DNA from: Candidatus Latescibacterota bacterium
GTDB lineage: Bacteria; Latescibacterota; CBDEFO01
Reading direction: 5' to 3'
Length of the DNA: 64,000 nucleotides
NCBI GenBank assembly: GCA_965237525.1
Contig: CBDEFO010000004.1
Coordinates: 96,001 to 160,000, forward strand
Shown here piece after piece: positions 1 through 64,000 of the stretch. The position numbers and the translations under genes were made by a program. The notes beneath the pieces are model-generated. The model did not search any database. It was not told the origin of the DNA and worked only from the letters and a program-made list of their open reading frames with translations. Position 1 is the stretch's first letter; the number at the start of each line of letters is the position of its first letter.

Positions 1-62
1 GAAAATCATTCGAATTGCTGCGGCTTTTGAATTAGCACTCCGTCTTACAGGGAAAAGAGAAA

Positions 63-3000
63 ATGAGTGCAATGAATAAGCGAACGCAACTTACTGAAAA
101 AGCTACACGTATTCCCGATACGCGCCAAGTGCAGTGGGAGGAGGTCATCCCACAATATCTGCGAGAAGTCGAGCAACAGAACAAAGAATCGGCACGTTCG
201 CACCGCTTTGCGATGCTTGTTCAGCAACTCCTTAGCATTGAACCCGACTTCATAGAGAACTATAGCAGTGGCATTGAGCAATACCTAAAGGTCAAGCAGA
301 AGGATCGTATCTTGAAGGGTAAAGCGGATAACCTCTTTGGCAATGTTATTATTGAGTTTGAGAGTAACATTCCGGGAAAACTCTCTGAAGCTGAAGGACA
401 ACTGTGCCGCTATGTCGCAATTCTCTGGTCACAAGAACCCCCTGATGCCCGTACACCGTACCTGTGCATCGCCACAGATGGGGTCCGATTCGTAACCTAC
501 TCACCAACGCTCGCTGACACAATCACGGAAGATGTGACGCCTGATGACGTGCGCCTTGAAGTGCTTGAAGAAGCGGATTGGACAAAACTCAAACCCAATG
601 AGGTTTTCTACTGGCTCGACCGGTATTTCCTGCGCAAAGAGCTTTTGACTCCCAAAAGTGAGGAGATCGTCCGCGATTTTGGTGTGAGAAGCCACGCCTT
701 TCAAACCACCACGAGCGCGCTTTTTACCCTGTGGCAGGAGATTAAAGGGCAAAGTGCCTTCGCAGTGATTTACGATAGTTGGGAAAAATATCTGCGTATT
801 GTGTACGGAAGTGAGGTTGCAGGCGATGAACTCTTCGTCCGGCATACATATCTAGCAACCCTGGCGAAACTGATGTCATGGGTGCGCATTAGCGAAATCA
901 CAAGTTTGCCCGATAACGCGCTAATCGTCCAGATGCTCGAAGGGCGATTGTTCAAGGCTCAGGGCATAGAGAATTTCATCGAGGAGGATTTCTTCTCGTG
1001 GCTGGCGCGCCTAAAAGACGAAAAAGTCGGAGTTGACGTAGTGCGTTGGCTATTCAGCCTCTTACAGAATTACAATCTGCGTGAACTCTCAGAGGATGTG
1101 TTGAAATCGCTGTATCAAGAGTTGGTGGACCCCGAAACACGGCATGACCTGGGCGAGTTCTACACCCCCGATTGGCTGGCACATCGCATCGTCCACAAGT
1201 TGCTCGATGCCAATCCGCGCGGCGCGTGTTTTGATCCTGCTTGTGGTTCAGGAACGTTTCTCTATCTTGCGATCAGAGAAAAGATTGATCGACTTAATCG
1301 TTCCTTATCCACACTAGACCATATTCTTGACTCAGTATATGGCGCAGACGTTCACCCGCTCGCGGTCATCGTTGCCAAGACAAACTACATCCTTGCCCTT
1401 GGGGATTTGCTCAAGAAGCGGAAAGGTGCAGTCACTATCCCGATTTACCTGACAGATACGATCAAATTGCCCGAACGATGGTCAAAGACTGAGACCGCAG
1501 ACTACCTAATTACAATCAATGATCGTCCTATTCATCTACCTGAAGCACTGCTCAGTAATTTCGACCCAGCGATTGAACTGGCGAAAGAGTTTGCACAGCA
1601 AAATAGAGGTAAACCTATCTCTACAGAAGAGTTCCGCAACTTTCTCACAGTACAAGGTTTCCGCGATGTTGACCATATTGAGAAGCTCTTTGCCCTTACC
1701 AGCGTGCTGAAGGACTTCATTGATACTGACCGTGACACGATCTGGGCATTTGTACTCAAAAACATCTACAAACCGCTCTCTTTCAAAAACAGATTCGATT
1801 TCGTCATGGGCAATCCACCCTGGATCTCATTCCGTTTTATGGAGTCCGACTATCAGAAATTTCTGAAAAGTCAAATCACGCAGGAGTATAAATTGCTCAC
1901 TGGAAGAGGTGAACTCATTACCCAGACGGAGGTGGCGACGCTGTTTCTCATGCGTGCTGCAGATTTGTATCTCAAAAGTGGCGGGACGATTGGCTTTGTC
2001 TTGCCCAGAAGCCTGTTCAGTGCCGACCAACATGATGGGTTGCGCAAACATAGCTTCAAATTTAGTGAAGACGAAGGACAAACACTTTCCTTCCGCGAGG
2101 TTTGGGACTGCGAGAATGTCAAGCCATTGTTCAACGTGCCTGCCTGTGTGTTGATAGCAGATAAAGGTCAGACAGCCAAGATGGAATATCCAATCGCAGG
2201 ACAGATTTTAAGCGGAAAACTCGAACGAAAAAATGCCTCGCTCGAAGAAGCTGAGGAAACACTTACAATAGAAGACACTGAGTTTTCACTTCACACGCGC
2301 GGCAAGCGGTCATTTTGGGCGACGGGCACTGCTGTGTCTACATACACAGAGAGCTACTATAAGAAGCGGTTCTTGTTGGGTGCAACGATTTTCCCACGCT
2401 CCTTCTGGTTTGTGCAAGTGCAACCATCACCGCTTGGATTCGATCCAAATCACCTCCGCTGGAAACAGCCGACCGAGCAAGAAAGGAGGCTAAGGAAGCG
2501 TACAAAAGTGTGTTTTTCAGGGATACCGTTGAAAGCCGATTTCTTTATGCGACGCTTCTGTCCACCGATTTGCTCCCGTTCGGGCATCTTGATCATCGTT
2601 TAGTCGTGTTGCCAATTGAACCGGAAGGAGACCACTACAGACTTTTTGATGCAAACGAAGCACATCGGAGAGGCTTTCTGAGTCTGGAGCGATGGCTTGG
2701 GAAGGCGGAAAAAGAGTGGAACACGCGGCGCGGATCAAAGGCAAGTCGAATGAAAGTCTATGAGCGACTTGACCGATTTCACGGGCTGACGACACAAAAT
2801 CCACAAGCTAAATATCGGGTAGTTTACAACACTTCAGGCACACATCTGACGGCGGCTGTCGTCGAAGACGAGCCAATCGAGTTTGAAGTCAATGGGCAGT
2901 ATCTCACGGTACAGGGATTCCTTGTGGATTATACGACTTATTATTATGAACTAACCTACAGCCATGAAGCTTTCTACTTAGCAGCTGTTCTTAACGCGCC

Positions 3001-3289
3001 TGTAATTGATAGGCTAATCAAGCCGATGCAGAGCCGTGGCTTGTGGGGACCGCGTCACATCTGCAAAAAAGTCCTAGAACTTCCTATCCACCAGTTTCAT
3101 ACAGCTAATCCCGTCCATTGCAAGTTAGCAGAGTTGGGTGAAGAATACAGCACCAAAGTGCAGCAGTGGCTCGCAAGCGGTGGAAAAGGTAAGATCAAGA
3201 GCATCGGCAAGTTGCGCGGGATCGTGCGAGAAATGTTAAAGGACGAATTAGAGGAAATTGATAGGATGGTCAAGGAGATTCTTGTATAA
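63..3289 (+). pseudogene. Type IIG-like fused restriction endonuclease / N6-adenine methyltransferase, frameshifted near 2450
   Basis: GEFYTP, DPACGSGTF and NPPW methyltransferase motifs; N-terminal D..EFE nuclease-like motif. ORFs 63-2603 and 2510-3289 join if one base is added near 2450 (PLETADRARKEAKEAYKSVFFRD...). Confidence 0.8.
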
Positions 3290-3306
3290 ACCAGGATCAA
3301 ACAGTT

Positions 3307-3574
3307 ATGAAACCGACATTTATACGAAATATTCTGGCAAGTGGAAACTGACTTGTGCAGTTTCCTCTACCGGGAGTTTAAGGTGTTTAGTTCAGAAGCA
3401 GAAGTGAAACAATATGGAATGAGACCTGAGAAGGAGTTCAACGGAGGAGAAGCCATTGAAGTGAGAGCACAGGACGCTTATTACTTTAAATATCGCGGCG
3501 CTTGCAAGGTAAGAGAAATTGATGGCTTCCCAGTCAACTTGTCGAACAAAATCTCAGGATCGCGTGCTGTGTAG
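3307..3574 (+). pseudogene. Small hypothetical protein, possibly frameshifted near its start
   Basis: ATG at 3307 joins ORF 3341-3574 if one T is removed; no recognisable motif. Confidence 0.25.
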
Positions 3575-3586
3575 ATAAAATATGAC

Positions 3587-4726
3587 TCAGCTCTGCCGAT
3601 AGACCCGCCCGCCCTTGACAACCGCCACGGGCACGAGCTTCTGCTTGCCGATGCGCATGTCGCCGTCCGTGTCCTGCAACTGGAATTCGCCAGAACGTAA
3701 TTCGAAGACGACCGCATCGCCCCATGCTCCGACCGAGAGTGTACCGATTTTATCTGGCATCAAAATTGTCTGAGCAGGAACAGCCGTAACCTTCGCGATC
3801 GCGTTGTCGAGCGTCAAGCCCAGACGGAGAAACTTGGTAACCACCGTCGCCAGGTCGTAGACGGGACCGTCTATGTTGTAAATGTGCAGGTCCGATGAGA
3901 TAGTTTGAGGCTCGACTCCCTGCTCCATCGCTCGTTCAGCAACCTTCCAGTTGAACGATCCTGCGCCGTGCCCAACATCGAAAACAACGCCGCGCTCCAT
4001 CGCCTCACGCACCGATTTTCGCACTTGACCATGATCGTCCAGGATGCCGCACGCCATACCGTGGAAGCAGTGAGTCATGATGTCGCGCTCGCGCATAACG
4101 GCTAAAATATCGTCAATCGAGGCGCACCAGGCATCCTGCGGATGAACCATGATGGGCAATCCGGCCGCGCCTGCGGCCTCGCGCGCTCGGTGCAGGGGCG
4201 ACATCCCTGACTTCTCGCTGACGATGAGGTTCTTTGTAAGTCGAACCTTCACACCCAGAATCACATCGCGGTGCTTTTCTATCATCTGGCACGCTTTGTC
4301 CACATTTGCGTACTCAGGGATTTCGAACTCACCGATTTCGACGGTCAGCATCCCCTGTGACGAAATGTTGAGCTGCGCCAGGATACGCGTTCCGCTCACC
4401 TCAATCACATACTTGCGAAAGCCCGGAAAGGTGTCCGCTCCCGCAGAACCTGCGTCGACCACTGTGGTTGCTCCCTTAGCCAGACAGGTAGGGTCAGGCT
4501 CGATGCCGAAGTGGCTGACGCCGTAGAACACATGGACGTGCAAATCGATCATCCCTGGCGTGACGATGCGACCACTTGCGTCCAGCACCTCGCGCGCCTC
4601 CGTCTTAGACAGATCATCATCGACAGCGGAAACGACGCCATCTGTAAAAGCCACGTCCTTTTTCGCGTGGAGCTTCAGTGCAGGGTCGACGAGCGTCCCG
4701 CCTTTGACAAGCAAGTCATAAGTCAT
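3587..4726 (-). CDS. Amidohydrolase/deacetylase-family metallohydrolase (dihydroorotase-like)
   Basis: PGMIDLHVH, VVDAGSAG, THCFHG, FDVGHG and ISSDLH motifs; GGAGG RBS. Confidence 0.9.
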   Translation of the reverse strand: MTYDLLVKGGTLVDPALKLHAKKDVAFTDGVVSAVDDDLSKTEAREVLDASGRIVTPGMIDLHVHVFYGVSHFGIEPDPTCLAKGATTVVDAGSAGADTFPGFRKYVIEVSGTRILAQLNISSQGMLTVEIGEFEIPEYANVDKACQMIEKHRDVILGVKVRLTKNLIVSEKSGMSPLHRAREAAGAAGLPIMVHPQDAWCASIDDILAVMRERDIMTHCFHGMACGILDDHGQVRKSVREAMERGVVFDVGHGAGSFNWKVAERAMEQGVEPQTISSDLHIYNIDGPVYDLATVVTKFLRLGLTLDNAIAKVTAVPAQTILMPDKIGTLSVGAWGDAVVFELRSGEFQLQDTDGDMRIGKQKLVPVAVVKGGRVYRQS

Positions 4727-4785
4727 GTTTCAACCTCCATATTCGTCTTCTTGTAACGGATGTTTCCTTCCATTGCTGTGCCAAC

Positions 4786-4814
4786 AGCTTAAGCATAAAA
4801 CACAAAGTTGTCAA
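4786..4814 (-). promoter_or_regulatory. Sigma70-like promoter of the amidohydrolase
   Basis: TTGACA-17-TAAGCT on the minus strand; conserved in copy B. Confidence 0.65.
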
Positions 4815-4958
4815 TAAAAATTTGAGGGGATGCTATTTTGAGCAGACATGGGAGGAGCATTCCTACTGCAGAATACTTGTGGTTTTGTCAAGGGGAGAGC
4901 GTACCAAAATATCGGAGTTTGCACTACTTGTTTCAAAATTAGACATGAAATAATATGG

Positions 4959-4987
4959 TTGACTTTCAAGGGTTATAAGAGTAGATT
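4959..4987 (+). promoter_or_regulatory. Pc-like cassette promoter, copy A
   Basis: TTGACT-17-TAGATT; hexamers and spacing are conserved in three copies while the spacer sequence varies. Confidence 0.7.
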
Positions 4988-5038
4988 GCACATGGGTTAG
5001 GAATTATTATCTAAGTTCTGAATAAAAGGAATGGCGTT

Positions 5039-5947
5039 ATGTCGCAGCATTTTCATCACCTGCAGACCGAGGAATTGTCACTTGTGATTGGGGACAACTC
5101 CGCGCATCAGGACCACCAAGCAGGATACAACGGCATCTGGCAGATCACATCAGTTCACGATTGTCGACCCTTGTTCGTGCCCAGGTATTGCGGTATGAAC
5201 TTTGAGTTTATTGCTCCCTTGTCTGCTCCGCACGCGACGGAGCCCAAAGATCACCCCACAGAATTGCTTGTTGATGACAAACTGCGTCAGGTCACTCTGT
5301 ACCAGACGCCCACCTCCGAGCACCATGTCGAAAGTTGGATGACCTATCGGACGGCAGGCCCTTCCCACGTGGATTGGACTTTCCGCTATCGCCTGCATGA
5401 TTCAGGGGCGTTTCCCACGGAATTTGCCGGTTTCTTCTTTGCCAATTACATCCATCAACCGGAGAACAAGGCTATTTACCTGTTGAGTCGGGATGCCTAT
5501 GACGCGCTGATGTGGATTCAGTTTTGTACGACGTTTCAGGGTCGAGACAGTGCAGTAACCTGGGAGGCCGATTCGTACGATTTGCATTTCGGGCCACATG
5601 ACCGCGGATTGTATACATCACGTGCACCCATTCGGTACACTGTTCCGATGATGTTGGGCCGCCGTGGTGACATGGCGTTCGTATTGATGTTTGAAAGTCC
5701 TCGTGGCGTCGTGATCTCGCACGGTATGGGCGGAGGTGGCTTTGTCGAAGATCGTTCGGACCGTAACCCGGCGTGGGATTTCTTTCTCTATGCGAGGGAT
5801 ACTGCAGAGCATCCAGAAGGACAATGGAACGGCCGACTGGTTTATAAGACATTTCTGGGCCGCGATGAGATCCTGAGTGAGTATCAGGACTTCCAGCGTT
5901 CGTTGGGTCACAACTGGACAATTCCGTCTTATGGACCCGATGCATAG
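5039..5947 (+). CDS. Cassette gene, hypothetical protein (possibly aldose-epimerase/mutarotase-like beta-sandwich)
   Basis: 302-aa ORF bounded by GTTATGT (5036) and its reverse complement ACATAAC (5999). Confidence 0.7.
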   Translation: MSQHFHHLQTEELSLVIGDNSAHQDHQAGYNGIWQITSVHDCRPLFVPRYCGMNFEFIAPLSAPHATEPKDHPTELLVDDKLRQVTLYQTPTSEHHVESWMTYRTAGPSHVDWTFRYRLHDSGAFPTEFAGFFFANYIHQPENKAIYLLSRDAYDALMWIQFCTTFQGRDSAVTWEADSYDLHFGPHDRGLYTSRAPIRYTVPMMLGRRGDMAFVLMFESPRGVVISHGMGGGGFVEDRSDRNPAWDFFLYARDTAEHPEGQWNGRLVYKTFLGRDEILSEYQDFQRSLGHNWTIPSYGPDA

Positions 5948-5998
5948 TCCGGTTCGGCGTCGGCTACAATACCAAAGCGGTCAAATTTCCTGGGTCAG

Positions 5999-6030
5999 AC
6001 ATAACAAGGCAAACGGAGGGTACCCGCTTG
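5999..6030 (+). other. Truncated attC (left half)
   Basis: ACATAACAAGGC R''-like start; no matching right arm. Confidence 0.5.
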
Positions 6031-6076
6031 AGTTCCCGATGTAGGACGATTTCTCAAACATATTGAGATGATATTT

Positions 6077-6139
6077 ACCGAACAACCGGTTACACACCGA
6101 ACGCGGAGGACCGCGCGTGTGAGCCGTATGACGTTATGC
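6077..6139 (+). other. attC site
   Basis: ACCGAAC...GTTATGC, 63 bp, with an imperfect internal inverted repeat. Confidence 0.75.
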
Positions 6140-6161
6140 ATTCTGAATAGGAGGAATTAGC

Positions 6162-7049
6162 ATGCGGCCTCAGATAAGCAGTCAGTGGTGGCAGGTGGCG
6201 GGCAATCCTAATCTGAGACATTACGGAACGCCTCACCAGCAGCCTGTTGATTTCGCGATATGGCAAGCAGAAGACAGCACTTGGCAGCTGTGGTCCTGCA
6301 TCAGACACACCGCCTGCGGCGGACAGACGAGGCTGTTCTACAGATGGGAGGGAACAGACCTAAAGCAGGAGCATTGGGAGCCGAAGGGCGTCGCCATGGA
6401 GGCGAGGGTTGACCTCGGCGAGACGGAAGGCGGCCTTCAGGCCCCACATGTCATCAAAGAGAACGACACGTACTACATGTTCTATGGAGACTGGAATCGC
6501 ATTTGCCTTGCCAGCAGCAGGGACGGAAAATCGTTCGAGCGCGTGTTGGGGAAAAACGGCCAACCCGACCTCTTTTCCGGGCCGTACGAGAACAGCCGCG
6601 ACCCCATGGTTCTGACGGTCGACGGTGTTTTTCACTGCTACTACACGGGGCACAAGGAAGACGCAAAGCCGGCGGCAGCCGTCTTCTGCCGCACTTCTCC
6701 CGATCTCCTCGATTGGAGCGATCCCGTCGTTGTGTGTGCGGGAGGGGCCGCCGCCAGACAAACTGGTTGGTTAGGAAATTGTGAATGTCCATTCGTCGTT
6801 GAAGTCGACGGATTGTTCTGTCTGTTCCGCAATCAGAGATATGGGGTGGACAACCTTAATACACAATACTGCTCGCCTGACCCGCTGAGTTTCGGAATCG
6901 ACGACGATCGCTTTTATGTGGGGACACTGCCCGTTGCCGCACCGGAGATCATAGAACACAGGGGACGGTACTACATTGCGGCATTACTGCCTGATCTGAC
7001 GGGCTTCCGGATTGCAGAGCTCGACTGGGTCGATCAGGATAATGCATAA
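6162..7049 (+). CDS. Cassette gene: five-bladed beta-propeller glycoside hydrolase-like protein (GH32/43/130-like)
   Basis: APHV..YYMFY, RDPMV, ECPFV and APEII blade motifs; bounded by GTTATGC and GCATAAC (perfect complements). Confidence 0.8.
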   Translation: MRPQISSQWWQVAGNPNLRHYGTPHQQPVDFAIWQAEDSTWQLWSCIRHTACGGQTRLFYRWEGTDLKQEHWEPKGVAMEARVDLGETEGGLQAPHVIKENDTYYMFYGDWNRICLASSRDGKSFERVLGKNGQPDLFSGPYENSRDPMVLTVDGVFHCYYTGHKEDAKPAAAVFCRTSPDLLDWSDPVVVCAGGAAARQTGWLGNCECPFVVEVDGLFCLFRNQRYGVDNLNTQYCSPDPLSFGIDDDRFYVGTLPVAAPEIIEHRGRYYIAALLPDLTGFRIAELDWVDQDNA

Positions 7050-7100
7050 CTACTGTTTCCAGCCGATGGCTGGAAGCCGCGCCTGAAGCACACGTTCGGC
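7044..7100 (+). other. attC site
   Basis: GCATAAC overlapping the stop codon ... GTTCGGC; L boxes TGTTTCCAG/CTGAAGCA with one extrahelical base. Confidence 0.85.
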
Positions 7101-7136
7101 ATCAGTAAGATTAGAACTGGCATCCCCCTACAGAGA

Positions 7137-7350
7137 ATGGATCTCTTAATGAATTCGCAGATCAAGATTACACGGAATCCTGTCTTTGACGGGACCATCA
7201 GTCCCTTCATTTATGGTGAATTCGTGGAGTTTATAAATGACCTGATCCCTGGCATGTGGGCAGAGATGATCCGGGATCGTTCGTTCGAAGGGTTTTCGCA
7301 GCCAACGTATTTCTACCGCAAGGAGAAGGACTTCCCCAAGCCAGCATGGC
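7137..7350 (+). pseudogene. Truncated alpha-L-arabinofuranosidase (GH51)-like cassette gene, N-terminus only
   Basis: ISPFIYGEFVE..GMWAEMIRDRSFE; cut off by the duplicated block starting at 7347. Confidence 0.65.
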
Positions 7351-7846
7351 GTGAGATTCGGCCACTTGCGTTCAGCATCTCGCGCGCCTCCGTCTTAGGC
7401 AGATCATCACCGACAGCGGAAACGAGGGCATTTGTAAAAGCCACGTCCTTTTTCGCGTGGAGCTTCAGTGCAGGGTCGACGAGCTGCCCGCCTTTGACAA
7501 GCAAGTCATAAGTCATATTTCAACCTCCATATTCGTCTTCTTGTAACGGATGTTTCCTTCCATTGCTGTGCCAACAGCTTAAGCATAAAACAGAAAGTTG
7601 TCAATAAAAATTTGAGGGGATGCTATTTTGAGCAGACATGGGAGGGGCATCCCTACTGCAAAATTCTTGTCGCTCTGTCAAGGAAAGCAGTGCCAAAATA
7701 TCGGAGTTTGCACTATTTGTTTCAAAATTAGACATGAAATAATATGGTTGACTTTCAAAGGGTATAACAATAAATTGGAGATTGGTTTTCAATCATTATC
7801 TAAGTTATGATAACTGAAAGTTATTTTGGTTAACTAATAGTTCGCC
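7347..7846. repeat. Platform copy B: amidohydrolase 5' fragment (minus, 7347-7516), Pc and attI-like site
   Basis: Near-identical to copy A; Pc TTGACT(7748)-17-TAAATT; ends GGTTAACTAATA-GTTCGCC at the cassette start (7840). Confidence 0.85.
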
Positions 7847-7875
7847 TTTGACAATTAATGGGAGGCCTGAGCCAT

Positions 7876-8358
7876 ATGTTTGATATGCTGGTGAAGTTGT
7901 ATGATCTGCCCGCAGTAGAGCCTTCTGTCAGGGGTCTAAGGGAACAGGGGGTAGGTGTCCGTCGCGCGATGTCCTACGAAAAAGCCGAGGTGATCAAATG
8001 GGTCGACGGCAAATTTGTCGGTGAGTGGACAAGTGAAAGCGACGTTGCTTTTAGTAACCATCCCATTTCCTGTTTTCTAGCCACAGAGGAAGGCGAGATC
8101 ATAGGTTTTGCCTGCTATGACTGCACCTGCAAGAATTTCTTCGGACCCACAGGTGTTGTCGAAGAGAAGCGCTCTCGCGGAATTGGCAAAGCATTGTTAC
8201 TGTGCTGTCTACACGCTATGGCGGCAAACGGATACGGTTACGCAATCATAGGCGGGGTTGGTCCTGCTGATTTCTACGCAAAAGCGGTAGGTGCAGTTGA
8301 GATCAAAGGCTCATCTCCCGGAGTCTACCGCGATCGGTTGAAGAAGACGGAAAGCTAA
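7876..8358 (+). CDS. Cassette gene: GNAT-family N-acetyltransferase
   Basis: GPTGV..KRSRGIGKALL and FYAKAVG motifs; GGAGG RBS; stop codon overlaps the attC. Confidence 0.9.
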   Translation: MFDMLVKLYDLPAVEPSVRGLREQGVGVRRAMSYEKAEVIKWVDGKFVGEWTSESDVAFSNHPISCFLATEEGEIIGFACYDCTCKNFFGPTGVVEEKRSRGIGKALLLCCLHAMAANGYGYAIIGGVGPADFYAKAVGAVEIKGSSPGVYRDRLKKTES

Positions 8359-8415
8359 CAAGATGCGTGCACGGTACGGTGCTGGACATGCCCACCGTAA
8401 AGCAAGACGTTGGGC
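8353..8415 (+). other. attC site
   Basis: AGCTAAC...GTTGGGC, 63 bp, with internal TACGGT/ACCGTA stem. Confidence 0.7.
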
Positions 8416-8594
8416 TGGAGGGAAGTCCATAGATGACAGTGCAAAGAACCACACTCTTGATACCAGGACGGAACAAAACTCATTCTATGGAGAAGGAGAG
8501 TTAAACAGGGGGCTCAGAGGCCCGGCGGCGGGCGGATGTCAAATGGCGAAAATGTCTGTTTATTTGATCTATGGGCTATGAGCAGTGAGGACTT

Positions 8595-9722
8595 ATGATA
8601 CGGAGCGCCATCCATTGGCACAAGGTGATATGCCGGCAACCCGGCGACTTCATCGGCTTCCCAACAGTGACGCAGACGGCAGACGGCGAGATCCTGGCCA
8701 TCTTCTCCGGAGACCGTGAGACTCATCATTGCCCCTACGGCAAGAGCCAGCTCATCCGTAGCAGCGATGGAGGCGAGACGTGGTCGGCGGCCGAGACTGT
8801 AAATAACACGCCGTTGGACGACCGTGACGCCGGCATTGTCGCACTAACATCAGGAACGCTGGTCATGAGTTGGTTCGTCACTGACACCCGCGAGGTCCTG
8901 GAAAATTACCGCGGACCCGTACCAAACAAGGCGTGGGGTCTCTGGCCAACGCCAAAGGAGTGGGAGTCCTGGCGGCGGCACTGTGACAAGATTCCCGACG
9001 ACGTCCGAAAGCAGTGGGTCGGAACCAAGATCCACGAACCCTATACCCGACGATCGACTGATGGGGGACGGACCTGGGAAGAACCGGTGCGATCAATCGT
9101 GATGACGCCGCATGGTCCGATCCAGCTAAGCGATGGGAGTCTCCGTTTCGTCGGAATCATCACAGACGAGGGTGGCGAAGGCGCAAGGACTCTGGCTTGC
9201 GCCGCTTCGACCGATGAGGCACGGTCATGGAGCTTGATCGGGACTATGTCCGTAGATAAGAGGTTCGGCGAAACTCACACCTTTAGCGAGCCGCACGCCG
9301 TCGAAGTAGACGACGGGCGGCTCGTCTGTATGTGGCGGCACACCCCGAGCGACAAAGATGCCTCCCAGCATTTTCTGCATCAGTGCGAAAGCGACGACGG
9401 CGGCAAGACATGGAGCGTGATCAGGCCGACACCCATCTGGGGCTATCCGGCCCATCTGCTCCGCCTTCATTGCGGCGACGTGCTGGCCAGTTACGGATAC
9501 CGCCGCGAACCCATGGGACAGCGCGCCTGCTTGAGCCATGACGGCTGCGCCACGTGGGACGTGGACAACGAGATTGTGCTCCGCGACGATGCCACGAGCG
9601 TAGATCTGGGCTATCCCTCGACCGTGGAACTCGAACCGGGGGAGATGCTGACCGTCTATTACCAACTCGTGCCGCCAGATGAGAAGCCCACCCTCGTGGC
9701 GACTCGGTGGTCGCTCGCTTGA
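8595..9722 (+). CDS. Sialidase-family / BNR Asp-box repeat protein
   Basis: Five S-x-D-x-G-x-T-W-like Asp boxes; DLGYPSTVEL. Confidence 0.9.
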   Translation: MIRSAIHWHKVICRQPGDFIGFPTVTQTADGEILAIFSGDRETHHCPYGKSQLIRSSDGGETWSAAETVNNTPLDDRDAGIVALTSGTLVMSWFVTDTREVLENYRGPVPNKAWGLWPTPKEWESWRRHCDKIPDDVRKQWVGTKIHEPYTRRSTDGGRTWEEPVRSIVMTPHGPIQLSDGSLRFVGIITDEGGEGARTLACAASTDEARSWSLIGTMSVDKRFGETHTFSEPHAVEVDDGRLVCMWRHTPSDKDASQHFLHQCESDDGGKTWSVIRPTPIWGYPAHLLRLHCGDVLASYGYRREPMGQRACLSHDGCATWDVDNEIVLRDDATSVDLGYPSTVELEPGEMLTVYYQLVPPDEKPTLVATRWSLA

Positions 9723-9790
9723 CCTGAGCGACGCCTACGGTTATATGACTCGGCTCGCCAAGGTCTGGCGCACAGATTTAAGGAGAAGCT

Positions 9791-10822
9791 ATGACTCATG
9801 CAAAGATAGGCTTTGTTGGCTGCGGAACCCATGCCACAAACAACTTGTACCCGATGCTCCGATATGCGAGGTGTAGCCTGGAGACTGTATGCGATCTGGA
9901 TGAAGAGCTTGCGGCACGAAACGCTCGGCTATTCGGTGCATCCTCGTACTACGTCGATGTTGAGAAGATGCTATCCGAGAGCGATTTAGATGGGGTTCTC
10001 GTCGTTGGGCCATCTGAAATGCACTACGAGATTGGCAAAAAGGTACTTGCCTGCCGCTTGAATCTTTTTGTCGAGAAACCCCCTGCGCCTGACTTGAGGC
10101 GGACTCAGGAGCTTGTTGATCTGGCGCGGAAGAATAACGTATTCATCATGGCGGGTTTCGTGAAGCGCCACGGCATGACCTACGCCAAGGTGAGACACCT
10201 AATCGAGACGGGGCAATTCGAACCAGCGATGGGGTTTCTCAAGTACGGACACTGGCCGAACACCGATCTCCGGAGAATGGTTCTGGACATGTGTTGTCAT
10301 GCCATTGATCTTGCAATCAGCTTTTTCGGGGAGGTGTCAAGTGTAACTTCCCACCTTGTCGAATTAAGTCGGACTCTATCTCTGGCCGTGACGCTTCGTT
10401 TCCGGTCAGGAAAGGTCGCTCAACTCATGCTCGACTCGTCGCAGCCCCGGATTCAGGAACGCGTGGAGATCTCCGGGACACTCGACGGGAAGAATGCTCT
10501 GATCGTGGTAGACAACGTTCATCAGTTGGAGGTTCACAGGCAGGGACGCGACGGCATTGATCTCTTGGCTCCGAGTCTGCCAGAAGTGGTTCCTGAGTTC
10601 GATCTGGACGACATACGCGTCTGGCGTCCAGACTACGGAATCCCGAACATGGGGCAGACGCGTCACTTCTTCCAGGGCTTTGCCGGCGAGATCCGAGAGT
10701 TCGTGGACGCAATCCTGGAGAACCGTGAGCCTTACCCCTGTGCTGAAGACGCGCTGAAGACGATGGCTGTCGTTGAGGCAATTGCATCGAAACCGGATGG
10801 AACAACTGAATTTGGCGGATGA
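9791..10822 (+). CDS. Gfo/Idh/MocA-family oxidoreductase
   Basis: GFVGCG, FVEKP and DMCCHAID motifs. Confidence 0.9.
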   Translation: MTHAKIGFVGCGTHATNNLYPMLRYARCSLETVCDLDEELAARNARLFGASSYYVDVEKMLSESDLDGVLVVGPSEMHYEIGKKVLACRLNLFVEKPPAPDLRRTQELVDLARKNNVFIMAGFVKRHGMTYAKVRHLIETGQFEPAMGFLKYGHWPNTDLRRMVLDMCCHAIDLAISFFGEVSSVTSHLVELSRTLSLAVTLRFRSGKVAQLMLDSSQPRIQERVEISGTLDGKNALIVVDNVHQLEVHRQGRDGIDLLAPSLPEVVPEFDLDDIRVWRPDYGIPNMGQTRHFFQGFAGEIREFVDAILENREPYPCAEDALKTMAVVEAIASKPDGTTEFGG

Positions 10823-10839
10823 ATGCCAAGATAAGAAAG

Positions 10840-10920
10840 ACATAAGCAGCGCATGCAAATCGACTCCGAGATAGCCACCGCTTCGCGTGGACTCCTCGGA
10901 GCAAGTGATGCGCGTTTCTA
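10840..10920 (+). other. Degenerate attC site
   Basis: ACATAAG-CAGCGCATGCA ... TGATGCGC L boxes with an extrahelical G; R' box damaged. Confidence 0.55.
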
Positions 10921-10929
10921 TACTATACT

Positions 10930-10990
10930 ATTAGTGTAATTTCAGTATCCAATATTATCGTCATATTGTGCATAGAAGGTATCAGCATTC
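10930..10990 (+). repeat. Shared segment downstream of a cassette array (copy 1; copy 2 at ~13240-13301)
   Basis: TGTAATTTCAGTAT..TTATCGTCAT..GCATAGAAG..GCATTC follows the last attC at both sites. Confidence 0.75.
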
Positions 10991-11254
10991 GTCAGAGAAA
11001 TAAGATGTATACTTTAGGTGGACATTTTCAATGTCTTCTACCTCTATACCTATAAGAGATTGAATAATGCCATTAATCGAAAAGTCAAGGCAACTGTATA
11101 GATGTTGCCCTTTGTGTTAGTCTACAAGTTTCAATTTGTCGATTTCTGCTGACTGTAGGTCTCACCCTCTATACAATTCGGAACTTCCTGGATTTATAAA
11201 CTGGCAGCAATGTAATACCTTTGGTCACAATTTTGCAGATGGATACTTTACTAA

Positions 11255-11484
11255 CCCGATTAATTCATAAACTTGATGGAAGTCATTGCGAGGAGCAAAG
11301 CGACGAAGCAATCTCAAGGTTTTATAGTGGTCTCCTATCAGAGCCGGAGAGTATTACATCTACCACAGAATCGAGATTGCTTCGCCTCCGGATCGCAATG
11401 ACACCGAAGGTGGTTAAACGTCATAACTATAATATAATACAATCCCTTAATTAATATACGGCCTTTTTTTGTGAATTATTCGGG
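11255..11484 (-). mobile_element. ~230-bp MITE (IS5-like ends) carrying a REP doublet, copy 1
   Basis: Terminal inverted repeats CCCGAWTAATTCA; CTAA on both flanks; near-identical to the 21060 and 63242 copies. Confidence 0.85.
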
Positions 11485-11488
11485 CTAA

Positions 11489-12098
11489 AGAGGCAACAGA
11501 TATTCTTTTTAGCAAAACCCATGACTATCAGTTATTTAATGTTAAGGATGTTGAGAAATTTCGATGTATGTCTGCAAGATTGATTGATAAAATATCTTCT
11601 GTCTTAAATGGTCAGAAAGGTAAATGGTTGGATGTTGGTTTCGGTAACGGTTTATTAATGACGACATGTGAAGAATATGGTTTTGAGCCAGTCGGTATTG
11701 ATCTTCGCCAAATAGCTGTAGATAAGATGAAGCAACTTGAATATGAAGCTCACTGCATGGAATTAAAAAATTATAAACAATTCAATAGTTTTACAGTTAT
11801 TTCGATGGCCGACGTGTTGGAACATATGCCGTACCCAAGGGAAGCACTTTCTCATGCTCATAAATTGTTAATACCAGGGGGAGTATTGTTTATATCGTGT
11901 CCTAATATGGATTCGTTTCTTTGGAAGGCCTTAACTAAAGAAAACAAGAATCCATATTAGATAGAAATAGAGCATTATCATAATTTTGGACGGAAGCTCC
12001 TTTATTCATTATTAACTGAGCATGGATTTAACCCCTTAACTTATAGCATAAGCGAAAGATATCGAATTGGTATGGAAATTATTGCGATTCGAGAATAA
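11489..12098 (+). pseudogene. Class I SAM-dependent methyltransferase cassette gene, 5'-truncated, internal TAG
   Basis: WLDVGFGNG and DVLEHMP motifs; NPY*IEIEHYHNF continues in frame to 12098; AT-rich. Confidence 0.8.
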
Positions 12099-12102
12099 TG
12101 AA

Positions 12103-12174
12103 ATATAACAAGGCGCTACACCTGACCGCTATTCCGCTACGTTGTATAACGGCTGGTGAGCTTGGTCTTTATTT
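12103..12174 (+). other. attC site with mutated R' box
   Basis: ATATAACAAGGCGCTACACCTGACCGCTAT...GGTGAGCTTGGTC followed by TTT instead of GTT. Confidence 0.75.
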
Positions 12175-12217
12175 CACTTTGGTGAGGATGAAAGAACTGC
12201 GAGCTCAATACTGTATG

Positions 12218-12369
12218 AAAATATCGGAGTTTGTATTACTTGTTTCGAAATTAAAAATGAAATAGTGTGCTTGACTTTCAAAAGTTTTAACGGTAAATTG
12301 CAGATTGGTTATGAGTCATTATCTAGGCTATGATAAGTGGAAGTCATTTGGGTTAATTAATAATTAGGC
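12218..12369 (+). repeat. Platform copy C: Pc and attI-like site
   Basis: Aligns with ~7695-7846; TTGACT(12271)-17-TAAATT; ends GGTTAATTAATA-ATTAGGC. Confidence 0.8.
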
Positions 12370-12388
12370 TGCGCCCCAGGAGATTTGT

Positions 12389-13156
12389 ATGGGAAATCAA
12401 AAGACACTAATTGTTGGTTCCATTCTATCAGTGATACTCCTGCTTTTTCTGGGTTGGCTGCAGAGTGAAGAGGCGAAGTTTCTAAACCTTTCTCCTCAAT
12501 GGCTAGCAATCGCGGTATTGCCGGTGTTGGTAGCACTTTTTGCTGGGGGATTCATAACACGGTTCAAGGGTTTCGGCGTTGAACTAGAGGCGACTCTGAG
12601 AACACCGGTTGCATCTATGAACTTGACGGCATCCGGTGCAGTTGCAGATATCCCGGGTGATGAGAAGAAAAGCTTCCTATATATCGATAATCTACCGGAC
12701 GATAAGAAGCTCGCAACTCGGAGGCTCCTCTTTAGATCTGGACGGCAGGATTTCTACACTCCCCATGGCATCGAGCGATATGCTCAGGAACTACCAAATA
12801 TTAAGTACTTTGAGATTCGTACCGAGTCTGGAGAGATAATATGCTTTATACCGATCTCTACTTTCCGTGACACCGCCCAACCACGACGCGCTCTCGATTT
12901 CGAAAAACTAAAATTGTTGGTCCAAGCTATTAAACAGAACGAGGTTCCCAACGCTTTCAAGGAGTCTGCCATCACGTTGACGGTTTCTAATGACCAAAGT
13001 TTAGTCGATGTATTAAAGAAGATGCGAACTGAGAGCGCGGAGTTCGCACCGGTAGTATCTCCTACGGGGAAGTACTTGGGTGTGGTGTTTGCCCGTGACG
13101 TGGAGAGACGAATTGCGGATTCAGTGCTGGCGACAACGAAGGCAAGTTCAGCCTAA
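12389..13156 (+). CDS. Cassette gene: N-terminal membrane segments plus C-terminal CBS-like domain
   Basis: Two hydrophobic helices; TVSNDQSLVDVLKKM..APVVSPTGKYLGVV; bounded by ATTAGGC and GCCTAAC. Confidence 0.75.
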   Translation: MGNQKTLIVGSILSVILLLFLGWLQSEEAKFLNLSPQWLAIAVLPVLVALFAGGFITRFKGFGVELEATLRTPVASMNLTASGAVADIPGDEKKSFLYIDNLPDDKKLATRRLLFRSGRQDFYTPHGIERYAQELPNIKYFEIRTESGEIICFIPISTFRDTAQPRRALDFEKLKLLVQAIKQNEVPNAFKESAITLTVSNDQSLVDVLKKMRTESAEFAPVVSPTGKYLGVVFARDVERRIADSVLATTKASSA

Positions 13157-13239
13157 CAACAGCGTGAACGGGACCGGCTTCCAACCGGCCGGGGATTCCG
13201 CTTCCGCTCCACCGCGGTGGATGAGCCGCAGCGTTATAT
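13151..13239 (+). other. attC site (possibly a chimera of two halves)
   Basis: GCCTAAC...GTTATAT; L boxes are poorly complementary. Confidence 0.65.
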
Positions 13240-13351
13240 TTTTCATGTAATTTCAGTATGGAATTTTATCGTCATGATAGGCATAGAAGCAATCCGCATT
13301 CCCCAGCCACACAACAGATAGCAGCTCCACCTCCTTACAGGCAGAGATCGC

Positions 13352-15193
13352 TTACTCTGATGCGATCAGTTCCTTAAATTGAGGTTCCTCTCTTACAAAG
13401 TCTAAGTCCTTATCATGCTTCATCCATTCGAAGTCTTTAAGCCCAAGATCAATTGCCCGTTTGATCCACACAAGGGACGTCTTTAGGTCGCGTTTGAGGG
13501 AGTAGTAGCACCCGATGCTGTAGGATGCCCAGGGATCGTCCTGGAACTTTTCTGCCTCCTCTAAGGTTGATTGGGCCTGTTCGTACAGACCCTGGATGTG
13601 GTAGATGGAGGCCAATCTTCCATAAGCGTAGCCGTAGTGGGGATTCATCTTCAGGGCTTTTTGAAACTCAACTACGGCAACGTTGTACATTCCTCTGTGT
13701 TTATATATGTCCCCTATGTTAGACTGGGCGTTTACATAGCTGGAGTCAGTAGATAGGGCTTTCTGGAATTCCGATATAGCCTCATCATATCGGGCCTTGT
13801 AATAGTATTTTACCCCTAAGTTGTTGTGTGCCAGCACCTGTTTTGGATCTATCTCCACAGTTTTTCTGTATTCCTCTATAGCATCGTTGGTCATCCCCTT
13901 TTGGGAGTACGCGTTTCCAAGGTTATAGTGGGCTCCGGCGTAGTTGGGTTCAAGCTCTACTGCTTCCTTCCATTGTGCTATTGCCTCGTCCAACAACCCC
14001 TTCTGGGAGTATGCGTTTCCGAGATTGCTGTGCGCTAAGGCGAGGCTCGGCTCGATCCTTATGGCCTTTTTGTATTCTCTTATAGCTTCCTCGATCGTTC
14101 CCCTCTGGAGATAAGCGTTTCCAAGGTTGTTATGGACTTCGGCGTAGCCGGGATATATTTCTAATGCTTCTTTCCATTCCTTTATAGCTTCACCCATAAG
14201 GCCGTTGTTGGCGTAGGAAAGAGCCAAGCTGTTGTGCGGTCTGGCTCTGTAAAGGAGCTCTTTCTCCCGGTAGATCCTATATTCTTCAAGTGCCTCGTTG
14301 GCCATCCCATTTCGTCTGTAGGCATCAGCTAATTCCCTGTGGGCTTCAGCGTAATCGGGATAAAGATCTATTGCTTTTCTATAGCTATCTGTAGCCCGAT
14401 CCAGGAGTCCCTCTTTCTTGTAGGCGTTTCCAAGCTGTAGGTGAGCCTGGACGAAATTGGGATCCAGCTCTAGCACCCTTTGATATCTTGCGATGGATTC
14501 TTTCAGAAGTCCCTTGTCTGCGAACACTAACGCAAGGCCATAGTGCGCTTCTTCGTAGCCGGGACGTATGCCGATGGCGGTCTGGTATTCTGAAATAGCA
14601 TGGTCAGACAATCCTTTCCTTCTAAAAACCTCTCCAAGGCCGTGGTGAGCTTCAGCAAAACCTGGGTAGAGCCTGAGTGCCCTTCTGTATCCTGCTGCGG
14701 CTCTGTCGAGTTGTCCTTTCTGTCTGTAAACCTCTCCAAGGCCGTAGTGAGCTTCCACGAAATCCGGATAGATCCACAGCGCCCTGTCGTACTCTTTGAT
14801 AGCTGCGTCCAGTAGGCCCTTTAAGGCATATACCAGCCCGAGGTTATAGTGAGCTTCTGCATATCCGGGATACCTCTTAAGTACCTTCTTATACTCCGAT
14901 ACAGCCTCGTTCAGGAGACCCTTATCTGAGTAGGCGTTTGCCAGGTCGAACTGCGCTCTGGCGTATTCGGGCTGTATGTCGAGAGCCTGCCGGTATTCGG
15001 ATATGGCTTCGTCCAAAAGACCCCTGGAGTGGTATTCACTTCCGGCTCTGTAGTGCTTTTTGGCAGGACTGGCGCAGCCTGCAAGCACGATTAAAGCAGA
15101 CAGAAGACAGTAACCTCCGATAGATTTAATCGGGGGGCACAGGGCATCCCTGCTCATCTGCAGGGATATGAACAAGAGGGCGTGTCTCTTCAC
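13352..15193 (-). CDS. Tetratricopeptide-repeat protein, probable lipoprotein
   Basis: Many 34-aa AEAHxNLG...A...P repeats; LAGC lipobox-like motif. Confidence 0.9.
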   Translation of the reverse strand: MKRHALLFISLQMSRDALCPPIKSIGGYCLLSALIVLAGCASPAKKHYRAGSEYHSRGLLDEAISEYRQALDIQPEYARAQFDLANAYSDKGLLNEAVSEYKKVLKRYPGYAEAHYNLGLVYALKGLLDAAIKEYDRALWIYPDFVEAHYGLGEVYRQKGQLDRAAAGYRRALRLYPGFAEAHHGLGEVFRRKGLSDHAISEYQTAIGIRPGYEEAHYGLALVFADKGLLKESIARYQRVLELDPNFVQAHLQLGNAYKKEGLLDRATDSYRKAIDLYPDYAEAHRELADAYRRNGMANEALEEYRIYREKELLYRARPHNSLALSYANNGLMGEAIKEWKEALEIYPGYAEVHNNLGNAYLQRGTIEEAIREYKKAIRIEPSLALAHSNLGNAYSQKGLLDEAIAQWKEAVELEPNYAGAHYNLGNAYSQKGMTNDAIEEYRKTVEIDPKQVLAHNNLGVKYYYKARYDEAISEFQKALSTDSSYVNAQSNIGDIYKHRGMYNVAVVEFQKALKMNPHYGYAYGRLASIYHIQGLYEQAQSTLEEAEKFQDDPWASYSIGCYYSLKRDLKTSLVWIKRAIDLGLKDFEWMKHDKDLDFVREEPQFKELIASE

Positions 15194-15253
15194 CGCTTAT
15201 TTCCCCTTTTCCCAAAAGAGTATCGAAGAACTTTTTTGGTGTCTCGAAAATGT

Positions 15254-15289
15254 GAAAAGGGAGAGTCTGTATTAGGCTCTCCCTTTTGC
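15254..15289. terminator. Intrinsic terminator-like hairpin
   Basis: AAAAGGGAGAGTCT-gtatt-AGGCTCTCCCTTTT. Confidence 0.7.
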
Positions 15290-15336
15290 ACTATATTCCT
15301 CAGTCTGATGAAGATGCAATTCCTTAAAGTTCTACG

Positions 15337-16146
15337 TTAGAATCTTCCTTGTCCTGTTCGCCTCTTAGGCGGAGATTTTTTCGAACTGGATTTAGCCGCT
15401 TTCTTACCGCTGCCTTCTGATGCCTTGGAGGCAGAGCCGGCCCTGCTTGACGAGACAGAGTGCTTGACAGTCCGGATGCTCTCCGTTCTCGACCGCTCGG
15501 AAGTGTACGAACTGCTGTAAGGCGACTTCTCGGCACTGCGCCTTATTGACAGCGTCCTCGTCCTCTGAGGGGTCGGAATAGGCTCAGGCTGATAACCCGG
15601 AATAGGCCTGAGCTCGTACGAACCCCTGACCTTCACAAGTTCGTGGCCGGCAGGTACATCAATCCTTGCTATGATATCTTCCTCTCTGACCGTATTCTGG
15701 TCTGTCTGAGCAGGATCGTTTATCGGGACCAGCTCATATCCAGGAGGCACATAGTACCCTCCGGAATTTCCATAGTAGCCCCCAGTATCTCCGTAATATC
15801 CGGAATTAAGAGGAGAACCGTAGCCGTCGTAGTAGCCCAACCCGTTGTAAGATCCGTAATCGCCGGGATACGATCTGCGGTTCCTAACACCCGGTGCATA
15901 AGGGTCGTATTTGTCAAGCGGACTGATCTCACCTGTCTCTGGCCCCTCATTGATAATTTCGACGTCGGGAAAATCTTCGTCGGAGATCTCGCCTCTTAGC
16001 CACTTGTCTTCGATCTCTTCGCCTTTAGGACTGTCGGAGGGCGTTCTGGGGGCTCTAAGCTTGGTGTAGCCGCACCCGAATGCGAAGAATGAAGCGAAGA
16101 TTCCGATAGCCAACAGCGCTGTTATAAGTCTATTCATACTGATCAC
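15337..16146 (-). CDS. Hypothetical lipoprotein, Y/G-rich middle and S/K/R-rich tail
   Basis: Signal peptide ending AFGC; low-complexity composition. Confidence 0.65.
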   Translation of the reverse strand: MISMNRLITALLAIGIFASFFAFGCGYTKLRAPRTPSDSPKGEEIEDKWLRGEISDEDFPDVEIINEGPETGEISPLDKYDPYAPGVRNRRSYPGDYGSYNGLGYYDGYGSPLNSGYYGDTGGYYGNSGGYYVPPGYELVPINDPAQTDQNTVREEDIIARIDVPAGHELVKVRGSYELRPIPGYQPEPIPTPQRTRTLSIRRSAEKSPYSSSYTSERSRTESIRTVKHSVSSSRAGSASKASEGSGKKAAKSSSKKSPPKRRTGQGRF

Positions 16147-16319
16147 TCCCTTCAGGAATAAGGGTTGACAACGACATTCCCACCCTTTAGACGCTCATCC
16201 TCCCTTAAAGATTCAGAAATCATCAGATGTGATTCATCTGAGTACAAAATATACGACATAATTTCAAACATGCAAGGAATATTTTTCTATTTTTTCAGGG
16301 ATGCAAAGGGAGAGTCCCT

Positions 16320-16610
16320 GTGTACTTATTTGAGGCCAGGCGATAAGGTATGAGGTGTTGTATATGAGATTCCCGGCGACGAATTTTCCGCCCTTGACAA
16401 GAAGAAAGGATACCCAAAATACTACGACCGTGTGGATGTCTCTGTGACCGATCCCAAAGACAATACCCACAGGGCACAGGCATACGTGGGGGCGGATAAG
16501 AATCTGGAGGGCTATCTCCCCTGCAAAGATTACATGAATCTCCTGATTGCCGGTGCGAACACTTGAAGCATCCTGATGACTAAATATAAGTATCGCGGTC
16601 AAGTTTGACT
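16320..16610 (+). pseudogene. Gamma-glutamylcyclotransferase (AIG2-like) remnant
   Basis: PGDKV*GVVYEI..LDKKKGYPKYYDR..AQAYV..PCKDYMNLLIAGA; internal TGA and a later frameshift. Confidence 0.6.
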
Positions 16611-16761
16611 GTCGCTTGACCTCGTCCTACTTAAAACTGCAGCTGCCCCACCTCAATCATTATCACTAAACTCTCGGTGATAACCTCGATGAGGCCTGGT
16701 CTCTGTTCAAGCTCTAATAGAAGTTATCGAGCCCGGCGCGAAACAATAGATCCTAAGGCTA

Positions 16762-16811
16762 GAGATCTTGCTCTTTTTCAAAGATCGGTTGCCTGGCCAC
16801 AAAAACTCCAT
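16762..16811 (-). pseudogene. N-terminal stub of an EAL/HDOD-type signalling gene
   Basis: AGGAG-ATG followed by frameshifted FVARQPIFEKEQDL. Confidence 0.4.
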
Positions 16812-17035
16812 CGTTGATCTCCTTTGCGTCAAAGGTCTCTGTACTACGAAACGTTCTCCAACCCACCTGCTAAATGCGATTCTTCCTATCTATTCTTTTG
16901 CATTTTCTCATACGCCGCTTTCATCTTATTCACGTCCATACCACTCCCAAAGGTATTGTCTCCTTCCCGTTTGGAGTAATTAGAGTACCTTAGGATCGAT
17001 TTGCGGTGCTCCTATTCATCGTTAAACCCACAGGG

Positions 17036-17476
17036 TTACGTAAAAAATCGGGAATTGCTTATTCTGATCTTTACAGAGAGATCGTTTATAACATTTCTTA
17101 ACATCTTGAGACCTATACAGTGGTATTTTCTGAGCAGTCTGTCGAACTCCGCGGTGTTTAAGCTCAGCGCTATTGACTTTTCTGAAGAAACTACCGTCGC
17201 TGACCTGATCTTTCCCGTGATGACGCCCATTTCCCCTACCATTTGTCCAGGGTTGATCTGAGCTACGCTGACACCGCCGAGGGACCTTACGTCCAGTTCA
17301 CCAGACATGAGGATCAACATCTCACTGCTGCCTCCCCCGTACTTGAATATCACCTCATTGGGCTCATACTCCTTCTGCTGGCATACGCTCAGCACGAGTT
17401 TTGCCTCATCCACAGAAAGTTCCCCAAACATGGGGATCTTTCTTATCATGTTCAGCACTTTGAAGTCGGTTGCCAT
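17036..17476 (-). CDS. Cyclic nucleotide-binding domain protein
   Basis: IPMFGEL and GQMVGEMG..RSATV motifs. Confidence 0.9.
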   Translation of the reverse strand: MATDFKVLNMIRKIPMFGELSVDEAKLVLSVCQQKEYEPNEVIFKYGGGSSEMLILMSGELDVRSLGGVSVAQINPGQMVGEMGVITGKIRSATVVSSEKSIALSLNTAEFDRLLRKYHCIGLKMLRNVINDLSVKIRISNSRFFT

Positions 17477-17868
17477 GTCTTATCCTCCTTCACGTAACGG
17501 AAGGCTCTTCTCCCAAAACAGTAACGTGAACTCCAGTACATCCAAATTGGACAGATAGCTTAGCAACTTCTTAAAGTCGTCAAGAGCTCAAAATGAGTCT
17601 CCACGGGGGCTGTTATGTCAAATAAACCTTGTATCTTTACAGATGCAATTTAGAAATAAGTTGTCTTGTACCACTCGATTTGGTACAATAGTATGCCCAC
17701 CAACAGAAAGGTAAGACTGTCAAGTCGGGTAGTCTGTGCAACCAACGCGAAAAACTTGCTTTACTTGTCCAATTACGTGCTCAGAAAAACGGGTTCGGTT
17801 CATTCCCGCTCTTGCATTCCTATGACAAACTTCTGTCTAAATGTCCTACGCGGAGATAAGTTTAATCT

Positions 17869-18465
17869 CTATCCTGTCTCGTTAAAAAAGTAACTTATGC
17901 GGACATTTAAGGCGGACGCGATCTTACGTAAAGTAGAAATTGAAGCTGAAGTGTCTCCCAATTCGATCTTGGATATTAGGCTAACAGATAGCCCTGTCCT
18001 GTTTGCCAACTGCTTGATCGTTAACCCTTTTCCCTGCCTTAAAACCCTAATTCTTCCTCCTATCTCTGATCCTAACTCTTCGTCAGGATCAACTTCCATG
18101 CCCTTTTCAGCCAGAACCTTTTTTATGACATCTAACAGTTCTCGCATCCTGAACGGTTTCGTGATGTAATCAGTAACACCCAGCTTCATCGTGGTGATGG
18201 CCGATTCCACGGTCGGGTAACCCGTAACTACGATTACGGACACATCAGAATTGAGCTTCTTTATGTCTTTAAGGAGATCATCGCCTGTTATTGTGGGCAT
18301 TCTTAGATCCAGAAGTACCACGTGATGCATCCCACTTTTAAGTTTGCCCATCGCCCTTCGGGGATCAGTGACACTTTCAACATCAAAACCCTCTTGAGTC
18401 AGGTAATGACTAAGCGAATCGCTAAATTCTTTGTCGTCGTCAACTATCAGTGTCTTAATCTTCAT
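17869..18465 (-). CDS. Response regulator with C-terminal XRE-family HTH
   Basis: LIVDDD, LLDLRMP and YITKPF; LTIKQLANRTGLSVSLISKIE. Confidence 0.9.
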   Translation of the reverse strand: MKIKTLIVDDDKEFSDSLSHYLTQEGFDVESVTDPRRAMGKLKSGMHHVVLLDLRMPTITGDDLLKDIKKLNSDVSVIVVTGYPTVESAITTMKLGVTDYITKPFRMRELLDVIKKVLAEKGMEVDPDEELGSEIGGRIRVLRQGKGLTIKQLANRTGLSVSLISKIELGDTSASISTLRKIASALNVRISYFFNETG

Positions 18466-18857
18466 CTTAGCTTTACTTCAATTCATGCTGAAGTTTTTGT
18501 CAAAACATCTTCAAGTTCTGACAATTTAAAGGTTTTGTACAGTATCGCGTAAAAGCCTATTCCCCTTGCCGCTGTCCTCTTAGTAAAAAGCAATTAGGAT
18601 CAAGCACTTGTCGATAAAAAGTTTCAACTATTATTTTATGATATGACGTGAACCCCAAAGTGGACAGGGTCTTAATATACGACGATGCCGACTCTTTGTC
18701 AACCTTTTTCAAATCATAACATATATATTCTACAATTATTTAGTATGAATAAACTATTCTATAAATACTATATAAAAAGAAAGCCCCCCATTTCTGACGG
18801 GCTGTGTGTTTGAGTATCGCCGACTCTTTTACATTTAGAGACTCTTTACCTACAGGA

Positions 18858-20993
18858 TTATTCACTCGTTCCCATTATCACCTCGCGTAATGTCTTGCTC
18901 AGTTCTTCGACCTTATATGGTTTGGCAACAAAACTGCTAAAACCATATTGCCTGAAATTGGCTAATACCGGATCGTTAGAATAACCGCTCGATACAATGG
19001 CCTTAACCTCAGGGTCTATTTCAAGCAGCTTCCTGATGGCTTCTTTTCCCCCGATACCGCCAGGCACAGTTAAATCCATAATAACTGCATCAAAGGGCTG
19101 TCCTTATTTCTGGGCCTGCTTGTAAAGCTTGATAGCTGCGGCGCCATCTTCGGCAAACTGTGCCTCATATCCAAAATGAGTCAGTATCTGGCTGAGGGAC
19201 TCTCTGATGTCTTCCTAATCGTCCATAATCAAAATCTTGCCCTTGCCGGCAAGGGGTCTGTCCTCTAAATCTTCCTTTATCTGGATTTCTTTTGAGGTAG
19301 CGGGGAGATAGATATGGAAGGTGGTTCCAACTCCCAACTCGGATTCTACACTTATGTACCCATCGTGGTTTGTAATTATGGAATAGGAAGTCGTAAGACC
19401 AAGGCCGCTGCCTTCCTGTTTAGTCGTGAAAAAGGGATCGAATATCTTATCAAGATGCTCCTGGGATATACCGATCCCCTGATCTTCAACGCATATTTTT
19501 ATGTATTTTCCCTCTTGTAAAGGGAGAGAGTTTTTTGCTCCTACGGTAACATTTTCAGCACGCATCTTAATTGTACCGCCCTCGGGCATCGCCTGGTCAG
19601 CGTTGATAATCAAATTGTTGATGACCTGACTTATCTGTCCTTCATCAACTTCGACCGCCCAAAGATCGTCAGGCATGGAGAATTCGCACTTAACATTGGA
19701 GCCTCTCAAGGCAAAGCCGACTGAATCTTTTATTAACTCTGAGATAGAGATCGTCTCCTTAATCGGCGCTCCGCCGCTGGAAAAGGTGAGCAATTGCTGG
19801 GTCAGGTCCCTTGCCTTTATGGACACTTTCTCTATCGTAGTCAATACCTCAGAGATTTCATCTTCCGATTTTGCATACTTTGCAAGGGAGACATTGACCA
19901 AAATCGTAGCTAGAACATTATTAAAGTCGTGTGCAATTCCCGCTGCTACGTGTCCTAAAACATTGAGCCTTTCCATCCGGACTATCTGCTCTTGCGCCTC
20001 CTGCAATTTTCGATAGGAGTGATCTAAATCCAGGCTCATCCGGCTCAGTTCCTGATTGGCTCTCTGCACAAGAGTAAAAATGTCCTGACTGGAGCCTATG
20101 TCTCGACCTAAAATCTGAGCTATCTCCTCAACTTTTTCTGTGGCCTTTGAAGTTATCTCCTTTAGGTCGTCTTCGGACATCTTGAATCTATCTTTTAGCT
20201 TTTCTATCTTATCGAAGGATCCAACTGTCCAGATCTTTCCGGAACAGGCATTGGATACGTTATCAGCCAAAGCGACCAAAGAAATCATAAGCTGTTCCCG
20301 TCCGTTCTTCTTTGTATCTAAATCTGGCGGGGTGTGATGCAGCCAGGCAACTCCTATCAGATGATCAGGAAACCTCCACTTTTCCATAATCCACTTGCCC
20401 ACCAGACCGTGGCCAACTCCGATTATGCGCCTTTCCGCCTCAGACGAGTCAATTCTCTCCTTGATAGATAGCTCAAGCGCAGCACCAAATTTTTCAGGGA
20501 CCTGCACATCCAGAATTAGTTTTCCTACATCGTGAAGCAGACCGGCTACGAACACTTCATCCGAAAAGTCGAAACCGAGCTTTTCTGATATGTCCTGGGA
20601 TAAAACAGCGCAGGATAAGGAGTGTCGCCAGAACTCCTTGATGTCTAAGTTGGAGTTTTCCAGGAATGCTAAGGTGTCCATCAAAGAAATGCTCAACACG
20701 ATGCTCTTCAGCTTATTAAATCCCAAGGTAACTATGGCATCTTTGACTGTGGATACGGCTTTGGGCCTTCCGTAGAGAGCGGAGTTGGCAACCGTGAGAA
20801 CTTTAGCTGTCAGAGATTGATCCTTTTCCACAAGTTCCGCCACATCCTGGATGCTGGAGATCTCAGCGAGCACCCTGTTCATTATCTCCGCAACCACCGA
20901 AGGCAGTGTGGGAAGACCATCCAGATTCTCTATGGCTTTTTTTATCTTTGCCCTGTCAGAATCCCTTGAATTGACCATCCTATTGTCGCCCAA
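18858..20993 (-). pseudogene. HDOD-HisKA-HATPase-REC hybrid histidine kinase; receiver domain broken by two in-frame stops
   Basis: LPTLP..GLLHDVGK (HDOD), AHDFNN, DQGIG, FFTTK, GSGLGL; MDD*EDIR...QAQK*GQPFDAVIMDLT all in one frame. Confidence 0.85.
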
Positions 20994-21059
20994 GATTTAC
21001 GGCAGCCAAGGTAGGTAGGAAGTCCTGTACACCGTCTGCTCTTTTTTTCTCCTTATTAG

Positions 21060-21287
21060 CCCAAATAATTCATAAAAAACGCCGTGTATTAATTAAGGGA
21101 TTGTATTATATTATAGTTATGCCGTTTAACCGCCTTCGGTGTCATTGCGAGCCGAAGGCGAAGCAATCTCGATTCTGTGGTAGATGTAATACTCTCCGGC
21201 TCTCATAGGAGACCACTATAAAACCTTGAGATTGCTTCGTCGCCTTGCTCCTCGCAATGACTCCAGCAAGTTTATGAATTAATCGGA
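21060..21287 (+). mobile_element. ~230-bp MITE with REP doublet, copy 2
   Basis: TTAG on both flanks; the right TTAG overlaps the stop codon of the neighbouring gene. Confidence 0.85.
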
Positions 21288-22325
21288 TTAGTACCCTTCA
21301 AGGGGTAAGGATATGGTTTTCTTCTCATCGGCTGCGCGGAACACAGCCTCTGTGAGCTCCATGTACTTTAGTCCATCATAAAATGAGGGCCACACAGGCT
21401 CTCCATCTCTGATCGCGGCGATGAAATCGACCTCGACCTTTCTTAGCCCTTCTTCGGGGATGGGTATCTCCGAAAGCTCCTCCTGATCGGATTTTGCTCC
21501 GAATATCTGACAGTTGGAAAGATCATAGATCAAAGTCCCGTCAGACCCGTAGACCTCTACCTTCTCGGCAGGTCTCGACATCCCGCTGAAGTGGTATTCG
21601 ATCAAGGCTCCGTTTTCCATCTCGCCTACAACGGCCACGCTGTCGGGTCTATCGACCTTTCTCATCTGGCTTGAACCTTCAACCTTTCTGTGGGTTATGA
21701 AATGTTTTGCCACGGCGGCTACGCTCTTACAATGACCGAACCAACTGTGTATCTTCTCTGCGTACATGCCCACATCGAGCGTGTTTAAGCCTGATATCTC
21801 ATCCATCTGTCTCCAGTGGAGCGGCTTGTCCGGATCGGCGTACGCCGAATTCATCGACGTAACCACTATATTGTAGGGTTTTCCGACGAATCCCGCATCG
21901 ACTAACTCCCTCATCTTAGCGTCTCCCGCATTGTCCCCTGGGTCCGCTGGACAGAGCATCGTCACGCGGTCTGATTCTAACGATCTTTTGTACATCCGCA
22001 ACGCTTCTTCGACGTTCATGGCCATTCTGGCCTGACAGAAGACGTGCTTGTTCGCGTCTAATGCTGCTATTGTAGCCTCGCAGTGCAGATAGGGCGGAGT
22101 TGCAATTATCACGGCGTCCAGATCGTCCATCGCGATAATGTCTCTCCAATCTGTCACCGCCCTTGAGATGTTCAGCTCCCGGGCCGTTGTCTCAACTTTT
22201 TCCTTTGTCCTGTTGCAGACGGCGACGACCTCCACGCCCTCAATTTGCTTTAAGGCGGGAAAATGTCTTCCCTTGAATATGCCTCCAGCTCCGATAACTC
22301 CTATCTTGATAGTGTTCTGATTCAT
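21288..22325 (-). CDS. Gfo/Idh/MocA-family oxidoreductase
   Basis: GVIGAGG, IATPPYLH and KHVFCQARMA (EKP variant). Confidence 0.9.
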   Translation of the reverse strand: MNQNTIKIGVIGAGGIFKGRHFPALKQIEGVEVVAVCNRTKEKVETTARELNISRAVTDWRDIIAMDDLDAVIIATPPYLHCEATIAALDANKHVFCQARMAMNVEEALRMYKRSLESDRVTMLCPADPGDNAGDAKMRELVDAGFVGKPYNIVVTSMNSAYADPDKPLHWRQMDEISGLNTLDVGMYAEKIHSWFGHCKSVAAVAKHFITHRKVEGSSQMRKVDRPDSVAVVGEMENGALIEYHFSGMSRPAEKVEVYGSDGTLIYDLSNCQIFGAKSDQEELSEIPIPEEGLRKVEVDFIAAIRDGEPVWPSFYDGLKYMELTEAVFRAADEKKTISLPLEGY

Positions 22326-22398
22326 ATTTCTCCCTGTGATCTATGAGAGCACTTAAAGCCTTCGTAAGACTATCTCGTTTTGTTGCAGAGACGCTCAT

Positions 22399-22468
22399 AT
22401 AGGGGCGAACCCATGTGTTCGCCAATTTACCTAAATTTTTCCGGGCAGACACACGAGTCTGCCCCTAC
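22399..22468. repeat. GTAG-type REP doublet (REPIN-like)
   Basis: ATAGGGGCGAAC..GTTCGCC facing GGGCAGAC..GTCTGCCCCTAC. Confidence 0.65.
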
Positions 22469-22505
22469 AGATCTGTCTGTACGTTGCCCAATTCTAAAAG
22501 GACCG

Positions 22506-23438
22506 TCAGCCGTTTTGCATGTCACCTACGAGTTTCTTGAATTCTTCGCGCAGTTGGGGCGTAATCACCTCATCTCGAGACGGAAGGCGAGAACGGCCGG
22601 ATTTAAGCCCTGCGGCTTCCATCGCCGGACGTACAAAGACCCCTTCACCACCGGTTTGGGCTGCGAACTGGCCTCTAAGCTTTTTCCATGGGATCTCGAA
22701 ACGATCGAGTTCTGCCTGTGCTTCTTCGTACTTGCTTTCCTTGAGATAGTCTATCACGCGCCAGTAGGGTTCGGGACAGAAGTTAGGAGTGTGGCTTATG
22801 TAGGTCCGAACGCCAAGGATACAGGACATCACTGGCAACCCCGCGTTATCCACCACTGCAGCTTTCGGCAGGAAGCGGCGTACTCCCTCCATATACGTGA
22901 AGTAATCAGGCGAACTCCACTTGACGGCGATGCTGTTTTCTATGTCCAATATCTCGTCGATCAGGTCCATCGGCATGTCGTAGCCGGTGTACCAGTTGTT
23001 GTAAACCGCGAAGCCTATATCCGTGTCCTTGGCCACTTCCTGCATCCAGGCCATAGAGTCGCCGGGACGCCCGTCATAGTAGTACGGGCCGGCGAGCTGG
23101 ACGCAGTCGTACCGATATTCCTCGCAGAAATTGCAGAGCTCGATGCAGACCCTGATATCGGTGCTTTGTGTTCCGGCGACCATCGGAACCCTGCCATCTG
23201 CCACCTCAGCGACCGTCCTGATAACCTCTTTGCGCTCCTCTGTACTCATGCCAGTGAAATCGCCGCCGCTGCCGCCGGCCAGGAAGATCGTGTTTCCCAT
23301 GCGGGCTCCCTTGTCTATCAGCCACTGGACGTTGCTCTCCATGGCGGGAAGATCCAGAGAGAGATCCTCCTTGAACACCGTGACGAGAGGTACCAACACT
23401 CCCTGCCAACGCTCTTTCATCTCTTCTACTGTAAGCAT
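22506..23438 (-). CDS. Dihydrodipicolinate synthase/NAL-family aldolase
   Basis: PLVTVF, GGSGGDF, VYN and Schiff-base AVKW motifs. Confidence 0.9.
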   Translation of the reverse strand: MLTVEEMKERWQGVLVPLVTVFKEDLSLDLPAMESNVQWLIDKGARMGNTIFLAGGSGGDFTGMSTEERKEVIRTVAEVADGRVPMVAGTQSTDIRVCIELCNFCEEYRYDCVQLAGPYYYDGRPGDSMAWMQEVAKDTDIGFAVYNNWYTGYDMPMDLIDEILDIENSIAVKWSSPDYFTYMEGVRRFLPKAAVVDNAGLPVMSCILGVRTYISHTPNFCPEPYWRVIDYLKESKYEEAQAELDRFEIPWKKLRGQFAAQTGGEGVFVRPAMEAAGLKSGRSRLPSRDEVITPQLREEFKKLVGDMQNG

Positions 23439-23539
23439 ATTTTCTCCTTGTCTGTTGTCGTAGGTGCTTTGTGCGCACCGCCCCAATATGCTGATAGCTG
23501 AAAAACTCCCTGGGGTCATCACGTACCCCAGATTCCCCC

Positions 23540-24202
23540 CTAGGCTCCCAAGTTTTGGTGGGTCAATATCCTCAGGCGGTCGGCCTGAGTGAGGTACCCC
23601 TCTATATTACTGAGAAACTCAGCAAACGTCTCCTCGATGGATGCTGTGGTGGTTTCCAGCGCAAACTGTCTTCGGATCAATGAGGCCGCGAAGAGTTCCT
23701 CAAAGCGCTTAAGGACTAACTCGATGTCCTTCTCTTGAAGGACTGATCTGTGGTCCGGATCCGCGGCCATACGTTCCCTGATCACCTCCGGAGACGCCCT
23801 CAAAAGCACGAGCACCGTGTCGTCAGCGACCTGCATGACCTTGTGGTCCAAGGCTTTAGCCATCGTGACCCGATCGGCGTACTCGCCGGGCCCGCCGTAC
23901 CCGTAGTAAAGCGGAGCGTAGACCGCTTCAGAGTAATAAAACCCGATCAAGCAATGATCGTTGTCGCTGTAGAAACCTGTACCGAAATGGTAGTCGATCA
24001 TGTAGCGCTGATACTTCTCTTTGAGCGATGGCACCAGAGCCAACAGCTGCTGCTGCTCCTCTTTGCTGGCTTCCTCATCGGGAAAGACGAAGTGGTCGTG
24101 AAAGGGGATGGTTCCTCCAAGCGTCTCCTGACCCCACACCCTGATTTGCGCCGCCAAAGTGCTTTTTCCCGCATACTCACATCCGATTATGATCAGTCTC
24201 AT
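23540..24202 (-). CDS. Hypothetical P-loop nucleotide kinase-like protein
   Basis: GCEYAGKST Walker A; LVLLRASPEVIRER. Confidence 0.75.
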   Translation of the reverse strand: MRLIIIGCEYAGKSTLAAQIRVWGQETLGGTIPFHDHFVFPDEEASKEEQQQLLALVPSLKEKYQRYMIDYHFGTGFYSDNDHCLIGFYYSEAVYAPLYYGYGGPGEYADRVTMAKALDHKVMQVADDTVLVLLRASPEVIRERMAADPDHRSVLQEKDIELVLKRFEELFAASLIRRQFALETTTASIEETFAEFLSNIEGYLTQADRLRILTHQNLGA

Positions 24203-24322
24203 ACGGAGCTCTCCTCTCTACTGGTTGGTACTGTCAAATCTGTCCGCACAGATCGCGTTTAACGTTTGAACGTTCATGCATCTTCTGCGGTTTTGGTTTT
24301 CGTTTGGACAATGCCCTAAGCT

Positions 24323-25249
24323 TTAGGGAACAGGCCAGCCGAACCCTATCAGAATTTGGCGGAGTCTTGCCACCTCGTCGTCGCTCAGCGGCATGGAGGG
24401 CGGACGGGGGTCGCCCATCGGATGCCCCATAACCTTCATCAGCGCCTTCTTCATCCGGGACTGCCCACCTGAACTGGTACACGACGCAGAGAAATCTATT
24501 AAGGGGGTGTTCACCTTGTCAAACAGGGCGCCCGCCTCATCGTACTGCTTTGACTCCAAGAGTTCCCATATCTTCTGATCGTGGGGAGGGTAGACCTCAG
24601 CCGTCCGATTGATGTAGCCGCGGCCTCCCATCTTATGGTTGTCCACCGGCCGACTGCTGTTGCAGATTACGTTATAGTGGTCAGAGAACTTCGCCATGTC
24701 CTCGTATTTCATTGTCTCCGGCACCTCCCACTTCACTGCGACCAAGTTCTCAATGTCCTTCATGCGCAAAACCGTCTCGGTCGTGATGCTCTCACAGCCG
24801 TACCAGAAGGTGTTGTAGAGCATAACGCCGATGTCCACAGCATCGGAGATAGCCGCGAAGTAGCGGTACAAATCGTCCTGCGTCGGATGATTAAATACCG
24901 GGAGCGGAATCTGCAATCCTACTGCTCCCATATCCTGCGCCCGCTTGGCATCTTCTATTGACCGCACGGTGTCCTTGTGCTGGATGCCGCAGAGGACAGA
25001 TGCCTTGCCGTTGGCCGCGTTGACGACGGTTCTCAGCAGGTACGGCCACTCATCGTCACGAAGCGACGGACCCTCGCCCATCGCAGCCACCACTTTGATA
25101 GGCACCTTGCCTGCTACAAGGCCCTGCTCAACCCACCACTGGGTCATCTCGCACATCAGACCGTAGTCGATCTCGTACTGATCGTCGAAGGGGGTCGGAA
25201 CGGTTGCCATGGGGCCCTGCAGGTGGAATTTCATTTCCTCCCGCGTCAT
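24323..25249 (-). CDS. DHDPS/NAL-family aldolase, tandem paralog 1
   Basis: VPTPF, AAMGE, MLYN and VAVKW motifs. Confidence 0.9.
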   Translation of the reverse strand: MTREEMKFHLQGPMATVPTPFDDQYEIDYGLMCEMTQWWVEQGLVAGKVPIKVVAAMGEGPSLRDDEWPYLLRTVVNAANGKASVLCGIQHKDTVRSIEDAKRAQDMGAVGLQIPLPVFNHPTQDDLYRYFAAISDAVDIGVMLYNTFWYGCESITTETVLRMKDIENLVAVKWEVPETMKYEDMAKFSDHYNVICNSSRPVDNHKMGGRGYINRTAEVYPPHDQKIWELLESKQYDEAGALFDKVNTPLIDFSASCTSSGGQSRMKKALMKVMGHPMGDPRPPSMPLSDDEVARLRQILIGFGWPVP

Positions 25250-25478
25250 GAGTCTCTCCTCCTTTTCATATTTGAAAACGTTGAAAACTGGACTCCTATT
25301 TCAGACATGCCATCTTCCTAAATCCCTAAAGCCTATCCACAACAAACAGGATATCAAAAAGATTGACTATGCCACCAGCACCTCCTCTCTACCGGCTTTG
25401 CACTGGCAAATCTCACAGCCGGGATCGCTTTTGTGAGTGCTCTACGGTTTTATTTTTCTCTGGACAATGTCCTTTGCT

Positions 25479-26405
25479 TCAGGGAACAGGCCAGCCGAAC
25501 CCTATCAAAATTTGGCGGAGTCTTGCCACCTCGTCGTCGCTCAGCGGCATCGAGGGCGGTCGCGGATCACCCATCGGACGCCCCATAACCTTCGTCAGCG
25601 CCTTCTTCATCCGGGACTGTCCGCCTGAACTGGTGCAGGTGTTAGCGAAGTCTTCCAAGGCAGATTTCACCCTCTGATACATCGCACCCGCCTCATCGTA
25701 CTGCTTCGCCTCCAATAGTTCCCAGATCTTCAGATCGTGCGGAGGATAGATCTCAGACGTCCAATTGATGTAGCCGCGGCCTCCCAGCTTATGGTTGTCC
25801 ACCGGCCGGCTGCTGTTGCAGATTACGTTATAGTGGTCGGAGAACTTCGCCATGTCCTCATATACCATCGGCTCCGGCACCGTCCACTTCACTGCGACCA
25901 AGTTCTCAATGTCCTTCATGCGCAAAACCGTCTCGGTCGTGATGCTCTCACAGCCGTACCACCAGGTATTGTAGAGCATAATGCCGATGTCCACAGCATC
26001 GGAGATAGCCGCGAAGTAGCGGTACAAATCGTCCTGCGTCGGATGATTAAATACCGGGAGCGGAATCTGCAATCCTACTGCTCCCATATCCTGTGCCCGC
26101 TTGGCATCTTCTATTGACCGCACGGTGTCCTTGTGCTGGATGCCGCAGAGGACAGACGCCTTACCGTTGGCCGCGTTGACGACGGTTCTCAGCAAGTACG
26201 GCCACTCATCGTCACGAAGCGACGGACCCTCGCCCATCGCAGCCACCACTTTGATAGGCACCTTGCCCGCTACCAGGCCCTGCTCAACCCACCACTGGGT
26301 CATCTCGTACATCAGACCGTAGTCGATCTCGTACTGATCGTCGAAGGGGGTCGGAACGGTTGCCATGGGCCCCTGTAGGTGGAATTTCATTTCCTCTCGC
26401 GTCAT
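25479..26405 (-). CDS. DHDPS/NAL-family aldolase, tandem paralog 2
   Basis: Same length as paralog 1 and near-identical to it. Confidence 0.9.
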   Translation of the reverse strand: MTREEMKFHLQGPMATVPTPFDDQYEIDYGLMYEMTQWWVEQGLVAGKVPIKVVAAMGEGPSLRDDEWPYLLRTVVNAANGKASVLCGIQHKDTVRSIEDAKRAQDMGAVGLQIPLPVFNHPTQDDLYRYFAAISDAVDIGIMLYNTWWYGCESITTETVLRMKDIENLVAVKWTVPEPMVYEDMAKFSDHYNVICNSSRPVDNHKLGGRGYINWTSEIYPPHDLKIWELLEAKQYDEAGAMYQRVKSALEDFANTCTSSGGQSRMKKALTKVMGRPMGDPRPPSMPLSDDEVARLRQILIGFGWPVP

Positions 26406-26481
26406 GAGTATCTCCTCCTTATCATATTTGAAAACGTTGAAAACTGGACTCCTATTTCAGGCATGCCATCTCCCTAAATCC

Positions 26482-29400
26482 CTAGAGTCTATCCACAACA
26501 AACAGGATATCAAAAAGATTAACTATTCCATCAGACCCTCCTCCTCTTCCGTCTACTGCATCCATAAGGAACCTTGTTACTTTATCCACTCCTGATATCA
26601 CATCCGACACGCCAGACTCAGAAATCCTGCTAAGAACCACATCCACTACAAAGTCCAAATCCTCCGTGCCAATCTCGCCGTCTGGTACTCCCCTACCGGG
26701 AGGAAACTTTGACACATCCCCCATAATCCCCGTCACAGTCCGTATCATAAATCCTCCATCACCTGTTATTCCCTCAAAATCAGAACCCCGTCTCCAGCGC
26801 GTCACTCCTCCAATTTCATCGAACGTCCAACTCTTGCGCGGGTCAAGAGCGATATTTACTCCTATCGAAGGACCCACAGCAGAAGATAACTCCATAGCTA
26901 TGAACAGAGTCTGTCCCTGAGTGATTCCTAAACTAACTCTACCATCTTCAAACCTTGTGAATCCTTCCGATCCAAGCTGACTGAGACCTCCAGCAGGATC
27001 TATCACCTTACTTGTCAACGCCACGCCCGGCTCACTGCCGCTGACGTCAAAGACCCTGGCAACAAAAGGATTAAGCACACCAGTAACGTTATAACTCACA
27101 GCTAAAAGACTATCCCTCAACGTCCCTCCTGTGTTGGTCTTAACCGTATCTGTCAGGATCTCAGTCGCTGCTCTGTCCCCCACAGCGTCAAAGGAGACAG
27201 TATCGGTTACCGCATCAATAGAAACAAAAGCAAATCCGTTAGCGAGCGTGTCTGCCTGAACGTCTTGATTTCTGACTATCACGTCCACAGTGCCAGCAGA
27301 ATGAGCGGGAGTCACAGCAGTAATAATCGTATCTGACACTATGACTACATCTGTAGCTGAACTATCGCCAAAAGCAACAGTCGCTCCGCTCTGAAAACTG
27401 CTCCCTGCTATCGTCACAGGGGTACCTCCCAATTCCGTGCCAGAAGTAGGATCAATAGATTTCACAACTGGAGGAGCAATAAAAGTAAATGTATTCTCAA
27501 GTGTATCCGCCTGAGTGTCGGGATTTGTGACTTTAAGATCTACTGTACCGACAAGATGAGCGGGAGTCACAGCGGTAATAATGGTATCTGACACTACGAC
27601 TACATCTGTGGCTGAGCTATCGCCAAAGACAACAGTCGATCCGCTCTGAAAACTGCTTCCTGCTATCGTCACGGTCGTACCTCCCAATTCTGTACCAGAA
27701 GTCGGATCAATAGATGTAACAACTGGAGGAGCAACAAAAGTAAATGCGTCAGAGAGCGTGTCTGAAAGACCACTGAGGTTTGTGACGATCACATCTACAG
27801 TACTGGCAGAATGAGTGGGAGTCACTGCGGTAATAAGGGTATCCCCTACCACCACTACCTCTGTAGCTGAACTATCGCCAAAAGCAACAGTCGCTCCACT
27901 CTGGAAATTGTTCCCTGCAATGGTCACAGGCGTACCTCCCAATTCCGTGCCAGAAGTCGGATCAATAGATGTCACAGTAGGTTGAGGAAAAAAAGTATAC
28001 CCTTTCTCAAGTGTGTCTGCCTGACTGTCTGGATTTGTGGCTATTACATCTACGGTGCCAGCAGGATGAGCGGGAGTCACAGCAGTAATAATCGTATCTG
28101 ACACTATGACTACATCTGTAGCTGAACTATCGCCAAGTGTGTCTGCCTGACTGTCTGGATTTGTGGCTATTACATCTACGGTGCCAGCAGGATGAGCGGG
28201 AGTCACAGCAGTAATAATCGTATCTGACACTATGACTACATCTGTAGCTGAACTATCGCCAAAAGCAACAATCACTCCGCTCTGAAAACTGCTCCCTGCT
28301 ATCGTCACAGGGGTACCTCCCAATTCCGTGCCAGAAGTAGGATCAATAGATGTCGCAACTGGAGGAGCAATAAAAGTAAATCCATCAGAGAGCGTGTCTG
28401 CAAGACCACTGAGGTTTGTGACTATCTACATCTACTATACCAGCAGGATGAGTGGGAGTCACAGCAGTAATAACGGAATCCGACACTATGACTATGTCGG
28501 TAGCTGAGCCATCTCCGAAAGTAACAGTCGCTCCACTCTGGAAATTGCTGCCTTTTATCGTCAAAGTCGTACCTCCGAATTCTGTGCCCGAAGTAGGATC
28601 AATAGATGTCACGGCAGGAGGAGTAATAAAAGTGAATCCGTTAGAGAGGGTGTCTGAAAGACCATCTAGATTTGTAATTATCACATCTACGGTACTGGCA
28701 GGATAAGAAGGTGTTGTGGCAGTAATGCTATCCAAAGACGCTACAACTATATTTGTAGCTGTGCTATCTCCAAAAGTAACAGTCACTCCACTTAGGAAAC
28801 TGCTCCCTACTATCGTTACAGGCGTACCTCCCAATTCTGTGCCGGAAACGGGATCGATGGATGTCACAACGGGAGGAGTGGTATTCAAAAAGACTGATAC
28901 ATTATCGTTGAACACATTACTCACAGTTAGGTCATTATCGCCATCTCCATCTAAATCCGCAACGAAGACCGACCAGGTCTGAACTCCAGCGGCGTAGTCA
29001 GTCTTGGGTCCAAATGTACCATCTCCATTATTTGACAGTACTGATACACTACTGCTGGACTCATTTGCTACAACCAGGTCACTATCTCCATCACCATCTA
29101 AATCCGCACTGAATACTGAATGGGGACTACTCCCGGTGGCATAGTCCACTTTAGGCGCAAATGTCCCATTTCCACTATTCAATAAGACTGATACAGTATT
29201 ATCGCTCTTATTACCCAAAATTAGGTCATTGTCGCCGTCCCCATCCAGATCTGCACCGAACAGTGAAAGTGGACTGCTGCCGGTGGCATAGTCCACTTTA
29301 GGCGCAAATGTCCCATTTCCACTATTCAACAACACTGACACACTGTTGACGAACTGATTAGCCACGGCCAGGTCATTATCGCCATCACCATCTAAATCCA

Positions 29401-29974
29401 CACCGAATACTGCATTCGGACCAGCCCCGGCGGAATAGTCCACTTTAGGTAGAAATGTCCCATTCCCACTATTCAATAACACTGATACAGTGTTGCTGTT
29501 CTTATTGACCACGGCTAGGTCATTATCGCCATCACCATCTAAATCTGCACTGAATACTGAATGGGGCTGATCGCCAGCGGCATAGTCCACCTTAAGACCG
29601 AATGTCCCGTCTCCATTATTTAATAAGACTGATACACTATCGCTGGCGATATTGGCCACAGCTAAGTCATTCTGAAGATCTCCATCTAAATCTGCAATGA
29701 ATACTGAAAAGGGCTGATCCCCAGCGGCATAGTCCACCTTAGGTGCAAATGTCCCATTCCCGTTATTCAATAACACTGACACATTATCACTGTTCCCATT
29801 AGCCACAGCCAGGTCGTTATCTCCATCCCCGTCTAAATCTGCACTGAACACCGAAAAGGGCTGATCCCCAGCCGTATAATCAGTCTTGGGTGCGAAAAGA
29901 GCCTGCGCATAGGCAGGCGTATTCAAAGTGACCAGCAGTACCAAAGCGGTGTAGAAAGTTGTCCCTCTAATCAT
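26482..29974 (-). pseudogene. Secreted FG-GAP/VCBS beta-propeller with IPT/TIG repeats and dockerin-like tail, frameshifted near 28425
   Basis: Signal peptide, seven DLDGDxxxDL repeats, repeated VTSIDPTSGTELGGT units, C-terminal DGIVNLFDI. Confidence 0.85.
28008..28259. repeat. Perfect 126-bp in-frame tandem duplication
   Basis: 28008-28133 equals 28134-28259; CAA microhomology; 42 aa repeated. Confidence 0.9.
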
Positions 29975-30149
29975 ATCTTTCCCTCCTCCCTCAGCGTTGG
30001 TCCGTACTCCACAAGTTCGGCTTTCTATGGTGGAGTTCTAGTGGTGTTATGTGATAGGGCAAATGCAACCTGCCCGAAAAGATGGACATTTTTCAACGCC
30101 ATAGGTGTTATGTTGACCGCATCATTGCTGAAAACACAGCGGTAGAGTG

Positions 30150-30662
30150 GCTCACTCGGGTGCTCTCCAGAACCAGCTGAAGTGCCTTTCATTGCGCGAT
30201 GCGTTCAGAATGACCACGCCCCTGTCGTGCGCCACAGCCTGTGAGAAGACACTATTCTTAGGCTCTCTCATAGCGCAGTTGTACCAGCACAGTAGGGTGT
30301 GGACGAGACCTGTGGCATCTGCTGTTCCACCTGAATCCTCTCGTGGCCTGTGACTCCCATCAAGCGTATAAGTCACTCCTTCTTCTCCTTATAGAATGTC
30401 TCTATCGCGCCTTTTTCGCCTAAGGCCTGCTCGCGCTCAAATCGGATGTCGAGACAGTGCATCTGGCAGAGGTCTATGCAGTCCGTACCGAGCAGTGTAA
30501 GGGATATCTCAAAGTCTTGGCGCGCTCCTTTGGCATCGCGTTTCCCGCCTTGGTAGCCAGGTTGATGGCCGATGCAGAAGCAACTGAAGGGACAAATCCA
30601 AACATCCAAAAGCCCAGAAGCAACACGCTAATCAGAATTTCTTTAAAGTAATCTCTTCTCAT
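30150..30662 (-). pseudogene. Aldo/keto reductase remnant
   Basis: LATK and FEISLTLLGTDCIDLCQMH in different frames. Confidence 0.55.
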
Positions 30663-30903
30663 AGTTTAATTTTGGGATGAATGAAAAGGGATTACTCTCA
30701 AAGGATCATAAGCTAAGGTAAAACGAAATAGATGTCAAGGAGAATCCTATCGGGTTTTGACCCCTTACTAATGACTAAGGTCGAGCCATAGGAATGCAAT
30801 AGCGAGCGACACCGACCCTGTCAGGACTTGCGACTCCCAAGGAGACGCGGAGTGAAACTAGAATAATTCTCATTTAGACAACTTCCTACCCCTGTACTTT
30901 TAG

Positions 30904-30967
30904 CCCTAATAGTTAACAAGAAAAGGAAGTTCATTAACTAAGGGGTTGCATTATATATAGTTATGCT
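30904..30967 (+). mobile_element. Diverged solo left end of the MITE family
   Basis: TTAG-CCCTAATAGTTAAC...ATTAACTAAGGGGTTGCATTATAT..AGTTATGC aligns with the 21060 and 63242 left ends. Confidence 0.6.
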
Positions 30968-31167
30968 GTATATTCCACAAATTCTTAAGATTAGCAAGGT
31001 ACTACGCATGAACAAAAAAGATAAGTAAGTTTCGCTCAAGTTAAGGACACTTCCTGTAAGAAACTGACTGCAGATTCTTTCGGTTGAGATGTAAAACCCC
31101 ACGCTGGAGTCCCTGCTTTGAGAGAAGTTGCAAAGAACATTGAGATCGTTAAAGATCTTGCAGGATT

Positions 31168-31744
31168 GAGTCCGTAACTTTCTGTAAATTTGGCTGAATC
31201 AAAAAAGGTCATCGCCTAACCGAGGGCAGGATGATATATTTAGGAAGCAAGTGGTATTTACATTCATCCTTTACCTTGGAGGGAACGATGACCTGCAGTA
31301 AAGATACTCTATCTTTGGAGAATAAGCAAGCTTCATTGTTGGTCCCCGATTGAATCTATCGGGCAGGAAGATTTCTTGAAACAAATCGTCAGCAGTTTTT
31401 GCCAGAATTTCTTGGAACGAGAGATCACAGCTTTTCTCAAAGCAGAACTCTATGCCAGAGTAGAAGATCGTAGAGGCTATCGCAATCGCTACAAGCCCCG
31501 AACCCTAAAGACTCGTGTGAGTCGTCTACAGTTAAATGTACCGCAGGATCGACTGGGACAGTTCCACACAGAGTTATTTAGTCGTTATCAACGCAATGAG
31601 AAGGCGTTGGTGTTAGCCTTGCAGGAGTCATATCTACAAGGAGTCTCTACCCGCAAGGTGGAAAAGGTCACCCAAAAGCTCTGCGGGACCAACTTCTTCA
31701 AGTCCTTAGTGTCAAAGTTGTGTGAGGACCTGGATGACCAGATC
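31168..31744 (+). mobile_element. IS256-family remnant: left end plus 5' third of the transposase
   Basis: YRNRYKPRTLKTRV..VPQDR..LFSRYQR..GVSTRKV; ATG at 31288; interrupted at 31345 and truncated at 31744 by micro-palindromes. Confidence 0.85.
31345..31363. repeat. Micro-palindrome insertion
   Basis: CCCGATTGAATCTATCGGG; removing 16 nt restores the transposase frame. Confidence 0.85.
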
Positions 31745-31767
31745 CCCGATTGAATCTATCGGGGATC
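31741..31767. repeat. Micro-palindrome at a deletion junction
   Basis: GATCCCCGATTGAATCTATCGGGGATC. Confidence 0.85.
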
Positions 31768-31846
31768 CATCTGTCTCCATCCGATATAGACAGACTCCAC
31801 TGGCAAGGCTCCCTTGGAAGATACAAAATGAAATGGTGGATGTCAA
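31765..31846 (-). pseudogene. Promoter fused to a T9SS/FlgD-like C-terminal tail remnant
   Basis: TTGACA-17-TATCTT (as at 45648) followed directly by SLASGVCLYRMETDG (compare 46915-46960). Confidence 0.6.
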
Positions 31847-32211
31847 TGAGGAACTGTGCAAGATAATCTCAGTTCAACTGTGCAGCGGATTGCCCAATCC
31901 GAAACCACTGCACATTTCGGCTCTTTTCTCTCATTGCACTTTCAAGCTCTGCTTTAGCTGTAATCCTTGATGGAAGTCCCTGAGCATAAACAAAGAACCT
32001 GAAATTCTGTCTGAGAATCTGCAGACTATCAGATACTGGAGGTATTGACAAACAGAGAGGAAAAGATTATATTCTCAAATGCCATCGTAGGAATGCTATC
32101 CCCTAACACGACGATCTCCGGCTTCGGCCTTTGGCCTTCGGCGAACCCGCTACGCGGATTTGGAAATCGCGGGGCCGATATGCGAAATAGCAATATATTG
32201 AGGGTAGATCC

Positions 32212-33300
32212 ATGGGAGAAATACGGGGCACAAAACCGGGCATTATCCGCTCAGATCGGCCATTGATCGACTGCGACATCCACAATGAGCTGCCCTCCCT
32301 GAAAACGCTCGTTCCGTACCTGCCGGACCACTGGTGCGACTACATCAACACCTCTGGCTTTATGGGTCCTGATGCAAACGACTATCCGAGGGGAGTGCCG
32401 ACCTCAGCTCGACCCGATACTGCACCGCCTTCGGGTGATCCTCCGGGGTCGGACCTTGCAATGCTGCGTGAGCAGGTGCTGGAAGCCTGGGAAGTAGATT
32501 ACGGCATCCTTACCTGCGCTTATCGAGTGCAGAGTGTACACAATGAAGACCTTGCGGCGGCACTGGCCTCTGCGTTGAACACCTGGCAGATCGAGGAGTG
32601 GCTGGAGCCGGAGCCACGGTTGCGAGCCTCACTCGTTGTACCGAGTCAGAATCCGAAGCTGGCAGCTCACGAAATCGAGCGTCTTGGAGACCATCCGGGA
32701 TTTGTCCAGGTGATGCTGCCGGTACGCTCTCAGGCTCCTTATGGGAATCGGCGCTATGACCCGATCTACGAAGTCGCCGTGCACCACGACCTTGTGATTG
32801 GAATCCATTTTGGTGGAGCTCCCGGTCATCCCCCTACGCCGGCTGGTTGGCCTTCGACTTATCTGGAGGAATACGCCGGTATGGCACAAGTTTTCCAGTC
32901 GCAGGTCATAAGCCTGGTCGTGGAAGGCGTTTTTGACCGGTTTCCGACCCTGAGGGTGGCGCTTATCGAAGGGGGCTTTACCTGGATGCCGTCGCTAATG
33001 TGGCGACTTGATAAGGAGTGGAAAGGGCTCCGAAGTGATACACCGTGGGTCAAACGGCCCCCATCAGAGTATATTCGTGAGCATATCCGTTTGACGATTC
33101 AGCCAGTTGATGAGCCTTCGGATCCCAAGCATCTGCTTCAGATTATTGACCAGCTCGATTCAGAGGAACTTCTGATGTTTTCAACGGACTACCCACACTG
33201 GCACTTTGATATCCCCGAGGAGGCTTTTCCGGTAGCGCTACCGGAGAGGCTTGCACATAAGATTCTGTCCGAAAATGCCCGTGCATTTTACCGGCTTTGA
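32212..33300 (+). CDS. Amidohydrolase_2-fold protein (AibH1-like subunit)
   Basis: IDCDIH, IGIHFGG, IEGGF and STDYPHWH motifs. Confidence 0.85.
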   Translation: MGEIRGTKPGIIRSDRPLIDCDIHNELPSLKTLVPYLPDHWCDYINTSGFMGPDANDYPRGVPTSARPDTAPPSGDPPGSDLAMLREQVLEAWEVDYGILTCAYRVQSVHNEDLAAALASALNTWQIEEWLEPEPRLRASLVVPSQNPKLAAHEIERLGDHPGFVQVMLPVRSQAPYGNRRYDPIYEVAVHHDLVIGIHFGGAPGHPPTPAGWPSTYLEEYAGMAQVFQSQVISLVVEGVFDRFPTLRVALIEGGFTWMPSLMWRLDKEWKGLRSDTPWVKRPPSEYIREHIRLTIQPVDEPSDPKHLLQIIDQLDSEELLMFSTDYPHWHFDIPEEAFPVALPERLAHKILSENARAFYRL

Positions 33301-33364
33301 GTCTGATATAGTTGACTGTGTAGACAAGAGCTTATACAAACCAACGAGCAACGAGGAAAGAAAG

Positions 33365-34462
33365 ATGGAAAGTACATTAGTTGCCGGGGAAAAGAAAAAG
33401 AAACCGAGGCCAAAACAAGTGGCCCTCATCGACTGTGATATTCATAATGCCCTGCCCTCGGAGGAGGTGCTGCACAAATACCTGCCCGACCGCTGGCGCA
33501 AGTATCACCAGATGGTGGGAATGCGCAGCTATTATGGTTCGTACTATCCGCGGATCGTCCCTAACGCTGCAAGGCGCGACGCCTGGCCTCCGTCTGGTCT
33601 CCCACCGGGTTCGGACCTCAGCTTTATGCAGGAACAGTTGCTCGATGCCTGGGACATTGAATACGGTATTCTGAACTGTCTGTCTGGTGTGGGTGGACAG
33701 CTTAACCTAGAATACGGTGCGGCTCTAGCACAGGCGATTAACGACTGGCAGGTCGAGGAGTGGCTCGCAAAGGAACCGCGGCTGCGGGCCTCGATCGCCG
33801 TTCCATACGAAGATGGAGAGTTGGCTGCTGCTGAGATTGATCGGGTTGGAGATCATCCCGGCTTTGTGCAAATCTTGCTGGTTGTACGCACAAGTGAACC
33901 CTTGGGACGTCGTAAGTATTGGAAGCTATACGAAGCGGCCGTGCGCCACGACCTGCCGATTGGTATTCATTTCGGAGGCGCTGGTGGCGGTCCAATTACC
34001 GGAGCAGGTTGGCCCTCCCACTACATCGAGGACCATGGAGGAATGCCGCAATCCTTTCAGGCCCAAGTGATCAGCCTTGTTTGCGAAGGAACCTTTGAGC
34101 GCTTTCCCACCCTCAAAGTTGCCTTGATCGAAGGCGGCTTTGCCTGGATGCCACCGCTGATGTGGCGGCTCGACCAAAGCTGGCAGCGGCTCAGGGATGA
34201 GGTTCCGGACTTGCGGCGGCTGCCGTCCGAGTACATACGCGAACACTTCTGGAACAGCACCCAGCCGATGGAGGAGCCACCCAAACGACTGTACTTCGAA
34301 CAGCTCCTTGAACAGCTCAACGCAGATGACAAGCTTATGTTCGCAACCGACTATCCACATTGGGACTTTGACTCACCCAACCGGGCCATTCCAGTGGAAC
34401 TGGCGCCGAAACTGAAGCGAAAGATCATGGCTGAGAATGCCCGCGCGCTCTATCGGTTGTAA
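33365..34462 (+). CDS. Amidohydrolase_2-fold protein (AibH2-like subunit)
   Basis: IDCDIH, IEDH, STQPMEEP and ATDYPHWDFD motifs. Confidence 0.85.
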   Translation: MESTLVAGEKKKKPRPKQVALIDCDIHNALPSEEVLHKYLPDRWRKYHQMVGMRSYYGSYYPRIVPNAARRDAWPPSGLPPGSDLSFMQEQLLDAWDIEYGILNCLSGVGGQLNLEYGAALAQAINDWQVEEWLAKEPRLRASIAVPYEDGELAAAEIDRVGDHPGFVQILLVVRTSEPLGRRKYWKLYEAAVRHDLPIGIHFGGAGGGPITGAGWPSHYIEDHGGMPQSFQAQVISLVCEGTFERFPTLKVALIEGGFAWMPPLMWRLDQSWQRLRDEVPDLRRLPSEYIREHFWNSTQPMEEPPKRLYFEQLLEQLNADDKLMFATDYPHWDFDSPNRAIPVELAPKLKRKIMAENARALYRL

Positions 34463-34537
34463 AACTGAATCTTCTGCCATGCCTACTGGTCATGATGGAT
34501 AGGTAGATTCCAGCTCCAGCTGGCGAAAAGGACTCCT

Positions 34538-34981
34538 ATGGCAAAGTATATAGTTTCAACCCTGGACGAGATTCCGCCTGGTGAGCGCAAAATTGTCGAA
34601 GTTGAGGGGCGATCTGTCGGTGTTTTCAACATCGCCGGGGAGTTTTTTTCCCTTCGGAACCGGTGTCCTCACCAGGGAGGTCCGCTCTGCCAAGGCCGCC
34701 TTTTAGGCTTGCTCAAATCCAGAGTTCCTGGCGAGTACAGGTACACCTGTAAAGGTGAAATTCTTCGCTGTCCCTGGCACGGCTGGGAGTTTGATGTCAA
34801 GACGGGCCAGTCGTGGTGGAATCCCGCACGGATACGCGCCCGAAGCTACAAGGTGAGCGTAGAAACTGCTCCCAACGAAGATGCAGAAACAGCGATGCCT
34901 GGTTTGGAAAAGGGACCGTACACAGCTGAGACCTATCCCGTGTCCGTCAAGCAGCAACATGTGTTCGTTGAGATTCCCTAA
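34538..34981 (+). CDS. Rieske [2Fe-2S] ferredoxin
   Basis: CPHQG...CPWHGWEF. Confidence 0.95.
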   Translation: MAKYIVSTLDEIPPGERKIVEVEGRSVGVFNIAGEFFSLRNRCPHQGGPLCQGRLLGLLKSRVPGEYRYTCKGEILRCPWHGWEFDVKTGQSWWNPARIRARSYKVSVETAPNEDAETAMPGLEKGPYTAETYPVSVKQQHVFVEIP

Positions 34982-35064
34982 CGTCGATTATCCAGATGGC
35001 GGGGGAAGGTTAGGATAGATCGGATAGCGCCCCGAAGTTGAATGACGAGTCTCTTTACAAACAA

Positions 35065-35095
35065 CCAATCCCTGATAGAATCAATCGGGGATTGG
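35065..35095. repeat. Micro-palindrome (two substitutions, extended stem)
   Basis: CCAATCCCTGATAGAATCAATCGGGGATTGG. Confidence 0.75.
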
Positions 35096-35330
35096 CTTCA
35101 TAATTTCGAGTACTTTGAACAGGCTGAAAGGATTATATCCCAAAAGTATTATGTCCTAAAAGGATTATGTCCCAACGGATCGATCACTATAACAAGAAGC
35201 ACCGCCACTCATCCTTGGGATATAAGACCTCAGAAGCGTGGAGAAAACAATTTTATCTGCTACCCCAGGTTGCTTAATCGGTGTCGCTTTCCGGGGGAGC
35301 ACTACAATGTCAGTTTGGAGGATCGGAAGC

Positions 35331-36932
35331 ATGCTAACTGACGTGCCTCAAAACCATGTGATCGAGATTTCCTTTGCCTCGACTTCCAGGTATGACGATC
35401 CGTACAACGATGTCGAACTCGACGTGCTCGTCACGACGTCTGACGGCGGGCAGCTTCGCATACCGGCTTTCTGGGCAGGCGACAACGTCTGGAAGGCCCG
35501 GTTCGCCGGAAACCGCCTAGGTGACTACACCTTCGAGACGGAGGCGAAAGCCGCCACTGATAACGGTCTCCATGGACAGACAGGAACCTTCAGAGTTCAT
35601 CGGTACGAAGGCGACAACGCTTTGTTGCGCCACGGCAGATTGCGCGTAGCGGATGATCGGCGGCACTTCGAGCACGACGACGGAACGCCGTTCTTCTGGA
35701 CGGGTGATACCTGGTGGATGGGGCTGACGACTCGCCTCGACTGGCCCCAGGGTTTCAAAGAGCTCGCAGCAGATCGCCTGGCAAAAGGCTTTAACGTTAT
35801 CCAGATTATCGCCGGGCCGTATCCCGATATGGAGGCCTGGGATCCGAGAGGGCGAAACGAAGCGGGTTTTCCATTTGCGGATGATTTCGAAAGCGTAAAC
35901 CCATCCTATTACGACCACGCGGATTTGAAGATTGCACATCTTGTGGGCACGGGGCTGGTGCCATGTATCGTCGGCATGTGGGGCTATTATCTGCCCAGAA
36001 TCGGTGTGGAAAGGGTCAAGCGCTTTTGGCGCTACCTGGTCGCCCGTTATGGAGCCTACCCTGCAGTGTGGTGCATGTGCGGCGAAGGCATCATGCCTTA
36101 CTACCTTTCCGAAACGCCCGAAGCGGATGCCGCGCTGCAGAAGAGCGGTTGGACTGAGGTCATGGCCTATGTGCGCGATATCGATCCCTACCGAAATCTC
36201 ATCACCATTCACCCAAACCAGTCAGGGCGCGCACAGGTAGAAGACCCCAGCCTCATGGATTTCGAAATGCTTCAGAGCGGGCACAATGATTACGTGAGCG
36301 TCTCGCGGACGATCGACAACGTCACCGAATCGGTCGATGCCGAACCGGTTATGCCGGTCATAGATGCTGAAGTGAACTACGAGGGCATCTTAGGCCGGTG
36401 CTGGCAGAACATCCAGCGCCTCTGCTTCTATCATTCCGTCCTCCGCGGGGCTGCGGGCCATACATATGGCGCCAACGGCATCTGGCAGATGAACACGTGC
36501 GAAACACCGTATGGCCCGTCACCCCATGGTCGCTGCTGGGGAAACACGCCATGGCGCGAAGCGGCGCAACTGCCCGGTTCCCGCCAGGTCGGACTCGGTG
36601 GACAATTCATGCAAAGGTTTCCGTGGTGGGAGCTACAGTATCGGCGTGACTGGGTGTCGGATGAGGCACCGGAAGACGACCCGTATGGCGCCGTGGCCGT
36701 GGGCATTCCGGGGAAACTGAGAATTGTGTACATGCCTATGTGTTGGGATCCGTGCCCCATCATCGGCATCGAGGCCGACATAACCTATGAAGCTTATTAC
36801 TTCGACCCGTGCACCGGGGAGCATGTCGACATCGGCAGGGTGGAAGCTTCGGACGAGGGTGCATGGACGGCGCCGATACCACCGGAGTGCCACGACTGGC
36901 TGCTTGTGATGGAACGCACTGTAAGTGTCTGA
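35331..36932 (+). CDS. DUF5060/DUF4038 (apiosidase-like) glycoside hydrolase
   Basis: AFWAGDNVWKARF, DGTPFFWTGDTWW, YLVARYGA, QSGH, EVNYE and GHTYGANGIW motifs. Confidence 0.85.
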   Translation: MLTDVPQNHVIEISFASTSRYDDPYNDVELDVLVTTSDGGQLRIPAFWAGDNVWKARFAGNRLGDYTFETEAKAATDNGLHGQTGTFRVHRYEGDNALLRHGRLRVADDRRHFEHDDGTPFFWTGDTWWMGLTTRLDWPQGFKELAADRLAKGFNVIQIIAGPYPDMEAWDPRGRNEAGFPFADDFESVNPSYYDHADLKIAHLVGTGLVPCIVGMWGYYLPRIGVERVKRFWRYLVARYGAYPAVWCMCGEGIMPYYLSETPEADAALQKSGWTEVMAYVRDIDPYRNLITIHPNQSGRAQVEDPSLMDFEMLQSGHNDYVSVSRTIDNVTESVDAEPVMPVIDAEVNYEGILGRCWQNIQRLCFYHSVLRGAAGHTYGANGIWQMNTCETPYGPSPHGRCWGNTPWREAAQLPGSRQVGLGGQFMQRFPWWELQYRRDWVSDEAPEDDPYGAVAVGIPGKLRIVYMPMCWDPCPIIGIEADITYEAYYFDPCTGEHVDIGRVEASDEGAWTAPIPPECHDWLLVMERTVSV

Positions 36933-37883
36933 TGGACCAGCAAGCGGTGTGAAAAACGAATCCGCCATGGGGGAACTGCTCGCTCCGTTCGGGAACACTT
37001 AATACTTCCCGAACTGAAGGGAACGCTATGAAAACGACGGCAACACCGGAAGAGATCCAGGATTATCCATGCGAGGGTATCGTGGACGGCATTGTCGTCG
37101 ACTGGGACGGCGGCGGCGCAGCAAGGGCAGCTGCTACTGCAACGTCTGGTTCTCCAGGTTCATGAAGATCAAGGGCTTTAAGGTGGAGCTGCCGGAGAAG
37201 GCTAAGTGTTCCCAACTTCTCGAGGACTGGGGGCAGGTCAAGTCATACGAGGATAACTTCTACAAGCGTGGGGTCGAGGTGTTCACGCGTAATGCAAGAT
37301 ACTTACAGGTGGTCAGTACCGATTTACAGGAACTAAAATTCAAGAGCTAAGACTATAGAGATAATATAGATTATTGCAACTAAATTTTAGGATTGAAATC
37401 TTACCATAGAACGGATATTTTCGACCGTCTAACTGAGTTCTTATGAGTGAATGGAGAGGTGTCTCTAATTGGAGAATTTAAACACAAAGAAAGTGATAAA
37501 TCAGAGGAAAATCTTATTTTGATTAAAAAAAGTACTTGTTGAAAAATGTAAAATCGGAGATCACACGGGTCCGCGCCGAAGGAAGAGTTGGCCTCTTTCC
37601 CGTCTCCGGCGCGTGACGCTGAATGATGAATCACTTACGCCGATGCGAGAACCGCAACATGGCTAGTGTCAAGAATATCCAAATTGCAACTATACGGATA
37701 TACCTGTAATTGTAATTAACCTCACTTTGCTAGCCTGCCTGTAAGAGCCGGTAGTGGGGGGTGATATCTTGAACGTAGGCTACCGATTCTGCCAGAGCTC
37801 CAAACATGCAGACACTGCGGCTACCGCACTAACTTAACAGAAGCAATTTAAACAGGTTATGCCTGCTTAGGTAAGGCACAGAA

Positions 37884-38640
37884 ATGACGAGATCACTGTC
37901 GATTGTGGAGGAACTGCGTTGCATGTGGTCCGGTGCCTCCATCTGCGGGGAAGGACCACTCTGGGACATTCAGCAGCTAGCCCTCTACTGAGTGGACATT
38001 GACGGGTGTAAGGCCCACCGCTACCGTTTGGCGGACGGAGTGGTCAGCACTTGGGAGTTGCCGGAAAAGACAGGCTGGCTGCTGCCGCGCCAAGGCTGCA
38101 GCGATTTCGTCGCAGGCTGCAAGTCCGGAATATATTTTATTGACCTCGACACTGGATCACGGGAATTCGCCATCGATCCGGAACCGGACCTACCGGGCAA
38201 CCACATCAACGATGGCAAGTGTGACGTGGACGGTCGTATCTGGGCTGGTACTATGGATGACGACGAGGTGAATTCACGGGCTGGCTGTACCGCATTGACC
38301 CGGACCTCAGTCACAGCCGGTGGGATGGTCCCTACAGGGTAACCAACGGCCCGGCAATCTCCCCGGACGTCCTGACCGTCGACACCGAGGGCTACATCTG
38401 GCTTGCGCACTGGGGCGGCAGCCGGATCACGCGGTTTGCACCGGACGGCAGCGTGGACGGCATCCTCGAAAGCCGGTGCCGAAAATGACGAGCTGCGCCT
38501 TCGGCGGACCGGAAATGGACCTGCTTTTGATCACCACTCCGGTGTGCAACGTGGACCTCACCCAATACCCGCAGGCCGGCGGTCTTTTCTGCGTGAAAAC
38601 GCAAGTGGAAGGCCTGCCCTCTCCAGTCTTCAAAGGGTGA
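37884..38640 (+). pseudogene. SMP-30/gluconolactonase/LRE-family remnant
   Basis: GEGPLWD..LY*VDI, NDGKCDVDGRIWAGTM and TSCAFGG, with a stop and frameshifts. Confidence 0.85.
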
Positions 38641-38679
38641 AGGCCGCCTTTAGCGGTATAGAAAAAAGTTTCGATTGTG

Positions 38680-39484
38680 CTGAACACACGTGCTCTGTGC
38701 CGCTTTCGACAGAAGCTCTCAAAGGATGAGGCCGTGTACGGTCTATGGGTCGCTCGAGGCACCCAGCATCACTGAAATGGGCGTCGCACTTGGACTGCAT
38801 TGGATCGTCATCGATTCCGAACACGGACATCTTGACTGGGGAGACATCGTGGGCCACGTGCGGGCAGCGGTGCGAAGCAAGACGGTCATTTTAGTGCGCA
38901 TTGCAGCTGTCCGTGAGCCTCATCAGACGTGCCCTGGATATTGGTGCTGACTGTATAGCGGTTCCCTGGATCGAGACTGAAGATATGCTGCGCTAGGCAG
39001 TTGCGTACGCAAACTACCCGCCGCGTGGACGGCGCTGGATTGGCAGCGAACGGGCGACATGCTGGGGGCAGTCCGTCTCCGAACACGTTGCCGAAGCCGA
39101 CGAGCACGTAATGGTGGTGCCAATCGTTGAAAGCGTGGCCGCTCGTCGTAGCATCAACCAGATGCTTGAGTTGGACGGCGTCGACGTGTTCTTCTTTGGG
39201 CCCTCCGACTATTCATCTACAGCCGGGTATGCGGGGCAATGGGAGGGGCCACGCGTTGCACAGCACATCCTGCAGGCGAAGGAAGCCGGTGTGGCTATAG
39301 GAAAACACCGAGGTTTGCTGGCCACAAGCTACGAGAATCTTCACGAGCGTTACCAGCAGGGGTTCCGAATGCTCGGCCTCGGATATCGGACAGCGGCTTG
39401 CTGTTATGTAGCCTCCATAAGGCGCTGGACAGCGTAGGACGCGATTCAAAGTTGAGTCCCGGCCTTATGCCCGATGACGAATAA
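38680..39484 (+). pseudogene. HpcH/HpaI aldolase remnant
   Basis: WIVIDSEHG, R*AVAYANYPP and FFGPSDYS spread across frames. Confidence 0.85.
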
Positions 39485-39879
39485 CCCTTTGGGCCCTGCT
39501 CATAATGACTTGTTATTTGGGGAAGAGCATTGTGGCGAAAATTAGCCTGGACTATTCACAAAAACTGAATATTTTCTCATAAACAACTCTACTGTAACAA
39601 GTTATAGAAAAGTTTCGACGTTCTCGCAAAAGGCCCGATTGCTCAAGGCTAACGCTGAGCTAGAGCACGTACTAAGAAAAACTCCGGGAAATCGCAGCGT
39701 GAGCTTTACAACCACCACGGGGGCACTACAGCTTGCGATATACCGTAGCTAAATGAATCCATATGTACAGCGAAACACCTGTCGCGGGATCATGATCCTG
39801 GGAGATCGTCATATGGAACCCTCTCAAGCGGGCTTGTGTTCCCCCGCACCTGATACTCACTGATTCTATAGGAGCGAGT

Positions 39880-40932
39880 ATGCCACGAATCAAGTCTGAT
39901 GTGTTGAAGGATTTTACGGCCCGAATCTTCCGAGCTTATGGGCTGCGCCACGATGTCGCGGACATCGTGGCGGATTCACTCGTACTGGGTAACCTCAAAG
40001 GGCACGACTCGCACGGCGTAATCCGGGTCATGGAATATGTTGACTGGCTGGCCAAAGGCTGGCTTAACGCCGACGCCGAAATGAAGGTGGTCCGTGACGA
40101 CGGTGTGATCCTGATGATCGATGGCGATTTCGGATTTGGACAGGTGATCGGGCGGCAGGCGACGCGACTGGCAATTGACAAGGTGCGCCAGGAAGGGGTG
40201 TGCGTGATGACGATCCGCAGATCGGGACACCTCGGCCGGGTCGGTGAATTTATGGAAATGGCGGGTGACGCTGGGTTGCTGGCGTTTGGTTTCACGAACA
40301 CGCACGGCGGCGGCGTGCTGGCTGCGCCGTACGGCGGAAGAGAACGGCGGTTATCGGCCAACCCCATTCTTGGCGCGGCGCCGCGAGCCGATGGCGACCC
40401 GATCGTTATGGATATGGCGACGTGCTCCACGGCCGAGGGAAAGGTGAAGGTTGCCCGCGCGGCCGGCAAGCAGATACCCGAAGGCTATCTTGTCAACAGT
40501 GACGGGCATCCGTCGACAGATCCGGAGGATTATTACAGTGATCCACCGGGGGCGTTGCTGCCGATGGCGGGGCATAAAGGTTTTGCCCTGGCACTGATGT
40601 GCGACATTTTCGCCGGGGCTGTTAGCGGGGGTGAATGTAGCACGGAAGGTATTGCCCGCATAGCCAACACGCTTTTTGCAGTTTTTATTGACCCGGAGCG
40701 ATTCTGCGGCCGCGATTACTACTTCGAGCAGGTTGAACAGCTTGTTCGTTGGGTCAAGTCAAGCGAACTGATGGAGGGGTTCGACCGAATCATGGTTCCC
40801 GGTGAGCCAGAAGCGATTGCCGAGCAAGCCCGCAGTGCTGAAGGAATTCACATCGAGGATTCGACCTGGCAGAAGATCACGTCCGTCGCCGCCAGCAAGG
40901 GAATTGTTTACGATTTCGGTGCGGCTACGTAG
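39880..40932 (+). CDS. Ldh_2-family (malate/L-lactate/sulfolactate-type) oxidoreductase
   Basis: GHDSHG, HLGRVG, NP, DMAT, GHKG and VPGE motifs. Confidence 0.9.
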   Translation: MPRIKSDVLKDFTARIFRAYGLRHDVADIVADSLVLGNLKGHDSHGVIRVMEYVDWLAKGWLNADAEMKVVRDDGVILMIDGDFGFGQVIGRQATRLAIDKVRQEGVCVMTIRRSGHLGRVGEFMEMAGDAGLLAFGFTNTHGGGVLAAPYGGRERRLSANPILGAAPRADGDPIVMDMATCSTAEGKVKVARAAGKQIPEGYLVNSDGHPSTDPEDYYSDPPGALLPMAGHKGFALALMCDIFAGAVSGGECSTEGIARIANTLFAVFIDPERFCGRDYYFEQVEQLVRWVKSSELMEGFDRIMVPGEPEAIAEQARSAEGIHIEDSTWQKITSVAASKGIVYDFGAAT

Positions 40933-40968
40933 CATAAGATCAATGATCCTTTAGAAAAGGAAGCAACG

Positions 40969-41110
40969 ATGAACACTCTGTCTCTTTTTGATTTAAGCGG
41001 CAAGAAGGTGCTGATTACGGGTGCAGGAGTCGGAATCGGAAGAGGCTATGCGTTGGCTCAGGCAGGTGCCGGGGCTGATATCGCCATGATTGACGTCAAT
41101 GAGACGTCAG
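40969..41110 (+). pseudogene. Short-chain dehydrogenase N-terminal stub
   Basis: FDLSGKKVLITGAGVGIGRG, then truncated. Confidence 0.75.
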
Positions 41111-41176
41111 GCCGACGCTGCTCCGGCAGTTTCCGGCATATTCAGTAACCGGGATGGAATTCAGGATGGAAGCCTG

Positions 41177-42970
41177 ATGCCCAAGCAATCACAGCACCAA
41201 GACCTGTCACCACTGCCTCAATGGGATACAAGCTACCGCCTGCTCAAGCTGGGCGAGGATATCACGTTCCATTTTTCTTGTCCCGACACTGCCTACCCTG
41301 ATCATTTCGAGATCTTTCCGCGTTATCTAGAGGCGGCCGATCCGGGCGATGCGTTCGTGGCTGGTGGGGACCCTGACTGGCTCGACGAACTGGAAAAACA
41401 GCGGGTTGGACTGACTTTTAGCGGCGGGCGCGCCTCGGTCACTTACACACCGAAGGAGCCGGGTAGTTACATGGCCCGGTGGCGGGCCAGTGGCGAAACG
41501 TTTCATCGCTACTTTTCGGTCGTTGAGGACAACTGGATCGTGCTGCGATTCTCAGGCGGCTATGGCCCGGAGCCCGAGCCCAGCTTGCACGCCACCGGAA
41601 TCCCTCTGGATTATCGCTTACCGATTGAACAGTTCGACCCCAACGATCCGCTGTACCAGAAGTTACTCGGCTATCATCGGCACTACGGCGATTTGATTGT
41701 GCCAGTCCTGCCCGACACCCCAGATCTAAGTGAGGCCGAACGCGTGACCCTGTACGGCGACGGTCTGGCCAGGGTGCGCGAGCTGCTGCCGGATCCCGAT
41801 AGCGCCCGCTCCGTGCGCATCGAGATGATGCACGAATTTGATCCGGGCTATACCAATGCGCTTGAACAACTTGGCATCAACAATCACAGCGGACTGTGGC
41901 AGGCGAACGCCAGGCCGTGGCTGGGGATGCCTGAGTTTCCCTATTTCTGCTCGCCGATCGACTGCCGCAAGCCTAATCAGGGCCAGGGCGGCGCCGTCGT
42001 TGCCAACGCATGGGACTTCTGCGGCGGCTGGCATTTCATTGGACCCAACGCCTGGCATTACCGCGCCTCGAGAGGCCGCATCGAGGAGGCCGCCAAATGC
42101 CTGCGCCAGGGCATGCAGGAAGCCCAGATCCTGGCCGAGCTCAGCGGACATCCAGCCTTTCTCTATCCACTGTACGACGGTTTTGTCCCTCACGCGAAAC
42201 TTCGAATCCCGCCGGTCCAGAGCGAAGAAAAAACCAGCTTCGAATTCGGCCAGAGCTATCAACGGATGATGGCATTTGAGTTCCCTAAAGAGTTCAAGGT
42301 CGTCTACGCCCGCTCAATCGACGTGGCCGATTACTACAGCCGTCATTTTGAGATCACGCCGCGGACGATCTTTGTCAGCAAGACCGATCACGTGATGTAC
42401 GACACCTGGTGGCAGACCTCCTGGCACGATCAGCGGATGTTCGAGACGCGCGAGCGCATGCCCTGGAGCACGCGTATCTCCAGCATCATGCGCCAGCGAA
42501 AGTCGTATCCCAAAATCGAAGGCAAGCGCCTGGACGAGCAGCCGCCATTCAAGGACCCGCTTTCCTACGAATTCATTCTGATCGAAGATCAGAAACGATC
42601 AATCCGGTTTGAGCGAGAATGCCCCAATCCCATCTGGTGGTTCGATTACACCGGTCAGCAGCGCAGCCAAGAAGGTAGCGCCATTACGTGGACCGAAACG
42701 CCGGACGTCGAGATCCACCTGTCGCCGTGGTCGGGCAACGCAAATGAAAAGACCATCACACTGGAAATGGAAACCGACGCTCAGTTCGCGAATTACGCCA
42801 TCGCCCTGTGGGACCTGCCCGACGCGTTCGACCCGGACGGTCCGATCAAGACCAGCGCCGCCGAACAAATCTTGACCAGGAATACCGACGGCGAACACCA
42901 TCTGGTCCTGTTCTTCGACCTCAAACCGGGCGTGGTCCTGAACGTCACGATCCCGGTACGCAGCTCGTAG
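41177..42970 (+). CDS. Hypothetical protein (~600 aa)
   Basis: Long GC3-rich ORF; no family recognised; start uncertain. Confidence 0.75.
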   Translation: MPKQSQHQDLSPLPQWDTSYRLLKLGEDITFHFSCPDTAYPDHFEIFPRYLEAADPGDAFVAGGDPDWLDELEKQRVGLTFSGGRASVTYTPKEPGSYMARWRASGETFHRYFSVVEDNWIVLRFSGGYGPEPEPSLHATGIPLDYRLPIEQFDPNDPLYQKLLGYHRHYGDLIVPVLPDTPDLSEAERVTLYGDGLARVRELLPDPDSARSVRIEMMHEFDPGYTNALEQLGINNHSGLWQANARPWLGMPEFPYFCSPIDCRKPNQGQGGAVVANAWDFCGGWHFIGPNAWHYRASRGRIEEAAKCLRQGMQEAQILAELSGHPAFLYPLYDGFVPHAKLRIPPVQSEEKTSFEFGQSYQRMMAFEFPKEFKVVYARSIDVADYYSRHFEITPRTIFVSKTDHVMYDTWWQTSWHDQRMFETRERMPWSTRISSIMRQRKSYPKIEGKRLDEQPPFKDPLSYEFILIEDQKRSIRFERECPNPIWWFDYTGQQRSQEGSAITWTETPDVEIHLSPWSGNANEKTITLEMETDAQFANYAIALWDLPDAFDPDGPIKTSAAEQILTRNTDGEHHLVLFFDLKPGVVLNVTIPVRSS

Positions 42971-43196
42971 ACACCGGCAACAGTTGGACGCGTTTTTCAA
43001 GAGCACTGGTTCCCTCAAGACCTTAATGTCCGATGACAAATGATCGACTAACTCTTGAGATGCCAAAACGATCAGCTTTCCGCCCACCCGCGAAGCCATA
43101 ACATTCAGGCGATTCAGCGTCAAGGTCCAATCGTTCTGCCGGTGTCCTAGACTTAGAAGGCGAATACGTAGCGCACTCCAATAGCGCTAAAGCAAC

Positions 43197-44450
43197 GTGA
43201 GTTGCTTGTCTAAATGGCGGGTTCAGGCAGGTAACTTATCGTTAGAAAGACATGGACAGATAACGAGTAAGAAATGCTTAATGCGAAGAAGGAGCTCTTG
43301 TTTATTGAAAGAAAACTGGCATAGCTCGGCTGAATACCAACGCAGACTCAAAAGGGTACGGGCTGAGATGACACTACGGGAGCTGGATGGCCTGCTAATC
43401 TTCTCGCCGGCCAACGTGTACTACTTGACCGGGCACCACAGCATCGACTCGTGGGAGTTCCGAGGATTGGTCATCATGCACGACGGCGATCCGGTAATGC
43501 TTTTATGTAGCTTCGAGCGTGGGCGGTTCGTCGCCAGTTCATGGCTCGCCGATGCCGTCTTCTACGGACCCACGGACGACCCGGTTTCACAGCTTGCCGG
43601 AACAATAGAGGACTTGAACCTCGCAGCGGCGCGGCTGGGAATCGAACTGAATGCGCCGAACCTGAGCGTTGCGACCTACCAACGCATCGAAGAACAGTTA
43701 AATATGGCTAATCTGCTTGGTGCCGACCGCTTGGTTGATCGCATCCGCATGGTCAAGTCCGATGCGGAACTGACGTGCGTGCGCCGCGCAGCAGAATTGA
43801 CCAATATTGGACTCTGTGCGGCGCGTGAGGAAATTCATCCGGGTGTGTTCGATTACGAGATTGTCGCTGCCGCAACCGATGCTATGTTCCGCGCCGGTAG
43901 TCACCAGTTTGTCATGCAGCCGACGGTGGCGGTCGGTTATCGCAGCGGTCTGTCGCACAGCCAGCACGACAGCCTCCAGGCACTAACCGGCGATTCGATT
44001 TTCATCGAACTGAGCGGAAACTACCGTCACTATTCCGCCCCGGTTATGTACACGACCACCATCGGCCCTGTGTATGACGAGCGGGACGAGTTCCTTGACG
44101 TTGCCCATAGAGCCGCCGAAGCGATCATTGAACACGCGAAGCCGGGCGTCCGAGCATGTGACGTAGCTGACAAAGCGCTCGCCACGATGCGCTCGATCGA
44201 AGACCGCATCCAGTTTCACTACAACTTCGGCTACTCCGTAGGCATCAGTTTTCCGCCCCACTGGTTAGAAGAGTCGTATTTTCACATTCGTGCGACGAAT
44301 GAGGAGCGGTTACAAGCAGGCATGGTGTTCCACCTGCCGTTGACCATTCGCGTCCTCGGCAAGTATGGAGCGGGAACGAGCCGAACGATTGAGATTACCG
44401 AACAGGGCGCACAAGTACTAACCGGACAACCGAACACAATTGGATCCTGA
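43197..44450 (+). CDS. M24 Xaa-Pro peptidase / ectoine hydrolase (DoeA/EutD)-like protein
   Basis: RLKRVRAEM..NVYYLTG, RMVKS and GYSVGISFPPHW; true start probably downstream of the ORF start. Confidence 0.8.
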   Translation: MSCLSKWRVQAGNLSLERHGQITSKKCLMRRRSSCLLKENWHSSAEYQRRLKRVRAEMTLRELDGLLIFSPANVYYLTGHHSIDSWEFRGLVIMHDGDPVMLLCSFERGRFVASSWLADAVFYGPTDDPVSQLAGTIEDLNLAAARLGIELNAPNLSVATYQRIEEQLNMANLLGADRLVDRIRMVKSDAELTCVRRAAELTNIGLCAAREEIHPGVFDYEIVAAATDAMFRAGSHQFVMQPTVAVGYRSGLSHSQHDSLQALTGDSIFIELSGNYRHYSAPVMYTTTIGPVYDERDEFLDVAHRAAEAIIEHAKPGVRACDVADKALATMRSIEDRIQFHYNFGYSVGISFPPHWLEESYFHIRATNEERLQAGMVFHLPLTIRVLGKYGAGTSRTIEITEQGAQVLTGQPNTIGS

Positions 44451-44460
44451 GGATGAACCT

Positions 44461-45214
44461 ATGCCAGATGAACAGGCGAAACAGGGCCTGACCACACGTA
44501 TCGCCGTGATTGCGCCGAGTGATGGCATCAATGACGACGAATACAACAACTATCTTCCAGAGGGCGGGGATGTCACACTGCTCTGGACGCGCTACGAAAC
44601 CTTGGCCTACGACAAACCAATTAGCGTGGGTATGGTCGCATCATACGGCGACCTGAATGCAATAGCGCATTCAGCACAGATGATGCGCATCACGCGCCCA
44701 CATGTGTCTATCTACTGCTGCAACTCGTGCAGTTTTGTCCACGGCCCGACGGGTGACCAGAACCATCCGAAACACCATCGCTGAAGCTACAGGCGGAGGT
44801 GCCACTAGCGTTACGAACGCCCAGGTCGAAGCTCTTCGAACGTTGGATGTAAAGCGTGTCGCTGTTGCAGCGCCCTACAGAGCGGAGGTGACCGCCAAGC
44901 TCGTTGAATACCTGGAGCAATCCGACTTTCAAGTTACGCAAAGCCGCTCGAAGGCATTCATCAGCGAGTGGCAGATTGGCAACTCACCATCTTCGGTCTG
45001 GTTCGACCTTGCCAAGCAGGCCGACAGTCGGGAAGCAGAAGCAGTCGTGCTCGCATGCAGTGGCATCCGCACCAGCGATATCATCGAGAGGTTTGAAGCC
45101 GAACAAGCGAAACCACTCATCTCTGCTCCTGCTGTTGTCATGTGGCATGCTTTGAGACTCGCGGGTATCAATACTCAATTCGATGGCAGAGGGGTACTCT
45201 TTGCAGAATATTGA
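44461..45214 (+). pseudogene. Maleate isomerase / Asp-Glu racemase (EutA-like), frameshifted near 44760
   Basis: YCCNSCSF, VAVAAPY and LACSG across two frames. Confidence 0.8.
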
Positions 45215-45647
45215 CTCATCGAGGTCTTGAAAGGAACCTGGGAGCCGGGTCAGACGGATCGCGAATCACCAAAAGAGGGATCGGGGGACGAATATGCACC
45301 AGTATCGATATAGGAAAAGGTACAATTGAATGATATACGAGATTATTACTTCCTATCAGCTAAGGGTTTTCACTCGTGTTTCGTGTTGTTCCCTAACTCT
45401 TTATTGTATTTATGGTTATAACTGATCACCTTTTACGGTGTTTCTTTGTTTTTCACGGTGCTTTGGCTTGTTCCAGTAGAAATTTAGTAGAAGTTTGGTA
45501 GAAAAGTAAAGGACAACATTGCCCAGGGCTATTCAGTGTTCCCAGAAGCGCTGTTGAGTAGGAGTGAAGCAACGTATCGAGGCCAATCAGGACTCGCGCA
45601 CCCCCGGACTGAGAACTGGAAACTCCGTGGCAACTACCAATCCTCTA

Positions 45648-45676
45648 TTGACATCCACTGTCTGATTTTGTATCTT
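45648..45676 (+). promoter_or_regulatory. Sigma70-like promoter upstream of the FG-GAP gene
   Basis: TTGACA-17-TATCTT; a homologous copy lies at 31818-31846 (minus). Confidence 0.6.
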
Positions 45677-45861
45677 ACCACCAAATTGATCTGCACTTTT
45701 GTATCTTTCCTCCTGATTGACCAACACTACCGATTACGAATACCAACGCCAAGATTGCAGAACTGTGACAGAAGATGTCACAATCGGGTCTTATTATTAC
45801 TCTAGGTAGTGACGAAGGAGCCCCTACAACAACTCTGGCTGTATAGAAAGGAGGCCTATCA

Positions 45862-46994
45862 ATGAGACAGGAACTCTTCAATACAGCTCTGATCCTGTTG
45901 GTCGCTTTGAATGCGCCTACCTATGCACAGGGTCTTTTCGGACCGAAGACCGACTATGCTGTCGGAAGCCGCCCTATGTCAGTATTCATTGCAGATTTAG
46001 ATGGGGATGGAGATAATGACCTGGCTGCGGCTAATGGTGGCAGCGATAATCTATCAGTGTTGTTGAACAATGGCAATGGTACATTTGCACCTAAGGTGGA
46101 CTATGCTGCTGGGTTTCAAGCCCTTTCAGTTTTCTGTGCAGATTTAGATGGAGATGGTGACAATGATGTGGCTGCGGCTAATCATGGATTTCTTGATTTA
46201 TTTGGTAGATTCTCCGGTAGTAGTGTATCCGTGTTATTGAATAATGGAGATGGCACATTTGCACCTAAGGAAGACTATGCCACTGGGGATAGACCCACAT
46301 CAGTCTTCAGTGCAGATTTAGATGGAGATGGAAATAATGACCTGGCTGTGGCTAATCAGGGCAGCTTTCCTGCACCAAGTAATGTGTCGGTGTTATTGAA
46401 TAATGGGAATGGAACATTTGCACCTAAGGTGGACTATCGTACTGGGAGCTTCCCCACTTCAGTGTTCAGTGCAGATGTAGAGGGCGATGGGGATAATGAC
46501 TTAGCTGTGGCTAATGGGAACAGCCATAATGTGTCAGTGTTGTTAAATAATAGGGATGGAACATTTGCACCTAAGGTGGACTATGATGCTGGCAGGTTTC
46601 CCTTTTCAGTATTCATTGCTGATTTAGATGGTGATGGGGATAATGACTTTGCTGTGGCTCATAGTGGCGGTGTATGGGTGTTGGGGAAACACTATGCCGC
46701 TGGGGATAGTCCCTCATCAGTATTCATTTCAGATTTAGACGGGGATGGAGATAATGACCTGGCTGTGGCTAATGCGGGCAGCAATAATGTATCAGTGTTG
46801 CTGAATCTGTCCGCTACCCCCGCTACCATAAATGAGTAGGCAGAACTATCATCAGACCTTCCTGAGACTTACGTTCTTCTATAGTCCGGGATGGCAAAGG
46901 TAATAATGGAAAGAGCCTTGCCAGCGGCGTTTATCTGTATCGTCTGGAGGTGGATGGATTTGTGCAGACAAGGAAGCTGGTCTTGATGAAATAG
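45862..46994 (+). pseudogene. Secreted FG-GAP/VCBS protein with decayed T9SS/FlgD-like C-terminal domain
   Basis: Paralog of the 29974 gene; after TAG at 46837 the remnant reads LPETYVL...SLASGVYLYRLEVDGFVQTRKLVLMK. Confidence 0.8.
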
Positions 46995-47169
46995 GCTTAT
47001 TTCAAGTTAAATTCTAAAGAGAGACAAAGATACCTGTTGACATCAGCGCACAGAAAAGATAGTAAAGGATCATGACGAATGGCGCGGGAGAAAGACGACA
47101 AATCTCATCGCCAGCGAAAACTCCATAAGCCCTGCGGCCAGAAGCGTGTCAAGATCTGACTTTGCCGAT

Positions 47170-47216
47170 TCTGAAACAACACTGATACATTATCGCTGGT
47201 CTCATTAGCCACAGCT
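47170..47216 (-). pseudogene. Isolated FG-GAP repeat fragment abutting the IS
   Basis: AVANETSDNVSVLF. Confidence 0.55.
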
Positions 47217-47222
47217 ACTTAA

Positions 47223-48741
47223 AAGCCTTGTGAAATAGTTATGTCCCAGGCAGCGTCTGAAGCGCCGATTATGGGTCAAAGAGTAGCATATCGTATCGTT
47301 TTGCTGTGGAATAAGCAAAATAGTCTTATCAGAGTTCTGGTCAGCAAGGAACAGGAGCTGTTTGAAGAACAGGATGCACTGTCTTTGACAGACAGGGCAC
47401 ACATAGACGCTTTCCCCCTTCTTATGAAAGATACAAGCCTCTTGAGATTCTGTACTGTTGCAACAAGATTCAACTGTTCATTCAGTGAGGCTGGTCCTCT
47501 GTAACGGGCTCGTCCCATACCGTGTTGTTGCCTGGCTTCAGCAAAGATATGTTCACTGCGTTTACGGAGTCTCCGGGAGAGTTTGTAGTCAGCTGTTAAT
47601 GAGATAGACCGTGCATGATTTCTGGCTTTCGCCTCTCGCACTTTTCTATCCCGTTCGGCCTGAATATGTGCTGGATTTGTCTTGTTTTTCCATGTAGGAA
47701 TCGGTTCAATCTTCTCATCGGCTCGCAGAGGAATATGGGGTATGATTCCCCGGTCAAGTACATCAGCGATAAAATTACCAGAACCGTAACCGGTATCGGC
47801 ACTAAGTGTCTGAATGTCTTTGGGCATGGTGTATGTTTCAAGGTCATCTACCATCTTAAGGGCACTTTCGGGCTCTGCTGTCCCTGTCGCCTGCGTGCCC
47901 TGAGTCTCAAGGATTACTCTGCTTTTTGTGTCGATCAGATCATGGCCCATAAACGAGAGAAAAGCCCCTTTGCCCTTCGATTTGCTGTATAAGCGCGCGT
48001 CGGGGTCTGTAGTCGAACGGTGTGTTTGGTTCGTCCACTTTTCACCATGAAAGTCTTTATCCTGAGGATGCCCGGACCTACCCTTTGTCTTATCACCTTC
48101 AAAACCGATTCCCTTGAGATAATCATCAAGAGAAACAGGGGGTTCTATCGGCTCAATACTTTTCACTGAAGCATCAGCTTGTATCTGAGTGCCGTCGACA
48201 CTAAGGTGTTTACCGCTCACAAGACCGACATCTATGCAACACTGGACTACCTGACGCATTATCCGTTCAAACAACCCACTGGATGCCCACTTGTGATTGC
48301 GAAGCTTGTTGATCGTGCTCCTATCCGGAACCGCATCATCAAATGTCTGATGACAAAACAACCGATATGCCGCATGCATCCCCACTTCCTGACAGAGCCG
48401 ATTCTCACTCAAATTATACAGATAGCCAATAAGGATCATTCGAACAACTAATTCAGGATCAATACCGGGTCTGCCATTGTCAGGGCAATAACAATCTGAT
48501 ACAACGTCTCGTACAAATGAAAAATCAACTGCCTCATCAATCTGACGAAGGATATGATCCTCGGGAACTAAATCCTCCATCTGAAAATAGTGAAACATCG
48601 GATTTGTCTGTTCCTGCTTTTGTGGGGTCATTGTTTCCTCCATGTATAATATTATCAATAACATAATATAATACATCGGAGCTGCTTTATCAATGCTTGT
48701 TCTATACTACTTTCTGAATCTAAGGGTTTTTAACAAGGCTT
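47223..48741 (-). mobile_element. IS1182-family insertion sequence
   Basis: Inverted repeats AAGCCTTGTGAAA / AAGCCTTGTTAAA; TTAA on both flanks. Confidence 0.85.
47276..48631 (-). CDS. IS1182-family DDE transposase
   Basis: LVPEDHILRQID, GRPGIDP, VDGTQIQADAS, TDPDAR, ADTGY and EHIFAE motifs. Confidence 0.9.
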   Translation of the reverse strand: MTPQKQEQTNPMFHYFQMEDLVPEDHILRQIDEAVDFSFVRDVVSDCYCPDNGRPGIDPELVVRMILIGYLYNLSENRLCQEVGMHAAYRLFCHQTFDDAVPDRSTINKLRNHKWASSGLFERIMRQVVQCCIDVGLVSGKHLSVDGTQIQADASVKSIEPIEPPVSLDDYLKGIGFEGDKTKGRSGHPQDKDFHGEKWTNQTHRSTTDPDARLYSKSKGKGAFLSFMGHDLIDTKSRVILETQGTQATGTAEPESALKMVDDLETYTMPKDIQTLSADTGYGSGNFIADVLDRGIIPHIPLRADEKIEPIPTWKNKTNPAHIQAERDRKVREAKARNHARSISLTADYKLSRRLRKRSEHIFAEARQQHGMGRARYRGPASLNEQLNLVATVQNLKRLVSFIRRGKASMCALSVKDSASCSSNSSCSLLTRTLIRLFCLFHSKTIRYATL

Positions 48742-48830
48742 TTAAATAAAGTAAAATACAGGGATCTCTCTTAAAAGTAAATAACAAAATACAAAACCCA
48801 ACAAAACATACTATACGAGGAGATGTGAAC

Positions 48831-50397
48831 ATGACTGCACGCAAAAAGGATCGGCGCGTATTATTCAATGATGACGGATGGATAATGGGCGCATATGGAC
48901 CTCCCCTGACCGTAGACCAAATGAGGGACAATATGATCGCACCTTACGAAGGGACACCGGTGGACACCTTTCTCTGGTCGATAGGAGGCCACGAGGTCTA
49001 CGACTACGAGACCGAAGTTGGAGAACTGTTCGGCGAAGGTTATGAAGACCTCGGCGCTGGACAAAAGAGGAAGTATGAAAACCTTCGGCACATGATAAAA
49101 GAGAACGGGGGGCCAGTAACGGTCATTGCCGACTTGTGCCGCGAGGCGGGACTGAGCTTCTTTCCCTCAGTGAGGATGAACGAACACTACGACATGGAGG
49201 AGTCAGCTCCTAACTACGGCCGGCTCAGAAGAGAACACCCGGAATTACTCATCGGCCGTACCGGAGAGGAGATACCGGACGGGAGCCTCGAATGGGGCAT
49301 CAGGACGGGTCTTAACTACGCGTTCCCGGAGGTGCGAGCTCACATGACCAAGATCATCTTCGAGCTGTTCGAGCGTTTCGACGTGGACGGTATAGAGCTG
49401 GACTTCATGCGCCATCCGGCCTTCTTCAGGGTTGAAGAGGCATACGCCAACCGTTACCTGATGACGGACATGATAGATCACATACGCCAGAGGATTAACA
49501 AGGTCGGCGCCGAGAGGGGAAAGAAACTCGAACTGGCGGCGAGGGTCCCACCGACACTGGCCGACTCTAAGAGGATAGGACTCGATGCCGAAGCATGGAT
49601 CAAAGAAGGGCTCATAGACATACTCATCGCGGGTGGAGGGTTCATTCCGTTCGAGATGCCTATCGCAGAGTTTGTGGAGGCAGCAAAGGGAACCGATTGC
49701 CAGGTCCTGTGGCTGCTTCGAGGCGCTCAGGCCGTTTGTGGATGAGGAATTGCTCAGGGCTGCAGCCGCTCGCTACTGGCGAGCAGGTGTCGATGGAATA
49801 TATCTCTTTAACTACTTCAGTATGTCAAACGAGTGGAGACGCAGCGTCCTGGCCCAGATGGCAGACCCGGATGCGCTAGTGCTTACTGACAAGCTCTATG
49901 AACTGGACTATTCTGATAGAGACAGGCCGACTTCCCAGCTCTGGTACTCGTTCCGGAACGCAATTCCTTTCGTTCAACTGCCCGTTACCTTGGACAAAAC
50001 GCTTGCCGAGCGCGGTGCGATCCTCCGCATGGACATCGCCGACGATATGGAGACAGTCACCGCGGATGGAACATTGTTGAAATGCATTCTCGTGCTGGGA
50101 TTCGAGGACATTATGGATGGAGACGAGATAGAGGTAGGCCTCAACCAGGTATCGGTCCCATGGAAATCGGGTAAGATTCCCTCAAATGGCTGGAGTCGCC
50201 GGGAGTATGAGCGGAACCAATATCCGGCTATGCTCAAAGAGGTCGCCCTGGAAGGTGACAGCATCGAGTTCCAAATAGCCAGTCCGCCGCTTAAACAAGG
50301 GGTGAACGAGCTTGAGGTCCGCCTGGTCAAGTCCGCCTCGGAGCGTACACAGCCGGTAGTCCTTAAAGGTGTAAGATTCTCAATAACCTACAAATAG
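48831..50397 (+). pseudogene. GHL10-like glycoside hydrolase, frameshifted near 49708
   Basis: FNDDG, SVRMN, LNYAFPEVR, DGIELDFMRHP; DGIYLFNY in the second frame. Confidence 0.75.
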
Positions 50398-50869
50398 ATA
50401 ATCCCGACGTGAATCTTCTTGGACTATGCAACGCGACGAGCAGCCGGACCCAGAGAGGAGCCTTCTTTCTAATCAGCTCCGCCTTGATCGCACCCCCTCA
50501 ACCACCACTTAAGCTAGAACCTTCGGCAGGTCCTCTAACTGCTTACCATTGTGGATCTTGAGGACTTGACACCTTCCTCAAGAAGCACTTAATGCCCTGA
50601 AATTGCCTTGCTTCTGTTCCGATTCTTTTTTATAATTAGTGCACGGATAAACGACACAATTTGGAGCGTAGGAACTGGCTTCTCTGAACTACTTTTGAGA
50701 GGCTATGGCTACTATTTGGTCACCGTCGGTCAACAGTCGCATTGCAAGCTCAATAAAACTTGCATAAGGAAAGATTATCTTGTATATATAGTTTTATAAG
50801 AACGCTGCTATAGTTTACATTGCCAACAAGCCTATGGAGATAGCTCCTCCGCAGGGCAACGCCGAGAGT

Positions 50870-50911
50870 AAAAGCCGATGACTGGGTACCCCATCGAGTC
50901 GTCGGCTTTTT
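50870..50911. terminator. Intrinsic terminator-like hairpin
   Basis: AAAAGCCGATGACT...AGTCGTCGGCTTTTT. Confidence 0.6.
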
Positions 50912-50939
50912 TGTTGGCAGACGTAAAGGAGGCAAAACT

Positions 50940-51070
50940 ATGAATAAGAATTCAAAGAAGGTTGGTCGAAAGACAAAGTTAACGCCTGAGCTGCAACAGG
51001 TTCTATGTGACATCTTTAAAGATGGCAACTTCGTCAGCACAGCATGCAACGCGGTCGGAATCGGCACACC
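50940..51070 (+). pseudogene. Phage-like HTH (small terminase-like) N-terminal stub
   Basis: GGAGG RBS; GRKTKLTPELQQVLCD..GNFVSTACNAVGI; fused to integrase sequence. Confidence 0.45.
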
Positions 51071-51071
51071 G

Positions 51072-51948
51072 TTCCTACAAGAACAACATCAAGCGGCACC
51101 TTAAACCGTTCTTCGGAGAGTACGAATTAACGGCTATCACACCAGAGTATATCTAGAAGTACGTCTCCAGAAGAGGAGCAAGAAGTTGTCTCCTCAGACG
51201 ATCAAGAACACGCTGTTTCCACTCAAGGAAATGTTAAAGCACGCCGTAAGATGGGGTTATCTTCGGGAAAGTCCAGCGTTATACATAGAGACGCCCAGAG
51301 TTCCCCACTACGAAATGGATTTTATGACGGTGGAGGAAATCCATATCTTCCTGAATCACGTGGCACAGAAGTGGTATGCGCTGTTCCTCACTGCTGTTAT
51401 GACCGTCATGCGTCGAGGAGAATTATTAGCTATGAAGTGGAATAACATCGACTGGAACAGAGAGCAGTACTTCGTCAGAGAGGCGCTATACAGGAAGAGT
51501 TTAGTCGAACCGAAGTCAGCTACCTCCAGAAGGGCGATCAACCTGTCTCCTACCCTAATGGACTCCCTTAGGGCGCACCGGGCACGTCAGATACGAGGAG
51601 AAGATGAGATTTGGGCCGGCCTACCAGGACCTAGACCTGGTGTTCTGCCATGAGGATGGAACACCCCTTGATCCGGATACAGTGAGAAAGCGGGAGTTCC
51701 ACAGGTATTTGAAGGATGCGGGCATCCGGCGAATCCGGTTCCACGATCTGCGTCATACTTACGCCAGCCTGTTGCTCACCCAAAGGGAAAGTCCCAAGTA
51801 CATTCAGAGTCAGTTGGGGCACTCTTCCATCCAGATCACATTTGACCGATATGGGCATCTCATGCCGGAAGCACACAAAGAGGCAGCGGAACGGCTTGAC
51901 ACAAGGGTTTTCGGATCGTTTAGTAGAAAAATAGTAGAAATTCGGTGA
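51072..51948 (+). pseudogene. Phage-type tyrosine integrase, 5'-truncated, with a stop and a frameshift
   Basis: HLKPFFG, MRRGELLA, RFHDLRHT and LGHSSIQITFDRYGH motifs. Confidence 0.9.
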
Positions 51949-52011
51949 AAGATAAGCCGAATTAAGAAATGATTAATCCCTGTAACTGATTTAATTACAA
52001 GGATTAATAGC

Positions 52012-52087
52012 TGGAGGGCTATGCGCGATTCGAACGCGCGACCTTTGGTTCCGGAGACCAACGCTCTATCCGCTGAGCTAATAGCCC
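52012..52087 (-). tRNA. tRNA-Arg (CCG)
   Basis: Cloverleaf: GGGCTAT/ATAGCCC acceptor stem, TTGGT-CTCCGGA-ACCAA anticodon arm, TTCGAAT T-loop, encoded CCA. Confidence 0.95.
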
Positions 52088-52201
52088 CAAAAGTTGTATC
52101 TCAGTACCTTGAGTTGTTCTCCGAAAAGATAATCAACAAAACCTTGGTTGTCAAATAATTCAATAAATGTTTCTCGTTTCCTCCTCGGACGTTGAGTTAA
52201 C

Positions 52202-53407
52202 CTAAGCTCCGAACTTCATGAGTCGTCCGGCGTGGGCAAGTGCCAAGGACATAACTTCAGTTGCGGGGAAAGTTCCCAACAGACCTTTGGCGCATTCGGT
52301 CTCTGAGAATGCGGCGGTACCGTCCTTTCTGCACCATCTGCTCTTTATTGTAAAGGGCACAGGGTGCCAGCTGTGAATTTTTAACGTCGCAGGTGTGGAG
52401 TGATCGCCTGTGATCATTATAACATCTGGGTTAAGGCCAGTCGCTTCTGGGATTAGGCTGTCTATCTCCTCGATGACTTCGACCTTGCCGGAAAAATTTC
52501 CGTCTTCTCCGAAACTGTCGGTCGTTTTTACGTGGAGATAGATGAAATCGTAGCTGTTGAACGCTTTTTTCAGAGCTTCAAATTCGTCAGATATCTCGGA
52601 ACTTGTGGGTATTACTTCCATTCCGACCATGCGGGCGACGCCGAGATAGTCCGGATACGTGGCGATGGCACCACCTTTTAGACCATAAACTTCGGACATC
52701 GGCAAAAAGTGCGGCTTTGTGTCGAATCCTCTCATAAGGATCATATTCGCGGGATGCTGATCTTTGAGGGCTATTTTGGCTTTGTCTACAAAGCTGTTGA
52801 TCAGTTGGGCTGTCCGCTCTGCCTTTTTGGAGTTCGCCTGGACTTTCTTAGGGAGAAGTCCCACTTCTTGGGGGTCGGTGTCTGTAAGTTCCGGGGAGAG
52901 GCCTTCACCTTTGAAGACTATTACTGCTCTATGGTCTTTCACCGGCTCCATAACAAATCCGACGTGGGGGAATTCTATGTCCCTTAAGATCTCGCACAGA
53001 CGGGCGTTTTCACTTGTGGCTATTCTGCCTGCTCTTCTGTCTGTGACTGTTCCGCTGTCATCTACGGTGGCGAAGTTGACCCTCGCTGCGACATCGCCTT
53101 CGTCTATGCCCAGACCGACTCCCATAGCGGCGACTGCGCCCCTTCCGACCTTGTGTTTAACGGAGTCGTAGCCGAAGAGAGCAAGGTGAGCAAGACCGCT
53201 TCCAGGGGTTATTCCCCTTTCTATAGGGATAGTCATTCCGCCCTGACCTTCTTTTGCTATCTTGTCCATATTGGGAGTCTTAGCCGTCTCCAGCTCAGTC
53301 TTCCCCGTATCAGGATGCGGAAGACCTCCCAACCCGTCTATGACAAGGAGAAATATCTTGGAATCCGACGGAACGACTAAGTCTTTGACAAATTCCGAAC
53401 TGATCAT
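52202..53407 (-). CDS. apgM: 2,3-bisphosphoglycerate-independent phosphoglycerate mutase (archaeal type)
   Basis: IDGLGG, LETAKTPNMD, PGSGLAHLALFGYD, DRRAGRI and GDHSTP..HSWHPVP motifs. Confidence 0.9.
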   Translation of the reverse strand: MISSEFVKDLVVPSDSKIFLLVIDGLGGLPHPDTGKTELETAKTPNMDKIAKEGQGGMTIPIERGITPGSGLAHLALFGYDSVKHKVGRGAVAAMGVGLGIDEGDVAARVNFATVDDSGTVTDRRAGRIATSENARLCEILRDIEFPHVGFVMEPVKDHRAVIVFKGEGLSPELTDTDPQEVGLLPKKVQANSKKAERTAQLINSFVDKAKIALKDQHPANMILMRGFDTKPHFLPMSEVYGLKGGAIATYPDYLGVARMVGMEVIPTSSEISDEFEALKKAFNSYDFIYLHVKTTDSFGEDGNFSGKVEVIEEIDSLIPEATGLNPDVIMITGDHSTPATLKIHSWHPVPFTIKSRWCRKDGTAAFSETECAKGLLGTFPATEVMSLALAHAGRLMKFGA

Positions 53408-53483
53408 CTTCAGTTTCCTTGTTTACTAGCCGATTGTGTGATCTGCCCCCGATTAACCCCAAATTGAACCTATTGGGGGCGGT

Positions 53484-54119
53484 CTACATCCCAGATTTAT
53501 GCTCTGATACTGCGATTACATTGGCGATGATCTCCAGACGCTGCCGGTGCTCCGACAGGAAAGCTGCCTCCTGTGGATTTTCCACAAGCGTCATTGTGAC
53601 CAAAGACAAAGCTTGGTCAACTTTACCCCCGATCACCAACTCTAAAGACTTTCCAAAGACTCCTGCTATTTGATCAAGTCTGTTTTGTACTATCTCCAGA
53701 TTGAATTTTGCATCCTGGTCATAAGCGTTTATGTCCAGCGCCTTCTTATAGGAACCAAGGGCTTCTGTTAGCATATTTTCCTTAAAGAAGGAATTTCCTA
53801 TATTGTAGTTCTTCATAGCCTCCAAAGCCGGTTCATCGGACGGCAGAGCCTTCTGATACTCCGAGATAGCCTCCTGGCGTTTGTCCTGTTTATGGAGGAC
53901 ATCTCCTGTATTTAGATGGATGCGAGATGAAGTAGGGTCTTCTATCTGAGCGTCTCGATACCACTTTTCAGCGCCCTCGTAATCCCCCTCAAAAAATAGT
54001 CTATTTCCCTCTTCCACCTTTGCTGCGACGCTATTCAGGTCATTCAGGAAACCCGCAATAGCCATCAGCGCTGAGGCCAAAAAGAGGATGATGAATATAG
54101 CCAGATGCCTTTTTGCCAT
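53484..54119 (-). CDS. TPR protein, BatC-like
   Basis: GNRLF..Y..A and YNIGN..YKKAL..DAKFNLE. Confidence 0.75.
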   Translation of the reverse strand: MAKRHLAIFIILFLASALMAIAGFLNDLNSVAAKVEEGNRLFFEGDYEGAEKWYRDAQIEDPTSSRIHLNTGDVLHKQDKRQEAISEYQKALPSDEPALEAMKNYNIGNSFFKENMLTEALGSYKKALDINAYDQDAKFNLEIVQNRLDQIAGVFGKSLELVIGGKVDQALSLVTMTLVENPQEAAFLSEHRQRLEIIANVIAVSEHKSGM

Positions 54120-54135
54120 TATGCGCCTCATCCTC

Positions 54136-54666
54136 CTACCAGTCCTTTTCCGACCGGCTCCTTTGGATGCTCCGATCTCGGACATTCTTGGACACTTTCT
54201 CCTGATTCTCTATAAATAATTCCAAGAGTCTTGCTGCCTCCTTTTGGGCCTTTGTCATGCTTGTGTCGTCTCCACTTTCCTGGGAAATTTGTGAAGTATC
54301 CCCGATTGAATCTATCGGGGATTGACTCTGCGCGGCAAAAGACGTATCACTTTGAGCTTCCTGCTGATTCTGTACACCTGATGTATCAGCGTGAGTCTGT
54401 TGCTGCTGCTGATCTTGCTTTTGCATCTGTTCCATTACGCTCAAAAGAGCCGACGACTTTTGATGTTCTGGAGATACTCTAAGCGCCGCCTTCAAGTACT
54501 CTTTTGCCTCCTCCCATGCGGGGTCTTTGATCTGGCTCTTAGAGAATCGTGCGGCTCCCAGGTAGAAAAGCCGTTCTGCTCCCATGTCCGAACCGGTCTG
54601 TCCGAACGCTCTTACATGAAATAGAATAAGCAAAACGAAGAAAGCTTTTATAAATTCTTTTTTCAT
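54136..54666 (-). CDS. Bat-like exported protein with Q-rich linker; carries an in-frame micro-palindrome
   Basis: Signal peptide, EAARLL and C-terminal EKDW; palindrome at 54298-54322 encodes SPIDSIGD. Confidence 0.7.
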   Translation of the reverse strand: MKKEFIKAFFVLLILFHVRAFGQTGSDMGAERLFYLGAARFSKSQIKDPAWEEAKEYLKAALRVSPEHQKSSALLSVMEQMQKQDQQQQQTHADTSGVQNQQEAQSDTSFAAQSQSPIDSIGDTSQISQESGDDTSMTKAQKEAARLLELFIENQEKVSKNVRDRSIQRSRSEKDW

Positions 54667-54966
54667 TGTCCCTTATATTCAAAACGCGGACTTTCGGAAT
54701 GCTTACATAAAAAATACGATATCGACAGGATAAAATCAACCCCCAAATGAATCTATTGGGTTTCAGCCCCTGATTTTATAGGGGATCAACCTATTTGATA
54801 GGCAAGATGTCTGTGCGTATCAGATCGTAGGCTTATCGTTGATTCTAAAGATAGAGCCAACTGGGAATTTCCTTGTAAATAGTTCTTTACTTTGCAAGGA
54901 ACTGCACTTATCTTTGATATAAATTCTTCACAAAGTTTTGGGGCCTTAAAAAGGGAGACAGCAAAT

Positions 54967-55725
54967 ATGAGGACCAACCGTATCAAGGAAAAATTTAGAC
55001 GTGGACAGGCCGTAGCGGGCATAGGTTTATCTGTGCCGAATCCCATACTGGCAAACGCTCTCTCCAAGGTGGGTTTTGACTTTATGCTTTTCGATATGGA
55101 GCACTCATCCGTAGATAGAGCCGTTCTACCCTCTTTGATGATAGCCATTGAAGCCTCAGAAACAGAGGCGATAGTACGAGTTCCGTGGAACGATTTTGTG
55201 ATAGTAAAGCAGGTTCTGGACTCCGGAGTCTACAATATAATCTTCCCCATGATAAACAGCGCCGAGGAGGCCCGTCAGGCAGTTGCAGCGACCAGGTATC
55301 CGCCCGATGGGATAAGGGGCAGCGGACCCTGGCTCTCATCAGGATATGGTGCCTATACCGCCGAATATATGAAAAGATCCAACGATGAAGTCGGCGTCTT
55401 CATCCAGATAGAGCAGCAGAAGGCTGTGGACAACATGGAGGAGATTCTGTCCGTGGAGGGAGTTTATGGGACGTTCTGCGGGCCTTCCGATCTGAGTTTT
55501 TCACTTGGCAAGTTCCCCGGGGAGGCAGTTGGAGAGGTCACAGAGAGGTTCGAAAAGATCATGGAAGTGTGCCAGAAGAATAATGTAGCCTTCGGGTTGT
55601 CCACATCAGGTCCCGATGACGCTAAATCCTGGCTCAACAAAGGAGCTAAGCTTGTGACTCTCGGAGGGGACATGGGGTTTGCGCTGGACGGCGCAAGGAA
55701 GGCGTTGGACACTGTAAGAGGTTGA
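54967..55725 (+). CDS. HpcH/HpaI aldolase family protein
   Basis: FDMEHS, VRVP, YPPDGIRG, QIE and GPSDLS motifs. Confidence 0.9.
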   Translation: MRTNRIKEKFRRGQAVAGIGLSVPNPILANALSKVGFDFMLFDMEHSSVDRAVLPSLMIAIEASETEAIVRVPWNDFVIVKQVLDSGVYNIIFPMINSAEEARQAVAATRYPPDGIRGSGPWLSSGYGAYTAEYMKRSNDEVGVFIQIEQQKAVDNMEEILSVEGVYGTFCGPSDLSFSLGKFPGEAVGEVTERFEKIMEVCQKNNVAFGLSTSGPDDAKSWLNKGAKLVTLGGDMGFALDGARKALDTVRG

Positions 55726-56380
55726 ATATTGGCTCCTGCAAAAGAGAAAAGACCTGCTGTGTTTCATCAATTCTCCTTCAGTGATTCCCCCGAAAAAGTC
55801 GTAGCGGCAGAGGCTGTATTTTTCAAGGTGTTTCAACTCACAGACACTCCATCCCCCTTGTTCCCAGACCCTCTGGGAGCCGACAGACGTTTTTGTCCCC
55901 GATAGATTCAATCGGGGATTGAGCTATGTAGATATAATACCTCACAGAGGGATATCGCATCACCTGGATGTCCACAGTTCCATCTGACGGAGTCCAACAG
56001 CCTATAACCAGATCGGGGTTATATCTTTCCAGTGCCCCCTTTGCACTCATCCTCTGAATCCTTGATAGATTCAATCCGGGAATGGGAGGGGCTATGTCCT
56101 TCCAGTCTCCAGAGTCGACAGCTATGACATTGTGGCCCTCTTTGTGCATCCCTAAACTCAAAAGACCGACCCCTGCGCATACTTCTAGGACATTGTTGAC
56201 ATCCAATCGCCTTATCTGATCCGATAGAAGACGCACAAATTCCTGCGTGGGAAGGTGATATATCTCCCAATGCTCACAGTAATCGAGCCAGGAGTCTATG
56301 CCATCTACAGCCCCCGATTCACAGAGCCTGATATGCTCTAGGGCGTCTTTGTAGCTTGGAAGTTTGAGACGTGAATCCAC
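55606..56380 (-). pseudogene. SAM-dependent methyltransferase-like gene frameshifted by a 16-nt micro-palindrome insertion
   Basis: VLEVCAGVGLL motif; deleting 55901-55916 fuses ORF 55838-56380 to ORF 55606-55911. Confidence 0.75.
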
Positions 56381-57153
56381 GTTCTACGCAACGTTTCTAC
56401 GAATGGGGGACGCTTCCAGGAGGGGCCACGAGTTTCTCTAAAGTAGGTATGGATGCGCTTCGGGAGATCTTCCGGGAGCGGAGGCAGTGCGGGGAAACGC
56501 GTCCGGACCTTTTGTTCCAGAGCAGAAAGGTCGGACGGGACCATCTGGAGGATTTCTGTGAGGCATCCGGAGGCGATTTGGTTGTTGAGTCTGCAGATGC
56601 AGTCGTTGGCCCCTTCCAGGAAGTCCAGATATTTGGAGATGAGCGCCTCGACGCGGCGATTGTAGCGTGAGATTAGAGACTGCAGGCATTCGATCTGTCC
56701 GAGGACACGTCCCAGGTTCGGCCTCGAACCTGCCGTCGGCTCGGCGAAGAAGGGAGGCCAGAAGTCGAGGCCGAGGAATCTCGTGAGAGTCTGCCGATTT
56801 AGAAAGCATGCCACTAAAGGGATGCACTTCCGGCGGATTTCTTCCCCGATGTCCTTTAGGACTTTCGCCTCCCTGATCAGGAGTCCCTCAGCGTCCTGTC
56901 GCAGTTCCTCCGCTTCTTTGCGGTCCTGAAGGGGCTCAGGTAAAAGCTGGTTATCCTTGAGGAGCCTGTAGGCGATGCGGTGTTCCGGACCGCTGGCAAA
57001 ATAGTCCTCCAAGTCGAGAGGTCTTCCCCTGCCCGGGAGATCGTTGAAGTCCCCCCCGGCGATCGCGTCACGGAGAATTTCATCTATACTTCTATGCTCC
57101 GGGCGACCGTCGGACTGTAGGAATTTAGGCCTTTCTTCGGCCATAAGGATCAT
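56338..57153 (-). CDS. DUF1992 (DnaJ-associated) domain protein
   Basis: ILRDAIAGGDFNDLPGRGRPL..YRLLKDNQLLP. Confidence 0.8.
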   Translation of the reverse strand: MILMAEERPKFLQSDGRPEHRSIDEILRDAIAGGDFNDLPGRGRPLDLEDYFASGPEHRIAYRLLKDNQLLPEPLQDRKEAEELRQDAEGLLIREAKVLKDIGEEIRRKCIPLVACFLNRQTLTRFLGLDFWPPFFAEPTAGSRPNLGRVLGQIECLQSLISRYNRRVEALISKYLDFLEGANDCICRLNNQIASGCLTEILQMVPSDLSALEQKVRTRFPALPPLPEDLPKRIHTYFRETRGPSWKRPPFVETLRRTWIHVSNFQATKTP

Positions 57154-57510
57154 CTCCTGACTCTTTCCTACAGCTTACGTGTAATTATGACAAAAAATAG
57201 AGATTTGTAAAGGCGTCTATCTAAATCTCGATCTTGCGCAAACCTAAGCCCAAATAAAGGGGATCTCTCTGTTCTCCACGTTTCCCTCCTCGGCACAAGC
57301 TCCAGAGGTACAGACTTTGTACGTAGGGCTTCCTTTAAGGCGATTCAACATTAAGCCACAGTCCCGTACAGCGTGAACCTATTCTTCCGATAGATCACGG
57401 GAGCTAAGTGTTCGAGGATTGAATTTTCAAATTGGATGACAAGTGACTGTTTTACAATATAATATAACAGAACACCGTCCAGATTCACATGCAGCAGGGG
57501 ATTATCCAAT

Positions 57511-57822
57511 CTATCCGTACTTCTTGACCGCTTCCTCGATGGCTGGTACTGCCTTCATCAGGTCCTCGGGAAGCATGACCGGGATGAGTTCGACGGCGGC
57601 ATTGAAGGCAAGGAACCATGGCTCCGCTATCGCCGGCATTTGCGAAGTGTCCTGCATATCCAGGATGATATAAGCTGCCCTCTTCCCGTTCTCCGCCACG
57701 AAGTACACTGCCTCGGGCTTTAGGTCGGCGAGGATGGACTCGACAATTTCGCCCATTCGGCCTTCCTTTATTGCTGCATTGCTGGCCTCAACATCCCAGA
57801 CAGCCTTGAATAAGAAACGCAT
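57511..57822 (-). CDS. Small GYD/DUF3303-like protein
   Basis: KPEAVYF..GKR..PAIAEPWF..PVM; AGGAGG RBS. Confidence 0.7.
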   Translation of the reverse strand: MRFLFKAVWDVEASNAAIKEGRMGEIVESILADLKPEAVYFVAENGKRAAYIILDMQDTSQMPAIAEPWFLAFNAAVELIPVMLPEDLMKAVPAIEEAVKKYG

Positions 57823-57885
57823 AGAATACCTCCTTTTGAGTAAGTTGAACATATACAAGCAACAACGAAACGCTGTCAGTCTAAC

Positions 57886-59058
57886 TTAAACACTCGGTCC
57901 GATGCGGTTGATGGCAAAAGCGTTGTATTCTTTCAAGATCTCGGCTTTCGTCATTTTTCCGGAAGCGGTGTCCAACAATTCGTTATATATTCTCTCCCCC
58001 GCTTCCTCTATCGAGGTGCCTTCAGAGAAGATGTCCGACAGGTCCACTTCCATTGTGGGTTTCATCAGCTCGAAGGATTCCCTGTGACCCGTAACCCGTA
58101 TTGTGATCATCAGTGGATGATTTATAGTGTGTCCTCCTCCCGTTGAGAAGAACATAATCTGCGCGCCGCCTGCCGCTATTCCCGTGATAGATTCGCCTCC
58201 GTGACCGGGTGTATCCATAATGTAGAGCCCTGGCTCTTTCCCCGGAGTTTGGGCGTACTCGATCACATCTATGATGGGCTTTGTGCCGCTCTTTTGAATA
58301 GCTCCTATCGATTTTTCCTCGATTGTTGAAAGTCCCCCCGCGATATTATCCCCTGTGGGCTGAGATCCCCTCAGATCGACTCCGTACTCCAGTATCTTCT
58401 TTTCCATAGCCTCTACAATATCGTATATCTTCTGAGCTACTTCTTCATTTACAGCCCTTCGGGCAAGCACGTCCTCACCTCCCATCATCTCTGTGGTCTC
58501 AGCTAATATAGACCTTCCGCCCTGGTCAATCATCATATCTGAGCAGTACCCCACAGCGGGATTGGACGCAAGGCCTGATGTGGTATCCGACGTTCCGCAG
58601 TTTAATCCTAACAGTATGTTGGAGACTCTTACTTCTTCTCTCAGGTTCGACGTGATCTCGCGTTGCATATCTATTCCCAGAGATATGCATTTGGAGGTAG
58701 CCTCCACAGCGCCTCCTGAAGCCCTGATGTTGACGGCTTCGACGGGCTTTCCCGTCTTGGAGATTTCGTGTGCTATCTCCTCGGCGGTGCAGCCCTGCTC
58801 CTTGAAGTGGTCAACGACGATGACTGCGCCGGCGTTCGGATTGGCGCCGTGGCCGACCAAGGTGTCAAACGTCTGTTTCAAATCGGGCGCTATCTGACAT
58901 CTCCCCAGAGGATGGACAATAGGAATTGTATTATCGAGTATATTTGCCACACGCTCGCATAGGGTATTGGCGTATAGGGTCCCCGAAAGCATCAAAAGGT
59001 AGTTTCTTACTCCTACGGAGCTGTCCTCTCGAACATATCCCCAGAATGTGTCTCTCAT
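57886..59058 (-). CDS. UxaA-family hydro-lyase large subunit (SuyB/altronate dehydratase-like)
   Basis: VGVRN, CGTSDTTSGLASNP, NIAGGLSTIEEKS and FSTG motifs. Confidence 0.85.
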   Translation of the reverse strand: MRDTFWGYVREDSSVGVRNYLLMLSGTLYANTLCERVANILDNTIPIVHPLGRCQIAPDLKQTFDTLVGHGANPNAGAVIVVDHFKEQGCTAEEIAHEISKTGKPVEAVNIRASGGAVEATSKCISLGIDMQREITSNLREEVRVSNILLGLNCGTSDTTSGLASNPAVGYCSDMMIDQGGRSILAETTEMMGGEDVLARRAVNEEVAQKIYDIVEAMEKKILEYGVDLRGSQPTGDNIAGGLSTIEEKSIGAIQKSGTKPIIDVIEYAQTPGKEPGLYIMDTPGHGGESITGIAAGGAQIMFFSTGGGHTINHPLMITIRVTGHRESFELMKPTMEVDLSDIFSEGTSIEEAGERIYNELLDTASGKMTKAEILKEYNAFAINRIGPSV

Positions 59059-59059
59059 T

Positions 59060-59362
59060 TTACTTTTCCTTTTTTAAATCGCCGCGTCCTCTGTCGCTCT
59101 CGATGTTGTGAACGTGAACGTAGTCCCCCGCCTTGATGTCCACAGAAGCAGAGCCTATAGCCAGACCATACTTAAATACGGTCTCTCCCCTTTTTATATC
59201 CTCAAGGGCAATCTTATGACCGTAGGGGATGTCTTCTTCTGCGACAAATTCCAGATCCACGCCCTTGGCCCTGGCCTTTATCTGGTCTCCCTTCTTCACA
59301 TCACCTATCAGGGTAGCTACATTGTCCTGTTCTTGAACGATGACGTGGGCAATAGCTGGCAT
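59060..59362 (-). CDS. UxaA-family SAF-domain small subunit (SuyA-like)
   Basis: DNVAT, IPYGHKIA, KYG and VHVHN motifs. Confidence 0.9.
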   Translation of the reverse strand: MPAIAHVIVQEQDNVATLIGDVKKGDQIKARAKGVDLEFVAEEDIPYGHKIALEDIKRGETVFKYGLAIGSASVDIKAGDYVHVHNIESDRGRGDLKKEK

Positions 59363-59380
59363 AGCCTCTGTCCCTCCTTT

Positions 59381-60322
59381 TTACCTTAGAAACTTATCTC
59401 TCATACTGAAATATCTTTGCCCAGTATCTGGCAGGATCGTCACAACCCTTTTACCTTCGCCCAGCCTTTCTGCTATCTTCATCGCACCAAAGACATTTGC
59501 CCCTGACGATATTCCCATTAGTGCCCCTTCTTTCCTTGCGATCAACTCTGCAGTTTTAAAGGCGTCCTCATCGCTTACTGCTATCACCTCGTCCACCACG
59601 TCCATACCGAGCACCTCGGGTACGAAGCCTGCGCCTATGCCCTGAATATCGTGGAGTCCGGGCTTTCCGCCCGACAGAACTGCTGACTTAGCAGGTTCGA
59701 TCCCGACTATTAACACACCCTTGAGCTTTTCTTTTAGGGTCTGTCCCACGCCTGTTATAGTCCCCCCTGTACCTATTCCTGCAACGAAAGCGTCCAGTTT
59801 GCCTTCCGTTTCTGAGAGGATCTCCATCGCAGTGGTTTTCCTGTGCGCCTCGGGATTTGCGAGGTTTGTAAACTGGTGAGGCATAAAGCAATTCGAATTG
59901 TTCTCTACGATCTTCACCGCCACTTTTACCGCCCCCTTCATGTCCTCCTCTCCCGGTGTCAGGACTATCTCCGCCCCGTAAGCGGCCAAGAAATTCCTCC
60001 GCTCCATGCTCATGGTCTCTGGCATCGTCAAGATCAATCTGTAGCCCTTAACAGCCGCGACCATCGCCAGACCTATGCCCGTATTTCCGCTCGTCGGCTC
60101 GACTATGGTATAGCCCTCCTTCAATTTTCCCGATCTTTCGGCCTCCTCTATCATCGCAAGACATATCCTATCCTTTACAGAACCTCCGGGGTTCAGGTCC
60201 TCCAGTTTAGCGCATATCTCTGCCCAACCATTCTTTCTGATCCTGTCGAGACGGATCATGGGAGTTTTGCCTACTAACTCTAAGATACTCTCTTCGGCTA
60301 CTCTCAATATATCTCCTCCCAA
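59381..60322 (-). CDS. cysK: Cysteine synthase A
   Basis: NPGGSVKDR, EPTSGNTG, GTGGT, IQGIGAGF and GISSGA motifs. Confidence 0.92.
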   Translation of the reverse strand: MGGDILRVAEESILELVGKTPMIRLDRIRKNGWAEICAKLEDLNPGGSVKDRICLAMIEEAERSGKLKEGYTIVEPTSGNTGIGLAMVAAVKGYRLILTMPETMSMERRNFLAAYGAEIVLTPGEEDMKGAVKVAVKIVENNSNCFMPHQFTNLANPEAHRKTTAMEILSETEGKLDAFVAGIGTGGTITGVGQTLKEKLKGVLIVGIEPAKSAVLSGGKPGLHDIQGIGAGFVPEVLGMDVVDEVIAVSDEDAFKTAELIARKEGALMGISSGANVFGAMKIAERLGEGKRVVTILPDTGQRYFSMRDKFLR

Positions 60323-60676
60323 GCAAGCTGACAGTAGTCAGCCGACGGGGTATTCCCCCTTCCCATCCCCTGAGATTGCTTCGTCAGACAGGGCGGAGTG
60401 GGTGCTTTGCTGAGGAGGCAAGAATCCGCGAAGCGGTCTGACCCACAAGTTTCATCCTGTACAAAGCTAGTCTTGATAATGTGATTGGTAGGTCAGACAT
60501 CTTAGTCTTCCTGCTGACCCCAGGGACTTCATCGCGAGGCGGAGTGGGTGCTGCGAGCGTTGCTACCACCACTTTTTGTAGGGGCACGGAATCCCAGCAA
60601 GGCACGCAATGGCGAAGTATGCGAAGTAATCTCACGACAGTAGTCAACGGAGAGGAGATGCCCATTATGCTGTCTA

Positions 60677-61687
60677 CTATTTTGAGATAGGTATTGCCGA
60701 GTTAAGAATCGGATAATATGGCGGATCCAGCGTCTGCTCGTCGCGCCAGTTATCGAGCTGACTGACGCGTTGAACGCATCCTATCGTACAGAATTTGCTG
60801 CAGAGCTTCTTCCGGCTGTACTCCTGTTGAATATTCCAGTTGGTGTACTCCTCAAGGGGTATACCCGGATTTCCGCGCTGTTGCGAACAGTAGTGGACAA
60901 GTCCATCTTCGCATATGTAGAGATAACGTGCACCGGCGCGACATTTCCAATCCACGTGCCCGTTTTTCACAAGTTCATCTTGGAATCTATTGTTGACGAC
61001 GTACGACCAGAAGTTGTTTGGATACCTCTCTTTTATCTGTCTGTAGACCTGGCAGGCCTTCTCGGACAGTGGCTTCATGAATCCGTCTTGTTGATGAATA
61101 ATGCCTATCGAATGCGAAAAGCCATATTGAACAGCGCGCTCTGAAATCAACAAGGCATCCTCAGCACGATCGTGCAAGGCACCTAAAACGCAATTGATGT
61201 TCACTTTGAAGTCCGCATAATCGGCAAGTAACTTAAGCTTTTTGTCCAGAACTTTTAAGCTTTTGACAGAGACTTCGTCCGGCTTGGCGTTGTCGATGCT
61301 GATCTGCATATGCTGCAGGCCGGACTCGTTAAGTTCCCTGATGCGATCTTTGGTAAGTAGATAGGCATTTGTAATCACACCTGCGACCATACGATGGAAA
61401 CGGATCCTTTCGATAACCTCTGACAGCTGAGGGTGCAAAAGGGGCTCGCCACCGGTAATCGTTATAGAAGCGGTCTTCAGTTCTTTGAGCCGGTCAATAC
61501 GTGCGAATAGATCAGGAATAGGAACCGGATCCGATGTTTGATCGTATTCGTTACAATAGGTGCAGCTGAGGTTACATCTCCTTATGGCGACTATCTGGGC
61601 ATTGATAGGGTGTTTGGTAGAAATCAGTGCGCGCAACAACTGTCTTGCTTCTTCCACCGTCAGGCGCACCTTAGATAGCCATTTCAT
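60677..61687 (-). CDS. Radical SAM protein with Cys-rich C-terminal extension
   Basis: CNLSCTYC, TGGEPLL and CRAG..YCSQ..CSKFCTIGC motifs. Confidence 0.9.
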   Translation of the reverse strand: MKWLSKVRLTVEEARQLLRALISTKHPINAQIVAIRRCNLSCTYCNEYDQTSDPVPIPDLFARIDRLKELKTASITITGGEPLLHPQLSEVIERIRFHRMVAGVITNAYLLTKDRIRELNESGLQHMQISIDNAKPDEVSVKSLKVLDKKLKLLADYADFKVNINCVLGALHDRAEDALLISERAVQYGFSHSIGIIHQQDGFMKPLSEKACQVYRQIKERYPNNFWSYVVNNRFQDELVKNGHVDWKCRAGARYLYICEDGLVHYCSQQRGNPGIPLEEYTNWNIQQEYSRKKLCSKFCTIGCVQRVSQLDNWRDEQTLDPPYYPILNSAIPISK

Positions 61688-61749
61688 AGTGCCCCCCTAT
61701 ATCTATAAAGACTGTAGTAGGTAGTCTCTGCGACTTTGAGCCTTTGTCA

Positions 61750-63168
61750 TCAGACAAAGGCCTCTCCGTCTATTTCACAGTTGTTCTTTTTCCCCATCAA
61801 TTTTAAGATGGAGGGAAAAATGTCAGCTGTCCTCAATTTCGTCCTTTTTATCTTATAGTTAATCAAAAAAGGGACGTGCATATGCTCTTTATGCATAGAG
61901 CCGTGAGATGATTTATGTTCGGGACTTTCGGACTCTGCCCTCCTCAGGTCGAACCCCTTATTGGCGCTCAAGACAATGTCACCACACCTTTTCGACTTAA
62001 ATATCTGAAGGAGCTGGATCGGGGTGTCAGGGTGCTCGGTATCGAACGTGGCCTGCAATACTTCTTGGTGTGTCATCCTTTCGGGCAGAGGATCGTATCC
62101 TGAGGGGTCTTCTCCTTCGACGCTGTAGATCACGGTGTTACCTTCACTTTTGATCTTTGCCTCTCCGTTTGGACCGGTTATGCGGATCGCTTCATTTTGA
62201 TCCTTGCTGGCGATCCATGCCACTTCATCTCTTTTTACCAGATCTGTGATGAGGTCCGGCGCGATGTTCCGAATCTCATCGTGATGTGTTCTCCTTGACC
62301 ATCCGTCGCAGTTTTTCAGATAGACGTTAGCCATTCCGTTGCCCGACTCCATGACCACAGCGTCGAAGCCGTTTCTGGATATCCTTGGATAGTGAAACGT
62401 CTTTAGCCCTCTGTTTTCCACAAATTCCACCAGATCAAAATGCGTATGGGTCTCGGTCAACCCGTGATCGCTGGCAATGATAAGCAGTGTGTCCTGGAGC
62501 CTGCCTATCTTTTTTAGTGCCTCGCCTGTTCTGCCCACAGCTTCATCTATCCTTCTGTAGGAGGCGAGAACCTCCTGGGAAAACGGAGACCCGATGTGCG
62601 AAAGTCCGTCAATTGCAGGAAAGACAGCATACACAAAGTCGGGACGCCTCCCAAGGGCTATCTCCAACAAGCGAGCCGCCGTCTTGTCCACAATAGGCCA
62701 AGGGTGAGCAAAGTGTCCCAAAAGCCAAAAGAACGCCTTCAGAACGTTTACTCTTTTGCCCCAAAATCCAGCTCCCCTGCTCAGAGAGCTGAAGATGTTG
62801 ACAGAGTTATCGGCTATCTCGAAAAGGGTCGTACGATCTTTATCGATGTCCCTGTTCATAAGGTAGTTGCCAGGGCCTATGTAACTTCTGAATCTGTACA
62901 AGCTGAAAAGGCCCTGCCTGAAATATCTTTCTCTATCGAACCACCTGATCCCAGGCAAGTTGCACGAACCGGGGAAGCAACCGGTGAGAAAAGGCAGGTA
63001 TGCCGGGCCTGTGGTGGATGGAAAAGCTGTCACCGCCCGAGTATAGGTCCCATCTTCAAGTACATATTTTTGTATGTTGGGCAATTTGCCAGCAGACAGC
63101 ATCTCCTCTGTGACATCAGCCCTTGCCCCATCAGCTAAGAAGATAATACAGGAATTGAATCTTTTCAT
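61750..63168 (-). CDS. Alkaline phosphatase superfamily / nucleotide pyrophosphatase-phosphodiesterase
   Basis: ADGAR, FPSTT, DGLSH, SDHG and SHGS motifs. Confidence 0.88.
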   Translation of the reverse strand: MKRFNSCIIFLADGARADVTEEMLSAGKLPNIQKYVLEDGTYTRAVTAFPSTTGPAYLPFLTGCFPGSCNLPGIRWFDRERYFRQGLFSLYRFRSYIGPGNYLMNRDIDKDRTTLFEIADNSVNIFSSLSRGAGFWGKRVNVLKAFFWLLGHFAHPWPIVDKTAARLLEIALGRRPDFVYAVFPAIDGLSHIGSPFSQEVLASYRRIDEAVGRTGEALKKIGRLQDTLLIIASDHGLTETHTHFDLVEFVENRGLKTFHYPRISRNGFDAVVMESGNGMANVYLKNCDGWSRRTHHDEIRNIAPDLITDLVKRDEVAWIASKDQNEAIRITGPNGEAKIKSEGNTVIYSVEGEDPSGYDPLPERMTHQEVLQATFDTEHPDTPIQLLQIFKSKRCGDIVLSANKGFDLRRAESESPEHKSSHGSMHKEHMHVPFLINYKIKRTKLRTADIFPSILKLMGKKNNCEIDGEAFV

Positions 63169-63241
63169 ATTCCACTGGGTTAGTAGAGACTGAGGGTTGT
63201 AAATAGGACACCCTTCTGTCTCTACCCGCTCTCCTCTTTAG

Positions 63242-63490
63242 GCCTAATAATTAACAAAAAAAGGCCGTGTATTAATTAAGGCATTGTACTATATTATAGT
63301 TATGCCGTTTAACCACCTTCGGTGTCATTGCGAGCCGGAGGCGAAGCAATCTCCATTCTGTGGTAGATGTAATACTCTCCGGCTCTCATAGGAGATCACT
63401 ATAAAACCTTGAGATTGCTTACCCGATAGACTCAATCGGGGACCGCTTTGCTGGTCGCAATGACTCCACCAAGTTTATGAATTAATCGGG
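63242..63490 (+). mobile_element. MITE with REP doublet, copy 3, containing a micro-palindrome at 63422-63440
   Basis: TTAG on both flanks; about 20 bp longer than its sister copies. Confidence 0.85.
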
Positions 63491-63718
63491 TTAGTACAGT
63501 GACAGTTTTGAAATCTTCGGTATCTTTTCACGAGCCAATATCATTAAGTTCAAGTGTCTAAATTAACTATAAGAGTCATTAATGTCAAATATTTTTTCTC
63601 TTGATCTTGTGGCGCTAAGATAATATATTTAGTGGACAACAGGGAAAATGTACATAATCGAGGCTATTGCAGGTTGATCAGGGAACAACAGCACAAGAAC
63701 TACACAAAAGGGTAATCT

Positions 63719-64000
63719 ATGTCTGACAATGGGATAATAGATCTCAGGAGCGACACAGTCACAAAGCCGACAAAGGCGATGAGGGAGGCCATGTACGGAG
63801 CAGAGGTGGGTGACGATGTAATAGACGACGATCCGACCGCCCTTAAGCTCCAGGAGAAAGCGGCACATATTTTGGGTATGCAGGCGGCTCTCTTTGTTTC
63901 CTCAGGGACTATGGGAAACCAAGTCTGCATCAACGTCCTCACAGGGCCTGGTCAGGAGGTTATATGTTCGTCCACGGCTCACATACTGCACGACGAACTT
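63719..64000 (+). CDS. ltaE: Low-specificity L-threonine aldolase (partial, runs off the window)
   Basis: IDLRSDTVTKPT..VGDDV..DPT..SGTMGNQ. Confidence 0.9.
   Translation, partial: MSDNGIIDLRSDTVTKPTKAMREAMYGAEVGDDVIDDDPTALKLQEKAAHILGMQAALFVSSGTMGNQVCINVLTGPGQEVICSSTAHILHDEL

Follow-up and report, generated by a model that had tools for sequence, protein, structure and literature searches.

Tandem copies of a predicted attI platform in a decayed, integrase-less cassette locus

Introduction

Complete integrons are presented with one attI per integron in the available text of PMC3607928, whereas the locus analysed here holds three copies of a predicted attI platform and no adjoining intI. Clusters of attC-bounded genes that lie away from any integrase gene (CALINs) were described by Cury et al. 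(2016, PMC4889954), and the accessible part of that study treats their origin, gene expression and exchangeability as an open question. According to excerpts of PMC3410848, homologous recombination can swap cassette arrays without IntI. For the effector–immunity arrays of V. cholerae, anchored illegitimate recombination has been proposed, a process whose frequency the sections of PMC5361080 at hand put orders of magnitude below that of ordinary recombination.

Here, a cassette locus within a window of 64,000 nucleotides (the whole stretch of DNA analysed) of genome G000 is compared with its counterpart in a sister genome, G001. Our results make it rather probable, though far from certain, that the locus is a decayed integrase-less integron (a CALIN) with a promoter and a predicted attI, in which alleles of different strains were stacked through recombination.

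Results

Organization of the locus

All genes of the arrays lie on the forward strand and the attC-bounded cassettes share one orientation (Table 1). The amidohydrolase gene to their left is likely to be the anchor for recombination, and the IS3-type end beside platform A comes from an element of 1266 bp with 14 near-full copies in the genome. No cassette gene common to two arrays was found. The 255-aa CBS gene behind platform C belongs to a family that occurs elsewhere as attC-bounded cassettes, with the start heptamer at the same position. At the position of unit C, G001 has another methyltransferase cassette and an attC. The GNAT and GH43-like genes were rejected as generally cassette-borne, attC matches being present at one of seven loci of their homologues in other families.

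Table 1. Features of the cassette locus (window coordinates; CM, covariance model)
Feature	Position	Strand	Remarks
Amidohydrolase/deacetylase-family gene, intact	3587..4726	-	NF006689, 411.6 bits (cut-off 371)
Duplicated segment, copy 1	4556..5021		Amidohydrolase 5' end with the DNA upstream of it, IS end and platform A
IS3-type element end remnant	4867..4893		Just left of platform A
Platform A, truncated	4906..5017	+	Boxes 4959-4987 (+), 4936-4908 (-); no attI-like core
302-aa gene	5039..5947	+	No Pfam/NCBIfam family; cassette status uncertain
Lone R''-like heptamer ACATAAC	5999..6005	+	Outside any scoring attC
Degenerate attC	6077..6139	+	Matrix 19.7 bits; hairpin z -2.7; no CM match
GH43-like gene	6162..7049	+	Below Pfam cut-off; cassette ends GTTATGC/GCATAAC
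attC, partly degenerate	7044..7100	+	Matrix 27.3 bits; CM 15.2 bits, E 0.18
Gene truncated at duplication junction	7149..7346	+	66 codons ahead of junction; no family match
Duplicated segment, copy 2	7347..7810		Amidohydrolase 5' fragment; IS-end remnant 7657-7683
Platform B	7695..7846	+	Boxes 7748-7776 (+), 7725-7697 (-); attI-like core 7828-7846
GNAT acetyltransferase gene	7876..8358	+	First behind platform B
attC remnant	8353..8415	+	AGCTAAC to GTTGGGC; passes neither model
BNR-repeat (sialidase-like) gene	8595..9722	+	No scoring attC behind
Gfo/Idh/MocA oxidoreductase gene	9791..10822	+	
attC remnant	10840..10923	+	Hairpin retained (z -2.4); R'' altered; no proper R'
72-bp block behind an attC	10924..10995	+	Second copy 13235-13306, 78%
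Methyltransferase cassette gene	11067..12098	+	Disrupted by stops and MITE; intact in G001 (265 aa)
Dispersed MITE	11255..11484		49 genome matches of at least 200 nt; site empty in G001
Best attC	12103..12174	+	Matrix 26.0 bits; CM 34.1 bits, E 3.5e-6
Unit C	12167..13302	+	Not in G001; right junction a 4-bp microhomology
Platform C	12218..12369	+	Boxes 12271-12299; attI-like core 12351-12369
255-aa gene, weak CBS domain	12389..13156	+	Cassette-borne family
attC with good end boxes	13151..13239	+	Matrix 26.1 bits; hairpin not of attC type (z -0.2); no CM match

The repeated block and its attI-like core

A first-pass annotation of this DNA had reported a recurring non-coding block at ~4905, ~7695 and 12218, each copy with a TTGACT-17-TA(G/A)ATT motif, and both observations proved real. 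The block, of about 150 bases, occurs three times in tandem with different genes behind each copy; identity to copy B over 153 nt is 74% for copy A and 82% for copy C, and the 16-mer head of the block is found three times against 0.02 expected. Further copies were not found in the 4.58-Mb genome, and an Rfam search of the window returned a tRNA elsewhere and no match in the platform. Each motif fits 9 of 12 consensus positions. Promoter-like sites are at chance level (8 found, 9.8 in shuffles), both boxes are kept in all four aligned platform copies, and each platform may still promote transcription of the gene that follows.

Platforms B and C terminate in a core that reads GGTTAAC, 5 nt, G|TTCGCC in B and GGTTAAT, 5 nt, A|TTAGGC in C, consistent with the (G/A)TT ends claimed previously, which align at 7840 and 12363. 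The anatomy of a simple attI (inverted 7-bp boxes, a 5-bp spacer and G|TT) is seen in B and in copy A of G001, and in C with an A|TT crossover, but not in copy A of G000; the attI-like site claimed for every platform is present in B and C and lacking in A. The site lost from copy A here is intact in G001 and is followed there by an extra cassette. Three different cassettes (behind B, C and copy A of G001) start from a common aligned G|TT or A|TT, and complementarity between the start heptamer and the next R'' is 6/7 for a DinB-like cassette, 6/7 for the CBS cassette and 5/7 for the GNAT cassette. Two of the heptamer pairs noted earlier hold, GTTATGC/GCATAAC (6133/7044) and ATTAGGC/GCCTAAC (12363/13151); the third does not, as its GTTATGT at 5036 overlaps a start codon and the partner ACATAAC at 5999 is part of no scoring attC. 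A dif-type site was rejected: such sites have an arm spacing of 6, and the spacing of the TAA/TTA arms read from the sequence is 7.

The aligned cassette starts and the cassette-borne family after C support the original reading of the block as an integron promoter/attI platform. We infer from this arrangement that the block is an attI, an identity that rests on anatomy because the block was found beside intI in none of the searches described below.

Platform homologues and a second attI block

The search for a platform beside intI covered 168 genomes of the phylum by BLAST and 151 by profile, 51 fetched loci, plasmids and three collections, and none was found among the phylum genomes, the fetched loci, the plasmids or the exact-pattern scans. 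BLAST matches to the platform were confined to G000 and G001, and the plasmids gave no platform match. Exact platform patterns occurred at 0 loci in metagenome contigs, 0 in viral contigs and 3 in genome contigs, namely the locus of G001 itself twice and one chance match inside a coding gene. The profile search yielded two marginal matches (G017 and G044, E about 0.008). That in G017 was rejected, its 3' part being the end of a convergent gene, with no attC nearby and the matching part missing from related genomes; no attC was found near that in G044. To our knowledge, attI sites outside the known classes are rarely detected by standard tools.

A second attI block, which is unrelated to the first and associated with intI scraps, is matched 19 times in this genome. 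At four of six loci with shared flanks, its first cassette (the sequence after GTT) is not the same in G000 as in G001, and units of this platform with different cassettes are stacked in the same way at G000:C7:836-845 kb and also in G001. Against shuffles, neither the first platform nor the 72-bp block is significantly similar to this second block or to the attI region of a relative, G050.

This lack of similarity, the failure to find the block adjoining intI and the chance level of its promoter-like matches would fit a block that is no attI at all, and instead an AT-rich promoter or mobile-element remnant at which cassettes entered secondary GTT sites; the accessible part of PMC4889954 recognises secondary-site integration as one way in which CALINs arise. 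We nevertheless consider this very improbable. Behind a 7-5-7 inverted-repeat core, three different cassettes start at one and the same base of the alignment, two of them with end heptamers that match at 6/7, the gene after C is of a cassette family with its start heptamer at this position, and the Rfam match is absent.

Unit junctions and comparison with the sister genome

The platform, whose multiplication had been claimed, was not multiplied as a clean unit. The repeat behind A and B exceeds the block (4556-5021 and 7347-7810, 91% identical, a 467-bp duplication) and carries along 305 bp of amidohydrolase DNA and the IS3-type end, and A is a coreless, divergent allele. The second copy starts at an 8-bp microhomology (7347-7354 = 4556-4563), and the junction between A and B cuts a gene. 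Unit C ends on the right at a 4-bp microhomology, while its left end destroys the R' of an attC. The unit junctions are short microhomologies and not GTT crossovers. A mis-assembly of A and B is unlikely because G001, which is a single contig, holds both in the same order; the assembly of unit C is supported only indirectly.

G000 and G001, the two genomes on which this comparison rests, are about 96% identical, and whole units are present in one and absent from the other. In the 305 bp that precede A and B, the four copies of the two genomes are 94-96% identical, which is the genome background. In the 3' half of the platform, however, paralogues agree at 36/47 positions and the two genomes' copies of A at 38/47, with 33/44 in the IS-end zone, whereas copy B is nearly the same in both (45/46 and 38/38 identical, 98-100% for the platform) and is followed by the same first gene. 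This mosaic of uneven divergence points to allele replacement.

A direct repeat of 467 bp with a microhomology junction would also be expected from simple tandem duplication of the platform in one chromosome while IntI was present, followed by independent cassette turnover and then loss of intI. We regard this as unlikely: the arrays have no cassette in common, the divergence of the repeat is uneven (95% identity upstream and 77-83% in the platform 3' half), and unit C, which is missing from G001, has no copy of the upstream segment.

Decay of the attC sites

The seven attC candidates, from the lone heptamer at 5999 to the site at 13151 (Table 1), were scored with a weight matrix (threshold 25 bits) and a covariance model trained on integrons of other organisms. 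The earlier count of seven attC-like sites is borne out in part: three reach 25 bits on the matrix, one is borderline, one weak and two fail, and the covariance model finds one of the seven significant, with weak scores at 7044 and 10840. The remnant at 10840 obtains 10.8 bits from the covariance model and 7.4 from the matrix, the latter from a weak left half only. Two matrix-passing sites, at 12103 and 13151, lie 1 kb apart. The first of these lost its R' where unit C joins on the left and is intact in G001 (40.3 bits), where the covariance model finds a further attC 7 kb away (44.1 bits); the sites are better preserved in G001 than here, and most attC sites of the arrays are damaged. An initial rule-based scan was too weak (6 genome matches against 13 in a shuffle) and served only for picking training sites.

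Integrase search

The window was said to lack intI, and indeed it has none, nor is an IntI match present near the locus. No IntI match over the cut-off was obtained in G000 (96.6% complete) or in G001, which hold intI scraps only. No chromosomal integrase therefore acts in trans in either genome, and service by a resident IntI in trans, as proposed, is not supported. Three long intact recombinase frames of G000, checked as candidates for a non-canonical integrase, are best matched by XerD, XerC and a phage-type integrase. Several intI 3' scraps are scattered round the genome, and IntI is matched above the cut-off in 17 of the 168 phylum genomes.

Such scraps, and the occurrence of IntI in the phylum, are compatible with orphan platforms that stay competent and are loaded in place by a transient IntI supplied in trans by a mobile element or incoming DNA, as are the intact simple cores of B, C and copy A of G001 with their different first cassettes and the post-GTT differences of the second block at four of six loci. 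We judge this rather unlikely. Neither genome has an intact intI, the majority of attC sites are damaged, the first gene of B is the same in both, the differences at the locus are imprecise replacements rather than clean gains or losses of cassettes, and divergence from GTT onward is also expected under allele exchange. With the same low probability, the lineage would run a distributed integron: the two blocks would be unrelated attI platform families, of 3 and about 16-19 copies, dispersed on the chromosome away from any integrase and still loadable, which a visiting IntI refills and strains exchange. Cassettes would then be captured at many sites that have a promoter, rather than at one.

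Discussion

Under the reading that we favour, the stacking of strain alleles, IntI would have loaded cassettes at G|TT, either ancestrally or in other strains, after which intI would have been lost, plausibly through the IS whose end persists. Incoming DNA would then pair at a conserved anchor (the amidohydrolase 5' end, the platform 5' half or an attC) and its other end would be joined by a few matching bases, leaving old and new alleles in tandem, with decay of attC sites and genes afterwards. The genome has a ComEC gene, a common one that 10 of 14 control genomes also have and that is no proof of transformation. Among the points that weigh against this reading are the rarity of anchored illegitimate recombination and the cassette with a near-perfect attC (the 44.1-bit site) in copy A of G001, a sign that IntI may have acted fairly recently in some part of the lineage.

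The locus and its counterpart in G001 show that integrase-less arrays can retain and multiply a predicted docking site and promoter, and that array content still varies among close relatives. Should the stacking model hold, the locus is a relic; if a visiting IntI still loads orphan sites, the picture of one attI per integron needs revision. No paper on multi-copy orphan attI sites was found in the literature searched, a coverage outside which most subscription journals fall.

Comparison with known systems

The locus resembles the CALINs of PMC4889954, as set out in the accessible part of that study, in its attC-bounded genes without a nearby intI, in the lack of an intact IntI in the genome (half of those CALINs) and in a neighbouring IS (38% of them). 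It differs in that it keeps three predicted attI/promoter platforms and stacked alleles, with attC sites mostly too decayed to score. With the attI/Pc platform that complete integrons have, among them the same-orientation Treponema type, in so far as the available text of PMC3607928 describes it, the locus shares a 7-5-7 core ending in G|TT and promoter-like boxes directed into the array, but the intI that adjoins attI in a complete integron is absent. By eye, the region after intI in G050 has similar core letters, AATTAATA and then GTT, although the overall similarity is not significant. The Xanthomonas integrons that have an inactivated intI and separate CALINs (10.1101/2025.06.18.660453) likewise lost or truncated intI and kept arrays at several loci; the accessible text on them describes no repeated attI platforms.

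The arrangement is also similar to the T6SS effector–immunity arrays of V. cholerae, where, according to the sections of PMC5361080 at hand, a conserved upstream anchor is followed by different downstream modules, genes are truncated at the joins and old modules are retained behind new ones. The modules of the locus, in contrast, are integron platforms with their cassettes, and in both cases the mechanism is one proposed from sequence.

The repeated block as a putative attI site

The 153-nt block begins at 4906, 7695 and 12218 (copies A, B and C), with A and C being 74% and 82% identical to copy B, and a whole-genome search revealed no copies in the source genome beyond these three; its first 16 bases occur three times where 0.02 occurrences are expected. 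This bears out the recurrence at ~4905, ~7695 and 12218 reported in the first-pass annotation. As also reported, TTGACT-17-TA(G/A)ATT is present in all three copies, though these promoter-like boxes match the consensus at 9 of 12 positions, which is at shuffle level, and the region is not enriched in such sites (8 versus 9.8 in shuffles); A and B additionally carry a divergent promoter-like pair. B and C contain a 7-5-7 core finishing in the proposed (G/A)TT (Table), but copy A ends at 5017, short of the core, and the suggestion that each array has its own Pc/attI-like platform can apply to B and C only.

Three different cassettes begin at one aligned base; comparison of each cassette's opening heptamer with the R'' that follows gives 6/7, 6/7 and 5/7 matching positions. 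The gene behind platform C belongs to a cassette family, for which 29 metagenomic loci were found; among the 24 near-full-length loci examined, an R''-like heptamer lies on the gene end or slightly past it in 11, a downstream attC of at least 24.9 bits in 4 (two being duplicates), and GTTAGCC shortly upstream of the start in 5. Putative attI sites are described as usually recognized by the adjoining intI (10.1101/2022.02.06.479319). The window block turned up only in this genus, and next to no intI, in 168 phylum genomes searched by BLAST, 151 searched by profile, plasmids, and pattern scans of metagenome, viral and genome contigs. Judged from its sequence, the block is likely to be an attI.

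attC sites and integrase

The attC training sites were picked by rule from other organisms' loci, almost all of which carry an intI. A two-box weight matrix (38 sites, 14 loci) recovered 29/38 sites at ≥25 bits in leave-one-locus-out trials and, at that threshold, gave 20 matches in the source genome versus 1 in each of two shuffles. A covariance model was built from 20 of the training sites; 89% of its cells are paired, but the selection rule favoured pairing. Seven attC-like sites had been claimed, of which three reach at least 25 bits on the matrix, one of them also significant on the covariance model, and two fail (Table). From these scores and the visible site defects, the window arrays are real but decayed.

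Table. Candidate attC sites and attI-like cores in the window
Feature	Position	Matrix (bits)	Observations
attC-like	5999	fails	
attC-like	6077	19.7	borderline
attC-like	7044	27.3	covariance model weak
attI-like core of B	7828-7846		7-5-7: GGTTAAC and, past a 5-nt spacer, G|TT
attC-like	8353	fails	
attC-like	10840	weak left half only	covariance model weak; without R'
attC-like	12103-12174	26.0	sole significant covariance-model match in window, 34.1 bits; R' lost
attI-like core of C	12351-12369		7-5-7: GGTTAAT and, past a 5-nt spacer, A|TT
attC-like	13151	26.1	no attC-type fold (z -0.2)

Two sites on plasmids are similar to site 12103; one of them adjoins a group II intron amid a run of small genes. 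Across the source genome 10 to 20 attC sites are scattered, the window locus being one patch of these. A 72-bp block (10924-10995 and 13235-13306) follows attC in units B and C and nowhere else in the genome; it is possibly the 5' leader of a common methyltransferase-type cassette.

Service by an IntI in trans, as had been proposed, finds no counterpart over the model cut-off in either genome. The source genome has 16 weak integron-integrase matches, the best spanning positions 222-311 of 315, and its IntI-like matches are short 3' scraps; the sister genome has 21 matches below the cut-off. In the phylum, 17 of 168 genomes exceed it. Three long recombinase frames of the source genome scored best as XerD, XerC and phage-type integrase. 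A broken tyrosine-recombinase gene (~51324-52087) adjoins a tRNA gene.

Origin of the three copies

The source assembly (4.58 Mb, 8 contigs, 96.6% complete) has one same-genus relative, a single-contig Candidatus Latescibacterota genome with ~96% identity around the locus. Platforms A and B both occur there and are therefore not assembly artefacts. Unit C is missing there; that it is genuine is indicated indirectly by CBS and oxidoreductase proteins identical to the window's, on record in a 748,673-base contig longer than the source contig. Two further contigs hold relatives of the array proteins.

Multiplication of the platform as a clean unit is not borne out. A and B are part of a 467-bp repeat that starts within the amidohydrolase gene, its join at 7347 has 8-bp microhomology and interrupts a gene after 66 codons, and unit C has its entry point within the spacer of an attC, exits at 4-bp microhomology and carries the 72-bp block also found behind the 10840 remnant. 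No GTT crossover was found at these joins, and no cassette gene is common to two arrays. Immediately left of A and B lies an end remnant of an IS of 1266 bp that encodes IS3-type transposase domains (OrfA/OrfB) and has 14 near-full copies in the source genome. This IS, also seen in the sister genome (L138:4337-5602), has a 4-bp target duplication, and several copies of a second block described below adjoin its end or are fused to it; the IS may plausibly have brought about the loss of intI.

The copies diverge in a mosaic pattern. Over the 305 bp upstream, the four A/B copies of both genomes share 94-96% identity, and copy B is near-identical between the genomes; copy A differs at 11/44 positions in the IS-end zone and 9/47 in the 3' half. 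In the sister genome, copy A is complete and followed by an extra frameshifted DinB-family cassette with a textbook attC (44.1 bits); this core, the cassette and the spacer behind it are all absent from the source genome. At the site of unit C (12167-13302), the sister holds an intact attC, a different methyltransferase cassette and another attC. The simplest account, drawn from two genomes, is that A, B and C would be different strains' alleles of one locus type, stacked by recombination with a homology anchor at one end. Cassette arrays are reported to be replaceable by homologous recombination without IntI (PMC3410848), and for other arrays, illegitimate recombination with a homology anchor has been put forward, though it is rare (PMC5361080). 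A ComEC gene is present in the source genome. Overall, the first-pass observation is partly confirmed and its interpretation partly supported.

GNAT and DinB-like first genes behind both sister platforms (L039:14057-14662 and L039:17789-18289) seem frameshifted, by decay or consensus error. A ~230-bp MITE with an internal palindrome (11255-11484; 49 long matches in the source genome) sits inside a methyltransferase cassette gene; the sister site is empty and there is a short target duplication. The sister alignment does not extend left of ~3310, and an N6-methyltransferase gene of restriction-modification type (63-3289), immediately left of the amidohydrolase, is split into two overlapping frames.

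A second block elsewhere in the genome

A second block of ~185 bp, unrelated to the window block, lies behind intI 3' scraps and ends AAGCCCTA then GTT (reference copy G000:C7:460441-460640 of the source genome), with 19 matches in the source genome (contigs C1, C6, C7 and C8) and 12 in the sister. It is an orphan block of attI type, and the DNA behind it differs from copy to copy. Its position downstream of intI is like that in the same-orientation integrons described for Treponema (PMC3607928). Sixteen source copies extend to the crossover; 5 of these have within 4 kb an attC scoring at least 20 bits (4 distinct sites), versus 1/300 random windows, and 9 a strong left half, versus 2/300. A tandem stack with different genes occupies G000:C7:836365-845138, and another family (f6) has the block in 6 of 13 genomes, usually in multiple copies and often adjoining intI scraps. 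As an example of dispersed attI, this block is more convincing than the one in the window.

For the lineage as a whole, the second block keeps the idea of loading in trans open: among 11 of the 12 sister copies examined, 6 have a shared-flank counterpart in the source genome, of which 4 differ directly past the crossover and 2 agree. In two of the four differing loci the flank match is interrupted and orthology is less secure, and allele exchange would yield the same picture. About 550 bp behind an attC (G000:C7:461208-461759) match at 90% the DNA downstream of a different sister platform copy (L140, G001:C1, ~1396-1397 kb), a possible cassette relocation.

Relation to known systems

No account of multi-copy orphan attI platforms was found in a literature search largely outside subscription journals. 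CALINs, attC clusters lacking an integron integrase, are already known, half of them in genomes without IntI and 38% near IS (PMC4889954), and the window locus is most likely a relic. Loss of intI with arrays remaining is reported for Xanthomonas (10.1101/2025.06.18.660453).

Follow-up and report, generated by a model that had tools for sequence, protein, structure and literature searches.

Results

A 23-nt hairpin at hundreds of unrelated sites

The repeat examined here is a 23-nt non-coding hairpin, YC-CCCGATTGAATCTATCGGG-GR, that occupies hundreds of unrelated sites in the genome of Candidatus Latescibacterota bacterium (GCA_965237525.1, 96.6% complete; "this genome") and is very probably a non-autonomous replicating hairpin. 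Its copies in the 64,000-nt stretch that we analysed (contig CBDEFO010000004.1, positions 96,001 to 160,000; "the window") are collected in Table 1. Sites were compared with 2.8 Mb of a second, closed genome, 94-98% identical ("the congener").

With at most 3 mismatches, the 19-mer is found 569 times genome-wide, as against 0, 1 and 14 times for three control patterns. The initial annotation of the window had proposed a genome-wide count of a 13-nt core, and this count gives 179 exact copies where 0.55 are expected; allowing at most one mismatch, the window alone holds 8, compared with 0.13 expected from shuffles. The closed congener genome has 318 matches to the repeat. In the window, the 19-mer is exact at 31345, 31745 and 54301 (+) and at 55898 (-), and carries 1-2 changes at 35071 and 63422 (-). 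All six positions had been listed in the initial annotation, as had the degenerate copies at 53446-53482 (a decayed nested form), 54742 and 56061, and all are real; one at 15116 had been missed. An Rfam scan of the window matched only a tRNA.

Table 1. Copies of the hairpin in the window and the features that host them
Feature	Position	Strand	Context
Copy of CC..GG subfamily, 2 changes	15114..15136	-	outside the range of the initial annotation; also in congener
IS256 transposase remnant	31288..31763	+	carries two units
23-nt unit, TC-19-mer-CA	31343..31365	+	5' end of IS256 transposase remnant; frame shifted after MTCSKDTLSLENKQASLLV
23-nt unit, TC..GA	31743..31765	+	IS256 remnant ends at unit; congener copy has same right flank, different left flank
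23-nt unit, 2 changes	35069..35091	-	adjoins transposase fragment (junction), which we take to be of the IS3 family from its translated motif; also in congener
Decayed nested form, unit within older palindrome	53446..53482	+	intergenic; also in congener
BatC-like ORF	54136-54666	-	BatC match weak, E 1e-4
23-nt unit, TC..GA	54299..54321	+	in frame in BatC-like ORF, read as SPIDSIGD; also in congener
Decayed copy, 3 changes in 19-mer	54740..54762	+	also in congener
23-nt unit, TC..GA	55896..55918	-	shifts frame of methyltransferase-like gene; net +19 relative to empty allele ATC^GTC, with one base of the flank overwritten
Older decayed copy	56059..56081	-	in frame in same methyltransferase-like gene; also in congener
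Multi-copy MITE-like repeat	63231..63496	.	host of unit at 63420; filled and empty subfamilies
23-nt unit replacing CGT, net +20	63420..63442	-	in CGTC-type REP of ~270-bp multi-copy repeat

Folded as a single strand, the unit forms an 8-bp stem (z about -3). Among 398 independent copies, the -2/+2 pair is T-A in 177 and C-G in 134, while the -3/+3 positions are unpaired; a compensatory change from G-C to A-T is seen in 29 copies. In a minority of copies a CYTG-type tail of 4 nt extends the unit to 27 nt, and this form often inserts without target loss. The repeat is a high-copy palindrome of the 20-50 nt class and mostly intergenic: only 67 of 479 copies lie inside long ORFs, although these cover 79% of the genome.

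Filled and empty alleles

Filled and empty alleles were paired using both the congener and paralogues. The unit is absent from the congener at 72 of the 230 copies of this genome that have a matching site there, and absent from this genome at the sites matching 44 of 204 congener copies, counts in which best matches can be paralogues. The congener carries its own new copies. The direction of change is insertion where a single filled copy of an IS stands against 135-138 empty copies or where an intact gene has been frameshifted; some of the "empty" alleles may nonetheless be slippage deletions.

Once repeats were removed, 55 non-nested events remained, with a net gain of 18-21 nt in 37, 22-24 nt in 3 and 26-27 nt in 15. 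About 4 nt of the target give way to the unit, in most cases at a C^G step and usually without duplication, so that the net gain is usually 19 rather than the whole unit; the 16-19 bp given in the initial annotation was too small for the unit itself. No target-site duplication accompanies the events of net 18-21 nt, and a few of 26-27 nt have duplication-like flanks. Of 16 clean events with a net gain of 19, 10 were cut at C^G (p 1e-9 against a background of 5%). At positions -2/+2, 16 of 32 cells no longer match the empty allele, compared with about 5% further out. The idea of a minimal mobile hairpin that enters genes and favours targets resembling its own foot is upheld.

Individual sites called for correction. 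In the methyltransferase-like gene, an insert of 16 nt at TC^GGG had been proposed; the empty allele is in fact 19 nt shorter and reads ATC^GTC, and removing 16 nt brings the frame back only because 16 and 19 leave the same remainder on division by 3. At the IS256 site (31343..31365) no empty allele was found and homologues are too distant at the N terminus, so that the insert there may be of 16 or 19 nt. The copy at 63422 does replace, as had been noticed, the CGT of its two sister copies in the window (11282, 21241), and CGT also stands in the congener orthologue, but the copy is probably a passenger or conversion product and not the fresh insertion then supposed, since it belongs to a filled subfamily of a ~270-bp repeat with 37 copies.

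Within ORFs, 22 of 27 surviving gains keep the frame, and the frame at these insertions is under purifying selection. The in-frame tolerance noticed in the Bat-like gene holds, and no empty allele was seen at that site (54299..54321). Other copies frameshift genes and IS copies, and the unit nests in itself and is polymorphic between genomes. Heptamer repeats are one of several host types.

No replichore bias was detected (105 versus 125, p 0.21, with the origin placed by GC skew of the 2.8 Mb), nor any bias in transcription direction (102 versus 101). Targeting of hairpin tips is not general, predicted loops being hit in 18 of 31 intergenic and 12 of 20 ORF non-nested events, compared with 55% and 58% of random sites. 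An excess of neighbouring copies at 2-10 kb was traced to one duplicated region, and the few cases resembling carry-over of donor flank are explained equally well by nesting plus slippage. Rearrangement breakpoints coincide with 0 of 296 intergenic copies and 1 of 1500 random sites, a comparison of low power with many unscorable sites.

Haplotypes and composite units

Loop variants are linked to the closing pair across unrelated sites (19:0, 1:10, 0:8 and 7:0; 0 of 5000 permutations). There are 35 nested 42-nt forms, and self-nested forms recur as units; two inner variants occur in 14 of 36 nested copies, compared with 4 of 100 others (p 1e-6). Given that the closing pair travels with the loop variant and that 42-nt composites recur, it is likely that existing copies are the source from which entire hairpins are copied.

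Search for an associated enzyme

Two candidate genes are present in this genome: an intact RAYT (C8:1476118-1476648), which has GTAG REPs on its flanks and a single copy of the unit within its 3' repeat, and a GIY-YIG gene of Ssn type (C4:479893-480114), bordered by ATTCCC-N8-GGGAAT hairpins. Neither was found in the closed congener genome, apart from a 28-aa RAYT remnant. Profile counts in this genome and the congener are, respectively, 0 and 0 for Y1_Tnp, Cas1, Ku, IS91 and GxxExxY; 1 and 0 for REP_Tyr_transpos, small GIY-YIG and IS110; 0 and 2 for RVT_1; 3 and 0 for C5 methylase; 2 (weak) and 0 for DUF559; and 0 and 1 (broken) for the four-helix bundle. The two RT loci of the congener lie outside the compared 2.8 Mb. 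RAYT-type genes are present in all 8 distant carriers searched, but they are common in these lineages anyway. An enzyme gene flanked by the motif had been suggested; among carriers, the unit flanks 0 of 30 RAYT loci and 0 of 16 GIY-YIG loci, and no cognate RAYT, Ssn, RT, IS110 or Cas1 was found in the genomes searched.

Distribution

Among 168 genomes of the phylum, the repeat is abundant in only one genus, and it is multi-copy, in a patchy manner, in distant phyla. In distant carriers the foot is paired in 20 of 22 copies, and a third foot type, AC..GT, appears. Viral contigs gave 0 matches to two core patterns and 2 to the tailed pattern, phage records gave chance matches only, and plasmids gave no match to the host repeat. 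Contigs from other studies span filled sites, and the 19-nt shorter methyltransferase-like allele is also found in run X5. Since assemblies from other studies carry it, the repeat is no assembly or library artefact, a concern that the initial annotation had raised.

Discussion

Our best explanation as a whole, to which we give an even chance, is that the hairpin is copied by a trans-acting nicking enzyme and patched in by host repair. A predicted hairpin-recognising nicking enzyme of RAYT or Ssn type, acting in trans, would lift the hairpin as single-stranded DNA from any existing copy, with the unit ends set by the foot. Host repair would then likely patch it into the target through 1-2 bases of match at the foot, with about 4 target bases lost per new copy, most often at a C^G step. 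The need for a factor in trans, already proposed from the window, is in our judgement supported, while this particular nick-and-patch route stands at slightly less than even. Against an enzyme of this kind, the RAYT and Ssn genes are not tied to the unit, and the congener, where neither was found, still has new copies of its own. HUH insertion, as described in passages of PMC8266576, is strand-specific and cuts at CT beside a GTAG tag, whereas the unit shows no replichore or transcription bias, is mostly untagged and removes bases of the target.

Spread might instead need no enzyme of its own: fragments of the hairpin, arising from replication or turnover, would anneal at fork gaps by microhomology and be fixed by host polymerases (oligo-like recombination or template switching), while short-homology gene conversion would pass filled alleles among repeats. 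This would agree with the lack of any mobile-element enzyme common to this genome, the congener and the carriers, with junction differences that fade over about 6 nt, with the recurrence of the same junctions in REP and heptamer repeats sharing only 7-12 nt of flank identity, and with the unbiased orientation. We consider it unlikely, as it leaves unexplained why one sequence family, patchy across phyla, expands with foot-fixed ends, and neither local hopping beyond the one duplicated region nor a lagging-strand bias is seen. A stable hairpin RNA might also be copied into nicks by an RT or a host polymerase, target-primed and jumping back after the hairpin; such RNA-templated, target-primed copying has reportedly been proposed for SDR elements. 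In several events in unique sequence only one side is overwritten, which fits priming from a YC end of the target, and the congener has two RT genes. However, RT is missing from this genome, 96.6% complete, and from 4 of the 8 distant carriers, transcription bias is lacking, and both sides are overwritten in at least 7 of 16 events, making this route quite unlikely.

The initial annotation had also allowed for the footprint of a larger element, for example the joined ends of a small GIY-YIG cassette that inserts and then loses its interior; in its favour, the stem resembles that of SRM/CGTC hairpins (in passages of PMC11893778). No half-site pair recurs around a gene among the matches listed for this genome and the 2.8 Mb of the congener, and the 34 metagenome pairs of exact halves 271-324 nt apart are all unrelated chance pairs or ordinary repeats. 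With no parent found, the many loop and foot haplotypes and the 42-nt composites point to copying from copies, and an origin from a larger element is very unlikely. The remaining alternatives are an artefact of assembly or library and a palindrome that selection maintains for regulation or for binding a host protein, in line with the mostly intergenic placement; yet the unit shifts the frame of genes and IS copies, inserts into itself, varies between genomes and follows no positional or strand logic, and the contigs from other studies and the 318 matches in the closed congener refute an artefact. We regard this pair of explanations as extremely unlikely.

The unit is a mobile repeat of known kind, nearest to SDR elements and REPs, of which this variant is new. 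Small dispersed repeats (SDR, for example SDR5) of the Nostocaceae were reportedly described by Elhai et al. in 2008. The unit resembles them as a ~20-27-nt dispersed repeat with empty alleles in relatives; excerpts of the SDR literature describe mobile repeats of ~20 nt that have both filled and empty sites and insert into other short repeats (PMC4390886, PMC5861425, PMC2884548). According to these excerpts, SDR5 inserts exactly between bases 3 and 4 of HIP1 and is not found outside the Nostocaceae (PMC4390886, PMC5861425), whereas the unit has no precise fixed target but a loose C^G at which about 4 nt are replaced, and is set apart from SDR as there described by its single simple hairpin, mobile composites and occurrence in several phyla.

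Comparisons with the other families likewise draw on parts of the cited papers. The unit shares with GTAG REPs and REPIN-RAYT systems a short, mostly intergenic palindrome in hundreds of copies, with whole hairpins acting like replicating units (PMC8266576, PMC3116915), and in its 27-nt form the stem is preceded by a 4-nt tail. Unlike them, it lacks the GTAG tag in flank tallies (a minority carry CYTG), occurs as singlets and nested forms and not as inverted doublets, has no REPtron, and enters C^G instead of CT with loss of target bases and random orientation. Its ATCCCC..GGGGAT stem resembles the ATTCCC-N8-GGGAAT of CGTC REP/dRS3/NTS/SRM repeats (PMC3733652, PMC11893778), a type that occurs in this genome together with the Ssn gene; however, the unit has a 13-nt core without CGTC tag or 3' tail and flanks no Ssn gene examined, and GTCAT-tagged hairpins in this genome form a separate 11-copy family. 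Pasting of DNA by Ssn is not demonstrated in what PMC11893778 reports in those parts. Rickettsia palindromic elements (RPE) are also palindromes kept in frame within proteins (PMC3733652), but RPE-1 is longer, and the unit keeps the frame only where trimming at the junction, or the 27-nt form, makes the gain divisible by 3; frameshifting copies also exist. In contrast to MITEs and IS footprints, events of net 18-21 nt show no duplication, and no parent with the same ends was found. The sharp contrast with known repeats originally drawn does not survive, single short REPs inside ORFs (PMC3733652) and ~20-nt SDR elements being on record. We found nothing direct on this family or its mechanism in the published literature; the supplement of PMC3733652 lists further REP families, perhaps including a relative. 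It seems doubtful that we are dealing with an undescribed class of gene-less replicators, in which any hairpin of 23 or 42 nt with a YC/GR foot would be lifted and inserted at C^G steps by some route other than RAYT, IS110, Cas1 or RT, crossing phyla and adding 6-9-residue peptides to working proteins.

For the question of how bacterial repeats of 20-30 nt (REP singlets, SDRs, short RPEs) spread, this family supplies a defined unit, a rule for its targets, haplotypes that are inherited, and filled/empty pairs by the dozen. The candidate RAYT and Ssn enzymes of this genome thus have a known substrate and target for assays, and an activity that pastes 23-42-nt hairpins would be a useful tool. 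The repeat is likely among the smallest self-spreading DNA units, and it is a steady source of both small in-frame protein insertions and gene inactivation.

Copy number and distribution of the repeat

All copies listed in the initial annotation were found at their places in the window, together with an additional one at 15116; the 13-nt core occurs there 8 times at ≤1 mismatch, against 0.13 expected. Across the source genome G000 (4.58 Mb), the exact core is present 179 times versus 0.55 expected under a fifth-order Markov model. The enclosing 19-mer has 569 matches at ≤3 mismatches (0, 1 and 14 for three control patterns), which form 474 clusters with unrelated flanks. The motif is not a library or assembly artefact, a possibility that the initial annotation had named as a refutation: the closed congener G001, 94-98% identical in the main blocks of window 45000-64000, contains 318 matches, and contigs of sequencing runs X2 and X4, which belong to two studies distinct from the top holder's, cross the filled site at 55898 without a gap. 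A contig of run X5, from a further study, is 19 letters shorter at this site, and X2 covers the IS256 stretch unbroken.

Within the phylum, 168 genomes include two in which the repeat is abundant, both belonging to this genus, and one more with a single match. Multiple copies of the unit, or of a variant differing by one letter, occur in groundwater Deltaproteobacteria, in genomes of the PVC group and of Thermodesulfobacteriota (one each) and in two others. Among the matches listed, from which ten distant genomes were chosen for having a match, eight of the ten show 8 to 63 strand-hits and the other two one site each, and the reversed control pattern gives 0.

The 23-nt unit

The unit is 23 nt long (YC-19-mer-GR). 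In 398 independent copies, the -2/+2 pair that closes the hairpin (the foot) is T-A in 177 and C-G in 134, and -3/+3 is unpaired. By prediction, 8 bp of the strand pair as a stem around a 7-nt loop (z near -3). In 29/474 G000 copies a G-C pair is replaced, with compensation, by A-T, and the foot is paired in 20/22 copies of distant carriers, among them a third type, AC..GT. At unrelated sites, the -2/+2 pair and the loop variant are associated (19:0, 15:3, 1:10, 0:8, 7:0), and the observed value was reached in 0 of 5000 permutations. Since neither post-insertion repair nor target choice alone would yield such linkage, we infer that the foot moves together with the loop.

A second class with a 4-nt tail (CCTG, CTTG and kin) adds 27 nt, often without target loss; a few 26-27-nt events resemble short duplications instead. 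Separately, G000 contains 44 matches (≤1 mismatch) to CCCCGATTAAATCGGGG, a sister palindrome that is shorter and serves as a target of the unit.

Filled and empty alleles

G000 and G001 alleles were compared over 2.8 of the 4.54 Mb of G001, where best matches can be paralogues: at 72 of the 230 sites matched to a G000 copy the unit is absent from G001, and G000 lacks it at 44 of 204 G001 copies. After repeats were collapsed and paralogue pairs added, 69 events of net 17-28 nt were obtained. Excluding 14 that are nested leaves 55, which gain 18 (6), 19 (17), 20 (10), 21 (4), 22-24 (3) or 26-27 nt (15). Sixteen net-19 events have clean flanks; 10 of these are cut at C^G, for which the background is 5%, and 16/32 of their cells at positions -2/+2 do not match the empty allele. 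Over the net 18-21 events, the share of flank bases that differ is about 50% for the first two and has dropped to background by around base 7. The polarity is insertion and not loss where an IS has one filled copy and 135-138 empty ones, or where the unit frameshifts a gene; some of the other filled/empty pairs may reflect slippage deletions.

G001 carries an intact methyltransferase-like gene that reads ATC^GTC. Relative to it, the G000 allele has acquired 19 nt and one base is overwritten, in place of the 16 nt at TC^GGG initially proposed. No empty allele was found for the IS256 site. The copy at 63422 does replace CGT, as had been noted, with a net gain of 20 nt; its host repeat has a filled subfamily of 37 copies, of which it is a member.

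Units are also found within older copies, at three positions, and 42-nt nested forms number 35 in G000 and 16 in the compared 2.8 Mb of G001. Two inner variants account for 14 of the 36 nested CC..GG copies as opposed to 4 of 100 others (p 1e-6), with an identical string recurring at unrelated loci. Read most simply, composites are copied in their entirety, and it would then be the foot of the hairpin, not its length, that determines the ends; alternatively, the two inner variants may have a site preference.

Hosts and selection

By loose patterns whose classes overlap, the hosts of the 398 copies are CGTC-type REPs (112), other copies (99), heptamer repeats (79), ORFs (62), GTAG REPs (26) and none of these classes (118). 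ORFs of at least 150 aa make up 79% of the genome and hold only 67/479 copies. In polymorphic events, the frame is kept in 22/27 within ORFs versus 13/46 outside (p 1e-5; ORFs are mechanical calls and one event is counted twice). The five frameshifting events affect IS copies plus two further ORFs, of which the methyltransferase-like gene is one. Copies show no replichore bias (105 vs 125), no transcription-direction bias (102 vs 101), no general preference for hairpin tips and no local hopping apart from one region. CTAG is strongly depleted in G000 (ratio 0.27); CG-centred 4-mers are not.

Features of the window and of the compared genomes
Feature	Location	Strand	Remark
RAYT, intact, 176 aa	G000:C8:1476118-1476648	+	found by NF047646, missed by Pfam Y1_Tnp
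Single-domain Ssn-type GIY-YIG gene	G000:C4:479893-480114	-	between inverted SRM-type hairpins
DDE transposase (DUF772 + DDE_Tnp_1)	window 47276-48676	-	probably the IS of about 140 copies that dominates the 13-mer list of G000
Tyrosine recombinase fragment adjoining tRNA gene	window 51186-52087		possible old integration site
Three consecutive DHDPS-family genes	window 22506-26405	-	two, of 308 aa, look like a recent duplication
MITE-like repeat, ~270 bp, two CGTC-type REPs	window 63231-63496, 11282, 21241		about 50 or more copies; two sites hold units (subfamilies of 37 and 12 copies)
Tandem and dispersed duplications	G000:C8:739900-752700		boundaries match 27-nt tailed units, some in head-to-tail pairs
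tRNA-like copy adjoining small GIY-YIG gene	L217 1720-1900 (carrier G045)		three different tiny palindromes, two with CTTG-type tail; carrier loci L226 and L228 look similar

Candidate enzymes and mechanism

Of the enzyme families tested, none is common to G000 and G001 except UvrC-length GIY-YIG. The G000 RAYT is flanked on both sides by GTAG REPs, one of which holds a unit, with another inside the gene; it is absent at the orthologous G001 site, and only a remnant occurs in the compared 2.8 Mb. The Ssn-type gene sits inside a local duplication and was not found in G001. A cognate RAYT or HUH gene flanked by the motif, for which a search had been suggested, did not emerge: the unit flanks 0 of 30 carrier RAYT loci, nor does it flank any of 16 carrier GIY-YIG loci.

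In its way of working, the unit resembles SDR elements (PMC4390886, PMC5861425, PMC2884548) and REP singlets (PMC3733652). It differs from RAYT-REPs (PMC8266576, PMC3116915) and SRM-Ssn repeats (PMC11893778, PMC3733652) in having neither their tag nor a cognate gene, and from SDR5 in that its target is not fixed and its insertion not precise (PMC4390886, PMC5861425). No description of this hairpin family was found in the literature searched, whose coverage of subscription journals is thin.

The unit, its target rule and its copying from existing copies are based on the data. For the mechanism, a reading to which we give close to an even chance, an existing hairpin copy would be copied as single-stranded DNA; both the single-stranded intermediate and the enzyme are our deduction. 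Nicking in trans by a predicted hairpin-recognising enzyme would start the process, and host repair through a 1-2 nt match at the C^G step would finish it. Host repair acting alone is unlikely. An RNA template is quite improbable. That the unit is the joined ends of a parent element, the footprint of a larger element once envisaged, is very doubtful: a scan for its halves at 271-331 nt spacing gave 34 matches, all unrelated. A host site or artefact is scarcely credible; the repeat is real and actively spread.
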